NCBI GenBank assembly: GCA_951813565.1
Contig: OX638351.1
Location: 1,920,001 to 1,984,000, forward strand
Length of the DNA stretch: 64,000 nt
Source of the DNA: an uncultured Poribacteria bacterium
GTDB taxonomy: Bacteria; Poribacteria; WGA-4E; WGA-3G
Direction of reading: 5' to 3'
Part shown: positions 1 to 64,000 of the stretch, piece by piece
How positions within the stretch are numbered: the first letter of the stretch is position 1
How the letters are laid out: each line of letters starts with the position of its first letter
Made by a program: the position numbers and the translations under genes
Notes under the pieces: model-generated
Told to the model about the DNA's origin: nothing
Database searches by the model: none
The model's input: only the letters and a program-made list of their open reading frames with translations

Positions 1-137
1 CCCTCTTGTAGACGTGCAATTCGTCTCTGAATGTTTGCGCGTGTTCTTTTATCTTGGAGTTGTGTCAACCACTGACGGAACGGGTTACGTCCTTCTGGTG
101 TGATATAGTTCCTGACCTCTCTGGCAATGACTTGCAT
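1..137 (-). CDS. RelE/HigB-like addiction-module toxin, partial (runs off window start)
   Basis: Manual translation from ATG 137: MQVIAREVRNYITPEGRNPFRQWLTQLQDKRTRANIQRRIARLQEG..., resembling the addiction-module killer / Gp49-like N-terminus. Confidence 0.75.
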   Translation of the reverse strand, partial: MQVIAREVRNYITPEGRNPFRQWLTQLQDKRTRANIQRRIARLQE

Positions 138-190
138 ATTTTGTAAGTATAACACATCTGCACGGCATTTTCAAATTATGCATCTTGAAG

Positions 191-285
191 GGGTGTGTAA
201 AGTTTTTGTAGAAATCCGCCCTACAGTGGAAAACGCCGCGTAATCATTGCAAATTGAACCTATGTAACCAAATATTTACACACCC
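191..285. mobile_element. ~95-bp MITE-like element with GGGTGTGTAAA...TTTACACACCC ends, copy 1
   Basis: Terminal inverted repeat; near-identical copy at 32904-32999; solo end at about 17916-17930. Confidence 0.7.
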
Positions 286-342
286 TGCTAAACAAATTTT
301 CTTGACTTTTCCACCAATTTGTGATACTATTAATTGGGTAAC

Positions 343-491
343 TATGGTAGATTTTAGAATTAATTGAATCTGTGGACAAGCGAGGTTAGGAAACCTCGCC
401 TACCGGTGAATGTCCGAGGCGCAATGAATTGCGCGACTACAAACGGCGTAAATTCTAAGAAGATGTTCACTTGATTTTATAATTCACTATA
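343..491. mobile_element. TATAGT-type MITE shell carrying two REP-like hairpins
   Basis: Ends TATGGTAGATTTT...AATTCACTATA; cargo GCGAGGTTAGGAAACCTCGCCTACC and GAGGCGCAATGAATTGCGCGACTAC. Confidence 0.65.
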
Positions 492-501
492 AATTTGAAA
501 A

Positions 502-575
502 CGGGGCGTGGCGCAGCCCGGAAGCGCGCTTGAATGGGGTTCAAGAGGTCGCTGGTTCGAATCCAGTCGCCCCGA
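502..575 (+). tRNA. tRNA-Pro (GGG); CCA not encoded
   Basis: Acceptor stem CGGGGCG/CGCCCCG, anticodon arm CTTGA-AT-GGG-GT-TCAAG, T-loop GGTTCGAATCC. Confidence 0.95.
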
Positions 576-660
576 TTTTTTGGGTGTTGAAGCGGATTGA
601 TATACCGTTCGTTGCCCATTTTCAGTTAATAAGAATATCAGAAAAGAGGCAGTTGTAGTC

Positions 661-1983
661 GTGGATAAATCGTGTATCAATGTAGGAATTTTAGGATGGG
701 GAACAGTCGGCACTGGTGTTTCCAAGATTCTGATAAATCAGAATACGCTCATATCCAAAAATAGTGGCATCCAACTATGCGTAAAAAAAGTCGTAAAACG
801 GACACTTCCTGCTTCGCGAGAGGGGATAGAACTTCCCGCTGACTGTCTAACTTCCGATCCTGCTGAAGTTGTTGACAACCCAGAAATTGATATTGTCGTA
901 GAGCTTATCGGTGGCATTTCCGAAGCACATTCACTCATTACTCGTGCGATTCAAAACGGTAAGCACGTTGTGACAGCAAACAAAGCTCTCTTGGCAGAAC
1001 ATGGAGGTGAGTTATTCCAATTAGCGAAGAAACATCAGGTGAGTCTCAATTTTGAAGCAAGCACAGCGGGCGGCATACCAATTATCAAAACGCTCCAAGA
1101 AAGTTTCACGGCTAATCAAATTCAATCTATCTACGGCATTGTTAACGGCACTTGCAACTATATGCTGACTGAAATGAATGAACGTGGTGTTGATTTTGCT
1201 GATGTGCTTACAGATGCCCAAGAGCAAGGTTTTGCTGAAGCGGATCCCACACTTGACGTTGAAGGTATTGATGCTGCCCAAAAGTTAACACTTCTCATTG
1301 CGCTCGCCTACGGTGTGAATCTCTCAGTTGACCAATTTCATGTTGAAGGTATCACAGACATTTCTCAGCAAGAGATTCAATATGCACATGAACTCGGCTA
1401 TGTAATCAAACTGCTTGCTATTGCGAAATTAACCGATGACAATCGTGTGGAAGCGCGCGTACATCCAACACTTCTGCCAGAACGAAGCCTATTAGCAAAC
1501 GTTGGCGGCGCATTTAATGCTGTCTGTGTTATCGGATCGGCTGTCGGCCCAACACTTTTTTATGGACAAGGGGCAGGTGAAATGCCTACTGCAAGCGCTG
1601 TTGTGGCAGATATTATTGATGCTGCAAAATCTATCCAGTGGGGTGTGAGTTCACCAATCTCTCAAGCATGGCTTTCGAATTCGGAGACTGAAATTACTGT
1701 CTGTTCTATTGACGATATTGAGACACGCTACTACCTCCGCTTTGTCGTTATTGATCGCCCAGGCGTTTTGGCAAGTATTGGCAACATATTAGGAAACCAT
1801 AATATCAGTATTGCTTCAGTTATTCAAAAAGAGCCTCACGGCACCGATACCGTTTCACTCATGATGCTAACGCATAAGGCACGAGAAAAAAATATGAAAG
1901 CCGCGCTTAAGCAGATTTACACACTTGAAGTTGTCAAAGGCGACGCGAAACTTATTAGAATTGAAGAAGAAGTAGCCTTTTAA
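661..1983 (+). CDS. hom: Homoserine dehydrogenase with C-terminal ACT domain
   Basis: GxGTVG Rossmann motif, [23 protein letters not shown] domain. Confidence 0.95.
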
Positions 1984-2000
1984 GTCCACCAGACAAAACA

Positions 2001-2618
2001 ATGAAAGACACGTTAGTTTTTGACGCAAGAAACATTCGAGACGGGGTCTTCAATAATCATGAAGTAGAAATCCTAACCTCGCAGCTTGAATTGGATCTTG
2101 ATGATGTCCAATTTATCAGTCCAGTGCGGGGCACCGTTCAACTACTCCGTCACAGCGAGGATAATATTTACGTCAAAGCTGAAGTATTCACGGATATTGA
2201 AATGCAATGCGGTAGATGTCTTGAACCTTTTGAGGAAGACGTCACAGCAACTTTTGAGCTGCAATTCACGCCAGTTCGCAACCCCGAAGATATAAAATCT
2301 GAAGGAGACGGAGAACGCTACTATGATGGTGAAACGTTTGACATCTCTGAAGATGCCCGACAAGCATTGGTAATCCAGATACCAATTTGGCCTCTCTGCT
2401 CACAGACCTGTGAAGGCTTATGCCATGGATGCGGTGTAAATCTCAATGAAGAGCATTGTACTTGTCAAAATACAGATAAAATTGAATCTGAAACGCCCAG
2501 TGTAAATTCACCTTTTGCAGTGCTCCCACAGTTATTAGAAACAGCGAAATCGGAGAACAAATCCAAATCAAAAAATCGTAAGGAGATAATTTCTAAAAAT
2601 GGCACATCCAAAACGTAA
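2001..2618 (+). CDS. yceD: DUF177/YceD family protein
   Basis: CGRCLE and CxxxCxGLCxxCGxNLN motifs; directly upstream of rpmF. Confidence 0.9.
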   Translation: MKDTLVFDARNIRDGVFNNHEVEILTSQLELDLDDVQFISPVRGTVQLLRHSEDNIYVKAEVFTDIEMQCGRCLEPFEEDVTATFELQFTPVRNPEDIKSEGDGERYYDGETFDISEDARQALVIQIPIWPLCSQTCEGLCHGCGVNLNEEHCTCQNTDKIESETPSVNSPFAVLPQLLETAKSENKSKSKNRKEIISKNGTSKT

Positions 2619-2787
2619 AACATCAAAATCGAAAAAAAGAATGCGTAGAAGCCATCATGCACTTCGGAGCCAAGTTGTTACAGGCTGCTTATATTGTGGA
2701 GAAATGATGGTTTCACACCGAGTCTGTCCGCATTGTGGGCACTATAAAGGGAGATCAGTTCTAAAGTCTACAGAAGAACAGTTGTAG
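2599..2787 (+). CDS. rpmF: 50S ribosomal protein L32 (zinc-binding type)
   Basis: MAHPKRKTSKSKKRMRRSH, CxxC...HRVCxxCGxY. Confidence 0.95.
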   Translation: MAHPKRKTSKSKKRMRRSHHALRSQVVTGCLYCGEMMVSHRVCPHCGHYKGRSVLKSTEEQL

Positions 2788-2872
2788 GTAAGACACCAGC
2801 GTCTCAATTCTCGCCGATTAAGCCTTCACACTGTGTTGATTCTTCTAAATCGGCTAAAAAGGATTTTTTAGC

Positions 2873-3862
2873 ATGGATCGATATACAGCAATCATAGGGA
2901 CGGGTTCTTATCTACCTGAAACCGTTTTAACCAATTCTGATCTTGAAAAGATGGTAGATACCAGCGACGAATGGATTCTTCAACGCACAGGTATTGCTGA
3001 GCGACGAATCGCCGAAGACGACATCGCCACTTCGGATCTCAGTGTGCAAGCGGCACGATTAGCTATAAAAAAAGCACAAATTGACCCACTCGAAATTGAA
3101 ATGATCCTCGTTGCTACCGTTACACCCGACACATTTTTTCCATCAACTGCTTGTTATGTGCAGAAAGGGATCGGTGCTAAAAACGCGGCAGCAATGGATA
3201 TATCCGCTGCATGTGCAGGATTCTTATATGGGCTTGATTTAGCAAATGGCTTGATTGTATCTGGACAGTATGATACTATACTTGTAGTCGGAGGCGAAGT
3301 TTTTAACAATATCGTTGATTGGAACGATAGAAACACATGCGTCCTCTTTGGAGATGGGGCAGGCGCTGCCGTTGTCCAAGCAACTGAAGAATCGAAAGGA
3401 ATTCTCGCCTCTTACATCGGATCTGATGGGGATTATGCTGACATTGATCTACTCGGTATACCCGCTGGTGGGTCCAGAATGCCGGTAACATCAGAGGCAA
3501 TTGATCAAAAACTGGATAAAATTCAGATGAATGGACGCGAAGTTTTCAAACTTGGGGTTCGTCTCATGCCAGAAGCAGCACAACGCGCCCTAAGCAAAGC
3601 AAACCTCAGTGTTGAAGATATTGATTTGTTAATACCGCATCAAGCAAACTTGCGTATTATTGAAGCGGTCGGCGATAGGCTCGGTGTGCCACGAGAAAAG
3701 GTATATATAAACGTTGACAAATACGGCAATACCTCAGCAGCAACGGTAATCATCGCATTAGACGAAGCAATCCAGGATGGACGCGCAAAACCGGGGGACC
3801 TGATATTGCTCGTAACTTTTGGTGCCGGCCTGACATGGGGAAGTACGCTTTTAAGATTGTAA
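2873..3862 (+). CDS. fabH: 3-oxoacyl-ACP synthase III
   Basis: AACAGF, PHQAN, YGNTSAA catalytic motifs. Confidence 0.95.
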   Translation: MDRYTAIIGTGSYLPETVLTNSDLEKMVDTSDEWILQRTGIAERRIAEDDIATSDLSVQAARLAIKKAQIDPLEIEMILVATVTPDTFFPSTACYVQKGIGAKNAAAMDISAACAGFLYGLDLANGLIVSGQYDTILVVGGEVFNNIVDWNDRNTCVLFGDGAGAAVVQATEESKGILASYIGSDGDYADIDLLGIPAGGSRMPVTSEAIDQKLDKIQMNGREVFKLGVRLMPEAAQRALSKANLSVEDIDLLIPHQANLRIIEAVGDRLGVPREKVYINVDKYGNTSAATVIIALDEAIQDGRAKPGDLILLVTFGAGLTWGSTLLRL

Positions 3863-3903
3863 ACTGCACTAATTGTTGTTACGTGCCAGATTTAGGTTTC
3901 ATT

Positions 3904-4070
3904 TATAGTAAAATCTAAAACATGTGAACACTCCCTGGTAGATGCGGTTTCCCGCCAAATACCACACGCGTATTTGGCGTTGATTCACTGTATCTATGAG
4001 ACTAAACAAACACCGGTTCGGTTGGGAAACTGAACCTACCACAGTGTCCAAATAATTATTGGTTCCTATA
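3904..4070. mobile_element. TATAGT-type MITE shell with REP cargo and a 34-bp mini-element
   Basis: TATAGTAAAATC...GGTTCCTATA ends; hairpin GGTTCGGTTGGGAAACTGAACCTACC; reverse mini-element at about 3955-3986. Confidence 0.6.
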
Positions 4071-4085
4071 AGCGCCACAGACAAA

Positions 4086-5024
4086 ATGACGCAAATCGCC
4101 TTTATTTTTCCAGGACAGGGTTCACAGAAAGTTGGTATGGGATCGGAATTGGCACAGACTCACGCAATTGCCAAAACCGTTTTTGATGAAGCAGATAATT
4201 TCTTAGAAAGGTCATTAAGCCAACTCTGTTTTGAGGGACCAGCAGCAGAATTAAAACAGACAGAAAACACACAACTCGCTATTTTAACGTGCAGCGTCGC
4301 TACGTTGCAAATTCTCACACAATTGGGGGTTGTACCGAAGATTGTAGCAGGCCATAGTTTGGGGGAGTATTCCGCGCTTGTAGCGTCTGGCGTTCTTGAA
4401 TTTGTGGACGCGTTACAATTGGTCAGTGCCCGCGCACAGTTTATGGCAGAAGCGGGTAAAAAACAGAACGGCACAATGGCAGCAATCCTTGGCATGGAGG
4501 CAGCGCAGCTTGAACACTTCTGTGAGAGGGTTGATGGTGTGGTGAAGATCGCCAATTACAACTGTCCAGGACAATTGGTAATTTCAGGGGAGGTTGATGC
4601 GGTTAATCAGGTTGTCGCTCTTGCATCTGATGTAATTGGAGCGAGAAGATGTCGTCCCTTGCCTGTCAGTGGTGCTTTTCATTCGCCACTGATGGAATCA
4701 GCGCAACAAAAGTTTCAAGATGTGCTTGACTCGGTAAAGCTAAATCCACCGCAAATTGATATAGCGATGAACGTAACAGGCGAGTTTGCAACAAATACGG
4801 ATGACATCAAACACTTACTCTTTCAACAGATAACACAACCTGTCCAATGGGAAAAGACACTGCACACTATTGAGGAAACCGGAATCACAGATTTTATAGA
4901 GGTTGGACCAGGACAAGTTTTATCTGGTTTAGTGAAACGGACACTGCCCGAAAGTACTGCCTTGAACGTTGAAGATGTTGAGGCACTTTCACTCGTGACA
5001 GATGAATATGGAAGTGGTGAATAA
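4086..5024 (+). CDS. fabD: Malonyl-CoA-ACP transacylase
   Basis: FPGQGSQ, GHSLGEY, VSGAFHS. Start moved to ATG 4086 because the ORF-track 5' extension lies in the MITE. Confidence 0.95.
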   Translation: MTQIAFIFPGQGSQKVGMGSELAQTHAIAKTVFDEADNFLERSLSQLCFEGPAAELKQTENTQLAILTCSVATLQILTQLGVVPKIVAGHSLGEYSALVASGVLEFVDALQLVSARAQFMAEAGKKQNGTMAAILGMEAAQLEHFCERVDGVVKIANYNCPGQLVISGEVDAVNQVVALASDVIGARRCRPLPVSGAFHSPLMESAQQKFQDVLDSVKLNPPQIDIAMNVTGEFATNTDDIKHLLFQQITQPVQWEKTLHTIEETGITDFIEVGPGQVLSGLVKRTLPESTALNVEDVEALSLVTDEYGSGE

Positions 5025-5051
5025 ATGGAACAGCGTGTTTTTATAGAGGAT

Positions 5052-5789
5052 ATGCTGAATGGAAAAACCGCAATCGTAACAGGTGCGTCGCGTGGTATTG
5101 GTGCAGCAATCGCCCACAGACTATGTGAAGTCGGTGCAAACGTCGTTATCTGCTCGCGTTCTATTGAAAGTGTCTCCCAAACCGCCACTGCGTTGAAAGA
5201 CAAAGGCTACACCACGCACGCAATGGCAGCCGACATTTCCAAAAAAGAAGATGTTGAAACGCTTGTTGAAGAAACACTCGAACAGTTTTCGCAGATTGAT
5301 ATCCTCGTGAACAACGCTGGAATTACACGGGATATGTTGCTGATGCGTCTCAAAGATGAAGACTGGGATGCTGTTTTACAGACAAATCTAACCGGAACGA
5401 TGTATTGCACCCGCGCTGTTCTTCGTCCTATGATACGCCAAAAAAGTGGGCGTATTATCAATATCTCGTCAGTTATCGGATTGATGGGAAATGCAGGACA
5501 AGCGAGTTACGCTGCAGCAAAAGCTGGCATCATAGGTTTAACAAAAACGACTGCAAAAGAAGTTGGTACACGGGGCATAACTGTAAATGCTATCGCCCCC
5601 GGATTTATTACAACCGACATGACAGCGCAAATACCTGAAGAATTTCAGAAAAAACTGCTTGAACTTATTCCATTACAGAACTTTGGCACGCCAGAAGATG
5701 TCGCAGACGCTGTCTGCTTTTTGGCATCCGATGCCGCCCGTTATATCACCGGACAAACCTTTCAGGTTGACGGTGGCATGGTGATGTAG
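5052..5789 (+). CDS. fabG: 3-oxoacyl-ACP reductase
   Basis: TGASRGIG, NNAGITRD, YAAAK; SD AGAGGA before ATG 5052. Confidence 0.95.
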   Translation: MLNGKTAIVTGASRGIGAAIAHRLCEVGANVVICSRSIESVSQTATALKDKGYTTHAMAADISKKEDVETLVEETLEQFSQIDILVNNAGITRDMLLMRLKDEDWDAVLQTNLTGTMYCTRAVLRPMIRQKSGRIINISSVIGLMGNAGQASYAAAKAGIIGLTKTTAKEVGTRGITVNAIAPGFITTDMTAQIPEEFQKKLLELIPLQNFGTPEDVADAVCFLASDAARYITGQTFQVDGGMVM

Positions 5790-5981
5790 CTTATATCTCT
5801 AAATTCTGTCAATAGGCAGCAAAATTTGTATTCTTAATAGTTGGCTTACCGTAGGGACAGTTACTAAAAATATGGGACTCTCCCTGCAATTAACCTTGAT
5901 TTTTAAATTAGGAGCGGACCCGGCAATCATTCAATTGTCGTTGATTTATCCGCCCGTTTGATAGGAGATTAAAATAAAGAA

Positions 5982-6215
5982 ATGGCTACGAACGAAAAAC
6001 GACTTATTGAAATTATTGCCCACCAACTCGGTATTGACGCAGATAACGTAACACCTGATGCTTCATTCATGGAAGACTTGGGAGCGGACTCGCTTGATCA
6101 AGTTGAATTAGTCATGGCACTTGAAGAGGAATTTGACCTTGAAATCCCTGACAGTGATGCTGAAAAGATACAAACTGTTCAAGATGCCCTTGATTACCTT
6201 GATGAGCATGTATAA
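5982..6215 (+). CDS. acpP: Acyl carrier protein
   Basis: DLGADSLD phosphopantetheine site; position in fab cluster. Confidence 0.97.
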
Positions 6216-6298
6216 ATTCACATAATTTGACACATCTCTTGAGGGCGTGTAGCCGAAAACTGCTGTCCTCTTGACTACTTAAGAAAAGGATCGGTCTC

Positions 6299-7537
6299 GT
6301 GGAGCGTGTAGTTATTACAGGAATCGGAGTTGTCAATGCGATTGGCAATACGAAAGAAGAATATTGGGATGCGCTTGCTGTCGGTAAAAACGGAATCGGA
6401 CCTTTAACCTTTTTTGATGCAAGCGAATATCGGACTCAGATCGCCGCTGAAGTAAAAAACTTTGAAGCGGAAAAGTATCTGGATAAGAAAGCTGTCACCC
6501 GTTTTCCGCTTTTCATTCAGTACGCACTTGCTGCTTCAATGATGGCGCATGAGAATTCGGGTATAGACTTGTCTGAAGTTGATCCCTATCGCGCAGGAGT
6601 CCAAATCGGTTCTGGTGTCGGTGGCATCGGTGTGCTTGAAGAAAACGCAGCAGTACTTATTGATAAAGGTCCTAAACGCGTCAGTCCATTTCTTGTGCCA
6701 TTTATGATCATTAACATGGCATCGGGACAAGTGTCTATCCATTTTGACCTCAGAGGGCCCAGTTCTGCGTCTGTCACTGCTTGTGCAACTTCTAACCATT
6801 CCATGGGTGAATCATTTCGCTTGATTCAACACGGATATGCGGATGTGATGTTTACAGGTGGTGCTGAATCAGCGATTACACCATTGGCTGTTGCGGGCTT
6901 CTGTTCAATGCGTGCAATGTCCGAACGTAACCATGAACCTGAACATGCTTCTCGTCCATTTGACAAAGAACGCGATGGGTTTGTTATGGGTGAAGGCGCG
7001 GGGGTTCTTATCCTTGAATCACTATCACATGCCCAAAAACGTGGTGCCTATATCTACGCTGAGGTAGTCGGTTTCGGAATGACTTCGGATGCGCACGATA
7101 TGGTGAGTCCACCCAAAAGCGGTGAAGGTGCAGCTAAAGCGATGGAATTTGCGCTTAGTGATGCAAAACTGCCGATAGACGCCGTTGATTATATCAATGT
7201 ACACGGCACCTCTACGCCAATTGGCGATGTTGCCGAAACTAACGCTATTAAATCCCTCTTTGGTGAACGCGCCTACAAAATTCCGATTAGTTCTACTAAA
7301 TCTATGGTTGGACATCTGCTCGGAGCAGCGGGTGCGGTGGAACTTATAGCCTGCATAGGTGGTATGGAAAAAGGCTTTCTACCACCGACTATTAACTACG
7401 AAGTGCCGGATGAAGAGTGTGATTTAGATTACATTCCGAACGAGAGTCGTGATGCCAAGATTGAAGTAGTGCTCTCCAACGCCTTCGGTTTCGGCGGACA
7501 CAACACCTCTATCGCTATCCGCAAATTCTCCGGTTAG
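6299..7537 (+). CDS. fabF: 3-oxoacyl-ACP synthase II
   Basis: [31 protein letters not shown]. Confidence 0.95.
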
Positions 7538-7539
7538 CC

Positions 7540-8088
7540 GTGTCTCTGTCCACTTCTTACCATTCAAATTCTGTGCATTCAGCATATATTGGCTTTGGCA
7601 GCAACATCAACGATAGACTTTCGTATATTGAGGACGCTATCCACGCCTTATCGCAAGCGGAGGGAATCACCTTACAAAAGATTTCCTCCCTCTACAAAAC
7701 CGCCCCGGTCGGATATGAAACGCAGGCAGATTTTCTAAACGGTGTTGTTGCAATCAAAACCAGCCTTTCCCCTCACACCTTGCTGCACACCTTAAAACAG
7801 ATCGAAACCGACGTTGGTAGGCAACACCGCGCCCGCTGGGGGCCGAGAGAGATTGACATGGATATTTTAATCTATGGAGATATCTGCCTGCAATCCCTCT
7901 ATCTTATTATCCCGCACCCAGAGATGCATCTCCGCCGCTTTGTGCTTGTCCCGTTAGCTGAAATCGCTCCAGATGTTGTCCATCCTGTTTTCAATGAAAC
8001 TATCCAAACTTTACTTGAGCGTCTTGAGGATGATAAGTCCGTTGTGAAAAATAAAGATTATGATTTTTCATCCTACCCACCATCTTAA
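7540..8088 (+). CDS. folK: 2-amino-4-hydroxy-6-hydroxymethyldihydropteridine diphosphokinase
   Basis: [23 protein letters not shown]...[11 protein letters not shown]. Confidence 0.92.
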
Positions 8089-8212
8089 TCAAATTTTATC
8101 GCACAATCTGTCAGTTTGTGCTACCTGTCCCTGTCAAACACTCTTCTTTTCTTATAGACTTCCATACTGCAATCTGATATAATTCCTTCAACGACTTAAG
8201 GAGAGTAGAGAG

Positions 8213-9811
8213 ATGCGATGGTTTGAAACCCGCGGACCCGTGTACCCTGAGGATAACTACGTTGTCGCCCGAACAGAAGAACTCGCGGATTTTGTAGAGC
8301 GATTGGAAAAGGGGAGATACATAGTCCTCTTTGCGCCACGCCAGACCGGTAAAACTACATTTTTCCGAAACGGACTCGATACACTTGAAAATAATGAAGA
8401 CACATATTTCCCAATACAACTTAATTTTGAGGTGTACGTAGACATTGATGCTAATGTCTTCTATGGTTCTTTCTGTAACGAAATTTGTAAAAAAATTAGG
8501 GACGTATACCAAAAACGGAGAGAAAATCTCTCTGAAGAACTCAACCAATTTTTGGTGAGTGCACAGATAACCGATTCTGTTTCAATGTTAGAGTTCTTTG
8601 AAACTCTTGGAAGTTTGTTGGAAAAGCAGCGGTTTGTCATGATTATTGACGAATTTGATGCTATTCCACCACCTGCTTTACGAGGATTTCTACATACACT
8701 CCGTCAAATTTATCTTTCCGAAAAAACCCGATGTCCACATAGTGTCGGCATTGTCGGTGTCAAGAGCATCACACAACTGAATTATGATCGCTCAATATCT
8801 CCATTTAATATCCAAGACGAATTCAAATTGCCCAATTTCACACTTGAGCAGGTGCAGGAACTTCTTTCACAATATACGGACGAAGTTGGACAACCTTTTG
8901 TCTCTGAAGTAATAGTATCTATCCACAAACAAACTGCTGGACAACCAGTGCTTGTCAATCGATTTGCGCAAATTCTTACCGAAGAATTGGACATCCCGAA
9001 AAGCGAACCAATTACAATGGAACACTTTTCAAAAGCACACGTAAAACTCCTTCGCGAACGAAACACCAATATTGCCCATCTGACGACCAATATCCGTAGA
9101 GATCGGCGGTTTGAGGCATTACTCATGAAGATCGCTTCTTACGATGAAGGGGTGGAATTCACCCTGCACAATGAACTCATCAGTGAACTAACGACTTATG
9201 GCGTAATCACCGAAGGTACTGATGGAATGTGTGAAATTGTCAATCCAATTTACCACTATTGCATTATGCAAGCATTCAAACCTGCGGTTAATGGATTAGA
9301 ACAAGATTACTTACCTGAAGAAACCCATGACGGATTTAAGGATTATCTCACATCGGACGGACATATTCAGATGGAGGCACTCCTTGACAACTTCCGAGAC
9401 TTCATTGCACGCGTAGGGTTCAAGATTCTACAAGTGCCAGAAACACCACAAGAATACGTTGGGCAACATCTACTCTTCGCTTATTTGAGTCAGTTTGTTC
9501 AGATTATAGGTGGCACTATGTATCTTGAGGTGCAGATGGGACGTGGCAGATTAGATATTCTAATTCTCCACAACCAACGAAAATACATTGTTGAAACAAA
9601 AATATGGGGTGGAGATACTCGATATCAGTCAGGCAAAGCACAACTTGCCGCGTATGTTAGATTGGAAAAAGCACAAGAGGGGTATTATGCCGTATTTGAT
9701 CATCGGAAAACACCGGAACCACGAGTGGAAACTGAAACATTTGATGGATTAACTATTCGCAGTTACGTGATTCCTGTGGTACAAGAACTTCCTTCATCGA
9801 TTCAACCATAA
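8213..9811 (+). CDS. AAA-like ATPase with C-terminal PD-(D/E)xK nuclease-like domain
   Basis: Walker A APRQTGKT, Walker B IIDEFD, C-terminal GRLDI...IVETK...QLAAY. Confidence 0.8.
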   Translation: MRWFETRGPVYPEDNYVVARTEELADFVERLEKGRYIVLFAPRQTGKTTFFRNGLDTLENNEDTYFPIQLNFEVYVDIDANVFYGSFCNEICKKIRDVYQKRRENLSEELNQFLVSAQITDSVSMLEFFETLGSLLEKQRFVMIIDEFDAIPPPALRGFLHTLRQIYLSEKTRCPHSVGIVGVKSITQLNYDRSISPFNIQDEFKLPNFTLEQVQELLSQYTDEVGQPFVSEVIVSIHKQTAGQPVLVNRFAQILTEELDIPKSEPITMEHFSKAHVKLLRERNTNIAHLTTNIRRDRRFEALLMKIASYDEGVEFTLHNELISELTTYGVITEGTDGMCEIVNPIYHYCIMQAFKPAVNGLEQDYLPEETHDGFKDYLTSDGHIQMEALLDNFRDFIARVGFKILQVPETPQEYVGQHLLFAYLSQFVQIIGGTMYLEVQMGRGRLDILILHNQRKYIVETKIWGGDTRYQSGKAQLAAYVRLEKAQEGYYAVFDHRKTPEPRVETETFDGLTIRSYVIPVVQELPSSIQP

Positions 9812-9818
9812 TCAAAAC

Positions 9819-9847
9819 TTGCAATTACCAATCAAGTATAGTATAAT
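9819..9847 (+). promoter_or_regulatory. Sigma70-type promoter for sucC
   Basis: TTGCAA-17-TATAAT. Confidence 0.6.
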
Positions 9848-9904
9848 CTTTAAACATTTTAACCTTGAAATAGGTTGACAATCTACCTCATACACACATA
9901 AAAA

Positions 9905-11089
9905 ATGAACATACACGAATACCAAGCCAAAGAGATTTTAGAGTCCTTTGGTGTTAGGACACTCCCTGGCAAAGTCGCTGAAACACCAGAAGAAGCGGAA
10001 GCCATCGCGAAAACAATTGATTGCACTAAATACGTTGTCAAAGCACAAATTCACGCAGGTGGGCGCGGAAAGGGTGGCGGCGTTAAACTCGCAAACTCTA
10101 CCGCTGAAGTAAAACAGCTCGCCACGGATATGCTCGGCATGCAACTTGTAACACCTCAGACAGGTCCCGAAGGCAAACTTGTCAGAAAAGTTCTTATTGT
10201 CCAAGCAGCAAAAATACAGAAGGAATTCTACCTCGCCATCTTACTTGACCGGGAAACATCACAACTCACCCTCATAGGTAGTGAAGAAGGTGGTGTCAAC
10301 ATAGAAGAAGTTGCGGCACAAACTCCCGAAAAGATTATCAGAACACAGATTCATCCCGCCTTTGGGTTAACCGAGTTTCAAGCGCGGGAGTTTGCATACA
10401 AACTGATCACTGACACAACCTATCGGCAGCTTATTCCAAGTGCCGTTGAATTGATTACCTGTCTTTACAATGCGTTTGTTGAATGTGATTGTTCACTGAT
10501 AGAAATTAATCCGCTGGCAATTGTAGGTGAGGAAGATAACTTAGAAATCGTAGCACTTGATTCTAAGGTCAACTTTGACGACAACTCCCTTTGGCGAAAT
10601 CCCGATATTGCTGCGATGCGTGATCCGCATGAAGAAGACCCCAGTGAATTAGAGGCGAGCGAATCTGGCTTAAGTTACATCCGTCTTGATGGTAATATCG
10701 GTTGCATGGTAAACGGCGCGGGATTGGCAATGGCAACGATGGACATAATCAAACAGAAAGGCGGCGAACCTGCAAACTTCCTTGATGTTGGGGGAGGTGC
10801 ATCTGTTGAGGCTGTCGCACATGCCTTCCGTCTTATCCTTGCAGACGAAAACGTGAAAGCTGTTCTTGTGAATATTTTCGGCGGCATCATGAAATGTGAC
10901 ACCATCGCCACCGGTATTGTTGAGGCAGCAAAGCAGGTCAAACTCAACGTCCCACTTGTGGTCAGATTAGAAGGTACAAACGTGGAACTGGGAAAACAAA
11001 TTATTGCCGAATCTGACTTGAACCTTCAACTTGCAGAGGGGCTTTCTGAAGCGACGGAACTTGCTGTGACCGCAGCAAATGCCGCATAG
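9905..11089 (+). CDS. sucC: Succinyl-CoA synthetase beta subunit
   Basis: [35 protein letters not shown]. Confidence 0.97.
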
Positions 11090-11096
11090 AGGACTT

Positions 11097-12083
11097 TTGA
11101 ACGAGCGAAGTGAAAAACAAGCCGCATCTGACGAGTTAATCTTACCACATCAACAATTTGACATTGTGGCAAAAGACCCGTTTTGTAACTTTCCGGAGGA
11201 TATGTTCCAATTTCTAATGGATGGGAATGATTTTGAGTTTATTGAGCATGTAGACAGCAATTTAACCACTGTTGAAGTTCGCCACATGGACATCCTGATA
11301 AAGGTGCTAAGGGATGAAAAACCTGTTTTAGTACATTGTGAAATCCAGACAGACGATAGCACACATCCAAACATGGTTCAGCGGAATGTAGGCTATCTCG
11401 GCAGGTGTTTTGAAAAATATGGGTTACCGATCTATTCTTACGTGCTTTACCTTCGGTCAACTGCGGGTGTTAGAGACCCAGGCGGATATTTTCAAGATGT
11501 GCCAGGACATCGCTTCATTGTTGAATATCAAGTAATTCGGTTAAACGAGATTGACGGTGAGGAAATTCTTCAGACACAGCAGCCAGGACTGATGCCATTT
11601 ACACCTTTGATGAAACCACCTGTCAATATGTCAAGCGTTGAGTGGACGACACATTGCGTAGAAGTAACGCAGTCATTGTCCGTGGATACAGCGGCACGGA
11701 ATAATTTACTGGTAGAACTATGGGTAATGAGTGGTTTAAGGCATGAACGTCAAAACCTATTAACAATATTATCGGAGGACATTGTGAAAGAATCGTCAGT
11801 TTATGAAATGATTATTGAACGTGGTATGGAACGCGGTATTGAGCAAGGTAAGCAGCTAGGCATTGAACAAGGTAAGCAGCTAGGGGCCAAAACAAAAACT
11901 ATTGAATTTATCACGGATTTACTTGACAAGCGTTTTGAGATGAGTACTGCCGAAATCTTAACGCCTTTGCTTCAACCGATTGACGATTTAGAACAGCTCA
12001 GACAGTTGTTTCATGAAGCATTAGAAGTGGAACATTTAGAAGATTTTATCCGGTCAGCACAAACGGCTCAAAATGGAACATAG
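11097..12083 (+). CDS. Rpn/YhgA-like PD-(D/E)xK protein with C-terminal G(I/K)EQG repeats
   Basis: MDIL...HCEIQT motif; repeat tail IERGMERGIEQGKQLG. Start uncertain (TTG 11097 after GAGG). Confidence 0.75.
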   Translation: MNERSEKQAASDELILPHQQFDIVAKDPFCNFPEDMFQFLMDGNDFEFIEHVDSNLTTVEVRHMDILIKVLRDEKPVLVHCEIQTDDSTHPNMVQRNVGYLGRCFEKYGLPIYSYVLYLRSTAGVRDPGGYFQDVPGHRFIVEYQVIRLNEIDGEEILQTQQPGLMPFTPLMKPPVNMSSVEWTTHCVEVTQSLSVDTAARNNLLVELWVMSGLRHERQNLLTILSEDIVKESSVYEMIIERGMERGIEQGKQLGIEQGKQLGAKTKTIEFITDLLDKRFEMSTAEILTPLLQPIDDLEQLRQLFHEALEVEHLEDFIRSAQTAQNGT

Positions 12084-12148
12084 TGGGTATTGAAGAATCG
12101 CTAACGGAGTCATTAGCGGTATAACGTATATCGCATAGAAAAGAAAAA

Positions 12149-13339
12149 ATGGCAAAACTTGAATTAGCAGATATAGACATTACTGGAAAACGGGTTCTCG
12201 TGCGTGTGGACTTTAACGTCCCCTTGAAAGATGGAAAAATCACGGACGAAACCCGTATTACTGCTGCTCTGCCCACCCTTTTAGACCTTATCCATCGGAA
12301 TGCGAAAATCATCCTTGTTACACATTTAGGCAGACCAACAGTAGGATCATCCACAGATCGCGAAGAACTTTCTACTGCGCCAATTGCTATTGCACTTAGT
12401 CAAAAACTGGGAAAACGTATTACACATGTTCAAGATTGCATCGGTGAAGATGTTCAAAGTGCTGTTGAGTCGTTGGAAGGTGGTGAAATCCTACTCCTTG
12501 AGAACGTTCGGTTTTATGCAGAAGAAACAGACAACGACCCCGAGTTTGCAAAGCAACTTGCCTCACTCGCGGATATCTATGTTAACGATGCTTTCGGCAC
12601 AGCACACCGCGCGCATGCATCAACAGAAGGCGTGACGCATTACTTGACACCGTGCGTTGTAGGCTTACTCATGGCACGCGAGATACACTACCTCAGCATG
12701 AGTCTTGAAAACCCTGCCCGTCCTTATGTAGCGATCCTTGGTGGTGCGAAGATATCTGATAAAATAACACTAATTGAGAATCTATTGGGAAAAGTTGACA
12801 GTCTGTTAATCGGCGGTGGTATGGCTTATACGTTTCTTGCTGCGATGGGAGTTTCTATCGGCAACTCACTCGTTGAAAAAGAAAAACTTGATGTAGCTGC
12901 ATTCCTAATAAAGAAAAAAGGGTTTGCAGATACCGTTCTCCTACCAGTTGATCATATTGCAGGACAAACGTTTGACCCTGAAACCGAATCTCAGATTGTA
13001 GATGAAGTGGCTGTCCCTGACGGATGGCAAGGATTAGACATCGGCCCCAAAACTGTTGCCGTGTTTAGTGAACGAATTGCCTCCGCAAAAACAGTTGTAT
13101 GGAACGGTCCTTTAGGTGTCTATGAGTTCAAAAAATTTGCCCAAGGCACAATCTCGGTTGCTAAAAAGATCGCTGCTTCCGAAGCGGTAAGTATCATCGG
13201 CGGCGGTGATTGCGTTGCAGCAATTCAACAAGCAGGTGTCGCTGATCGGATTACACATGTTTCCACCGGTGGTGGCGCATCATTGGAGTTTTTAGAGGGA
13301 AAACCTTTGCCGGGAATTACGGCATTAACTGACAAATAA
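12149..13339 (+). CDS. pgk: Phosphoglycerate kinase
   Basis: RVDFNVP, LLENVRF, NDAFGTAHRAHAS, STGGGASLEFLEG. Confidence 0.97.
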   Translation: MAKLELADIDITGKRVLVRVDFNVPLKDGKITDETRITAALPTLLDLIHRNAKIILVTHLGRPTVGSSTDREELSTAPIAIALSQKLGKRITHVQDCIGEDVQSAVESLEGGEILLLENVRFYAEETDNDPEFAKQLASLADIYVNDAFGTAHRAHASTEGVTHYLTPCVVGLLMAREIHYLSMSLENPARPYVAILGGAKISDKITLIENLLGKVDSLLIGGGMAYTFLAAMGVSIGNSLVEKEKLDVAAFLIKKKGFADTVLLPVDHIAGQTFDPETESQIVDEVAVPDGWQGLDIGPKTVAVFSERIASAKTVVWNGPLGVYEFKKFAQGTISVAKKIAASEAVSIIGGGDCVAAIQQAGVADRITHVSTGGGASLEFLEGKPLPGITALTDK

Positions 13340-13357
13340 TCAAAGCGAAACTAAAAT

Positions 13358-14794
13358 ATGTTTGATAAAATTACGCCTCGTAGTGAAGACTACTCAAAAT
13401 GGTATACACAAGTCATCCGCCAAGCAGAGATGGCAGATTACGCCCCCGTGCGTGGGTGCATGGTAGTGCGTCCTTACGGTTATGCGCTCTGGGAAAACGT
13501 CAAAGAACAACTGGATATCCGCTTCAAAGCGACAGGACACCAAAACGCCGCTTTCCCGCTTTTCATTCCGATGAGTTTCATTGAGAAAGAAGCAGAGCAT
13601 GTAGAGGGTTTCAAACCTGAACTCGCTGTTGTTACCCACGGTGGCGGCAAAAAGTTGGAAGAGCCGCTTGTTGTACGTCCGACATCCGAAACCATCATCG
13701 GCTATATGTATAGTCAGTGGATACAATCTTACCGAGACTTGCCCGTGCTTATCAATCAATGGGCAAATGTGGTGCGATGGGAATTGCGTCCCCGCCTTTT
13801 CCTCCGAACGATGGAATTTTTCTGGCAAGAGGGACATACTGCACATGCCACGCATGAGGAAGCAATGGAGGAAACACTTCGCATCCTTGACATTTATACC
13901 GATTTTGCTGTTAACGAAGCAGCAATACCGGTCATTCCCGGTCGTAAAAGTGATAGTGAAAAGTTTCCCGGTGCCTTAACCTCCTACACCATTGAGGCAA
14001 TGATGGGTGATAAACGCGCGCTCCAAGCAGGCACATCACACGATCTCGGACAGAACTTTGCCAAAGTCTTTGATATACAATATCTGGATGCGAATCAGAA
14101 ACAACAGCACTGCTGGACAACCAGTTGGGGTGTTAGCACCCGAATGATTGGCGCGATTATTATGACACACGGGGACGACCAAGGCTTGGTTCTACCCCCA
14201 CGACTTGCTCCCACGCAACTTGTTATCGTACCTATTATTCCGAAAAACAAGGATGAAGTGAAACAGGTCGTCACACAAACCGTTGAAACTATCTGTGAGA
14301 CGTTAGGCGATATCCGATACCATGTTGATGACCGATATGAGTATTCTCCGGGTTGGCGATTCAACGAATGGGAACTTAAAGGTGTGCCATTGCGGATAGA
14401 GATTGGTCCACGCGACATTGAAAATGAACAGGTTGTTTTTGCCAGACGAGATATTCCCGGTAAAGAAGGCAAAACATTTGTCCCGATTGCCAATGTTGCT
14501 GAGACAGCAACGCAGCTGCTTGACACAATTCAGGCGGATATGCTCAGGCGTGCAACAGAATTCCGAGATGCAAACACCTTTGAACCAACAGATTACGGTG
14601 AATTTAAAGAGATTGCTGAAAACGGGTTTGCACGTGCATGGTGGTGTGGAAACGCTGAATGTGAAGATAAGGTCAAAGAAGATACACAAGCGACTATCCG
14701 ATGCATCCCGATGGAGCAACCTGGCGGAGATGGTGCGTGTATTGTCTGCAGCACGTCAGCGAAAGAGATCACAATTTTTGCACGCGCATACTAA
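13358..14794 (+). CDS. proS: Proline-tRNA ligase (archaeal/eukaryote-like short type)
   Basis: RPTSET, QWANVVRWE, TSWGVSTR, C-terminal FARAY. Confidence 0.95.
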   Translation: MFDKITPRSEDYSKWYTQVIRQAEMADYAPVRGCMVVRPYGYALWENVKEQLDIRFKATGHQNAAFPLFIPMSFIEKEAEHVEGFKPELAVVTHGGGKKLEEPLVVRPTSETIIGYMYSQWIQSYRDLPVLINQWANVVRWELRPRLFLRTMEFFWQEGHTAHATHEEAMEETLRILDIYTDFAVNEAAIPVIPGRKSDSEKFPGALTSYTIEAMMGDKRALQAGTSHDLGQNFAKVFDIQYLDANQKQQHCWTTSWGVSTRMIGAIIMTHGDDQGLVLPPRLAPTQLVIVPIIPKNKDEVKQVVTQTVETICETLGDIRYHVDDRYEYSPGWRFNEWELKGVPLRIEIGPRDIENEQVVFARRDIPGKEGKTFVPIANVAETATQLLDTIQADMLRRATEFRDANTFEPTDYGEFKEIAENGFARAWWCGNAECEDKVKEDTQATIRCIPMEQPGGDGACIVCSTSAKEITIFARAY

Positions 14795-14850
14795 CATAAC
14801 CCAAGTTTCCACCTAAAAAATTATAAACGAATCTTATTGGAAAAAAATAA

Positions 14851-15504
14851 ATGAAATACGTTATCTGTGCAACACCCCGCACACGCAGCACCGTTTTATG
14901 TGACTTGTTGGTTTCATCTGATGTAGCAGGGTATCCGAGAGAATACCACGAAGGACACGAATCGCTAAAAGGCTTGGACATAACCGATCCAGCAACATAT
15001 CAAAAATACGTATCCGTTTCCACTTCACCGAATGGGGTTTGTGGTATACAGGTCATGTCCACAGAAAAGCATATCGTTGAAAAGTTTATAGATTTTAAAA
15101 ACGTAAAATGCATCTGGCTCCGCAGAGAGAACAAAATAAAACAAGCCATCTCCCTTTTGAAAGCGCACAAACGCAATTGCTTTTACCAGACAGATAAAAC
15201 CCGGAAAAATGACGATCTCAATCAAATCAAAATTACGCGTGATGAGATCGCATACAGCACATTTGAATTGACTGCACAGGATATGTCGTGGGGATATTAT
15301 TTTGAAGAAAACAAGATTATTCCCCTAATAATTTGGTATAAAGACTTAGAAACAGAAACACAGCAGAAAGAGACCCTCAAGAAAGTCTTAGATTTTCTTG
15401 ATATCTCCGACACGCCGAGTGAACCTAAAGTTTGGGTTACACGTCAGGATGCTAAATGGGATGAGGACTTATATAAGCAAATTGTGGATTCCTATCGGCT
15501 ATGA
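14851..15504 (+). CDS. Stf0-family sulfotransferase
   Basis: YVICATPRTRSTVLC PAPS-binding loop, GYPREY, LRRENKIKQAIS. Confidence 0.8.
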   Translation: MKYVICATPRTRSTVLCDLLVSSDVAGYPREYHEGHESLKGLDITDPATYQKYVSVSTSPNGVCGIQVMSTEKHIVEKFIDFKNVKCIWLRRENKIKQAISLLKAHKRNCFYQTDKTRKNDDLNQIKITRDEIAYSTFELTAQDMSWGYYFEENKIIPLIIWYKDLETETQQKETLKKVLDFLDISDTPSEPKVWVTRQDAKWDEDLYKQIVDSYRL

Positions 15505-15645
15505 ATCACTATTTAATCCAAGTTGCTACCCTCGCTGATGGGTGGAGTTGATTTGGCAGAATACCATACGCGTATTCTATATGATAGAATTAGTCAATGT
15601 CCAAACATAGTCTAAATAAGGCAGGGCTATACTTATTGCCTTCCT

Positions 15646-16083
15646 TTATGGTGTAATATTCAGATTTATTTCTTTATGCCTTCTATAGAATTCTATGAAG
15701 TTTTTATCAAAGTTTATATCAATATTGTAGTTCATGAGAATATCAAGTCCGATAACTCCATCTATAAACATGTTATCAAAATGTTCATTACATAGAACTT
15801 TATGATCTCTATATTTTGATCCAGCAAAATCAATCTGTTTAACTGTAATTATCGATAATGGTTGTGTTCCGCCAGCAGTATCAAAATCTTGGGGGATACC
15901 ATGTTGTAGTAGGTCATATCCTAATTCTATTGCTAAATTTTCGCTAATTCCACTTATTGTTGCACCAGTATCCAAAACAAGTTTTATGTCTCTATAATTA
16001 GAATCAGGAATTCCATGTATCTTACATCTAATCGTGATCTGCCCATTTCTAAATTCTATACGTGTTTTGTAATCAGGGACCAA
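15646..16083 (-). CDS. Retropepsin-like (clan AA) aspartyl protease
   Basis: VLDTGAT and GVIGLDIL motifs; AT-rich gene. Confidence 0.85.
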   Translation of the reverse strand: MVPDYKTRIEFRNGQITIRCKIHGIPDSNYRDIKLVLDTGATISGISENLAIELGYDLLQHGIPQDFDTAGGTQPLSIITVKQIDFAGSKYRDHKVLCNEHFDNMFIDGVIGLDILMNYNIDINFDKNFIEFYRRHKEINLNITP

Positions 16084-16151
16084 AATAATGTCCTTCTTTA
16101 AAGCAAACCCTTATTGCACTCTTTATGTTGCAACAAGGGTTTGTGCTTGAA

Positions 16152-16418
16152 TTATTTAGAGTTCTTCGGTTTATATGAAGTTATCCTATGTATCCGTTTA
16201 TATTTTGGATTTGTCCATTCACCTGTGAACCTTATAGCTGCACCACCAATAAATTCTTTTGAAACTTTATGAATATCATCACGTGACGGACTATGGACTT
16301 GAACGATACCAGATATAAGTTCATCCGTTTCCTCACAGATAGCAGGTTCAATGATGAACAACCATTGGTTAGGATATTTCTCTACCATTTCCTGTGTTGT
16401 CAAACGCTCACGTGCCAT
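16152..16418 (-). CDS. Small DUF5678-like protein upstream of the protease
   Basis: YPNQW...G.VQVHSPSRDDI pattern. Confidence 0.55.
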   Translation of the reverse strand: MARERLTTQEMVEKYPNQWLFIIEPAICEETDELISGIVQVHSPSRDDIHKVSKEFIGGAAIRFTGEWTNPKYKRIHRITSYKPKNSK

Positions 16419-16621
16419 TTTACTGAGTCTCCTATTGTGAGTTTTGTGATTATTTTTTGTCCGATTATGGACAATAGTGTTACACTTTAATATTATGTCT
16501 TATTCTGTCCGTAGAGTCAAACCTTTTTCGGGAATGCACCGTGCTTGCATTTCTTGTCTTGTTATGGTAAACTCCGTTATTGAAGACATCAATAGGTCCG
16601 GTTTTATTTGGAGAATTACAA

Positions 16622-16846
16622 ATGCCAGTAAATTGGAGAAATTACATTGTTAGCACGCCAGAAATATTACCAGGTAAACCGCTTATTAAAGCCACGAGGA
16701 TTCCTGTCCGTCTCATTCTTGGTTACTTTGCTGCGGGGTGGACCACAGACGACATCATTGTCGAATTTCCCGATCTCAAAAAAACGCAGATTCATGCTTG
16801 CCTTGATTATGCGCGCGACTTAGCAGAATTTGAGGAAGTTGCATAA
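16622..16846 (+). CDS. DUF433 family antitoxin
   Basis: PEILPGKPLIKATRIPV...EFPDL...CLDYA. Confidence 0.85.
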   Translation: MPVNWRNYIVSTPEILPGKPLIKATRIPVRLILGYFAAGWTTDDIIVEFPDLKKTQIHACLDYARDLAEFEEVA

Positions 16847-16958
16847 TGGAATTGCGGTTTTATTTGCCGAGCAGTGTATGCCTACTATTGTGACTGAATC
16901 CCTGTGCAGTACTGGATATGAAGTAATGCCACTAAAAAATTTAGGTTGTTTCTCATGA
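16846..16958 (+). pseudogene. Frameshifted, truncated DUF5615/PIN-like toxin remnant
   Basis: TAATG coupling to DUF433; MELRF, then after a frameshift FAEQCMPTIVTESLCSTGYEVMPLKNLG... Confidence 0.6.
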
Positions 16959-17143
16959 ACAATATAAAGTATTTAGGCAAAGTAGTGCTGATTTTTTTAG
17001 GTGTAGTTTGGTTAGGATACTCTTTTAGTGGGTGCTCACATAATACTCCTTTACTGTTCGCAATGTTGATATTGCTGTGTATAAATACAGTGCTTCTGGC
17101 AGCTTGTTTAACAATCTTACTCATCAATATACTTAAAAAATGA
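16955..17143 (+). CDS. Small hydrophobic hypothetical membrane protein
   Basis: ORF with two hydrophobic stretches; AT-rich. Confidence 0.35.
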   Translation: MNNIKYLGKVVLIFLGVVWLGYSFSGCSHNTPLLFAMLILLCINTVLLAACLTILLINILKK

Positions 17144-17338
17144 TGAACTATAAAGAGTATCCTCTTAATTATCAAGTGTATTGCTGTACTGACGCTGTAG
17201 TGTGATTCTTATGTTAGGGAATCATATCTCTACAGAATGAACGTTCAGAACTGAACCGTATTTTTCACATGATAACCAAATTGAAAGAGCAAAGCGTGTT
17301 AGACTAAAAATCATAAACGAATAAATCGGAGGAATTAA

Positions 17339-17812
17339 ATGAATTTCAAACAAAAATTAGTATATATGTTCATCGGATGTCTATTCACATTAGCAGGTTA
17401 TTTCCTTGCTACATTGGGTTCAGGAGGGTTCGCCCCACAAAATGCGTCCGCACAAGCAGGAGACAAACAGATAATTGATGAGATCGTCTGTAGAGGGTTG
17501 TCGATTGTCAATGCGGAAAATAAAATTATCGTTCGCTTGGTTGCAGATGCTGAGGACGAGGGAGGCATGATATCCATTTCCAATAAAGTAGGTTTTCCCG
17601 TTGCCACCTTGAGTGTTATTGAAGAAGGTGGTTCCCTAAGTATCGCTAATAGAGTAGGTCAAGCCGTTGCTGCCTTGATTGCTGAGGATGAAGGTGGCAG
17701 CCTGAATATATTTGGTAGTAATAGGAATAAAAGTGGTGCTCGCTTAAGTGCTAACAAAAATGGCGGCGTTCTAACTGTCAGGTATAAGGGAAGATCGAAA
17801 AGTTTTTATTAA
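17339..17812 (+). CDS. Exported hypothetical protein with short beta-repeats
   Basis: SD GGAGG; N-terminal signal/TM; repeated EGG.LSI.N.VG..VA.L units. Confidence 0.7.
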   Translation: MNFKQKLVYMFIGCLFTLAGYFLATLGSGGFAPQNASAQAGDKQIIDEIVCRGLSIVNAENKIIVRLVADAEDEGGMISISNKVGFPVATLSVIEEGGSLSIANRVGQAVAALIAEDEGGSLNIFGSNRNKSGARLSANKNGGVLTVRYKGRSKSFY

Positions 17813-17945
17813 CCAATTAAAAAATGAAAACTGAACACACCCGTGATCTACAATCCAGAAACGTGGGATTCCCAAATACGATCTCACCTACAACACGTCC
17901 TACATATAATGACAAAAACTTTACACACCCTGAGAAGAACTTAAC

Positions 17946-19988
17946 ATGCACTACACATCACAACAAAATGATTGGTTAGTTCAACCCTATAGCCAACCCG
18001 CTTCAGTCCAAGAAACGGACAATCAGATTATTCTCGGTAATGGACTCATTCAACGAAGATTCGTCACCGCACCGAATTTCGCAACGGTTGCTTATACAAA
18101 TCAAATTACCGAGAGCAGTCTTCTGCGTGGCATCAAACCAGAAGCGGTGCTTACGATTGACGAACACGAATTTGAGGTAGGTGGCTTAAAGGGGCAGCCA
18201 GACTACGCCTACCTTGATGATGATTGGATTGCAGACTTGACCAGTGACGAGAACGCATTTCAGTTTCACGAATACCAAGTCGGTGAACCTGAAACCCGCT
18301 ATCCGTGGGTACGCAGGCGTACTGCAACATCATCAGTATATCCGCCAGAGGGTGCGACACTGACAGTTGCGTTTTCACCGCCGCCCTCCCTTGACTCCCT
18401 GCAGGTTTGTGTGCATTATGAACTATATCAAGGTATTCCAGTACTGTCCAAATGGATCACTATTCGCAATGAGGGGCAAAAACCTATTCAGATTGATGCC
18501 TTAAGCTGTGAAATCCTTGCTGTCAACGAGCAGGAGAAGCATCGGCTACATGTCGAGAGCGATTATGCATTTAGCAGAATGGAAACGACACAGTGGGGAC
18601 CAGATGCGGATTACCTGACGCAAGTAGATTATCGCTATCAGATGCCGCTGTTGATGACAAGCCACTATCCGCTCGGTCCGGGTGTGCTACTTCAACCGGG
18701 AGAGACTTTCACAAGTTTTCGCACCTTCGAGATTCTGCATGATAGTGATGATCGTGAACGTAAAGGACTTGCACGCCGCAAGATGTTTCGCACGGTTGCA
18801 CCGCAGGTCACGGAGAATCCTATCCTCATGCACGTTCGGAGTGCTGAGCCAGACGCGGTCCGTTTAGCGATTGATCAGTGCGCCGAAGTCGGATTTGAAA
18901 TGGTGATTATGACCTTTGGAAGTGGATACAATATTGAGAGCGAAGACCCGGAATATATCGCTACGATGAAGGGATTAGCAGATTATGCACATAGTAAAGG
19001 CATTCAACTCGGTGGCTATACGTTGATGTGTGCTTCGCGGGGAGTAGGTGAGGATTACAACTGTATTGACCCAGAAACCGGGCAACCCGGAAGTAGGTTT
19101 GGGCAGAGTGCTTGTCTTGCGAGCAGTTGGGGAGATGGGTATGTCCAACGAGTGTTGAATTTTATGGATGCAACGGGTATGGATATCATTGAGACTGATG
19201 GACCTTATCACGGTGATGTATGTGCTTCAACGAAGCACGAACACCATAACGGCTTAGCGGATTCGCAGTTGCGGCAGTGGGAAGCGTGTGTCCATTTTTA
19301 CCACGAATGCCGAAAACGCGGTATCTATATCAATTCGCCAGATAATTATTACCTCAACGGTTCAAACAAATGCGGTATGGGCTATCGCGAAACGAATTTT
19401 AGCTTGCCCCGCGAGCGACAAATTCTAATTGCCCGTCAGAATATCTACGATGCAACTTACGAAAAGACACCGAGTATGGGTTGGATGTTCGTCCCGTTAG
19501 TGGAGTATCACGGTGGTGGACAAGCCGCGACATTTGAGCCACTTTGCGAACACCTTGATGACTACGAAGCCCACCTTGCCCAGAACTTCGGCAGTGGTGT
19601 GATTGCGTGCTATCGCGGTCCCCGGCTTTTTGATACTGAACAGACAAAAACTGTCGTTAAGAAATGGGTTGGCTTTTTCAAAAAGTATCGTCCAATATTG
19701 GAGTCTGACCTGATTCATGTGCGTCGTCCGGATGGAGGCTCTATTGATTGTGTGCTACACGTTAACCCGCAAATTACCCCCTGTGGACTCGCGATGCTCT
19801 ATAATCCCACGCGGACGGAACAACAGATCACTTTGAAATTACCAGTCTATTATACTGGATTGTCTGAAACTGCCAAGATTCGTGAAAAAGAAAGAGAACT
19901 CAAACATTACAAAATAGACCGAAACTACAACATTGAGATTCCAATTGAGATGGAGGCAAAAAGTATTAGCTATCTCGTTATTGAGTAA
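17946..19988 (+). CDS. Alpha-galactosidase-like (clan GH-D) glycoside hydrolase
   Basis: 680 aa; N-terminal beta-sandwich plus TIM-barrel-like region. Family call is tentative. Confidence 0.6.
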   Translation: MHYTSQQNDWLVQPYSQPASVQETDNQIILGNGLIQRRFVTAPNFATVAYTNQITESSLLRGIKPEAVLTIDEHEFEVGGLKGQPDYAYLDDDWIADLTSDENAFQFHEYQVGEPETRYPWVRRRTATSSVYPPEGATLTVAFSPPPSLDSLQVCVHYELYQGIPVLSKWITIRNEGQKPIQIDALSCEILAVNEQEKHRLHVESDYAFSRMETTQWGPDADYLTQVDYRYQMPLLMTSHYPLGPGVLLQPGETFTSFRTFEILHDSDDRERKGLARRKMFRTVAPQVTENPILMHVRSAEPDAVRLAIDQCAEVGFEMVIMTFGSGYNIESEDPEYIATMKGLADYAHSKGIQLGGYTLMCASRGVGEDYNCIDPETGQPGSRFGQSACLASSWGDGYVQRVLNFMDATGMDIIETDGPYHGDVCASTKHEHHNGLADSQLRQWEACVHFYHECRKRGIYINSPDNYYLNGSNKCGMGYRETNFSLPRERQILIARQNIYDATYEKTPSMGWMFVPLVEYHGGGQAATFEPLCEHLDDYEAHLAQNFGSGVIACYRGPRLFDTEQTKTVVKKWVGFFKKYRPILESDLIHVRRPDGGSIDCVLHVNPQITPCGLAMLYNPTRTEQQITLKLPVYYTGLSETAKIREKERELKHYKIDRNYNIEIPIEMEAKSISYLVIE

Positions 19989-19994
19989 AAGAAT

Positions 19995-20867
19995 ATGAGC
20001 ATACTTGTCCACAAAAATACAAAAGTAATAGTTCAAGGAATCACAGGACGTTCTGGGCGTTTTCACACAGAACAGTGTGCCGATTACGGCACGCAAATTG
20101 TTGCTGGTGCAGTTCCCGGTAGAGGTGGAACTGATGTGAACGGCATCCCTGTGTTTGACACCGTAGCAGAAGGCGTTGCTGAGACAAGCGCAGATACCTC
20201 TCTGATTTTCGTTCCTGCGCGCTTTAACGCCGCCGACTCTATCATGGAAGCCGCTGATGCCGGTATTGAACTGATCATCTGTATCTCGGAACATATCCCT
20301 GTGCTTGATATGGTAAAGGCAAAAGCGTTCCTTCATGGCAAACAGACACGGTTAATCGGTCCGAACTGTCCCGGCATCATCACACCCAGCGAATGTAAAA
20401 TCGGTGTGATGCCCGCGTTTGCTTATTCCCCCGGTAACGTCGGTATTGTTTCACGAAGTGGCACATTAACTTATGAAGCTGCGTATCAATTGAAACAACT
20501 CGGTATCGGGCAATCTACCTGTGTCGGTATCGGTGGCGATCCTGTGATTGGGACAAACTTCGTTGATGTTCTCAAGCTTTTTGAGGAGGACGATGGGACG
20601 CATGCCGTTGTTTTAATCGGGGAAATCGGTGGCACAGCTGAGGAAAAAGCAGCGCAATTCGTCAAGAACGAAATGACAAAACCTGTGGTCGGTTTTATCG
20701 CTGGACAGACTGCCCCACCGGGCAAACGGATGGGACATGCAGGTGCAATCATCTCAGGTGGACAAGGCACCGCTGCAGATAAAATTGCATCACTCAAAGA
20801 TGCCGGAATCGCTGTTGCAGACGACCTCACTACCATCGGAGAAACCGTTGCGGAGGTCTTGGCTTGA
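19995..20867 (+). CDS. sucD: Succinyl-CoA synthetase alpha subunit
   Basis: [29 protein letters not shown]. Confidence 0.97.
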
Positions 20868-20887
20868 TACCTGGGAGGTGGAACATA

Positions 20888-21505
20888 ATGGCATTTAGTG
20901 ATTTTAAAGCGATCCCCGAAGTCCAAGAAAAGTTTGGAATCAGACACATTGAAAATGATTTTATAGTGGTTGAGGAAACGGCGGGTGCCCCTTCAGCACA
21001 ATTTCAAGAGGAATTAGAATTTAGTCGACAACACATTGATGTTTTCGTTTCCGAGGGGGCTCGATGTGAAGCGATTATCTTCCCTATTTTACGGGAAGTC
21101 TACAAAGGTTATGCTGAAAACTACGCCCTCTGGATAAAAAAACCGATCACTTATGATGAGATTTTGAGCGGCACGCCAGATTACTTTATCTCAACACGAT
21201 CCGAGTTGGGTATGCTCGTTGTCGGGATACCTCTAATAATGCTGGTAGAGGCGAAGAAGAACGATTTTGAACAAGGATGGGGGCAATGTCTTGCTGAATT
21301 GGTAGCAGCACAAAAAATAAATGCCGATTTGGATGTCCCTGTCTATGGAATTGTGAGCGATGGAACTTGGTGGCAATTTGGGTGCCTTCTCGGCGATGCT
21401 TTCACTCGAAATAGAACAAGTTTTAGCGTGGATGATTTGTCTACACTCTTTCGCGCGATTCATGCTATCTTCAAAGCAGCAAGCGAGACACCTAAGCAAT
21501 CCTGA
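20888..21505 (+). CDS. Solo PD-(D/E)xK restriction-endonuclease-like protein (HsdR-N-like), paralog 1
   Basis: GTPDY...VEAKKNDFEQGWGQCLAELVAAQ...YGIVSDG. Confidence 0.75.
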   Translation: MAFSDFKAIPEVQEKFGIRHIENDFIVVEETAGAPSAQFQEELEFSRQHIDVFVSEGARCEAIIFPILREVYKGYAENYALWIKKPITYDEILSGTPDYFISTRSELGMLVVGIPLIMLVEAKKNDFEQGWGQCLAELVAAQKINADLDVPVYGIVSDGTWWQFGCLLGDAFTRNRTSFSVDDLSTLFRAIHAIFKAASETPKQS

Positions 21506-21511
21506 TGCCTT

Positions 21512-21647
21512 TTATAGTAAATTATGTAAATAAATTCACATATATTCTGTAGGAGCGATCTCCGAATCGCGACGAAACCACTAATAGTCGGGAATCGGAG
21601 TTCCCTCGGACAGCTCAGATGTCCAGTTAATTGTAGACTCCGCTATA
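21512..21647. mobile_element. TATAGT-type MITE shell, near-identical to 43960-44094
   Basis: Ends TATAGTAAATT...CCGCTATA; cargo GTAGGAGCGATCTCCGAATCGCGAC and GTCGGGAATCGGAGTTCCC. Confidence 0.8.
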
Positions 21648-21738
21648 ACAGCAGAACATCAGAAACTCGCGGAGACAAGACTTAGCGTGCATAGCACGTT
21701 CTACAGTGTGTGCAGATTACTTAGTTGGGAGCCTTTTT

Positions 21739-22569
21739 GTGAAGAAAAACATCGGTTTCTTGCACTCGAAAAAATATAAACATGAACTCATTACCGTGCT
21801 CACCTGCTACGATTACCCCACCGCTTGCATGCAGGACGAAGCAGGTATTGATATCGTGTTTGTCGGGGATAGCGTCGGCACGAATATCCTCGGCTATAAA
21901 AGCGAAATGGAGGTGACGATGGCTGATATGCTGCATCACCTCAAGGCGGTGCACCGCGGTGTGACAAATGCTTACCTGCTCATTGACATGCCTTACGCCG
22001 CTGACCGCAACGCGAAGCAAGCTGTTGCCAATGCAAACCTCTTTTTAGATAGTGGTGCTGATGGTGTTAAATTGGAAGGTGGGACTGAAAAAATCCCTAT
22101 TGTTACTGCACTTGCCGAGCAAGGAATAGAGGTCTGTGCACACATCGGACACAACCCACAAATCCATGGCACGAAGGCGGCAACGCACGGAAAAACGGTT
22201 AGCAAAGCAAAAGAACTCGTTCAAACTGCAGTGGCACTTGCAGGTGCTGGTGCAAAACTTATCGTGCTTGAAAAAATCACTGAAGAGGTAAGCCAAATCA
22301 TCACGGGGACGCTTGATATTCCCACCATCGGCATTGGGGCGGGCAGATACTGTGACGGGCAAGTGCTTGTTATCAACGATGTTTTAGGGATGGGCACCCT
22401 CTTCAAACACGCCAAACGCTATCAGGATTACGATCATCTCACCTTTGAAGCAATATCGCAATATATATACGACGTAGAAAACGGAGATTTTCCAAGAGAT
22501 GAAAATGTCTCTCACATCGCCCCTGACAAGTTAGCGCGGGTTCAGAAGTGGCTGGAATCAGAAAGGTGA
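21739..22569 (+). CDS. panB: 3-methyl-2-oxobutanoate hydroxymethyltransferase
   Basis: TCYDY, VGDS, DMPY, VKLEGG, PTIGIGAG..CDGQVLV. Start uncertain. Confidence 0.92.
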   Translation: MKKNIGFLHSKKYKHELITVLTCYDYPTACMQDEAGIDIVFVGDSVGTNILGYKSEMEVTMADMLHHLKAVHRGVTNAYLLIDMPYAADRNAKQAVANANLFLDSGADGVKLEGGTEKIPIVTALAEQGIEVCAHIGHNPQIHGTKAATHGKTVSKAKELVQTAVALAGAGAKLIVLEKITEEVSQIITGTLDIPTIGIGAGRYCDGQVLVINDVLGMGTLFKHAKRYQDYDHLTFEAISQYIYDVENGDFPRDENVSHIAPDKLARVQKWLESER

Positions 22570-22588
22570 TACACCTCTATTTGTTCTC

Positions 22589-25435
22589 CTACCAATCCGA
22601 ACCCTTGAGGGCTTCATCCCAATCCCACAAAAGAATTGTGCCATCTTGCCCCGTGCTGACGAGTGTCTTGCCATCAGGTGAGAATACCAGCGTCTCTACT
22701 GGTGCTGAATGCCCATCAAGTATAGTGAGTTTGTCCCCAGATTCAACATCCCATAACTCAATTCCACCGTTTCTAAGACCAGCAATAAGCAAAGAACTAT
22801 CTGGTGAAAATACTAATGATTTGGCACCATTGGAAACTTCCTTAAGACATTCCATTTTATTAGTGCTCATTATGTGGATTCGTTTACGACTTGCCACGGC
22901 AAGCAAGGCACCATTTGAAGAAAATGATAAAGCTTCAATCTCAGAATTCTGTTCAGTAAACAAAGTTAACACAACTCCAGTTTCTACATTAGACATCTGA
23001 ACTTTTCCTTCCTTAGTTCCACTAACAAGTTTCTTACCGTCTGATGAAAATATCAAAACATCTACATCTATTTTCTTGTCTGAGAGAGGAATATCAAAGA
23101 AAGAGCCAATTTCCGTATTCCATATGCGAATTTTTTTAGTGAAACTTGCTCCGATCGCAACCTTTTTTCCATCAGGTGAAAAAGACATAACTGAAGGAAT
23201 GCCTTCACCTGGATTCTCCAAACGTATCAACTCGCGCCCTGTGCGGGTACCAATCAAACGAATTAGTCCATCTAACACTGACACCGTATGCATTGCGCCA
23301 AATCCTGGATCGAAAATTATATCACTATCTGCACCAATGCTGACAAGTTTCATTCCATCAGGTGAAAACGCTAAAGTCTGTAACGAATCCCGATGTCCTG
23401 TAATTTTGAGAGAACTTTTTTGAGACGTTTTTATATCCCAAAAGGTCATTATGCCATTAAGTGCAACACTCGCAAGCGTGGAACTGTCCTTAATGAAAGC
23501 CACTGCTTTAACCCACTCCGTATGTCCAGTGATGTGAGTTGGAAGAAGAGATCCAGTTTTTATATGCCAGAACTTAATAGTACCATCTGTACTCCCACTG
23601 ACGAGGGTGCCACCTTCTGGTGAAAAAGTTAAGGCAGCGATACCGTTAATATGTCCGGTGAGTGTCGCCAACAATTCTCCCGTGATAGTATTCCACAGTC
23701 GTACTGTCTTATCAGTGCTTCCGCTTGCGAGCATTCTTCCATCATGTGAAAATGCCAATGTAGTTATCCAATCTGTATGTTTCCGAAGGATAAACAGTCC
23801 ATGATTCTTAGAGGTATTCCATAATCGTACTGTTTTATCCTGACTCCCGCTTGCGAGCATCGTGCCATCAGGTGAAAATGCTAAGGCGAAAACGTGTTCT
23901 CCCGAATGTCCTTTGAGAGTAGATAATTTTTGCCTGATTGTCGTGTCCCATATCTCAATCTTCCCGTCTCTCATTCCAATTGCAAATAAATCTTGTGTAA
24001 GCGCGTATGGTTCCTTGCCGTACTTTTTCTTATGCTTCTTCCATCGTCCTTTAATCTTCTCTATATTCCTCTTCTTGGTCTCAATATCTAACCTGCCAAT
24101 TTCGTCGCCTGAGTTCCCCAAACTGATAAGCGTTTTGCCATCTTTAGAGAAACGTAATTCTGAAGCAGGATACAGCAAACCAGTGAGTGCAACTTTTCTA
24201 CCAGTCGCTACTTCCCACAACTGGAGTCTCTTCCCACGGAACCTACCACCTATCCCAAGCTTATCCCCTCCACTGGCAAGAAAACGTCCATCTGGGGAAA
24301 ATGCCAGGGATTGACACGCACCAGGGAACATGGATATTTCTTCGCCTGTTTTCGCATCGTAAAGCCACACACCGATATTACTACCTACCGCGAGTTGTGT
24401 GCCGTCAGGTGAAAACTGCATCGCATTAATTCCACCTTTCCCTAAACGCGCTTTCGCCTCTTTCGGTAATTCCCATTTTGTCCAATCTTCCGCTATTTCG
24501 TTAGTTTGCGCCTCTGCAATTGCTGCAGGAGCATCATTAGGTTGCTGTTCAGGGTTATCGCGTTTATCCAGTGCATCAACATTTCCGATTTGTGTCCGCA
24601 CATTTGGCTTAGATTCCAAGTTCGCGACTATTGGAGCGTCAACGATCTCAATCGACATCTCTGTGGTGGCATCTAAACTATAAGGTTGCTGAAAACGAGC
24701 TAAGTATTGATGGTTTCCAAAACCAAGCATCAACAACACCACTACCAACGTTGAAGCAGCAATTGCCCATGGCACTAACGGTTTACTGCCGACTGGTGTA
24801 GCGGGTTTGGTCCGCGAAATCTCTTGCATGATGTTTTCTGTCAGATTTGGAGTGATTTTGAAATTGTCTAAAGCCTCTCTTATCATCGTTTCCTCCTTCT
24901 GTAAACGCTGCTGTGCGCGGCGCAGACGACTCTTAACCGTATTTGCCGATACACCTAAAAACGCACCTATTTCTGTACACGACATCTCTCCGAAGTAATG
25001 CAAAGTCATGACAGTACGTTCACTTTCTCCCAGCTTCGCAAGTAGTTTTTTGACGACATCGCGTTGTGTTTCTACGGTGATCCGTTCGTTTTCCTCAAGC
25101 ACATGCTCAGAATAAGTCGCTTTTTCGGGTTGTGCAACGTCCTTGTCCTCCAACAAATGTTTACGCAAATGTTTCTTACGTAACCATGTGCTGCAGCGGT
25201 TTGTAGCAATCACATAAAGCCAACTTGCGAAACGCTGCGGTTTCTTAAGCTCGCCTAATTTCTGATACGCTTTCAGAAACGTATCCTGTGTAATCTCTTC
25301 GGCTGTGTGAAAATCTCCGATTTTCCGCCACACAAGCGCATGAACCTGTTTTTGATATTTTTCCACAAGTTCTGCAAAGGCGGTATCATCGCCATCAAGA
25401 GTCCGGTGGATTAATTGCACATCGTTGTTTTTCAT
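22589..25435 (-). CDS. ECF sigma factor fused to a TM segment and WD40 beta-propeller repeats
   Basis: Sigma region 2 (AEEITQDTFLKAY...FASWLY), region 4 (NTVKSRLRRA), hydrophobic segment at about aa 220-240, many GH...FSPDG...W repeats. Confidence 0.9.
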   Translation of the reverse strand: MKNNDVQLIHRTLDGDDTAFAELVEKYQKQVHALVWRKIGDFHTAEEITQDTFLKAYQKLGELKKPQRFASWLYVIATNRCSTWLRKKHLRKHLLEDKDVAQPEKATYSEHVLEENERITVETQRDVVKKLLAKLGESERTVMTLHYFGEMSCTEIGAFLGVSANTVKSRLRRAQQRLQKEETMIREALDNFKITPNLTENIMQEISRTKPATPVGSKPLVPWAIAASTLVVVLLMLGFGNHQYLARFQQPYSLDATTEMSIEIVDAPIVANLESKPNVRTQIGNVDALDKRDNPEQQPNDAPAAIAEAQTNEIAEDWTKWELPKEAKARLGKGGINAMQFSPDGTQLAVGSNIGVWLYDAKTGEEISMFPGACQSLAFSPDGRFLASGGDKLGIGGRFRGKRLQLWEVATGRKVALTGLLYPASELRFSKDGKTLISLGNSGDEIGRLDIETKKRNIEKIKGRWKKHKKKYGKEPYALTQDLFAIGMRDGKIEIWDTTIRQKLSTLKGHSGEHVFALAFSPDGTMLASGSQDKTVRLWNTSKNHGLFILRKHTDWITTLAFSHDGRMLASGSTDKTVRLWNTITGELLATLTGHINGIAALTFSPEGGTLVSGSTDGTIKFWHIKTGSLLPTHITGHTEWVKAVAFIKDSSTLASVALNGIMTFWDIKTSQKSSLKITGHRDSLQTLAFSPDGMKLVSIGADSDIIFDPGFGAMHTVSVLDGLIRLIGTRTGRELIRLENPGEGIPSVMSFSPDGKKVAIGASFTKKIRIWNTEIGSFFDIPLSDKKIDVDVLIFSSDGKKLVSGTKEGKVQMSNVETGVVLTLFTEQNSEIEALSFSSNGALLAVASRKRIHIMSTNKMECLKEVSNGAKSLVFSPDSSLLIAGLRNGGIELWDVESGDKLTILDGHSAPVETLVFSPDGKTLVSTGQDGTILLWDWDEALKGSDW

Positions 25436-25561
25436 GGATCACCTCCGATTTCACCCTATAGTGACGTCACGAAACGGTGAAACGGGTGCATAATTCTGCA
25501 AATATAGGAGTGTGTTTAGATAAGAGGGTTCTGTAGGTTGGGTTTCGTTCCTTAACCCAAC

Positions 25562-26332
25562 CTACGCATTAACAGGTACTACGTCAGCATACACATAAGT
25601 CGGAGGATTAGGACTGCTGGAATGAATTTTGTCATCTTCGTCTTTGGCTGCAGAAACAATATCTCTCTGCACTATTCTGCCCGGTTTCGCAGCAATAGGT
25701 GAACTAAACATCGGTCCATCAACTACGCAGGTATGGAATTCCCCGTTTTCACCGAGCGGGTCCACCTCATCTGGTAAGTCTGCAAGGAGTTCGGTATCAA
25801 ACCACCTTCCTGCAAACTCTGCGGGGACTTTGGTAGGATTGAGGGCAGTGATAATCGCGCGCATGCCAGAAGTAACCATCTTTTGCGCGAGTAATGTTGT
25901 ATCCTCACCCCATACCGGAAAAATCGGTGTGAAGCCGGTACCGCTAAGTTTCTCCTCTCGGTATGCACGGATGTCTTCAAGGAACAGATCTCCGAATGCG
26001 AAATGCGAAGCGGTCAAATGCTTTGGTAATGCTTCTACTTCTGCAAGAAACTTTCGCATCGCCGCTTCGTATATTTCGTTTGAGCAAGGATAGGGAATCG
26101 GTATCTCGTATAACGGCACGCCGAGTCTTTCTGCTTGCTGTTTCAAAACCCACGCAGGTGTAGAGTGAATAGAAACACGGTCAAATGTCTTTGTGACAGT
26201 GGTAAAGACTCCACGCACATCGTATCGTTCTGGCTGTTGACGCAAAGTGTGAAGTGCCCACGCAGAATCTTTCCCTGAGGACCAGGAGACCAGAACTGGC
26301 ATGGGCGACTTGTCTTTTATTTCATTTGTCAT
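25562..26332 (-). CDS. PP-loop adenine nucleotide alpha-hydrolase (diphthamide-synthase-like)
   Basis: SWSSGKDS, FGDLFLEDIR.YRE, DPLGENGEFHT. Confidence 0.85.
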   Translation of the reverse strand: MTNEIKDKSPMPVLVSWSSGKDSAWALHTLRQQPERYDVRGVFTTVTKTFDRVSIHSTPAWVLKQQAERLGVPLYEIPIPYPCSNEIYEAAMRKFLAEVEALPKHLTASHFAFGDLFLEDIRAYREEKLSGTGFTPIFPVWGEDTTLLAQKMVTSGMRAIITALNPTKVPAEFAGRWFDTELLADLPDEVDPLGENGEFHTCVVDGPMFSSPIAAKPGRIVQRDIVSAAKDEDDKIHSSSPNPPTYVYADVVPVNA

Positions 26333-26367
26333 GATTGAGATTTTTTCTCCAATTCGCATCTATAATT

Positions 26368-26790
26368 GGTAGGTTGGGCAGAGCGAAACCCAAATCAACG
26401 CTATGAATGCGCTTGTGGCATTCAGCCAAATCAACGCAGCGTGCGCGTGGCACGCTGCGGGTGTCAATTTAAGCATGAATCCCTGTTCACATCGTAGGGC
26501 CAAATCAACGCCAAATGCGCTTTTTGGCATTTGTCGGGTCCCTGTGCCCCGCCATGTGTCTGGATTATGTTAAGCAACGGGCGGGCACAGGGACCCGCCC
26601 CTACAAGAGGTGGCCATTTGGAGGAAATCGCGCTTACAAAGCGCTCCCACAAGAGAAATTCAGCAAATTTTTCTTAAGTTGACAGTTAATAGGCAGAACC
26701 CAACAAATTTCAAAAGAGGCGCAATGAATTGCGCGACTACAAACGCGGTACTTCCCAAGATGCACTTGTAAGCGCGCCTACCAGCGAGAG
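26368..26790. repeat. Cluster of GTAG REP-like hairpins, three CCAAATCAACG mini-elements and a TGTCAATTTAAG...CTTAAGTTGACA shell (26462-26684)
   Basis: Palindromes recur elsewhere in the window (e.g. 51206, 416, 57281). Confidence 0.7.
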
Positions 26791-26798
26791 CATGTATT

Positions 26799-27362
26799 TT
26801 ACAGAGCCAAAAAGTTGCCTAACAAACTCTTTCCAGCAGCTGTCAAAATAGATTCCGGATGAAACTGTACACCCCATACAGGTAAAGTCTTATGTCGAAG
26901 CCCCATGATTTCATCCTGATCTGTCCATGCCGTGATTTCAAGGCAATCTGGCAGTGTTTCTTTTTTTACAATCAGCGAATGGTAGCGCGTCGCTTCAAAT
27001 GGATTATCCAAACCCTCAAAAAGTTCAGCACCATTGTGCAGTATCATTGAGGTTTTACCATGCATCAACCGATCCGCACGGACAACCTCACCACCAAACA
27101 CGTCCCCAATACACTGATGCCCAAGACAGACGCCTAATATCGGCACTTTTCCTGCGAAATGTTCTATCGCATCGTTGGATATGCCTGCTTCTCGCGGTGT
27201 GCAAGGACCGGGTGAAATGACAATCCGCTCCGGTTCCAGCATGTCTAATTCCTCTACCCCTATTTTCCGACTGCGATGCACTTCCAATTCCGCACCGAGT
27301 TCACCAAAATATTGCACAAGATTGTAAGTAAATGAGTCGTAATTGTCAATCATCAAAACCAT
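26799..27362 (-). CDS. trpG: Anthranilate synthase component II (glutamine amidotransferase)
   Basis: [33 protein letters not shown] before ATG 27362. Confidence 0.9.
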
Positions 27363-27533
27363 CTTTTGCCTCCTATAATAGCAGAACTTGTTGCCACCTA
27401 TGTAGCACAACTTTAGTTTGTGCATATTAGGACGCAAACTGAAAGTTTGCGCTACGATATTTCACGAATAATGAACTGTTCTCTATTAAAAATGGCGTCT
27501 GTGCGTCTAAAATCTTATAGATAGCAACTTAGG

Positions 27534-29036
27534 TTATAATAGCAGCCCTTGTTGCGCCATTTCAATAGCAGTGAGCATTGCCCATGCCTTACTGACGGTT
27601 TCATAATACTCATTTTCAGGCACTGAATCAGCAACGACACCGCCGCCCGCTTGCACATAGGCAACACCATCTTTGATAACCGCAGTTCGGATCGTAATCG
27701 CTGTGTCCGCACTACCAGAAAAACTGAAATAGCCAACTGCCCCACCATAAGGACCACGACGTGTCGGTTCCAGTTCGTCAATGATCTCCATTGCGCGTAT
27801 TTTTGGTGCGCCAGAGAGTGTGCCTGCGGGGAGGCATGCCCGAATAACATCAAAAGCGGAAAGATTATCACGCAGTTTTCCAATAACATGCGATACGATG
27901 TGCATCACGTGTGAAAACTTTTCAACTATCATCAGATCGGTTACTTCAACGGTATGGTATTCACACACACGCCCGAGGTCATTTCGCCCTAAATCGACAA
28001 GCATGACATGCTCTGCGCGTTCCTTCGGATCAGCAAGGAGTTCTTGTTCCAATTCAATATCCTCTTCTGTGGTCTTTCCGCGCGGGCGTGTTCCGGCAAT
28101 CGGAACAGTCTGGACAAATCCATCTTCCACACGCACCATCATCTCTGGCGATGCCCCAACAATGTCAAAGCTATCAAATTTTAGGTAATACATATAAGGC
28201 GATGGATTCACCACCCGCAATGCACGATAAATATCGAACGAGTCAACGGATACCGGACGGCTAAACCGCTGTGAAGTTACAACCTGTATGATGTCACCTG
28301 CGGCAATATATTCTTTGGCGCGCCGTACAACGTTTTCGTAAGCAGCCTTTGTGAAATTTGAAGGCGGGTCAGGCACAGTTTCAGCAGGACTACCTGAACG
28401 ATCATCCGTCCTATTTACTAAATGCACTTCAGAAGTAGATGTCAGTTTTCCAACCATTGCGTCAATTTTGCCAACAGCATTGGCGTAAGCAGCATCTAAA
28501 TCCCCATCAATGTGTGCATTTGCCACAACTTTAATTTGATGATTTACATGATCAAAGATCAGAATTGTCTCTGCAATCATAAAAAAGCAATCGGGAAGTT
28601 GCAGTTCATCTTCGGTATCATCTGGCAATTCTTCCACGAAACGTACCATATCGTAACTCATAAAACCGACAGCACCGCCGTGGAACTGTGGTAAACCGTC
28701 AACACTGACAGGTTGATAATTCTGCATTACCTCTTCCAAGGCTTTCAGCGGGTCTTCATACTCCGTAGACACCTTTTCACCTTTTTCCAAATACTCAATG
28801 GTAACCTGATGTCCTTTGCTCTGGAAAAGGACGGACGGTTGGCTCCCCAAAAATGAGTAGCGCGCAACGGTTTCACCACCTTCAACGCTCTCTAATAAAA
28901 ACGCGTAATCATTGGGCATCAATTTGTAGAAGGCGGACACCGGTGTCTCCATATCTGCCAAAATTGGGCGATATACCGGTATCGTGTTGCCTGTTTTCGC
29001 TTTTTCCTTAAATTCCTCCAAAGTCGGATAATACAT
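27534..29036 (-). CDS. trpE: Anthranilate synthase component I
   Basis: LLES (Trp-feedback motif), NPSPYM, PIAGTR, EHVMLVDLGRND, GAPKIRAMEII. Confidence 0.93.
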   Translation of the reverse strand: MYYPTLEEFKEKAKTGNTIPVYRPILADMETPVSAFYKLMPNDYAFLLESVEGGETVARYSFLGSQPSVLFQSKGHQVTIEYLEKGEKVSTEYEDPLKALEEVMQNYQPVSVDGLPQFHGGAVGFMSYDMVRFVEELPDDTEDELQLPDCFFMIAETILIFDHVNHQIKVVANAHIDGDLDAAYANAVGKIDAMVGKLTSTSEVHLVNRTDDRSGSPAETVPDPPSNFTKAAYENVVRRAKEYIAAGDIIQVVTSQRFSRPVSVDSFDIYRALRVVNPSPYMYYLKFDSFDIVGASPEMMVRVEDGFVQTVPIAGTRPRGKTTEEDIELEQELLADPKERAEHVMLVDLGRNDLGRVCEYHTVEVTDLMIVEKFSHVMHIVSHVIGKLRDNLSAFDVIRACLPAGTLSGAPKIRAMEIIDELEPTRRGPYGGAVGYFSFSGSADTAITIRTAVIKDGVAYVQAGGGVVADSVPENEYYETVSKAWAMLTAIEMAQQGLLL

Positions 29037-29087
29037 TGAATAACTCCTTTTCGTATCCTTAACATCAAAATCTATTCTCTAAGTCCT

Positions 29088-29183
29088 TATACCAAATTAA
29101 CAGTATTCCACCAATCTATAAGTGCGGTTAGGAAACCGCACCTACCGTCCAAAAATAAGATAAATCGCGTTAATTTGGTATTA
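29088..29183. mobile_element. TATACCA-type shell with REP hairpin
   Basis: TATACCAAATTA...TAATTTGGTATTA ends; cargo GTGCGGTTAGGAAACCGCACCTACC. Confidence 0.6.
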
Positions 29184-29288
29184 CACCGTAAGGTAACAAA
29201 CACTGTTCTTTGTTATATCAATGGTAGGCAACCCAATTATGCAATTCCTGATCTGATGCCAAGGGACGAAAGTTAGGAATATCACAGT

Positions 29289-29669
29289 CTAATAGACAGC
29301 ATCAGCATCAAAAATCTTTTCACCCACCACATTTGTTGACTCACCATCGGAGGAGACTTCCCGAAAGAAGCAGGAGCGATAGCCGGTATGGCACGCTGCC
29401 ACCTTCTGCTCAACCTTTATGAGCAAGGCATCGCCGTCACAATCAACTGCTACAGACTCAACAGTCTGTGTATGCCCTGAAGTCTCCCCCTTTATCCACA
29501 ACTTTTGGCGGGAACGACTCCAGAAGCAGACACGACCAGTCGACAGTGTTTGTTCGATCGCTTCAGCGTTCATATAACCAACCATCAGCACTTCGTTATT
29601 TGTCTGATCCTGAATTACTGCGGCGACCAAACCATCGCTATCATATTTTAGTTCCGATAAAAATTTCAT
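29289..29669 (-). CDS. hisI: Phosphoribosyl-AMP cyclohydrolase
   Basis: WSRSR..LW.KGETSG, DCDGD, ACHTG..SCF. Confidence 0.95.
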
Positions 29670-29688
29670 AGTTTCTCCTTCGTCATAT

Positions 29689-29733
29689 TAAAAACAAAAA
29701 ACCTTATGCCACTGAGGTTCGTGTGCATAAGGC
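29689..29733 (-). terminator. Attenuator terminator hairpin plus U-tract
   Basis: Minus strand GCCTTATGC...GCATAAGGT followed by TTTTTGTTTTT. Confidence 0.8.
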
Positions 29734-29773
29734 TTAATAAGTAACATCAAAAATAAAATAGATCGAATTTTGC

Positions 29774-29869
29774 TTAGCGCGCACACTCCTCTTTAATGGA
29801 ATTGGAACGCCACCAATGCCAATAATTGAATATGCTATGCAAGTTGGAGTGTGAACGGGTATATTTCAT
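29774..29869 (-). CDS. trpL: Trp/His-containing leader peptide, 31 aa: MKYTRSHSNLHSIFNYWHWWRSNSIKEECAR
   Basis: Manual translation; WHWW cluster; followed by antiterminator and terminator upstream of hisI-trpE-trpG. Confidence 0.85.
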   Translation of the reverse strand: MKYTRSHSNLHSIFNYWHWWRSNSIKEECAR

Positions 29870-29972
29870 TTTTTAGGTCTTCGTAGTCAAAGTTCTCTTA
29901 CATATCATTTACAGCGATTTTTAATATAATACCACATTTAGATTCTATATGCAAATAAATTTAGAATTTTCT

Positions 29973-30086
29973 TATAGTGAAATGCATAATTATCTTGATA
30001 TTGGCGAGGTTAGGAAACCTCGCCAGCGCGAGTGTGTGGGAATTGTTATTCATTGAAATGTGAACATATTTTCGGATTTTACTATA
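29973..30086. mobile_element. TATAGT-type MITE shell
   Basis: TATAGTGAAAT...ATTTTACTATA ends; cargo GCGAGGTTAGGAAACCTCGC. Confidence 0.7.
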
Positions 30087-30099
30087 AACCCATTTAGCT

Positions 30100-30765
30100 T
30101 CAGTTATTGACGAACTTCCTCATGGGCATTTCCCCATCCCATTCCAACGGACGGTTCTCTAAATACGGACGCAGCAGCTCTCGAAGACGTCGATGCGCAT
30201 GATGCAAGTGTGTTTTGACCGTTCCTTCTGATCGATCTATGAGGACCGCAATCTCTTTAATCTGAAGTTTCTGATCATACCGCAATCTGAAAACACGTCG
30301 CTGTTTCGGAGCAAGTTGATTTACCGCCTTGCCAATAATGTCTCCGAGTTCCTCCATCTCAATTAGATGAGATGGAGATGGATACTTGCTAATCAGCATC
30401 AACTCCTCCGGACCTCCCGTTAATTCTTCAAATGCAACAGTTTTCCTCCTGCTCTGTTGCCGTAAAAAATCAATACAGCAATTCATGGCGATGCGGTAAA
30501 GCCAACTATAAAAAGCAGATTCACGTTTAAATTCCGGTAACGCCTTAAAGGCTTTCAAGAACACTTCTTGACAGAGGTCTTTTGTCGTTTCAGCGTCGTT
30601 AATATGTCTGTAAATAAGTTTTGCAATGCGGGTCTGATATTTCAGTACGAGTGTGTTAAAAGCACCTATATCACCGTTTTGGAATCGGGTTACTAACTCA
30701 TGTTCATCAATTAATTCTAATTCATCGGCAGATGGCAAATCTAAATGTCTTTTTGTGTCTGGCAT
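30100..30765 (-). CDS. ECF (RpoE-like) sigma factor
   Basis: DLCQEVFLKAF, FYSWLYRIA, SEGTVKTHLHHA. Confidence 0.9.
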   Translation of the reverse strand: MPDTKRHLDLPSADELELIDEHELVTRFQNGDIGAFNTLVLKYQTRIAKLIYRHINDAETTKDLCQEVFLKAFKALPEFKRESAFYSWLYRIAMNCCIDFLRQQSRRKTVAFEELTGGPEELMLISKYPSPSHLIEMEELGDIIGKAVNQLAPKQRRVFRLRYDQKLQIKEIAVLIDRSEGTVKTHLHHAHRRLRELLRPYLENRPLEWDGEMPMRKFVNN

Positions 30766-30914
30766 TCTAATTCTCCATAATGGGTGCGAACATTTTTGGG
30801 CTAATTGGACAAATGCGCAAGTGTGAATAACTTTATGTACTGCCACCGGAAATTCGGGCCACTCTCTAAGACAAGATTATGGTATAATATCCATCTACTT
30901 GAAAGGAGTATCCG

Positions 30915-31205
30915 ATGGCGAAACGAAAACGAAGAAACTTCACTCCCGAGTTTAAAGCCGAAGTTGTTCTTGAGGCACTGAGCGGTCAAAGTTCCCAAGC
31001 AGAAGTGTGTCGGCGACATAGCCTCAGCGATGAACAACTTTCAAAGTGGAAGCGACAGCTTCTTGAAAATGCGGCGACCCTCTTTGAACCCGCTGATAAA
31101 CAGTCTGATGCCTCTGCGGATCGGATCGCCCAACTTGAGCAACTCGTTGGGCGGTTGACCCTGGCACTTGACATCCAAAAAAAAGCCTCAACTTACTTGA
31201 GTTGA
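30915..31205 (+). CDS. IS3 OrfA (HTH)
   Basis: RRNFTPEFKAEVV...WKRQ; A8G slippery site at 31177-31185. Confidence 0.9.
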   Translation: MAKRKRRNFTPEFKAEVVLEALSGQSSQAEVCRRHSLSDEQLSKWKRQLLENAATLFEPADKQSDASADRIAQLEQLVGRLTLALDIQKKASTYLS

Positions 31206-32041
31206 CCCCGATGGAGCAGCGAGAAATGGTTGAAGCATTACGGATAGACTTTTCGGTTCGGCAGATATGTGAGACGCTCGGTTTCAACCGAAGCAATCTC
31301 TATTATCACCCCAAGCAGGACCCGTGTGAAGCGGGCCTCCGGGATGAAATAGAGAAGTTATCTTTGCTATATCCAACATACGGATATAGACGTATCACAC
31401 AGTTGTTAGTGCGTGGCGGATACACCATCGGGTATAAGCGTGTTGCCCGATTGATGAAATCCGCCAACCTCTCGGTTTCTGTCAAACGTGTCTGTCAAAC
31501 CACGACATCCGTTGCGGGTGTGCGTCCCTGGGGTAATCGCCTTGAAAACCTTGATGTCTCCCGATGTGATCAGGTCTGGGTAGGCGATATTACCTACGTC
31601 CGTCTCAAAGGACACTTCATCTATGTTTGTCTGCTCATGGATGTCTTCACTCGCATGATCAGGGGGTGGCATATCAGTCGACACTTGACGCAATCTCTGG
31701 CGTTGAAACCCTTAGAGACAGCATTATGTCAAAGTGTTCCAGAGATCCATCATTCTGATCAAGGCGTTCAGTATCTTTCAGATGCGTATATCTCACTGCT
31801 TAGGTATCATGGGATAGAGATTTCAGTCGCCCGAAGAGGGTGTCCTTGGGAGAACGGATATGCTGAAAGACTTATCCGCACGCTCAAGGAAGAAGAAGTT
31901 CATCTCAACGCCTATGAGGACATCCACGAAGCGAGAGCCCGCATTGGGCATTTTATTACGCAAGTGTATAATCACAAACGCCCTCATTCAGCGTTAGGGT
32001 ATTTGACACCTGTGGAATTTGAGCAAAAAAACTTGTCTTAA
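31202..32041 (+). CDS. IS3 OrfB (DDE integrase core), -1 frame relative to OrfA
   Basis: WVGDITY, HHSDQGVQY, ENGYAER, YNHKRPHSALGY. Confidence 0.92.
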   Translation: MTPMEQREMVEALRIDFSVRQICETLGFNRSNLYYHPKQDPCEAGLRDEIEKLSLLYPTYGYRRITQLLVRGGYTIGYKRVARLMKSANLSVSVKRVCQTTTSVAGVRPWGNRLENLDVSRCDQVWVGDITYVRLKGHFIYVCLLMDVFTRMIRGWHISRHLTQSLALKPLETALCQSVPEIHHSDQGVQYLSDAYISLLRYHGIEISVARRGCPWENGYAERLIRTLKEEEVHLNAYEDIHEARARIGHFITQVYNHKRPHSALGYLTPVEFEQKNLS

Positions 32042-32203
32042 CTTTGCTAAATTTTGGTCTGAATAAACGGTAGCACTTCATTAATTTATACACCTTAAGT
32101 GTCTAAATGTTCCCATATCTTAAACATTTAGACATTTTTATTAGCTTTTTTGTTCATTTTTAAGATATCCTCTGGCAATTCATTCTTCTCAATTATCTTA
32201 TTG

Positions 32204-32999
32204 TAACGACTTGTGCCAGTTAACATTTTGTTTTGTTGGTTTTCACATATATTTGCATTTGTGCTATAAACATATCGTCCCTACCAAATCAACGCCAAAT
32301 GCGCCAAATCAAGAAATCAACGGTATGAATCATGGCGAATGCCAAAAGCGCATTCGTCTTTAGTCATTCACCGGGTCCGAATGCCTTTTGGCATTCCCCG
32401 TCCGGCATTTGTCGGGACTAAAGAGTGCTCGTCCAATCATTTTCTATAAACATATCGTCCCTACCAAATCAACGTCAAATGCGCTTATGGCATTTGTCGG
32501 GACTGAAGAACATATAAATATATGATAATGACTTACAAACATTTCTTTTGTGAAATAAAGTTCTACAAATGGTTATTTAGCACAACTCGTTATTGTAGGA
32601 GCGAGCTCCAGCTCTCGACCTTTCATCTAAAACGTGTAATAAACCGACAATTGAATGTCTCTACTACACATCCAGAGGCATTCAATTGTCGAGTTTTCTA
32701 ATCCAATAGAAAAAATAGCGTTTTCAAAGGTTAAAAGAGGCTACGAATGCCATACGTGCATTTGGCGTTGATTTGGCAATGAATTGCGCTTGGTGAATGT
32801 GCGTCCGACATTTACATTAAACGCTTTTGTTGTTAAATCGGGGTTACAAACCCCTCCTACAAGAGTGTTACGTGACAATTGAATGTCTCTGCTCACATAT
32901 CCGGGGTGTGTGTAAAGTTTTGTAGAAATCCGCCCTACAGTGGAAAACGCCGCGTAATCATTGCAAATTGAACCTATGTAACCAAATATTTACACACCC
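32204..32999. repeat. Nested MITE/REP island: TAACGAC shell 32204-32592, CAGAGGC shell 32673-32891, GGGTGTG element 32904-32999
   Basis: Three distinct terminal-IR pairs, REP hairpins and several CCAAATCAACG mini-elements. Confidence 0.7.
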
Positions 33000-33077
33000 A
33001 CACATCCGCTTCCACTTGACAAGAACTATAACATCGGGTAAAGTGTTGACATCGCCTTAGCTATAAGGAACACCTCT

Positions 33078-34466
33078 ATGCGCCGCTACAGCATTCAAAC
33101 CAAAATTGTCCTCCCATTTTTGCTGCTTTTCGTTCTTGTTTCTATTCTTGTGCCGTTAATAACAGTTGAACTTTTCGTGTGGAAATATAGCGAACAGTTT
33201 ACCCGTGAGACACAAGAATGGCTTAACGTAATTATACATACCGGCTACTTCCGCGATAACGAAAAGGTAAAACAGACTTATAGTGTAGAGATTATGATTT
33301 TTGGGTCTGATTACACACTCAATTCTACCACCCTAACAGAACTCCCCGATACCGAGCAAACCGCGGTGAATCTCGCAAAGAAGCTGCAGCTCGACAAGGT
33401 CAAGCAAACATTCCAAGCAGCAGATGCTTCATCTTTCACGCAAGATGTTACGCTTGGTGGTAAGCATTATAAGGTGTTTTACCGTTTAGTGCATCCCGGA
33501 CGGTTTTACTGCGTGTTACGTCCGATGGAGGAAATTGTAGACGCAAAACGCACCCTTACATGGTCTATGTTTGGCATTGCAGCCTTTGTTACTGTCCTTG
33601 TTGCCTTCATCAGTCATCGTATTGGCAAAAACTTATCAGAACCGATAAAAGATTTAGTCGGTTTTACTGAACAGGTTGCCGAGGGAAATCTTGATGAGCA
33701 ATGTGAAGTTAAGACTCATGATGAAATAGGTGACTTAACACTTGCGTTCAATCAAATGACGCAAGAACTCAAGCAGTCAAGAGATAAACTGATTCAAGCT
33801 GAACGTTTGGCAACAGCAGGGAAAATGTCCGCTTCATTTGCGCATGAAATACGGAATCCGTTATCATCTATGCGGATGTTATCGCAGATGTTAATGCAAA
33901 AACCGGAGACGTCAGATGAACAAAAGCAATCGCTGCAATATATTCTTGAGGAAATCGAACGGATTGACAACATCGTCAAAGGTTTGATGGATTTCGCCCG
34001 TCCCACAACACTTAACCTTGAACAACAAGCGTTAGTGCCTGCCTTACAATCCGTTTTAGCTTTGATGGAAGCGAACTTAACACATCATCAGATTCAGTTA
34101 GTATCGGAACTTGTTCCCAATCTCCCCGATTTTCAGTTTGATTCAGATAAAATTAAACAAGCATTTATGAATGTTGTGTTAAATGCGATGGAAGCGATGT
34201 CACAAGGTGGCACATTAACTGTGACTACGTTCAAACAGGAAGATGCCGTATGTATCAAAGTTACAGATACAGGAATCGGTATATCTGCAGAAGATATTGA
34301 ACATCTATTTGAACCGTTCTTTACTCGGAAAGAAAAAGGCACAGGACTTGGATTGGCAAATGTGAAACGTATTCTTGAAGAACATAGCGGCACGTTGGAA
34401 ATTGAGAGTACACTCAACGAAGGCACCACGGTTTCGTTGTGGTTACCGCTGAAATTTCAGGATTGA
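33078..34466 (+). CDS. Membrane sensor histidine kinase (HAMP-HisKA-HATPase); no adjacent response regulator
   Basis: Two TM segments, HAMP DEIGDL, AHEIRNPL, DTGIG, GTGLGL. Confidence 0.92.
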   Translation: MRRYSIQTKIVLPFLLLFVLVSILVPLITVELFVWKYSEQFTRETQEWLNVIIHTGYFRDNEKVKQTYSVEIMIFGSDYTLNSTTLTELPDTEQTAVNLAKKLQLDKVKQTFQAADASSFTQDVTLGGKHYKVFYRLVHPGRFYCVLRPMEEIVDAKRTLTWSMFGIAAFVTVLVAFISHRIGKNLSEPIKDLVGFTEQVAEGNLDEQCEVKTHDEIGDLTLAFNQMTQELKQSRDKLIQAERLATAGKMSASFAHEIRNPLSSMRMLSQMLMQKPETSDEQKQSLQYILEEIERIDNIVKGLMDFARPTTLNLEQQALVPALQSVLALMEANLTHHQIQLVSELVPNLPDFQFDSDKIKQAFMNVVLNAMEAMSQGGTLTVTTFKQEDAVCIKVTDTGIGISAEDIEHLFEPFFTRKEKGTGLGLANVKRILEEHSGTLEIESTLNEGTTVSLWLPLKFQD

Positions 34467-34671
34467 GTGACATAAAATATTAATTGAATAAAAACAACTT
34501 ATTGCATATCATTACTTTTGCCAATTAAGAAATTTGGGGCATCTACATCCCGAAGCTAAAGCATCTGGTTTTGATGCCCATTACTGATAACATCTTCGGC
34601 AGAGCAATTGTCGCTTTAGATTGACTTTAGTTATCCTTATTTTTACAAATGTTAAACATGGTTTGCATTTT

Positions 34672-35074
34672 ATGGAGATATATGTTAAAATAAGAATATA
34701 TGATGAAAAGTTAACGCGTTTCATTTCTTCTAAAAGTGGTTTTTCCATTGCTAAAAAAGAGGTTAGTTATAGAGCATTTATTCCACCGAGTAAGAATCCA
34801 CAAGAACTTTCTGTATATCGTATCTCTACGCTGACAGAAATTGAAATTTGGGAAATTGGAAGAAAATATGTACTAAGGAAGAAATGAAATAAAAGCAAGG
34901 GCAGACTTTTTGACTGAGATTGTTTATGAGAATAACCTTATAGTAATTGCAGATACGCAAGTTCATGAACTACATGCGAATATCATGCCTCTCCCAATAG
35001 ATAAGGTAGATCGGGATGATATCTTAAGAGAACTTGCCCTTGCCAGCGAATTAGTCCCAATACCAACAAAATAA
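34672..35074 (+). pseudogene. Frameshifted hypothetical protein
   Basis: ORF ...ELSVYRI...EIWEIGRKYV continues in another frame from about 34877: GRNEIKARADF...HANIMPLP...PTK*. Confidence 0.55.
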
Positions 35075-35116
35075 AACTTCGCAGTAATATGCGGCAATAA
35101 CAAGGACGGACTGATA

Positions 35117-37789
35117 GTGATAAGAACAGAAACACCGCGCCCAGAATATCCGAGACCCGATTTCCAACGCGGCACCTCCGAAGGTATTGACTGGATAAAC
35201 CTTAACGGCACATGGGAATTTGCGTTTGACTCAGATGATGTCGGTGAAAAAGAGGAATGGTTTTCACTGAACGCGCCCGACTTCCCTTTGCAAATACAGG
35301 TGCCTTACCCTTGGGAAAGCCTTGCTGCTTGGAGAGAAGAAGACCGTGCTGATAGTGCAACCTACCTCAGCACAAATGCCTATCTTAAACCAGAAGATGT
35401 TACATGTGGAGGACTAAACCGAGAAGGGAATTATCGTGGCGAACCACGACATACAATCGGTTGGTACCGCAGAACTGTCTCTGTCCCAGAAAACTGGGGA
35501 GATAACCGCGTTATTTTGAAATTCTGTGCCGTTGACTGGAAAACAACAGTTTGGGTGAACGGCAAAGTCATCGGTGAAAATGAAGGCGGATACCTGCCCT
35601 TTGAGCTTGACATCACAGATGCGTTGACCCCGGGTAAACCTGCTACCATCGTTGTCCGTGCGTATGATGCACAAGACCACGGCGAACAACTTGCGGGGAA
35701 ACAGATAGGATGGTATACACGCACCAGCGGTATCTGGCAGACAGTCTACCTTGAACCCAGAAACGCAACCTATATCAAGCAGTGCCATATCACGCCCGAC
35801 ATTGACAATAGTACCGCCACTTTCGACGTAACAATTGATGGCGAAATAACGTCAGGCATAGAAATTCACTGGGAATGTGAAGATATGAATGGAAGCGTGG
35901 ATGCGTCAGAAAAGACACAGTTCACCGTCAATATTCCACCAGAAAAACTTCGACTTTGGGACGTAGATACGCCAAATCTTTACAACGTCACACTCAAATT
36001 GGTATCTGAGGAATCTGTTATTGACAGGATTTACACCTATTTCGGCATGCGGAAGGTCTCCATTGAAAAAGCACCCGGAGGCGACTATAATTATATCTAC
36101 CTCAACAATCGCCCCATATATCTGTTAGGCGCGCTAAATCAGTCATTCAATCCAGAAGGAGTGTATACCTTCCTCACCGATGAAGCAATCCGAACCGATG
36201 TTGAACGTTCTAAAGAGTTTGGATTCAACTTCCTTCGCCTGCATATAAAAGTTGACGAACCGCGCCTCTACTACTGGGCAGACAAGTTAGGGTTGCTCTT
36301 TATGTGCGATATTCCTAACTTCGGCAACTATACCGATTTAGCGAAAGACAGATTTGAAGAAACACTCCGCGGGAACATTGCACGCGATTTCAATCATCCG
36401 TCCATCATTTCATGGTGTAACTTCAACGAAACATGGGGACTCGGTGGGGGAGACTATAAACAACAAACTGACCGTCAAGAATGGGTGCGCGAGATGTATC
36501 ACCTTGCCAAATCACTTGACCCCACTCGTCTCATTGAGGACAACTCACCATGCCTATATGACCATGTGGAAACTGACATCAACTCTTGGCATTTCTATAT
36601 AAACGATTATAAACACGCTAAGGACCATATCGCAAACGTTGTGGAACAGACATATCCCGGCTCAAAGTTTAATTATGCTGGTGATAACGAACAAACGGAT
36701 GTGCCGCTGATTAATAGCGAATACGGCGGCATCAGTGCGGGAGCTGGTGATAAAGATATTGCTTGGTGTTTTAAATATCTAACAAATGAGTTGCGCCTCC
36801 ATCCGAAAATTTGTGGATATGTATACACCGAACTGCAGGACATTGAGTGGGAACATAACGGTTTTATGAACTACGACCGCTCGGTAAAGGAATTCGGATA
36901 CGATTACAACGACATCAACACGCTTGATTTTATTGCAATTGACTATCCACCCGGTACCGTAGTTACTCCTGGTGAAAACATAAAGTTAGACATATATGCC
37001 AGTCACTTCTCACATAAGACGATAAATGCTACAACGCTCCATTGGCAACTGGATACGCTTGAGCAAAACGGCGAACTGACGCATGGACGTATAAGCAGAA
37101 GTGTTGAAATCCCCTTTCCACAATATCAAGTAGAACAGGTGTATCAACTGGAATTTACCATTCCAGATATTAATGCCGCAGTTGGCACATTACATGTATG
37201 GGTATCCGATGAGACAGGCGCGGTTGTAGCACGCAATTACATCAATTTCGAGATATTCTTGGAAGATACCTCAGGACTCACTTCACTTTCCCATCTTCCA
37301 GGAGACATAGCCGCCAGCAAATGGGATTCGGCATCCGAAGTAACAGAACAACGCCTCACTGCACAAGGTGCTGGATACGTTGAATATCAGATAGCACTTC
37401 CAAACGATCTCAACCCTGACGAGATTACAAAGATGGAACTTGTTTTTGAGGCATCTTCGTCAAACGGTGGCTCACGGCAGACAGAACCAGAGAAATATCC
37501 ATCGGATGTTACGATCTCTGTAAACGGGACTGAGGTTGAAACTTTGACACTCCCCGATTGTCCAGCAGATGCCCGTGGCGTGCTCACCTACATCCACGAA
37601 AACCTTGGCAACTACGGCTATCTGTGTCGTGTCCAATTAAATAAAGAAACGTGCTTAAACGGAGACTCTACAGAGACGCTCACCGTGCGTTATGAAGTCA
37701 AAGGCAATGCCGAAAACAAGGGTGGACTTACGCTTTACGGCAATCGCCGCGGTAGGTATCCGACAGCACCACATATTCGCATATCATAA
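35117..37789 (+). CDS. Glycoside hydrolase family 2
   Basis: RPEYPRP, NLNGTWEF, GFNFLRLHIK, RDFNHPSII.WC.FNE, NSEYGG. Confidence 0.9.
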   Translation: MIRTETPRPEYPRPDFQRGTSEGIDWINLNGTWEFAFDSDDVGEKEEWFSLNAPDFPLQIQVPYPWESLAAWREEDRADSATYLSTNAYLKPEDVTCGGLNREGNYRGEPRHTIGWYRRTVSVPENWGDNRVILKFCAVDWKTTVWVNGKVIGENEGGYLPFELDITDALTPGKPATIVVRAYDAQDHGEQLAGKQIGWYTRTSGIWQTVYLEPRNATYIKQCHITPDIDNSTATFDVTIDGEITSGIEIHWECEDMNGSVDASEKTQFTVNIPPEKLRLWDVDTPNLYNVTLKLVSEESVIDRIYTYFGMRKVSIEKAPGGDYNYIYLNNRPIYLLGALNQSFNPEGVYTFLTDEAIRTDVERSKEFGFNFLRLHIKVDEPRLYYWADKLGLLFMCDIPNFGNYTDLAKDRFEETLRGNIARDFNHPSIISWCNFNETWGLGGGDYKQQTDRQEWVREMYHLAKSLDPTRLIEDNSPCLYDHVETDINSWHFYINDYKHAKDHIANVVEQTYPGSKFNYAGDNEQTDVPLINSEYGGISAGAGDKDIAWCFKYLTNELRLHPKICGYVYTELQDIEWEHNGFMNYDRSVKEFGYDYNDINTLDFIAIDYPPGTVVTPGENIKLDIYASHFSHKTINATTLHWQLDTLEQNGELTHGRISRSVEIPFPQYQVEQVYQLEFTIPDINAAVGTLHVWVSDETGAVVARNYINFEIFLEDTSGLTSLSHLPGDIAASKWDSASEVTEQRLTAQGAGYVEYQIALPNDLNPDEITKMELVFEASSSNGGSRQTEPEKYPSDVTISVNGTEVETLTLPDCPADARGVLTYIHENLGNYGYLCRVQLNKETCLNGDSTETLTVRYEVKGNAENKGGLTLYGNRRGRYPTAPHIRIS

Positions 37790-37805
37790 TAGGAGGAATC
37801 GTTGA

Positions 37806-38885
37806 ATGGCAACACATCAATTTTTATTTACGCGTTCACCCGGTTTAGAAGGTTCATGGCCCTTCGTACACGAACAGATGGTAAAACGACTTGAAGAATT
37901 AGGCGTCACACTTGTTCTGAATACGACCAGCAAAGACCCTCTCCATCAACAAGTGGACTTGAGCGAAGTTATTGGAATCTCACATTGGGGTGGTAGTCTC
38001 ACTGAGGCTTGTATAGACAACGCACCTAAACTCAAAGTGCTCGGCACAATGACAGACAACACGGGGCATGGTATCCCGTACGCGAAACTTCAAGATCGCG
38101 GTATTCCGGTGATTGAATCTACTCGCGCATGGGCACAATCAGTAGCGGAATGTGCTTTTGGGCTCGCTTTATCCTCACTGAGGCGAACCGCACAGTGGCA
38201 CATGCAGATGGCACAAGGCGAGAAATTGTGGAATTGGAGCGACCCAATATGGGGACCGAACAAACTCCCCGTCGCACACCAATTCTGTGATGACCCCGAC
38301 TTTGTTAACGGCGATCTCGGCACAAAACAGATCGGTGTGATAGGACTTGGGCAGATTGGCAGGAAAATCGCGCAGTGGTGTCGTGCCTTTGGTGCAACCG
38401 TTATAGGCTTTGACCCATTCGTTCCTGATGAACTCCTACAAGAATGGGACGTAGAACGCGTTGATATGGACACACTCGCTGATAGGGCAGAGATTGTCTT
38501 TGTTTCTGTTCCACCGACTCCATCCGCACGACACCTACTGAACCGTGAACGTATCTATCATCTGCACAAAGGCGCATTGGTTGTCATTATCACCCGCGCG
38601 CACGCTGTTGATATGGCTGCCCTGCGCGAACGGATTGTCAAAGACGAACTCGCTGGCGCGTTTGATGTTTACGACAGAGAACCCGTACCTATTGATGATG
38701 AACTGCGGAATAGGGATAATGTCGTGCATACACCGCACATCGCTGGCAGAACAAAAGATGCTAATCTTCGCGTTGCAGATATGATTGTGGACGATTTTGA
38801 ACGGGTGCTTAAAGGGGAAAAGCCCCTCGGTGCATTGACACCAGAGGCGATTAAGGTAAGAACGTCTGATAATCCTTATGAGTGA
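37806..38885 (+). CDS. D-isomer-specific 2-hydroxyacid dehydrogenase
   Basis: GVIGLGQIG, FDVYDREP, TPHIAG. Confidence 0.88.
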   Translation: MATHQFLFTRSPGLEGSWPFVHEQMVKRLEELGVTLVLNTTSKDPLHQQVDLSEVIGISHWGGSLTEACIDNAPKLKVLGTMTDNTGHGIPYAKLQDRGIPVIESTRAWAQSVAECAFGLALSSLRRTAQWHMQMAQGEKLWNWSDPIWGPNKLPVAHQFCDDPDFVNGDLGTKQIGVIGLGQIGRKIAQWCRAFGATVIGFDPFVPDELLQEWDVERVDMDTLADRAEIVFVSVPPTPSARHLLNRERIYHLHKGALVVIITRAHAVDMAALRERIVKDELAGAFDVYDREPVPIDDELRNRDNVVHTPHIAGRTKDANLRVADMIVDDFERVLKGEKPLGALTPEAIKVRTSDNPYE

Positions 38886-39061
38886 GTTTCATTTTTCAGA
38901 AATGGTATTATGTGGATACCCACAATCCTGAAAACCTCATTTCAGACAACATATATCGCAACCAAATTCTGATTGACATTCAATTTCAGACATGGTACTA
39001 TTTTCTTGCAAAGGTCCAAAGCAGAACAGACAGGAACACAACATTCTTGAGGATTGATCAG

Positions 39062-39664
39062 ATGGCATTTACCGATTTCAATTCAATTGCACAAGTGCAG
39101 GAAGCCTTCAAAATTAAATATACCGAAGACGAGTATATTCAATACGTGGATATTGAACCTTCTCAAGCATTTTTGGAAGAGTTTGAATTCAGCCAGCGCC
39201 ACATCAATGTGTTTTCATCAGAAGCATCCCGCTGCGAAAATGTGATTTACCCAGTTCTTAGGGACGTATACAAAAACTATGTGAAATGGTTTGCATTGTG
39301 GAGTCATGAATTGATTTCTTACGATGAGGATCTTAGCGGCACACCTGACTATCTGATCTCAACAAAATCAGGGTTGGGGAAAACAGTGCCAGGGACTCCT
39401 ATCATTATCGTTGCAGAAGCAAAACGGAACGACTTTATCAAGGGATGGGGTCAGTGTTTAGCAGAGTTGGTCGCCGTTCAAAAAATCAACGATGACGATA
39501 AAAAGACGGTTTACGGAATTGTAACGGATGGCGAATTTTGGCAATTCGGGAAATTAGACGGAAATCAATTTACGCGCAACGAAACTGCCCTTACAATAAG
39601 TGAACTCAAAAAGGTGTTTGGCGCAATTGGATATCTCATGGATGTGAGTTTACCCGAAAATTGA
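39062..39664 (+). CDS. Solo PD-(D/E)xK restriction-endonuclease-like protein, paralog 2
   Basis: Clear paralog of 20888-21505: GTPDY...EAKRNDF..GWGQCLAELVA. Confidence 0.75.
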   Translation: MAFTDFNSIAQVQEAFKIKYTEDEYIQYVDIEPSQAFLEEFEFSQRHINVFSSEASRCENVIYPVLRDVYKNYVKWFALWSHELISYDEDLSGTPDYLISTKSGLGKTVPGTPIIIVAEAKRNDFIKGWGQCLAELVAVQKINDDDKKTVYGIVTDGEFWQFGKLDGNQFTRNETALTISELKKVFGAIGYLMDVSLPEN

Positions 39665-39741
39665 TTGTTGGTAGGTTAGATAGGCACGTTTGTCGCCTAT
39701 CTCGTGTAGAATTTCAAGGTTGTTGCCAAAGTAGAGTTTAT

Positions 39742-39972
39742 TCATTGATATGTCTCTAAACTATAATATGTCTCTCCTGCTTCAAGGGCATCTCGGATGT
39801 CCGCAAAGAGATTATAGGCATCTTCAAATTCGGCAAATTCGGCAATGATTCGTTGTTCACCATTCGGATCTGTTAAGACGAGTTTACCTTCGCCAGGGTC
39901 TTTCCCTTCTACACTCAAATTCTTGTACTGATTGAAGTTTATGATTTCCAAGTCGTCAGTCACAATGAACAT
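39742..39972 (-). CDS. Hypothetical acidic protein
   Basis: ORF with SD AAGGAG. Confidence 0.6.
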   Translation of the reverse strand: MFIVTDDLEIINFNQYKNLSVEGKDPGEGKLVLTDPNGEQRIIAEFAEFEDAYNLFADIRDALEAGETYYSLETYQ

Positions 39973-40051
39973 AATTATACTCCTTTATAGTTCTCTCTGA
40001 TGTCCGGTAGCCACAGAAATCTACCTTTATGTGTGAATACAAGATAGTTTA

Positions 40052-40705
40052 CTACAAATTCTCAAAAATGCATTCGTACACCCTTTCAACTTCACTGGGA
40101 GAAGTAATGAACCACTCTTTTCCGGGTGCGTCATCCATTTGCTTGCCTCGAAGTTTTAAAATATTCTGTATTGTCTTTTCCATCAAATTTAACTGATCCG
40201 TTTTAATAATGAGGCCTACCTCAGGGAATTCTGGAAGTGCTGTGCGCGTTTGTGATACAATTCTGTTGACAGGATCGTTTCTGGACTTGCCAATTTTGCA
40301 TGCCCAAATCTCTTTTCCCTGCAACTCTGCTAAACGCTGGTAAGCTGGATAATAGTATAGGTAAACTGCTTGCTTACCGGATCCAATAATTTTTTCAGGA
40401 TCTAAATCGTCCTGTTCAGCATCCACGCTTTCGTCGTCCTGAGAACTTGTGGGAATCACCCAATTATCTCCACTTGAACTATCTGCTTGTCCCTCTCGCT
40501 TCATGTGCCATAGTCCCAACGTGACAGGATTATTACGTTGAGCTATTGTTGGTAATCCACCGCGCTCAAGGTGCTTCTCAACTACAACTCTCATGATTTC
40601 TTGTTTTTGAACTGTTTGCCCTGCAAATAGTTCTTGAATAAGTTCTCGCGCTATGTTCGGTGTGAGAGTCTTCTCAAAATATTTATACTGGTCATTCATA
40701 GACAT
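40052..40705 (-). CDS. GIY-YIG/T5orf172-like nuclease-domain protein
   Basis: VYLYY...CKIGKS...R...EK.IQ...GKEWF. Confidence 0.7.
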   Translation of the reverse strand: MSMNDQYKYFEKTLTPNIARELIQELFAGQTVQKQEIMRVVVEKHLERGGLPTIAQRNNPVTLGLWHMKREGQADSSSGDNWVIPTSSQDDESVDAEQDDLDPEKIIGSGKQAVYLYYYPAYQRLAELQGKEIWACKIGKSRNDPVNRIVSQTRTALPEFPEVGLIIKTDQLNLMEKTIQNILKLRGKQMDDAPGKEWFITSPSEVERVYECIFENL

Positions 40706-40745
40706 GTTTCCTTCTTATTTCCAAGATTACCACTAAAGCATACAC

Positions 40746-41981
40746 CTACTCATACGGCGCAAGCACATCCGCCACCGAACGCGTCCCAGAAAACCATCCA
40801 ACAATCTTCCGTAACACCTCATCAAGCAGAATATCCGGACAAGACGCCCCTGCAGTCAAAACAATATCAATCGGACTACCATCAGGATGTTCAGTCGGTA
40901 GCCAATCTTCTGTGATTTGTACCTCTTTTGTCTCAAGTTCCAAATGGCGAATCTGTTTTGGACTGATCAACTCTTCCGCGTCACGTACAAAATAGGTTGG
41001 TAACTTATGTTCACAAAGTTCCACAAGATGGCTTGTGTTGGAGGAATTGTAACCACCCACGACAACTGCGACATCCCCACCTTCAGCAATCAGCGCGAGT
41101 GTCGCATCCTGATTCTCTTTCGTAGCATAGCAGAGCGTATCCTTCGTATCAGCAAAATGTTCTGCAAGATTCTCCGCACCATAACGAACGATAATAGCCT
41201 GCCGCAACAGATCAGCAATGGCTTGCGTTTCTGTAGCAAGCATCGTCGTCTGGTTGACAACACCGATACGTTTGAGATTAATATTCGGATGGAAACCTTC
41301 GGAGTATCGGTCAGCAAACTTTTTAAAGAAAAAGGCTGCATCTGCTTCACCGCGAATCACTCTTGCGAGGTTTTCTGCTTCCGCGAGATCGCGAACGACA
41401 ACAACAGGTGCTTCGGCTTGTGCATGAGAAAATGTAGCGCGCGTCTCCTCATGATACCGCTTACCATGCACAACAACGGTGTAATCTTGCTTGCCAATCT
41501 CTTGGCTCCGCTTCCACACTTTTTCAACGAACGGACACGTAGTGTTGTAGGACGAAAGCGTAACGCCACGAGCGTTGAGTTCCGCTTCAACTTCCAAAGT
41601 TGTGCCAAACGCAGGAACAATGACAACGTCATCAGGTGCTAAGACATCAAACGGCAGCAACGGATTTCCCTCAGTATCAGAGAGAAATTGCACACCGTGA
41701 TGCCTTAAATTTTCATTTACACGAGGATTATGGATAATCTCAGATAATAAAAAAATGCGCTTATCCGGATTCTCTTCAAGGGCGCGATATGCTATTTCAA
41801 CAGCGTTTTCCACACCATAACAGAACCCAAAGTGGCGCGCAATCTTAAAACGGACGGGACCAAAATCTAAAACGGAAGGGGATAGGTCTCGCTTACGGGC
41901 ATCCATATTTCGCCGCGATGCCTTAACAGCAGAAATAATTGGACTTTCATAAAAGCGAGGTAGATTAAAAGTACGAGGCAT
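40746..41981 (-). CDS. ispH: 4-hydroxy-3-methylbut-2-enyl diphosphate reductase
   Basis: FGFCYGV, IIHN, TCPFV, NQTT, TLCYAT..NQ, SSN, TAGASCP. Confidence 0.95.
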   Translation of the reverse strand: MPRTFNLPRFYESPIISAVKASRRNMDARKRDLSPSVLDFGPVRFKIARHFGFCYGVENAVEIAYRALEENPDKRIFLLSEIIHNPRVNENLRHHGVQFLSDTEGNPLLPFDVLAPDDVVIVPAFGTTLEVEAELNARGVTLSSYNTTCPFVEKVWKRSQEIGKQDYTVVVHGKRYHEETRATFSHAQAEAPVVVVRDLAEAENLARVIRGEADAAFFFKKFADRYSEGFHPNINLKRIGVVNQTTMLATETQAIADLLRQAIIVRYGAENLAEHFADTKDTLCYATKENQDATLALIAEGGDVAVVVGGYNSSNTSHLVELCEHKLPTYFVRDAEELISPKQIRHLELETKEVQITEDWLPTEHPDGSPIDIVLTAGASCPDILLDEVLRKIVGWFSGTRSVADVLAPYE

Positions 41982-42005
41982 CTTTGAAATCGTTCCATAG
42001 CAACT

Positions 42006-42140
42006 TTACGCACTGAGGACTCTTCTACCCTTTGCCCTGCGGCGCGCGAGGATTTTTCTTCCATCACGGGTAGACATACGTTTCCGAAATCCCATCTTGT
42101 TCTTTCGTTTCCGCCTATGTGGCTGATACGTGCGCTTCAT
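42006..42140 (-). CDS. rpmH: 50S ribosomal protein L34
   Basis: Manual translation [44 protein letters not shown]; divergent from dnaA. Confidence 0.97.
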
Positions 42141-42584
42141 AATGTTTTCCTCTCTATTTCTTATCTTTTAAGTGCCCACGAAATTACGAAATATATTCAT
42201 CTTAAATAAAAAGGATACCCGATTTTTTACAGTTTGTCAAATTTTTCTGTATAATGACAAAGAGGTGGTATCTATTGCACGAAATTGACGTTATAAATAA
42301 TAGCAAGTGTTTTGGCGATTTGCGCTAAAATACGACTTTTACCCGATAAATTGAGAAATTTTGATCGTTATATATTCTATACTTTCATAATTCTAAACGT
42401 CCAAAATTTTCTCATACATAAATGTAATTTTGGGGCAAAATTTCGCCAATTTAGCTTGCTATTTAAATCCCGAAAATGATATAATTCACGTCCGCGTCGT
42501 GGATACTTCTTTGTAGAAATTACATCAACATTTTAATAACATGGCTCCGACAGTTGTCACCCCTAATAGGTTAGGAACATTCTC

Positions 42585-43919
42585 ATGCAACACACTCCCG
42601 ATTCACTCTGGTTAACAATACTTGAGGAACTTGACGAAACCGCCCGTAATGACATATATCTCCGTCAAGTTATCCCACATTCACTCACCGAGGAGTCTTT
42701 TATCATTGCTGTTCCTTCCGATTATACACAAGACGAAATCGAAGACAGATTTCTCAGTGATATTAAGAAGGTGTTAGGCGATCAAACAAGTAACGGTTGT
42801 AAGTTAAAAATATCAGTGGATACGTCTCTTGCCAAAATCCCCGAGCCAGAGCAAGCTGTACATAGTTATGAAGAAGACACCCCTGAAACAGCAAACTTAA
42901 ATCCTCACTACGTCTTTGACAATTTCATGGTTGGGCCGAGCAATCGCATTTGTCATGCGACTGCGTTTGGTGCATCTGACGACTTGGGCGGAAAATACAA
43001 TCCGCTTTTTATATACGGTGGTGTAGGACTCGGAAAAACACATCTCCTTCATGCCATCGGCAATAGAGTACAAGATATAGGCCCTAAACGGAAAATTTTT
43101 TACGTCACCTCTGAAACGTTTATGAACGAATTTGTTGAATCTATCATGAACCGAAATTCAGCGCAAGGATTCCGCACAAAATACAGAACAGCGGATCTGT
43201 TATTAATTGATGATATCCAATTCCTTGCACGTAAAGAAGGTACACAAGAGGAATTTTTTAATACCTTCAACGATTTATACATGAACTCTAACCAAATCGT
43301 GATGACGAGCGATAGGTCGCCGAGTATGCTTGAAAACCTTGAAGAAAGGCTAAGTTCACGTTTTGAATGGGGCATGGTAGCAGAAATAGATAAACCTAAT
43401 TATGAACTCCGCCTTGCAATTCTACAGCGAAAATGTCAAGACCAAGAATTTGAGGATATTTCCGATAAAGTACTAAGTTACATTGCAGAAATGGTAACGG
43501 CAAATATTCGTGAATTGGAAGGCATACTGATACGTCTCACAACGCAGGCTTCAATTCTTGATGAACGACTTGATATTGACTTTGCACGCAGGGTCCTAAA
43601 TGACACAACCCCGATTAGCAGAGGATTACAGAAAAAAGTTATTACAGCAGAAGCAATACAGAAAGTTGTCACTGATCATTTTCAGCTGGACAGTGATGAC
43701 CTAACTTCTCCTAAGCGGACAAAAGTTCTTGTTTTCCCACGTCAAATCGCGATGTACCTGTGTAGAGAACTCACGCAGCTTTCTCTGTTAGATATTGCTG
43801 AAGCATTCCATCGGCAAAACCATAGAACCATCACGTACGCCTACGAACAGATTGAAAAACTACTTGAAGACAAAGAAATGAAAAAACTTATACAACTTTT
43901 AACTGATGAACTGACATAA
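42585..43919 (+). CDS. dnaA: Chromosomal replication initiator
   Basis: YNPLFIYGGVGLGKTHL, LLIDDIQF, RL.SRF.WG, NIRELEG, RQIAMYL. Confidence 0.97.
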   Translation: MQHTPDSLWLTILEELDETARNDIYLRQVIPHSLTEESFIIAVPSDYTQDEIEDRFLSDIKKVLGDQTSNGCKLKISVDTSLAKIPEPEQAVHSYEEDTPETANLNPHYVFDNFMVGPSNRICHATAFGASDDLGGKYNPLFIYGGVGLGKTHLLHAIGNRVQDIGPKRKIFYVTSETFMNEFVESIMNRNSAQGFRTKYRTADLLLIDDIQFLARKEGTQEEFFNTFNDLYMNSNQIVMTSDRSPSMLENLEERLSSRFEWGMVAEIDKPNYELRLAILQRKCQDQEFEDISDKVLSYIAEMVTANIRELEGILIRLTTQASILDERLDIDFARRVLNDTTPISRGLQKKVITAEAIQKVVTDHFQLDSDDLTSPKRTKVLVFPRQIAMYLCRELTQLSLLDIAEAFHRQNHRTITYAYEQIEKLLEDKEMKKLIQLLTDELT

Positions 43920-43959
43920 GTTCTATTCCTCTATCTGAAATTTTAGGAATTCGCAACAT

Positions 43960-44094
43960 TATAGTAAATTATGTAAATAAGTTCACATATATTCTGTAGG
44001 AGCGATCTCCGAATCGCGATGAAACCACTGTTAGTCGGGAATCGGAGTTCCCTCGGACAGCTCAGATGTCCAGTTAATTGTAGAATCCGCTATA
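43960..44094. mobile_element. TATAGT-type MITE shell, near-identical to 21512-21647
   Basis: Near-identical sequence over about 135 bp. Confidence 0.8.
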
Positions 44095-44139
44095 AGATTT
44101 GTAAACCCAAATATTCTCTAAAGTTTAAAGAATTAGATA

Positions 44140-44440
44140 TTTGTTATATACATTTCCTATTGATAATAACTTGATAATAACTTGATAATAACTCAACAAT
44201 AACTCTAAATTATTGTTGGTAAATTGTTAATAAGTTTTGCGTTCGTAAATTGAATTGATAAATTGTTAATAAGTGTAAAAGTTGTTATCAAGTTCTTATC
44301 AGCAATCATGTCAATCCCCACAAGGTTTTAGAGCAGTTATTAACATATTATCAGCCCCTACTGTTACTACTATGGTACAATTTAAATTTTAAATTGTACT
44401 TTAGTACATATATAAGACACGTGGATAACTATTTCACGAA
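44140..44440. other. Putative replication origin oriC
   Basis: AT-rich region downstream of dnaA; DnaA-box-like 9-mers; GC-rich CCCC then DnaA-trios TACTGTTACTACTAT (44359-44373). Confidence 0.8.
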
Positions 44441-44473
44441 ACCAATTCCATTTAAAAATAGAGTATGATATAC

Positions 44474-45932
44474 CAATACCTTCGCCAAAAATAATTGAAT
44501 AAATAGGGCGTCTGTCCTAAAGTTATAACAGTTAACCATAACTTAGAAAGGACAATCGCCCATGTCAGAAATTATAGCACTGTTTACTGTTCTTAATCCA
44601 TGTTTATCCGCAACGATGACGCGGCAGTTATGCCGAGTTGTATTCGCACTACTTGCGATGAGTGGTCGGGTAACCATGTTAAATATCTCTCGTTGGACAA
44701 CCCAAGGCGGTAGCTACCGCACCATACAACGCTTTTTCAACACTGTTATGCCTTGGACGACGATGTGTTGGATGTTTTTTCGCACGCATCTGTTTGATCG
44801 TGAAAGTGACTACATCCTCACAGGAGACGAAGTGGTTGTGCCAAAAGCAGGAAAATCTACTTATGGTTTATCTCGTTTCTTTTCTTCATTGTATGGCAAA
44901 GCGGTCCCCGGTTTGTCGTTTTTAGCCGTGTCCTTAGTGAGTGTCAACCGAAGGCGTTCATACCCGATGGTTATGGAGCAAATCGTGCGTGGCACCTCAT
45001 CGTCAAATCAAGGAGTTTGTGCTTCCGAACATCAGGACAACACCGAGACAGCAACACCAAGACATAAATGCGGGCGTCCAAAGGGAAGCCGAAACCGAAA
45101 CAAAGACGATGTCATGCTCAGCGATGTGTTGAAGCAACTTCAAACGATGGTCAAGGCGTTGCTAAAACTGGTTGGCAACTTGATCCCACTCCGTTATCTT
45201 GTGCTTGATGGATACTTCGGACATAATAATGCGCTACAAATGACAAAGCAATGTGGACTACATCTCATTTCAAAACTACGCATAGATGCTGCGTTGTATC
45301 TGCCACCGACGACACCTTACGCCGGACAAGGGCGCCCACGCATCTACGGAGAGCGTTTCACCCCACGACAGATTGACCCTAAGTATTGTGTTTCTGCCGA
45401 CACACAGGGAAACCTGAGAACCGAAGTGTATCAAATGAACTTACGCCACAAAAAGTTCACAGACTTCCTAAATGTAGTTTGCGTTCTCAAAACGAACTTG
45501 ACGACGAAACAACAAGCACACGTTTTACTGTTCAGTTCTGATTTAGCGTTAGACGCTGAAAAACTGATTGATTATTATTCCCTCCGTTTTCAAATCGAGT
45601 TCAACTTCCGCGACGCAAAGCAATATTGGGGATTACAAGATTTTATGAATGTCAACAAGATACCAGTAAACAATGCAGCGAACCTCTCAATGTTTATGGT
45701 GAATGTGAGTGCTAAACTCATAGATACGCTCCGTTGTAAAAATACTGCGTCCAGTGTTTTAGACCTAAAAGCACGCTACCGAGGTTTGAAGTATTTACAC
45801 GAAACATTAAAAATACTTCCGCAAAAACCTGAACCTATTGTTATTCAACAAATCGCACAACATTTGGGAACAATCGGTGCTATTCATCACACACAACCAA
45901 AACTGAACCCCGGATAATTGGCGAAGGTATTG
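44474..45932 (+). mobile_element. IS4/IS701-like insertion sequence with 15-bp perfect IR and 6-bp ATATAC target duplication
   Basis: CAATACCTTCGCCAA (44474-44488) and TTGGCGAAGGTATTG (45918-45932); ATATAC on both sides. Confidence 0.9.
44562..45917 (+). CDS. DDE transposase
   Basis: GDEV..K, LDGYFG, YSLRFQIEFNFRDAKQ (Y..R..IE..F...K signature). Confidence 0.9.
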   Translation: MSEIIALFTVLNPCLSATMTRQLCRVVFALLAMSGRVTMLNISRWTTQGGSYRTIQRFFNTVMPWTTMCWMFFRTHLFDRESDYILTGDEVVVPKAGKSTYGLSRFFSSLYGKAVPGLSFLAVSLVSVNRRRSYPMVMEQIVRGTSSSNQGVCASEHQDNTETATPRHKCGRPKGSRNRNKDDVMLSDVLKQLQTMVKALLKLVGNLIPLRYLVLDGYFGHNNALQMTKQCGLHLISKLRIDAALYLPPTTPYAGQGRPRIYGERFTPRQIDPKYCVSADTQGNLRTEVYQMNLRHKKFTDFLNVVCVLKTNLTTKQQAHVLLFSSDLALDAEKLIDYYSLRFQIEFNFRDAKQYWGLQDFMNVNKIPVNNAANLSMFMVNVSAKLIDTLRCKNTASSVLDLKARYRGLKYLHETLKILPQKPEPIVIQQIAQHLGTIGAIHHTQPKLNPG

Positions 45933-46019
45933 ATATACCTCTTTTAATTTCAAAGAAAATAGCGGAAAATGTTTTAAAGATTTTGTAAATAATTAAATAA
46001 GATAAATGGTGAAGTTCAG

Positions 46020-47180
46020 ATGCACTTGGAGCGCTTATGTCTGCGGAATTTTCGGAATTATGAGGAATGCGATATTACGTTTCATTCACCAGTGACGTTA
46101 ATCGTTGGAAGAAATGCGATGGGAAAAACAAGTCTTCTGGAATCGCTTTATTTTCTTTGTACCGGTGAATCGCACCGTGCGAATACGGCTGTTGAATTAA
46201 TACGACATACATCAGAAGGGTTTTCGGTTACAGGTTATTTCCGTAGTGATAAGAGACCGAATTCACTTATACGACTTGAGGCGGTGAAACCCCGTCAAGG
46301 TGCGTTCCGTCTAAAAACAGATGGTGTGTTGCAACAAAGACGTTCGGACTGGATAGGGCAGTTCAATGTTGTGGTTTTTTCACCTGAATCTTTGGAACTT
46401 GTGAAAGGTGCCCCTACATCCCGCAGACGATGGCTTGATCTGCTTTTATCCCAACTGAATCGTGAATATCTGGACGAACTTCAACGCTATCGTGAGATTT
46501 TACAGCATCGTAATGCGTTATTGAAGAGATTGAGTATCGGAAAAGGCTCGGTTGGCGAAATATCTGTTTGGGATGGTCTCCTTGTTGAATCGGGAGTTGC
46601 GTTGGTTGGCGCAAGACATACTGCGTTAGCAAGACTAAGTGGGATTGTAGAGACAACGCATCTTTCGTTGACAGGTGAACGAGAACGACTTTTGTTGCAA
46701 TATATTCCGGGAGTTGAATGTGTTATCGCTGAACTTTCTGATATTACGAATCTTTCAGATCATTTTCGGAACGCTTTGGCGAAAGCACGTCGGGATGAAT
46801 TGCGGCGTGGCTTAACACTTGTCGGTCCACATCGTGACGATTTTACTTTAATCTTAGAAACGTTAAACGGTGGCGAGACACTTTTGCGTGAAACAGCACG
46901 TACCTATGCTTCTCAAGGACAGTGCCGAACAATAGCACTTGCGCTAAAACTGGCGGAACTGGAGTTTATTCGGGAAGATACCGGTGTGGCACCACTTTTT
47001 TTGCTGGATGATGTCCTGTCGGAGTTGGATGTTAAAAGGCGAGCTTACCTATTAACATATCTACAAGGTGTCAATGCACAGACTGTGATTACAGCTACCG
47101 ACAAAGATGTGATGGGTGACGAACTGCCAGATGTCTACCTATTAATGGTTGAAAACGGTGTAATCGTTAATAATAATTAA
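46020..47180 (+). CDS. recF: DNA replication/repair protein RecF
   Basis: NFRNY, GRNAMGKT, GPHRDD, ASQGQ, LLDDVLSELD. Confidence 0.95.
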   Translation: MHLERLCLRNFRNYEECDITFHSPVTLIVGRNAMGKTSLLESLYFLCTGESHRANTAVELIRHTSEGFSVTGYFRSDKRPNSLIRLEAVKPRQGAFRLKTDGVLQQRRSDWIGQFNVVVFSPESLELVKGAPTSRRRWLDLLLSQLNREYLDELQRYREILQHRNALLKRLSIGKGSVGEISVWDGLLVESGVALVGARHTALARLSGIVETTHLSLTGERERLLLQYIPGVECVIAELSDITNLSDHFRNALAKARRDELRRGLTLVGPHRDDFTLILETLNGGETLLRETARTYASQGQCRTIALALKLAELEFIREDTGVAPLFLLDDVLSELDVKRRAYLLTYLQGVNAQTVITATDKDVMGDELPDVYLLMVENGVIVNNN

Positions 47181-47227
47181 ACGTTACATATAATAGTGTT
47201 TGTAATTTGGATCGGGTGGATAGAAGG

Positions 47228-47794
47228 ATGCGTTTTAAAAAATATCGTGGAAAAAGGCGAAAGCGAGCGATTCGGCGGAGTACAGTTAAAATACAAGGGG
47301 TTATCGAAACTTTTCTACGTCAAGAAGGTTGGACTGATAAACTCCATGAAAGACAGATTTTTGAGATTTGGGAGTCTATTGTTGGAACACTTGTTGCTTC
47401 GCAAAGTGTACCGGTTTCCTTATCAAATGGAATTTTGAAGGTTGAAATAGTACATTCATCCTGTTGGACTGAATTATCTGCAATGAAAACTCAGCTTCTA
47501 TCAAAACTGGAAAAAAAACTTGATGGTCTGAATTCAGGAATACGTAGACCTTCTAAGAAGGTCAAGATAACTGACATCCGGTTTCGTTTGAACCCGAACA
47601 TTTCTAAGTTGAAATCCATTAAAAATACAGTTAAATCGGATTCAGAAGTATCTGAAAAGATTCTTAAGTCTGTTTCGCCTGAGATGAAAGTACAGATTGA
47701 AGCTGCGGTTTCGGCAGTAAACGATTCTGAGCTGCAGGCTGCTTTAAAGACACTTTTTTTAACACAATGCTCTTATACTGAAACCGCAGAATAA
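47228..47794 (+). CDS. DUF721/DciA family protein
   Basis: WESIVG..VA....P.....G.L.V...SSCW..EL pattern; between recF and gyrB. Confidence 0.8.
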   Translation: MRFKKYRGKRRKRAIRRSTVKIQGVIETFLRQEGWTDKLHERQIFEIWESIVGTLVASQSVPVSLSNGILKVEIVHSSCWTELSAMKTQLLSKLEKKLDGLNSGIRRPSKKVKITDIRFRLNPNISKLKSIKNTVKSDSEVSEKILKSVSPEMKVQIEAAVSAVNDSELQAALKTLFLTQCSYTETAE

Positions 47795-47814
47795 CAACAA
47801 ACATTTTACATATA

Positions 47815-48065
47815 TAACGACTTGTGCCAGTTAAGTGAAAGTTTTTTTTGTTTTTCACAATTGTTCATATTTTGGGATCAACGCCAAATACGCTTTTGGC
47901 ATTTGGCGGGAGCGATCTCCGAATCGCGACACGTTTGCAGTCGGGAATCGGAGTTCCCTCCTACCTTGAGAACAGCAGCTATCGGAAAAGTTGCGGAATG
48001 CAAACCCAAACAAGAGGAACATGTGAAATATAAATATACCAAATGTTAACTGGCACAACGCGTAT
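47815..48065. mobile_element. TAACGACTTGTGCC-type shell with REP cargo and a mini-element
   Basis: Ends CTTGTGCCAGTTAA...TTAACTGGCACAA; same left end at 32204. Confidence 0.65.
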
Positions 48066-48066
48066 A

Positions 48067-48223
48067 TATAGTAGATTTTGGAATTATTTGGACACTCTTG
48101 CACCAGCGAGGTTAGGAAACCTCGCCTACCTTCAATTTCAATGTAAGAGACGCAACAAATTGCGCGACTACAAACGCACCAAACCTATTAAGAACTAAAA
48201 AAATAATTTTAGATTTCACTATA
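48067..48223. mobile_element. TATAGT-type MITE shell
   Basis: TATAGTAGATTTT...AGATTTCACTATA; same cargo pair as 343-491. Confidence 0.7.
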
Positions 48224-48255
48224 TAAAAAATTTCACAAAATAGATAAAAAATAGG

Positions 48256-48285
48256 TTGACAAAAAATAAAAATTTATGGTATAAT
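48256..48285 (+). promoter_or_regulatory. Sigma70-type promoter for gyrB
   Basis: TTGACA-18-TATAAT with extended -10 TG. Confidence 0.65.
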
Positions 48286-48552
48286 GGATATAGAAAATAC
48301 AAATTTTTGTGTGAAAATTTTATGATACGTTACTCACTACGGGTTGATATGGAAAAGGTCATTAAATTAAGTAAAAATTGTAACTGAGCGTTAAAAAATT
48401 TGATCGGAAAATTGCTGCGATTCGTGATAACTTGTAGGTTGGATTTAGCATAACGAAATCCAGCAACATGTTCTTTCCATGCTGTTTGCCTAACCTTATC
48501 TCATTTCATACTTCCGATTGACACAACCAACAACCTAAAAGAGGATTTATAG

Positions 48553-51075
<2,523 letters not shown>

Positions 51076-51076
51076 C

Positions 51077-51280
51077 TATAGTAAACTCAAAAAATATGTG
51101 ACCATTTTTTGGTAGGTGTGGTTTCCTAACCGCACCATAGGTGTCAATTTAAGGATTTATTTCAGGTTTCACACATTTTAACCCAAACAACACCGTAACC
51201 CGATTGTAGGGGCGGGTCTCTGTGCCCGCCCGTTGTTTGAATACATCAGAAACATGATTCAACCTCCATCTAAGCTGAAA
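51077..51280. repeat. TATAGT left end, REP hairpin and TGTCAATTTAAG-type shell (51142-51280)
   Basis: Shares motifs with 26462-26684 and 29088-29183. Confidence 0.55.
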
Positions 51281-51399
51281 ATACAGAAAAATGAGTGAAA
51301 CCCAACTCTTTTCTCTCTTATGGACAGACAATTGGAATCAAATATCTAACTCACGTTATAATAAAAAGAAAATAGTCATAACGAATATAAGAGAAATAT

Positions 51400-53856
51400 A
51401 TGCAAGAAGAAAACATCGTTAGGCGATCTATAGAAACCGAACTACAGACCTCATACCTCACGTACGCGATGAGTGTAAATACAAATAGAGCAATCCCCGA
51501 TGTGCGTGATGGCTTGAAGCCGAGTGCACGCCGAATCATCTATGCTATGGGAGAGATTAATCTCACGAGTAGTCGTCCCTACGATAAATGTGCTGCTGTT
51601 GTTGGGGAGGTTATGAAGAACTTTCATCCACACGGCGATGGTCCGATTTACGGCACGCTCGTAGGGCTTGCCCAGGAATTTAGTACACGTTATCCCTTAA
51701 TTGATGGACAGGGAAACTTCGGGTCTATTGACGATGACCCGGCAGGAGCAATGCGTTACACGGAGTGTAGACTTACAAAGATTGCTGAAACACTCCTGCT
51801 GGATATTAATAAGGATACTGTTGACTTTCAACCCAATTATAAAGAATCGTTAGAAGAACCTACCGTCCTGCCCGGTCTTCTTCCGAACCTGCTTGTGAAC
51901 GGTACTGACGGTATCGGTATAGGTTATTCAACAAAGATCCCACCACATAACCTCAATGAAGTCGTGGATGCCCTTCTACATGTAATTGATTTTCCGGAAG
52001 CGTCAATTGATGAGTTGATGGAATTTATCCCGGGGCCAGATTTTCCCACTGCTGGAATTATCGTTGGGAAAAAAGGAATCAAAGATATGTATTCTGCTGG
52101 CAAAGGGAGTATGACGATGCGGGCGAAAGTGGAAATTGAACCGATAACGCACGATAAATCTCGTGGAGACCGCGAGCAGATTGTAGTTACTGAAATTCCC
52201 TATCAGATTAAGAAAAATTTGCTGCTGCAACAGATGGTTGAGCAGGTAGTGAGTAAAACGATTACTGGCATTTCGGATATCAGAGACGAATCTGATGAGG
52301 AGATCCGTATCGTTATTGAACTTAAGCGCGGGGAAGTGCCACAAGTTGTCTTAAACCAACTCTACAAGCACACAAAGATGCAGCATTTTTTTCCTGCAAA
52401 CCTTCTCTGCCTTGTTGAAGGACTTCCTAAAATATTAACGCTCCCCGAGATTTTACGCTACTACTTGATGCATCGGCGGGATGTTATCCGTAGACGCACG
52501 CAGTATGATTTAGCACGATGCGAACGCCGCGCTCATATTTTAGAGGGATACCGTATAGCGCTTGAACATTTAGAAGAAGTTATTGACATCGTCCAAACTG
52601 CTGATACCCCACAAGCAGCCAAAGAACAACTGATAGCACAGTATGAACTTTCTGAAGATCAAGCGAACGAGGTGCTGGGACTAACCTTAAGCCAGTTAAC
52701 AGGATTAGGGCGTCAGAATATTAACGAAGAATACGAAAAATTGGTAGTAGAAATTGCGGAACTTCGTGCTATTCTTGATAGTGAAGATCTTGTTACCAAC
52801 ATCATCAGAGAAGAATTGGAGGGGTTGAAGGAGGATCATGGAGATGATCGCATCACCGAAATTGTTTCGGAGGTCGAAAGTTTCGAAATGGAAGATCTCA
52901 TCGCTGATGAGGAGATGGTTGTCACGCTCACGCATTCTGGATATCTCAAACGGATTCCCATGGATACCTACCGAACGCAAAATCGAGGTGGGGTTGGTAT
53001 AAAAGGCGGTAACCCAAAAGACGGGGACTTCTTGGAACAACTGCTTATTGCAACAGCGCATCAATCCCTTCTTTTCTTTACAAGCCTCGGCAAGTGCTAT
53101 GTTCTGAAAGTTTTTGAGATACCGGAAGGTTCACGTCAAGCAGCTGGACGCGCAGCGGTAAATATGCTAAAACTAAGTGACTCTGAGACTATTACTGCAT
53201 TTTTACCCATTCGAGAGTTTAATGAAGACCTCTATATTCTTATGGCAACAAAATACGGTATTGTAAAGAAAACTCCATTGGGTGACTTTAGAAATCCCAT
53301 TTCCAGTGGAATTATAGCGGTTAATTTAGATCCAGACGACCAATTAATTGGGGCGCACCTTACCGATGGAAATTACGATGTTATTCTGGTTAGCCATAAT
53401 GGGAACTCTATACGATTTAAGGAATCAGATGTTCGCAGTATGGGGCGCCGTACACGTGGTGTTCGCGGCATCCGGCTCGCTGAAGAAGACTTTGTCGTAG
53501 ACATGGTCTGTTCTGCTGATGAAAAAGATTCTCTTCTCATTGTAACTGAAAACGGTTATGGCAAGCGAACAGGACTATCCGCGTATCGTTCGCAGAAGCG
53601 CGGCGGCATAGGATTGACTGCCATTAAGCGTTCAACACGTAATGGTGCGGTTGTTTCTGCAAAATTAGTTTCAAAGTCAGACGAGCTCGTTTTGATTAGT
53701 TCTACTGGATACATTACACGCATGGCAGTCAGTGACATTCGTTCAATTGGACGCACAACGCAGGGCGTAAGACTCATGACTTTACAAGAAGACGAGATAC
53801 TTGTTGACGTTGGTAAAATCTCAGAAACCGATTCTGGTAGCAATGTGGAAGGATAG
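51400..53856 (+). CDS. gyrA: DNA gyrase subunit A
   Basis: DGLKP, HPHGD, AMRYTE, GyrA-box QNRGGVG, C-terminal pinwheel repeats. Confidence 0.95.
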   Translation: MQEENIVRRSIETELQTSYLTYAMSVNTNRAIPDVRDGLKPSARRIIYAMGEINLTSSRPYDKCAAVVGEVMKNFHPHGDGPIYGTLVGLAQEFSTRYPLIDGQGNFGSIDDDPAGAMRYTECRLTKIAETLLLDINKDTVDFQPNYKESLEEPTVLPGLLPNLLVNGTDGIGIGYSTKIPPHNLNEVVDALLHVIDFPEASIDELMEFIPGPDFPTAGIIVGKKGIKDMYSAGKGSMTMRAKVEIEPITHDKSRGDREQIVVTEIPYQIKKNLLLQQMVEQVVSKTITGISDIRDESDEEIRIVIELKRGEVPQVVLNQLYKHTKMQHFFPANLLCLVEGLPKILTLPEILRYYLMHRRDVIRRRTQYDLARCERRAHILEGYRIALEHLEEVIDIVQTADTPQAAKEQLIAQYELSEDQANEVLGLTLSQLTGLGRQNINEEYEKLVVEIAELRAILDSEDLVTNIIREELEGLKEDHGDDRITEIVSEVESFEMEDLIADEEMVVTLTHSGYLKRIPMDTYRTQNRGGVGIKGGNPKDGDFLEQLLIATAHQSLLFFTSLGKCYVLKVFEIPEGSRQAAGRAAVNMLKLSDSETITAFLPIREFNEDLYILMATKYGIVKKTPLGDFRNPISSGIIAVNLDPDDQLIGAHLTDGNYDVILVSHNGNSIRFKESDVRSMGRRTRGVRGIRLAEEDFVVDMVCSADEKDSLLIVTENGYGKRTGLSAYRSQKRGGIGLTAIKRSTRNGAVVSAKLVSKSDELVLISSTGYITRMAVSDIRSIGRTTQGVRLMTLQEDEILVDVGKISETDSGSNVEG

Positions 53857-53939
53857 TTGTCAGTAACAAACCTTCGTCAAATGTGGTTACGAATTATGGA
53901 GCGGGTTTGCCACTATTAAAGCAGATAAGGAGAACGATT

Positions 53940-55394
53940 ATGAAAAGCAACTTATGGAGATTTTTTATCCTGCTAAGTGCAGTGTGTCTTTTCTCAACAG
54001 GGAATGTAACAGATGCGCAAGAATTAATGCCTCTTGCAACACCAGAACAGGTGCCGTTGACAGAGGAATCAGAAACTGCAAAGCAGGTTTACACTCAGCT
54101 GATGCACGCAATCTACCTACAAAGTTTTGATAGGGATGTGGATGCTGCAAAACGGATATATGCTGCAAAACATATATATGATGATTTAGTTAAACTGGCC
54201 CCTGATTCTGCTTATATTTGGTACAAACGAGGGCAACTTCGGTTTGATCCGATGGCGGATATAAAAGGTGCTGAAGAGGATATACTTAAAGCACTAAAAC
54301 TTAACCCATCCCACGTTCCAGCAAACTGGCAACTCGCGGAAATTTTATTTCACCGTGCATCCCATTCAGGTGGAAAATATATCATGGAAGGGTTGAAAGC
54401 GGCAAAAAAAGTGACTGAATTAGACCCTGACCATTTCGATGCACACCTAATAATCGTTAGAATAGCGTTTCGCCTCCAAGAATATTCTACTGCGGAAACA
54501 TCTTTGAAAGCACTAACACGAATTCTACCTTTTGAACCTACATTTCACAAGCAACTCGGTGATCTCTACCAAATTACAAATCAGTGGCAAGCAGCTATTG
54601 ATGCCTATCAACGCGTTATCAAAATTAGACCTAAAGACGTTCATAGCCATTTAGGGATCGGCTTGGTTTTTCAGGAACTTGCTCAGCGCTCGCTTGCGCA
54701 AGGAAAAATAGACTCACAAAGTGAGGAAGTTGACTTATCGACTCTCATTCACGAGGCAGAAACATATCTTGGACGAGCGGTCTTCCTTTCAAAAGATGCT
54801 ATAAACAATCCTACGAACGAATCCGGACGTGCCTACTTTCAACGGTTTTTGATAGATTCTCAGTATGCACTGGCAAACGTCTATTTCCTTTTTGAGAAAT
54901 TTGAGAAAGCCGAAGAGACTTTCGCTGAACTTCTTGCTGATAATCCGCTCCATATTGACGCTACATACGGGATTGCTGCTGTTTATCAGACAATTGGAGC
55001 GTTTGAAAAAGCGGAGAAGTATTTGCGTAAAACGCTTGGGATGGAACCGGCGCATGAACTTGCGCTCAACGCACTCGGCTATCTCTATGCGGAGCAAGGA
55101 ACAAATCTTGATGAAGCAGAAGCTTTAATAAAGCGTGCCCTCCAAAGGTCGCCAACAAACGGCGCGTATCTTGATAGTCTTGGATGGGTTTTCTTTAAAC
55201 AGGGACGCTTCACGGAAGCTGTTACAGCGCTGGAAAATGCGAACGAACAAATGCCCGAAAATATTGAGATTTTGATGCACCTTGGCGATGCTTATCTCAA
55301 AAACGGTGAACCTGAAAAAGCGAGACGTGTCTGGGAGCAAGCACAAACAATCGAACCTGATAATGATGAAATACAGGCACGACTCAAGCAATAG
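53940..55394 (+). CDS. Exported TPR protein
   Basis: Signal peptide; ALNALGYLYA...YLDSLGWV TPR block. Confidence 0.85.
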   Translation: MKSNLWRFFILLSAVCLFSTGNVTDAQELMPLATPEQVPLTEESETAKQVYTQLMHAIYLQSFDRDVDAAKRIYAAKHIYDDLVKLAPDSAYIWYKRGQLRFDPMADIKGAEEDILKALKLNPSHVPANWQLAEILFHRASHSGGKYIMEGLKAAKKVTELDPDHFDAHLIIVRIAFRLQEYSTAETSLKALTRILPFEPTFHKQLGDLYQITNQWQAAIDAYQRVIKIRPKDVHSHLGIGLVFQELAQRSLAQGKIDSQSEEVDLSTLIHEAETYLGRAVFLSKDAINNPTNESGRAYFQRFLIDSQYALANVYFLFEKFEKAEETFAELLADNPLHIDATYGIAAVYQTIGAFEKAEKYLRKTLGMEPAHELALNALGYLYAEQGTNLDEAEALIKRALQRSPTNGAYLDSLGWVFFKQGRFTEAVTALENANEQMPENIEILMHLGDAYLKNGEPEKARRVWEQAQTIEPDNDEIQARLKQ

Positions 55395-55395
55395 T

Positions 55396-55490
55396 TTTCA
55401 GCTTTCGGTTTTTGGCTATCAGCATTCAGTTAAGAAACTGCTTTGCTGATAGCCGACGGTTGATTGCTGATGGCTATCTCGCTGAAAGCT
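55396..55490. repeat. Degenerate heptamer-repeat hairpin (TCAGC / GCTGA units)
   Basis: GGCTATCAGCA...TGCTGATAGCC inner stem; further GCTGATGGC and GCTGAAAGC units. Confidence 0.5.
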
Positions 55491-55498
55491 ATGAAGAA

Positions 55499-57208
55499 AT
55501 GCGATATACCATCATCACGGTTCTTTTGCTAACGCTAATCTTTTTTGTACAGTATGGTGAAGCATTCCGATGTGGCACACCACACTTAAAAATGGATATG
55601 GCACCCGAGCTTTTGTCGGAGGTGGCAACCGCACCAGCACCGGCACTCTCCATCGGATTCCAACGCCCCTTCTTTGCTATTGACTTCGCAAGAAGACAAC
55701 AGTATACAATCAATGCAACGCTGCGGGCAAGCGGTCCCCACTGTTATATTTTCGTTGAAGATTCAGAATGGCAAGAAAACGTCACAGCACACACTGTTCA
55801 AACTATCCAAACAGCGTTTGAGATAGCAACTCCTGCTGACCCACAGCGCGGTATTTACGACATCTTAACGGAAAACTTCGGCGCGCCACCGGATATTGAT
55901 GGGAATCAGAAAGTTATCCTGCTCATCTTCAACATACGTGACATCAACATCCACCAAGCAACAGCCGGGTACTTCTTGCCGATTGATCAGCACAGAGGTA
56001 TGCTACACCATCCAACCCTCGGACCACTGCATAGTAACGAGGCAGATATCCTCTATATTAACTCCAAAAAGCAGCCAACGAATTCTGATGCGATTCAGTC
56101 TGTTATTGCCCATGAACTCCAACATCTTATCCACTGGAAGCATTCTCCAAAGGAAGAAACATGGATAGACGAAGGGTGTGCTGATTACGCAGCTTTTCAA
56201 TGTGGTTATAACCTTTATCAGCATATTAATGCTTTTCAGAAGACACCAAACATTTCATTGACCGACTGGACACAGATGAGTCAGACGAACCTGCTGGCAC
56301 ACTATGGTGCATCCTTTCTTTTTATGTTATATCTTCACGATCATTATGGTGGTGTACAGACTGTTACTGCGCTTGTTAAAAATCCTTTAGACGGGATTTT
56401 GGGGATTACACGCACGCTGCAGGCACGCGGCATGTCACGTCCATTCTCAGACATTTTCGCCGACTGGAAAGTCACAAATTACCTCACAACGTGGAGGCTC
56501 CTTGGAACTCTTGAAAAACCTTTCCGGTATCATACGTTGACACCAGTGATTCAACCGCTATTCACCCATGAAACCTATCCTGCTAACGAAAAAAATAAGA
56601 AACTTGCAAATTTTGCTGCGCATGCTATTGAATGTAAAGTTGCAGCATTAGATCAGGCAGGTCTAACCGTTGGCTTTTCTACACAACGTAATGCGAACGT
56701 AGACATCAAGGTTGCTTATTTACGTAACACAGGGGAGGTGCATATTGAATCATTACCCTTTAAAATTGCGGATGGGACCGCCTCATTAGATATTCCTACT
56801 TTTGGAAATGACGTGCAACGATTGATGCTTATTCCAAGCCTACAAGTTGAAAATCAAAGTTTTTCTCAGCAAACTATAACTTATAACTATGATGCGTTTG
56901 AAGGAAGTCTCGGCACCTATACCATCCACGTCCTTCCTAATCCCATTCATCCAAATTATTGGGAAGTTATTGCTGTTCCAAGCGAGGCAAAAGGTATACA
57001 TTCACTTACATTAACGCTCACATATCAAAACAGGAAACTTCTTGATGCAAAACCGATAGTGTATGTTGAAAATGGAGACAATGCTCTTTATCGATGCGTT
57101 TTTCATCTTAAATCTGATATTGAAACAGCAGCGGTAAATTGGAGCATCAGACGCGGTGACACTATTATTGACGAAGGAGTTCTGAATCAACCGATAACCG
57201 ATAACTGA
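55499..57208 (+). CDS. Secreted zinc metallopeptidase (M6/M30-like)
   Basis: Signal peptide; IAHELQHLI plus WIDEG. Confidence 0.8.
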   Translation: MRYTIITVLLLTLIFFVQYGEAFRCGTPHLKMDMAPELLSEVATAPAPALSIGFQRPFFAIDFARRQQYTINATLRASGPHCYIFVEDSEWQENVTAHTVQTIQTAFEIATPADPQRGIYDILTENFGAPPDIDGNQKVILLIFNIRDINIHQATAGYFLPIDQHRGMLHHPTLGPLHSNEADILYINSKKQPTNSDAIQSVIAHELQHLIHWKHSPKEETWIDEGCADYAAFQCGYNLYQHINAFQKTPNISLTDWTQMSQTNLLAHYGASFLFMLYLHDHYGGVQTVTALVKNPLDGILGITRTLQARGMSRPFSDIFADWKVTNYLTTWRLLGTLEKPFRYHTLTPVIQPLFTHETYPANEKNKKLANFAAHAIECKVAALDQAGLTVGFSTQRNANVDIKVAYLRNTGEVHIESLPFKIADGTASLDIPTFGNDVQRLMLIPSLQVENQSFSQQTITYNYDAFEGSLGTYTIHVLPNPIHPNYWEVIAVPSEAKGIHSLTLTLTYQNRKLLDAKPIVYVENGDNALYRCVFHLKSDIETAAVNWSIRRGDTIIDEGVLNQPITDN

Positions 57209-57212
57209 TTAT

Positions 57213-57356
57213 TATAGTGAAACCCATAATTATTTGGACATTTTGTTCTTATGCGGATTTCAAACACACGATAAATATAAGAGGCGCAATGAATTGCGCG
57301 ACTACAAACGCCGCTAACCTTAAGAAAATGTCCAGGTATTTTTAGATTTTACTATA
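57213..57356. mobile_element. TATAGT-type MITE shell
   Basis: TATAGTGAAAC...ATTTTACTATA; cargo GAGGCGCAATGAATTGCGCGACTAC. Confidence 0.7.
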
Positions 57357-57369
57357 AGAGGAGGTATAT

Positions 57370-58350
57370 ATGTCAAACACTCTTTATGCAGGAACAATTG
57401 GACAAAGCATTTGGCGAAGCACCGACATCGGTAAGACTTGGCATCGTGCCAGCAACGGTATTTTTCCAGAAGCAGATATACGCGCAATCGTTGTGCATCC
57501 GACAGATTCAAATACGCTCTATGCTGGCACTGAAAAAGGTATTGTCAAAAGCACAAATGGAGGCGATACGTGGAAACACATGCCAAGTGAGATGGACAGC
57601 CGCGAAGTTTGGTCACTTGCCATTCATCCGACTGCTCCAGATACACTTTATGCTGGAACTTGTCCATCCGCGTTTTTCAAAACAACAGACGGTGGGGATA
57701 CGTGGGCACAACTTGACGCGGAACTTGCTCAAGAATGTGAAGGTATTCCCATCATCCCACGTGTGACGACTATCATTATTGATCCAGAAGACCATGAAAC
57801 TGTCTATGCGGGAATTGAAATTGACGGGATGCGTCTTAGCACCGACGGTGGAAAAACGTGGGATAACCGAAGTGAGGGATTGAGCAGCTTGGATATCCAT
57901 GGACTGACGGTGGTTCCGGGTGATCAGAAAGCCGTTGTTGCTGCGACAAATAACGATGTTTGTATCACCACAGATATGCACAGTTGGACGCCGTTACAGG
58001 TTCGTAACCATTTTCCGTGGCCCTATTGCCGCGCGGCATTCTATCTGAACGGTGAAAACGCCAAGGTCTTTATTGGTGCTGGCAACGGTCCCCCCGGTGA
58101 CCAAGGTGGTATCTTTTATATGCAAGATACTGATGCTGCACAGGACGCTGAGGCGATTCGTTGGGATCGCTCTGATATTGGGATGACAGCGAATAGCACT
58201 ATTTGGTGTTTCGGCTATAATTCGCGTGTTAACGGATTGCTAATAGCCTGTAGTGTGAGTGGACAACTTTTCTTGAGTGAGGACAATGGCGGCTCCTGGG
58301 CGAAGTTGACACATGAATTCGGAGAGGTGCGCGCTTTGGCGGTCGCATAG
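57370..58350 (+). CDS. BNR/Asp-box beta-propeller protein
   Basis: Repeated STDxGxTW Asp-boxes; SD GGAGG; no signal peptide. Confidence 0.85.
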   Translation: MSNTLYAGTIGQSIWRSTDIGKTWHRASNGIFPEADIRAIVVHPTDSNTLYAGTEKGIVKSTNGGDTWKHMPSEMDSREVWSLAIHPTAPDTLYAGTCPSAFFKTTDGGDTWAQLDAELAQECEGIPIIPRVTTIIIDPEDHETVYAGIEIDGMRLSTDGGKTWDNRSEGLSSLDIHGLTVVPGDQKAVVAATNNDVCITTDMHSWTPLQVRNHFPWPYCRAAFYLNGENAKVFIGAGNGPPGDQGGIFYMQDTDAAQDAEAIRWDRSDIGMTANSTIWCFGYNSRVNGLLIACSVSGQLFLSEDNGGSWAKLTHEFGEVRALAVA

Positions 58351-58404
58351 CTAAATCAACACCGAATGCGTTTATGATATTTGGCTGATAAATATTTGCG
58401 GAAA

Positions 58405-58450
58405 AGTCCTTATGTGGTTGGTAAGGGTAAATACCACATAAGGACTGTTT
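58405..58450 (+). terminator. Hairpin, putative terminator
   Basis: AGTCCTTATGTGGT...ACCACATAAGGACT followed by GTTTT. Confidence 0.55.
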
Positions 58451-58720
58451 CACTATAACATCTATTTTACAACGTCATTGGAATGAACAGATTTAACTAA
58501 AAAAATTATATCTTGACTTTTTTCGACAATTTATGATAAACTTTTGGCAGTAGGTGGGTTGTGCGTTTAACTCAATCATTTGTTGGCAGACATAGGGTTT
58601 TGCCCTCCGCCAAATCATACAGAATACCACACGGCATTTGGCGTTGATTCCATCTAAAATACGCAGCACACGCACAGACGCCCTATGACAAAAGTTTAAT
58701 CAAGGAGGCATATCTCTATT

Positions 58721-59482
58721 ATGCGTTTTTTTAGTTTTCTATTGATACCTTTGCTCCTCATTTCAATCGTTGGATGTTTTAGGGGCGATAATATTACTAC
58801 TCCCCCATCTTTTAGCGAAGCAAAACGGATTGCTGTTACCCCTTTCCTCGCTGAAGGCGAAGAGACACAAGAACTTGGTAAACGAATTAGCAGGAATTTG
58901 GGAAATCATATAAAATTTATCCTGAAAGAAAATGAATGGCTTTTTGACGAGTCGCAAAAAGTTCAACCAGTAGGTGAAAAAGTTGCGGAACTCGGATTAA
59001 CCCTAAATGATGTTTATACGGATCCTGCTTTGGCGGCTAAAGTCGGGCAGGCATTGAATGTGGACATTATCATCACGGGAAAGATCGAAGAACCCACACT
59101 TAACCGAAGAGATTATAATGAGCATCTTATGCGTCAAGGTAGACAAACCGGTATTTCAGGTACATCTACTTACATCCGTACCCTCCAGGCTGCGGTCGGT
59201 AAAGTCCGTGTCAAGGCTATTGATGTACAATCAGGCAATATGCTCTATAACAATCAGATTCTTTCTCATCTTAAGTATTGGTTTGCTTATCAAACGCAGG
59301 CGAGTGGCCAAATAATTTTTAAGGAACCTGTGGATATGCTCGCGGATTTAGGGAATCATTTGCCACGCCGAATTGCGTATATGCTTTATCCAAGTGGGAT
59401 ATCGAAAGAGCCTGAAGATAAGGTTTTAGTGAAACCAGATATCGTTCTCAAAGGTACAGGCGGAATAGTTGAATTCAAGTAG
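58721..59482 (+). CDS. Lipoprotein, possibly CsgG/TolB_N-like fold
   Basis: Lipobox SIVG-C; RIAVTPF...GQALNVDIIITGKI...IDVQSG. Confidence 0.7.
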   Translation: MRFFSFLLIPLLLISIVGCFRGDNITTPPSFSEAKRIAVTPFLAEGEETQELGKRISRNLGNHIKFILKENEWLFDESQKVQPVGEKVAELGLTLNDVYTDPALAAKVGQALNVDIIITGKIEEPTLNRRDYNEHLMRQGRQTGISGTSTYIRTLQAAVGKVRVKAIDVQSGNMLYNNQILSHLKYWFAYQTQASGQIIFKEPVDMLADLGNHLPRRIAYMLYPSGISKEPEDKVLVKPDIVLKGTGGIVEFK

Positions 59483-59501
59483 AATTGCCTTAATGTTAAT
59501 T

Positions 59502-59660
59502 TATAGTAAAATCTGTAATTATCTTTACACTGCTGTAGCGTAAACTTTCAGTTTGCGCAAATACGACACAAACTAAAAGTTTGTGCTACAGGAAATGTGG
59601 TCGGAAATGTTTCTTACCTGGACCAATAGCAATGTAAAAGTAATTCTAAAATCTACTATA
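59502..59660. mobile_element. TATAGT-type MITE shell
   Basis: TATAGTAAAATC...AAATCTACTATA; cargo GTAGCGTAAACTTTCAGTTTGCGC and CACAAACTAAAAGTTTGTGCTAC. Confidence 0.7.
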
Positions 59661-59665
59661 AAGCC

Positions 59666-59708
59666 CAAAGGCGGGCGGAAGCTGCTGCTTCGGCCCGCCT
59701 TGTTTTTT
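59666..59708. terminator. Intrinsic terminator between convergent genes
   Basis: AAGGCGGGC.GAAGC-TGCT-GCTTC.GCCCGCCTT followed by GTTTTTT. Confidence 0.7.
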
Positions 59709-59729
59709 ATCCTAAGGTTCATGTTTTCT

Positions 59730-60212
59730 TTAATTATCTTCTATAGATGGTGTTGGATTACTATCTTGGAAGAATTCATTTATCTGGCGCGTATAGGCTT
59801 TACCGTGTTGCAGCAGTTGTAAAGATACATCGTAGAGTTCGGGGGCTGGGAGGCCCTCATAAGGGTTAGCTATTTTCTGATAACAAGTTAATGCGTGTTC
59901 AAAGAAATTTAGCGTTTCCAGATCAATTGCACCGCTCTCTTGAACTGCACGAAAGCCTTGGTATTTTTGGTAGGGAGGGGTCTTACCGCTAAATTCTATT
60001 ATAGCATTGTTTATGTCTACTGTCCGTTGCACAATCATCAGGAAGCAGCTTTTGATATAAGAATGTGTCAGTCTATCAGCTGTTACATATTCTTCTCTGT
60101 TTGCTGGAAGACCATTCTGCAATTGTCCGAAACATTCCTCCATATATGCCAATTTTGCTTTTACAGGATTAAACTGATGCTGTAGTATTTTCTTTTCTGA
60201 GGCTTTTGACAT
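59730..60212 (-). CDS. DUF86/HepT-like HEPN protein with degenerate catalytic motif
   Basis: QRTVDIN..I...PP...Y..F pattern; expected R-x4-H motif reads YQKIANPY. Confidence 0.6.
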   Translation of the reverse strand: MSKASEKKILQHQFNPVKAKLAYMEECFGQLQNGLPANREEYVTADRLTHSYIKSCFLMIVQRTVDINNAIIEFSGKTPPYQKYQGFRAVQESGAIDLETLNFFEHALTCYQKIANPYEGLPAPELYDVSLQLLQHGKAYTRQINEFFQDSNPTPSIEDN

Positions 60213-60321
60213 TGTATTCTCCTAAGGAATTATTTTTTTTGTCAAAATATGGTTTTTAAATTAGACGTTATTTTGGGGGAAAAGTTGGAAATCCCACTAA
60301 ATTTTCTGTGTTTCGTAAACT

Positions 60322-60595
60322 TAACGTGAGTTTGGTATAAGTCTATTTTTACGAATTGTCAGATTTTTCCATTGATTTTGCCTATTTTAAGGGTTTAAGA
60401 GGTAAAAATAGGTAAAACACGCTTTTATCTATGCCGAAACTCATGTTATACCATTTCAAAAAAATAACTTCTCTTAAAGAAATAGACCGTTCGTAGTTGC
60501 GCAATTCATTGCCAAATCAACGCCAAATACGCGTATGGCATTTGGCGCCTCTTACATTTTTTCAAAAGAGAAAATAATTCATAGAATTGGTATTA
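60322..60595. repeat. Two adjacent shells: TAACGTGAG type 60322-60448 and TATACCA type 60447-60595
   Basis: Terminal IRs; the second contains a REP split by the 34-bp mini-element. Confidence 0.55.
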
Positions 60596-60821
60596 TTTCT
60601 TACCCCGAGCCACGTTAGTATAAATCTGGAGAAAGTCTGTAAAAAATCTGCATGTGTTACGTGCAAAGACACAGCCGCGCATCCTGGACACAAGCACACT
60701 TGAACTGCCCTTCGCTCCAGGACAATACTTATGCCTGATAGTGCTGTCAATCAACGCAAAGAAAAAGGCAGATAACAAAAAGGATACCTGCCTGTCCAAA
60801 GAGCTGCCTCTGTTTACGGTT

Positions 60822-61799
60822 TTACTGCTTTATCTCGCCCCAGGTTACCGTTACTTTTTTTAGGTCTCCTTTTGGAGAGACAGAGAGCACATCGTCACTG
60901 ATCCAATCCATTGTGTAATCATCATCATCCGGTGTATTTGTCAGGTTGACGAGCTCTCCTGTCACAAGGTGATAGCTGTAGATGTCAAATTTATGATGCG
61001 GATTTTCTTTATCCCAATGTCTTCCAACAATTAACACCTGTTTAGATCCCATAAAGCATGTACTATAGATGTTCCAATTGTCAGGGGTATCTAAAATCTG
61101 ACGTTTGTCCGTGTTAATATTGTGAATGACAACTTTACTTGTAATAAACTCTCTATTCGCGTCGCGTATATCCTGAGAATACACAATAGATTGACTGTCG
61201 GGAGACCAGCGCGGACGGCTACCCCCTGTCCCAAGTGAACGGCGTCTTCTACCGTCGGCATCCATCAGATTGAAACGAGAGCCTTCTTGCCAGTAAACGA
61301 TATATGTGCCATCAGGAGACCAGGAAGGATGCAGAGCCACTTTTCCATCTATGCGTGTCAGTCGTCGCAGTGCTTTTGTTTCCAGATTTATCCGCCAGAT
61401 ATCACGTTGCGCCACTCCAGGTTTGGCAAGTCGATTACTTGAGAAGGCGATGTATTTACCATCTGGAGACCAAGTAGGGTAGTTCTCAAAAGTATCTTCG
61501 TCGGTGAACCGATATTCATCTGTGCCATCACTATTGATAATATATATAGCGGAAATTTGCGGCCAATTCGGTACCCCCGGAGGTTTTTTCGTAAAAGCGA
61601 TTTGCTTCCCATCAGGAGACCAAACGGGCCACCATCCGTCATCTGTTAACCTTTGGATATTACGCCCGTCATCGTCCATCACATAAAGTCCCGCGCCTGC
61701 ACCGCGGACGACCGATCTGAAAATGATTTTTGCGTGTGTGAGCGTTGGTAAGAATAAAAAGAGTAGCAAGCAGTAAAGGGGTATACGACGCATGATCAT
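60822..61799 (-). CDS. TolB-like (PD40) beta-propeller exported protein, copy 1
   Basis: Signal peptide (THA-K), P.WSPDG repeats, C-terminal TWGEIKQ. Confidence 0.88.
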   Translation of the reverse strand: MIMRRIPLYCLLLFLFLPTLTHAKIIFRSVVRGAGAGLYVMDDDGRNIQRLTDDGWWPVWSPDGKQIAFTKKPPGVPNWPQISAIYIINSDGTDEYRFTDEDTFENYPTWSPDGKYIAFSSNRLAKPGVAQRDIWRINLETKALRRLTRIDGKVALHPSWSPDGTYIVYWQEGSRFNLMDADGRRRRSLGTGGSRPRWSPDSQSIVYSQDIRDANREFITSKVVIHNINTDKRQILDTPDNWNIYSTCFMGSKQVLIVGRHWDKENPHHKFDIYSYHLVTGELVNLTNTPDDDDYTMDWISDDVLSVSPKGDLKKVTVTWGEIKQ

Positions 61800-61997
61800 T
61801 GTTCACCTCCATTAGACAGATGCACAAACTAAAAGTTTATGGGATAAGGTGCAGTTAGGAAACCGCACCTACCGGGTTTGGGAAAATTAGAATTACCGAA
61901 ATATTTTCTTAAACTTCATACAGTTTGTGGGACAACTTCTATTGTCCGTTATGTTCCAAAACAGGTTTATCAAAGTGTCTCAATAATTTCAAAGTTC

Positions 61998-62026
61998 ATT
62001 ATACTTATGCCTGATAGTGCTGTCAA
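61998..62026 (-). promoter_or_regulatory. Perfect sigma70 consensus promoter
   Basis: TTGACA-17-TATAAT on the minus strand; identical copy at 63269-63297. Confidence 0.75.
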
Positions 62027-62095
62027 TCAACGCAAAGAAAAAGCAGATATCTAAAAGGTACCTGCCTGTCCAAAGAGCTGCCTCTGTTTACGGTT

Positions 62096-63070
62096 TTACT
62101 GCTTTATCTCGCCCCACGTTACCGTTACTTTTTTGGGGTCTCCTTTTGGAGAGACAGAGAGCACATCATCACTGATCCAATCCATTGTGAAATCATCATC
62201 ATCCGGTGTATTTGTCAGGTTGACGAGCTCTCCTGTCACAAGGTGATAGCTGTAGATGTCAAATTTATGATGCGGATTTTCTTTATCCCAATGTCTTGCA
62301 GCAATTAACACCTGTTTAGGCCCCATAAAGCACGTACTATGGATTACCCAATTGTCAGGGGTGTCTAAAATCTGACGTTTGTTCGTGTTAATATTGTGAA
62401 TGACAACTTTACTTGTAATAAACTCCCTATTCGCGTCGCGTATATCCTCATGAGACACAATAGATTGACTATCAGGAGACCAGTCAGGACGTTCACCTCG
62501 TCCAAGTCTTTGAGGTCTGCGTCCGTCAGCAAGTATCAGATAGATACCATCACCTTCGTAAGCGATATATTTGCCATCAGGAGACCAGGAAGGAATCGAA
62601 TACCATTCGCCTTCGCGTGCGCGTGTCAGTCTTCGCAGTGCTTTTGTTTCCAGAGTTATCCGCCAGATGTCAATCTGCCCCACCCCAGGTTCGGCAAGTC
62701 GATTGCTCTCGAAGGCGATGTATTTACCATCGGGAGACCAGGTCGGGCCCCGCTCACGAGTATCTTCGTCCGTGAGCCGATATTCATCTGTGCCGTCATT
62801 ATTGATGATGTATATAGCGGAAATTTGCGGCCAATTTGGCACCCCAGGAGGTTCTGCTGTAAAAGCGATCTGCTTTCCGTCCGGAGACCACTCAGGCCAC
62901 CATCCATGTGATGCTGTCAACCTTTGAATATTACTACCGTCATCGTCCATCACATACAGTCCCATGCCTTCACCGCGGACGACCGATCTAAAAACGATTT
63001 TTGCGTGTGTAAGCATTGGTAAGAATAAGAAAAGTAGCAAGTAGTAAAGGGGTATATGACGCCTGATCAT
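62096..63070 (-). CDS. TolB-like (PD40) beta-propeller exported protein, copy 2
   Basis: Highly similar to copy 1. Confidence 0.88.
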   Translation of the reverse strand: MIRRHIPLYYLLLFLFLPMLTHAKIVFRSVVRGEGMGLYVMDDDGSNIQRLTASHGWWPEWSPDGKQIAFTAEPPGVPNWPQISAIYIINNDGTDEYRLTDEDTRERGPTWSPDGKYIAFESNRLAEPGVGQIDIWRITLETKALRRLTRAREGEWYSIPSWSPDGKYIAYEGDGIYLILADGRRPQRLGRGERPDWSPDSQSIVSHEDIRDANREFITSKVVIHNINTNKRQILDTPDNWVIHSTCFMGPKQVLIAARHWDKENPHHKFDIYSYHLVTGELVNLTNTPDDDDFTMDWISDDVLSVSPKGDPKKVTVTWGEIKQ

Positions 63071-63268
63071 TGTTCACCTCCATTAGACAGATGCACAAAT
63101 CAAATGTTTATGGGGTAAGGTGCGGTTAGGAAACTGCACCTACCGGGTTTGGGAAAATTAGAATTACCGAAATATTTTCTTAAACTTCATACAGTTTGTG
63201 GGACAACTTCTATTGTCCGTTATGTTCCAAAACAGGTTTATCAAAGTGTCTCAATAATTTCAAAGTTC

Positions 63269-63297
63269 ATTATACTTATGCCTGATAGTGCTGTCAA
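63269..63297 (-). promoter_or_regulatory. Perfect sigma70 consensus promoter
   Basis: TTGACA-17-TATAAT on the minus strand. Confidence 0.75.
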
Positions 63298-63368
63298 TCA
63301 ACGCAAAGAAAAAGGCAGATAACAAAAAGGATACCTGCCTGTCCAAAGAGCTGCCTCTGTTTACGGTT

Positions 63369-64000
63369 TTACTGCTTTATCTCGCCCCACGTTATTTTTT
63401 TTTTGTCCTGAGGTGAGACAGACAGCACATCATCACTGATCCAATCCAGCGTTTCATCCCTGCCCGGATGGTCTGTTAACTGCGTGATCACTTGTGTTCG
63501 TATATGATACTTATAGATATTAGCAGGCGGGAACTCATCAGGAGGTGGCGCCCGTTCGTTTAGTGGCAGCCCGACAAAAGCACTGAAGACAACGGAGTTG
63601 CCGTCATCCATCCAGTCAATAGTTAGCGGTCGCCAGTCCTTCGGTATCCGAAGCTGTTTGATGTTTTCTCCGTTGCGATCACAAATCAGATACCGATGTG
63701 CCTTGTAGATGAGCGCAAGGGCAAATCCGTCTCGTGGTTCCCAGACATATTCGTGATGTAGATAGACGATCTGTTTACCATCAGGTGACCAGCGCGCGGC
63801 TTTGAAGTGTCCCTGTATGGGTGGACGCAGTAGTTTTCGTGGATTATGGCCATCCGCTCCCATTATCCAAAGCGTTCCACCTACATCCCCAACGACCCCT
63901 GGCTTTGAGAACACAATCAACTTGCCATCGGGTGACCAATCACAGAAGGTTGCACTGACATCCGCGATCTTTTTTGTCTCCCCCGTTTCAATATTCAACA
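63369..64000 (-). CDS. TolB-like beta-propeller protein, copy 3 (5' end beyond window, more diverged)
   Basis: WSPDG repeats; ends DWISDDVLSVSP...ITWGEIKQ. Confidence 0.85.
   Translation of the reverse strand, partial: LNIETGETKKIADVSATFCDWSPDGKLIVFSKPGVVGDVGGTLWIMGADGHNPRKLLRPPIQGHFKAARWSPDGKQIVYLHHEYVWEPRDGFALALIYKAHRYLICDRNGENIKQLRIPKDWRPLTIDWMDDGNSVVFSAFVGLPLNERAPPPDEFPPANIYKYHIRTQVITQLTDHPGRDETLDWISDDVLSVSPQDKKKITWGEIKQ

Follow-up and report, generated by a model that had tools for sequence, protein, structure and literature searches.

In one genus of Poribacteria, many sites carry an inserted non-coding unit of 33-36 nucleotides (nt). We studied it in a genome labeled G000 (95% complete), which contains a stretch of 64 kb, the window. 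An earlier note on this DNA had proposed a very small, mobile-looking unit that lands in REP-like palindromes and occurs in tandem and nested within itself, and that description is borne out. The unit likely enters by being copied in at single-strand nicks that REP-associated nucleases of the HUH class (RAYT type) introduce, and the genome holds candidates for such enzymes. How REPs and other repeats of fewer than 50 bases spread is an open question. The unit is close to the smallest that mobile DNA can be, and it has hundreds of filled sites for which matching empty alleles exist and whose junctions are exact to the base. Because these alleles and candidate RAYTs are present in the same genome, the route can be tested with short oligonucleotides. 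If entry occurs at nicks made by the repeats' own nuclease, as is likely, the unit would preserve, in nature, a record of the way in which very small repeats spread.

Architecture and distribution of the unit

The unit consists of NN-AATCAACG, a hairpin body of 23-25 nt, and C(G); that is, a fixed eight-base tail, AATCAACG, joined to a 10-bp hairpin closed by CG. A genome-wide search, which the earlier note had recommended, peeled about 636 units from the genome compared with 2 from a reversed-genome control, a count that is incomplete and in which one subtype is mis-sized by one base. The length is 34 nt in 417 of the 636 and 35 nt in 171. The sequence CCAAATCAACG occurs 519 times, where an order-5 Markov model predicts 11.7. 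The leader had been described as fixed, which is true of AATCAACG but not of the two or three bases before it: these vary among 1270 matches, the commonest being CCA (519), GTG (138), AGA (125), GCG (39) and ATA (37). Aligned units, all of them chosen by their leader, show no variation in it (52 of 52), and the stem covaries, as expected from the earlier observation that it changes with pairing kept. When a CG end was not required, 424 of 590 units ended in CG, 141 ran into the next unit, and 25 ended otherwise.

Units lie mostly between genes, with 447 of 492 clusters in the 18% of the genome that is intergenic. Their orientation relative to the direction of replication is 347 vs 289, with the position of the origin unclear. 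We also found a sister family, missed previously, that has the same hairpin with a 3' CATG tail. The tail form and the CATG form of the hairpin are nearly exclusive, occurring together in 2 of 412.

All 39 of the same-genus genomes contain the unit. A stricter unit pattern had no match in 16 genomes of other families; in a search of four other-family genomes for AATCAACG itself, no hairpin family was apparent by eye among the 150 matches listed, which came from two of the four. There was no unit match in Rfam, a tRNA being the sole gathering-score match in the window, and a search of viral contigs for phage carriers gave 0 unit matches. The unit is not an assembly artefact, because it is seen in both short-read and long-read assemblies and a copy at a unique site is spanned gap-free by contigs in four of four runs from four studies. 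Within-species polymorphism was not seen in the contigs of these four runs, which break at REP clusters; a 68-base skip at a tandem in the run contigs is ambiguous.

Copies in the window, host sites and junctions

Each of the eleven places at which copies had been listed holds a unit or a unit compound, although the copy at 58352..58385 (+) is degenerate; it lies right after a stop codon, outside any REP, and is absent from three relatives (G002, G048 and G052). The CA-type unit at 60513..60546 (+) has inserted cleanly into the 3' arm of GTAGTTGCGCAATTCATTGC|GC, at a C|G step. Removing it leaves exactly the reverse complement of an intact hairpin, as had been claimed, and this empty allele is found at 416..440 (-) and likewise at 26716 and 57281. 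Two other CA-type units are at C|G: 32465..32498 (+), a clean insertion in the loop of the GTCCCTAC|GGGAC REP, and 32742..32775 (-), a unit whose last base has drifted and which occupies the 3' arm of a hairpin, GCGCAATTCATTGC|GC. A tandem pair of CA-type units adjoins a GTAG-type REP, the first (26391..26426, +) with a 25-nt body and the second (26427..26458, +) with a 21-nt body, CAGCGTGC/GCACGCTG. A further CA-type unit lies within the 5' arm of a GTAGGGC REP (26501..26535, +). Its proposed empty counterpart, the empty GTAGGGGCGGG REP at 51206..51231 (+), is a host of the CA class and is related but not identical, having one extra G and a different loop. Another empty allele of the GTAGGGGCGGG REP, of the CAG class, is at 26579..26604 (-); the loop of this REP is filled elsewhere in the genome, with target bases lost there. 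Target bases are also replaced at 47874..47907 (+), where a GG-type unit (leader variant GATCAACG) occupies the GTAG foot of the GGAGCGATCTCC REP.

Two of the listed places are compounds that hold units, as reported, but also pieces of the CATG-tail family. At 32285..32413 (+), again in the loop of a GTCCCTAC|GGGAC REP, an outer unit carries a second unit in its loop, a GA-type unit lies in the leader of the latter, and a CATG-type unit is nested at 32331..32358 (-). At 58609..58651 (-), a GG-type unit at C|G contains a CATG-type remnant; the same site is empty in G008, holds a simple 34-nt unit in G006, and is more deeply nested in G002, G048 and G052. A degenerate 28-nt copy of the sister family, a hairpin with a 3' ATG tail, is at 15556..15583 (+) and at the same site in G049. 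The TG-type unit at 3954..3987 (-), composed of TGAATCAACG, a 23-nt hairpin body and C, belongs to a REP-containing cassette of about 220 nt between fabH and fabD that is wholly absent from the closest relatives. Orthologous empty sites for REP-borne copies are mostly lacking because the whole cassette is absent in relatives, and one further site (L295) is too diverged to read.

Across the genome, 219 of 293 unit contexts are in REP-like repeats, compared with 27% of random intergenic positions and 35% of intergenic C|G positions. Empty alleles exist both within the genome and at orthologous sites, as had been anticipated. We tallied 88 contexts with at least two empty alleles: 47 are pure insertions, 31 replace one to three target bases, and 10 are ambiguous. 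Pure insertions are mostly at C|G, the dominant clean target (36 of the 88). That the target is left unchanged is therefore true only in part: it holds for the 47 clean contexts, and there is no duplication beyond a shared C, but it fails for the 31 in which bases were replaced.

The two ends of the unit behave differently, a feature that the earlier note had missed along with the base replacement: the hairpin-side junction is fixed and the tail-side junction is variable. We sorted 15 non-CG host-site classes by hand; the classes are not independent. In 14 of them a C precedes the junction on the hairpin side (C|T in 9, C|C in 2, C|A in 2 and C|G in 1), and the remaining one is G|T. Unpooled, C|T accounts for 9 of 13 where the base rate is 0.32 (p = 0.007); after pooling of the five GTAG-foot classes it accounts for 5 of 9 (p = 0.13). 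The single G|T class has CCTCG in common with the flanking sequence of CG-type donors, and 139 of 252 donors have a common GG flank. Unit targets share at most a dinucleotide, and the net gain is 32-35 nt for like units. At GTAG feet, filled alleles have G in 39 cases and keep the A in 0, and one host REP has 95 empty GTAGG alleles and 0 GTGGG; a separate GTAG-foot copy (L198) retains the A.

Insertions also occur in unique coding DNA, which had gone unnoticed, and there they are exact and without repeat homology. In 3 of 20 genomes the lipoate-protein ligase gene (LplA) carries a 36-nt in-frame unit, inserted at C|G, that adds 12 residues. In 8-oxoguanine glycosylase (OGG), 11 residues at the start come from a unit at C|T in at least 11 of 30 genomes. 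Comparison of orthologues shows that true insertions have taken place. Some of the apparent replacements could be later changes, because the A after the hairpin is kept in 10 of 11 close genomes at the OGG site and in L198.

Routes of insertion

Our best model, held tentatively and at somewhat less than an even chance, is a RAYT-type nick followed by copy-in and microhomology repair, with a putative enzyme. The target would be nicked 3' of a C on the hairpin-first strand, mostly in or beside a REP, at C|G or C|T and less often at C|C or C|A. The free 3'-OH would be joined to a unit, or would prime copying on it, while the unit is held at its hairpin and tail; one to five bases matching the donor's flank would assist this step. 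Healing of the tail end would then rely on one or two bases in common, and usually the 5' base blocked at the nick would be lost. Every CG-type insertion would create a new C|G, and we propose that tandem and nested stacks follow from this; most present copies would later have been multiplied passively inside larger repeats.

In published accounts, TnpA-REP cuts between C and T, for example at GACC|TACA, and a proposal has been made that synthesis is primed by the resulting 3'-OH (PMC3333891); the 5' C is dictated by G4 (PMC3479197); and one RAYT can also cut at CA and, after a GTGG change, at CC (PMC8266576). The enzyme cuts and joins DNA in vitro, while its in vivo route is called unknown (PMC3333891, PMC3479197, PMC8266576). 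Both coding insertions fit the C-rule, with C|G in LplA and C|T in OGG. A C before the junction is also expected from matching to the donors' GG flank, and therefore a nuclease rule is not needed. Two of three proteins tested pass the NF047646 cut-off for RAYTs, and there are five RAYT-like loci in all. RAYT genes flanked by the motif, as the earlier note had envisaged, are not the pattern: a unit-like match lies near the gene at 3 of 30 RAYT loci, and in G000 such matches are inside flanking REPs. Also against the model, a Y1 gene was not found in G001, G010 or G023, each with more than 100 unit-pattern matches; RAYT relatives occur in 17 of 24 other-family genomes, while a search of 16 such genomes did not yield the unit. 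The AATCAACA variants show no shift of target to T|G in the few independent contexts, 23 of the 42 listed copies being one amplified context. An HUH enzyme acting on the unit is plausible, and the earlier interpretation is partly supported overall.

One reading that we consider possible but doubtful is that the unit is a minimal REP/RAYT parasite with no enzyme of its own, riding on nicks that domesticated HUH nucleases would make at C|T and C|G, through one-ended nick-and-prime copy-in. If so, this route would be new for IS200/IS605 and REP elements, RAYT cutting would for the first time have left footprints in a genome, in the form of these junctions, and the CATG sister family would show that one hairpin can carry interchangeable tails with different targets.

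Less probable is an HUH-type or other enzyme of the unit's own that cuts and pastes cleanly on the tail-first strand, with AACG as guide for C|G and with replacements arising later, when template switching perfects the extruded hairpin. The published guide rule, in which positions 3-4 pair with the cut site, does give C|G for AACG (PMC8266576, PMC3479197). Consistent with this account are C|G as dominant clean target (including the LplA site), perfected palindromic copies with two leaders, the A kept at OGG in 10 genomes, and the invariance of the selected leaders. However, the non-CG targets read on the tail-first strand (G|G, T|A, C|A, A|A and A|C) obey no rule, and no fixed cut site marks the tail-side end. 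Uncorrected intermediates are seldom seen, with 0 of 39 at GTAG feet, and in both G018 and G000 variants with AACA are still found at C|G. Our search also gave no unit-bounded gene, and an autonomous parent was rejected: of 222 long repeat copies, 5 have a unit at their start or end, three being a non-coding cassette of about 500 nt and two a duplicated gene segment. We rate as improbable a process with no dedicated enzyme, in which host replication or repair would carry the hairpin from repeat to repeat through template switching and gene conversion at short words that they share. Both junctions do show short shared words, tandem arrays of identical units occur, and many copies have identical long flanks, multiplied in larger repeats. 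Against this stand the fixed length, the leader retained across 39 species, the covarying stem, and the exact coding insertions without repeat homology, which point to recognition by a protein. Ku-type end joining was rejected, as G000 has no Ku.

The asymmetry of the junctions is also what target-primed reverse transcription produces, and G000 carries two reverse transcriptase genes; a small RNA copied into a nick would be precise at its 3' hairpin end and sloppy at its 5' end. We nevertheless give this little credence, since no more than 10 of 24 genus genomes gave a PF00078 match and the unit-rich G006, G012 and G017 gave none, and the G000 genes are a CRISPR-linked enzyme and a solo one of 511 aa without unit-bounded ends. 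Two further routes are very improbable. The earlier note had favored a non-autonomous IS200/IS605 derivative moved by TnpA through TCAA and TTGAT. G000 has five IS200/IS605 TnpA genes and 45 TnpB-motif ORFs, one resident IS605 family ends in TCAA, and 52-bp single-palindrome PATEs are known to move (PMC3119063). Yet the left and right resident ends bear other hairpins, sit after TTAG or TTAA and end in TGAC or TCAA, and the leader lies within 130 nt downstream of 1 of the 45 TnpB ORFs. In the unit, TCAA has an internal position and TTGAT is part of the element rather than of the target, there is no 4-5-nt target, and target bases are lost. Because the unit is not an IS605 end, the argument from these motifs fails, and for the resident elements this version is largely refuted. 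Searches of IS605 ends, IS607 ends and long repeats uphold the view that the unit is not the end of a longer IS.

The other is a two-base-core recombinase, either an IS110 bridge or an IS607 serine type, that integrates the unit and leaves mixed core bases. Some junctions do resemble mosaics of target and CG, three IS607 copies are present in G000, and IS110 elements target REPs (PMC3184786). Against it, PF01548 (DEDD) has 0 matches in G000, no core is fixed on both sides, the motif is absent from IS607 ends, and the net gain varies among like units. A 34-bp double-stranded circle is also implausible. A search for IS91 Y2 enzymes gave no match, and none in control genomes either. With its asymmetric tail and hairpin, no terminal inverted repeats and no target duplication, the unit is not a MITE.

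Comparison with known systems

We found no description of the unit in the titles and abstract openings searched. The fixed insertion positions in REPs recall IS621, IS1397 and ISPpu9 (PMC3184786). Those are full IS with a transposase, whereas the unit has 34 nt and enters many REP families and positions, in a genome in which no IS110 gene was found.

Like the 52-bp terminal-only PATEs of Haloquadratum, the unit is a single-palindrome mobile unit without target duplication, and like SMR-A of that organism it is a small repeat that enters the palindromes of other elements, by a route not known for SMR-A (PMC3119063). TnpA is available in trans, from five loci. Unlike PATEs, it is smaller, is unrelated to resident IS605 ends and lacks terminal inverted repeats; it also lacks a fixed 4-5-nt target and a terminal cleavage tetranucleotide, and bases are lost in 31 of 88 contexts. 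Nor does it resemble a fused left-plus-right end, given the near exclusivity of the two tail forms.

The unit shares with REPs, REPINs and BIMEs a short 5' tail and a hairpin of about 35 nt, hundreds of intergenic copies, and tandem and inverted arrays (PMC3333891, PMC3479197, PMC8266576, PMC3116915). It is a high-copy intergenic hairpin of the 20-40 nt class with a covarying stem, and many of its junctions are at the TnpA-REP step C|T, including the inverted-REP site C|TAC (9 of 15 non-CG classes, p = 0.007 unpooled and 0.13 pooled), with C|G the commonest target. It differs in its tail, AATCAACG rather than GTAG, the foot being AATCAA(CG); in inserting into REPs, with sharp filled and empty alleles even in genes; and in not clustering round a RAYT gene.

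Like the small dispersed repeats (SDRs) of the Nostocaceae, the unit is a very small dispersed repeat confined to one lineage, and in the accounts used no mover has been named for either. SDR1-8, described by Elhai et al. in 2008, are reportedly 21-27 nt long; by a comparison of descriptions only, the unit differs in its phylum, in its length and in targeting REP-like hairpins and itself. SDR5 inserts precisely within the palindrome HIP1 (PMC5861425, PMC4390886), and the unit is likewise a very small repeat at a precise position in another palindrome. The Nostoc SDRs, together with REPs and the 52-bp PATEs, are the closest known systems.

Anatomy and abundance of the unit

The earlier note had described a short hairpin motif at 11 places in the window, and on re-examination we found it at all 11. 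The layout of this unit is NN-AATCAACG, a body of 23-25 nt and then C, nearly always followed by G. With the leader's final CG paired to the CG at the other end, the unit folds into a 10-bp stem capped by a 7-nt loop and leaves a short tail unpaired. Conserved pairing in varying stems, also claimed there, was borne out by 52 distinct 33-mers picked solely on leader, length, terminal YG and loop-closing bases: 94.6% of cells are paired and both sides change in 6 of the 10 pairs, counts of a kind that is inflated by kinship among sequences. None of 500 shuffles matched the observed value, and slid controls paired at 26-42%.

In the 5.43-Mb genome that contains the window (G000, one contig), CCAAATCAACG is seen 519 times where 11.7 occurrences would be expected. 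Iterative peeling of this genome gave 636 units in 492 clusters, an incomplete count in which one subtype is sized wrong by one base; the reversed-genome control gave 2 units. The pattern AATCAACG-N22-26-CGG was present in all 39 same-genus genomes, with 18-353 matches each (reversed pattern, 1-12). A stricter unit pattern hit every one of 24 genomes of the genus and none of 16 genomes drawn from three other families. Across the genome collection at least 108 stretches match the strict motif form; among the matches listed, 79 of 80 are named Candidatus Poribacteria and one is named an uncultured bacterium. Contigs in four of four runs (four studies) cross a unique-site copy gap-free.

The hairpin core alone has 469 matches in G000 (control, 9), with leader only in 312, tail only in 98, both in 2 and neither in 57. 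Those with the tail belong to a sister family of about 28 nt, with the same oriented core and a 3' CATG tail but without the leader. It has 98-118 copies in G000, including window positions 15556-15583 and 32331-32358, and its strict pattern is present in 29 of 39 relatives. Its usual target is the 3' arm of the first unit, mostly at GGC|ATT (the bar marks the junction). Three copies, at L239, L244 and L252, lie in an apparent transposase gene.

Clusters of units are mostly intergenic (447 of 492), while 18% of G000 is intergenic. Of 293 distinct unit contexts 219 touch a repeat; the corresponding shares are 27% for intergenic positions taken at random and 35% for those at C|G. Long identical flanks are common to many copies, and in the fabH-fabD gap an entire 220-nt unit-bearing cassette is absent in close relatives. 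Many copies have multiplied within larger cassettes, so that copy number overstates insertion events. A non-coding cassette of about 500 nt (G000:C1:368696-369199 and copies) has inverted ends with several REP families packed inside, and carries a AATCAACA...TG form of the unit, present in about 22 copies. At L153, in another Poribacteria genome, eight units with an 86-nt period lie inside an array of CGTC-type REPs. At about G000:C1:3989500-3993200 a CRISPR array adjoins a reverse transcriptase gene and a cas1-like gene, and a REP cassette separates the two genes.

Orthologous insertions and their junctions

The earlier note had read the unit as an insertion, and empty orthologous alleles do exist. 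In the lipoate-protein ligase gene, a unit at G000:C1:4511632-4511665 (L349) lies in frame and adds 12 residues. Of 20 aligned loci, those of G000, G006 and G052 hold this 36-nt unit, and the remaining 17 show a gap of exactly 36 nt in its place; five empty alleles have CG at the insertion site. A 33-nt unit at the start of the 8-oxoguanine glycosylase gene (G000:C1:4444598-4444631, L296) encodes part of the N-terminus. Of the 30 loci compared, among 39 that matched, 11 carry the unit and three more have a decayed stretch of equal length, so unit-bearing genomes number at least 11. The remaining 16 loci lack it, and 11 of these read ACA|G. At window site 58609, G008 has no unit, G006 has a simple one, and G002, G048, G052 and G000 show further nesting. 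Window positions 60822-63998 hold three tandem paralogues of about 1.27 kb with PD40 repeats, resembling clusters elsewhere in G000.

We pooled CG-ended simple units from G000 and from 400 kb of each of three relatives, obtaining 510 units in 255 flank contexts; an empty allele was available for 114 of these contexts, and two or more for 88. By our tally, these 88 comprise 47 pure insertions (C|G 36, G|G 7, A|G 4), 31 that replace 1-3 target bases and 10 ambiguous cases. Among 590 units collected without the CG-end requirement, 424 have a CG end, 141 lie directly against the following unit and 25 have other ends. At GTAG feet, the tetranucleotides at the base of REP hairpins, G replaces the A of the empty allele in 39 filled alleles and A is kept in none; the empty alleles of one host REP family include 95 GTAGG and no GTGGG. 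There are exceptions: at L198 the filled allele retains A, and at the glycosylase site, where the position is synonymous, A is found in 10 of 11 close genomes and G in G000 and three decayed copies. The clean insertion in the ligase gene shows G-to-A drift of the same kind in G006. The hairpin-side junction is thus fixed and the tail-side junction variable. On the tail side, the first base of CCA, GTG, GCG or AGA usually equals the target base.

A possible route of insertion

On the hairpin-first strand, the 15 non-CG site classes, sorted by hand, have their fixed junction at C|T (9), C|C (2), C|A (2), C|G (1) and G|T (1). The nine C|T classes are five GTAG feet (C|TAC of the inverted REP) and four other sites. 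Counted class by class, C|T exceeds its base rate (9/13 vs 0.32, p = 0.007); with GTAG feet pooled, the excess shrinks to 5/9 (p = 0.13). In published work, E. coli TnpA-REP cleaves between C and T, as in GACC|TACA, and the 3'-OH left by cleavage is proposed as a synthesis primer (PMC3333891); the C at the cut site is set by the foot's G4 (PMC3479197); and a Marinomonas enzyme also cleaves CA, and CC once the foot is changed to GTGG (PMC8266576).

G000 has five loci resembling RAYT (TnpA-REP-type) genes, of which one is interrupted by a stop and another by a frameshift, and two of the three proteins tested pass NF047646. RAYT-like proteins are encoded at C1:242023-242493 (+), 5070794-5071273 (-) and 3097995-3098471 (+). 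Relatives of the G000 RAYT occur in 28 of 36 genus genomes, yet also in 17 of 24 genomes of other families, and a search for Y1 genes in G001, G010 and G023 found none. Also counting against the link, the C before the junction may reflect matching to the GG flank common to 139 of 252 donors. In G026, from another family, AATCAACG occurs twice beside a RAYT-like gene, in the spacer of paired REP-like hairpins (L111), and similar TCAACG words stand before REPs at L102; the unit's leader might possibly originate from such words.

We tentatively favor a one-ended nick-and-copy route, because the T is usually lost, whereas it would survive a clean HUH transfer acting at both ends. A RAYT-type enzyme would nick the target, the unit would be copied in from one end, and its tail end would be repaired via 1-2 shared bases. 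The main rival, clean cut-and-paste at C|G with AACG as guide and the stem perfected later, invokes the commonest site of pure insertion; we consider it less likely.

Relation to known elements

Descent from IS200/IS605, suggested in the earlier note, did not hold up for the resident elements: their IS605 ends form different hairpins, lie after TTAG or TTAA and terminate in TGAC or TCAA. Nor is the unit the end of some longer IS, as no long repeat ends in it save the non-coding cassette and a duplicated gene segment. IS607 ends were rejected as a source, the motif being absent from them, as was reverse transcriptase as the general mover, since 10 of the 24 genomes of the genus examined yielded one. 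We found no IS110 gene and no Ku gene in G000 (95% complete).

G000 also has 45 TnpB-motif ORFs vs 5 IS200/IS605 and 3 IS607 TnpA genes, and a single tyrosine recombinase match (207 aa). In the window, 42585-47180 holds a DDE_5 transposase gene (44562-45917) between dnaA and a recF-like gene, an interval usually occupied by dnaN. G015 and G016 each have 12-17 reverse transcriptase matches, many in long frames near contig starts; these contigs are perhaps foreign to their bins.

The unit has no match in Rfam or among viral sequences, and our literature search found no published account of it. Although its architecture is that of a REP, it does not pass defining tests for REPs, nor those for PATEs, MITEs and IS110 elements. 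In behavior it resembles the Nostoc SDRs (PMC5861425, PMC4390886) as well as SMR-A repeats and the 52-bp PATEs of the terminal-only type (PMC3119063).
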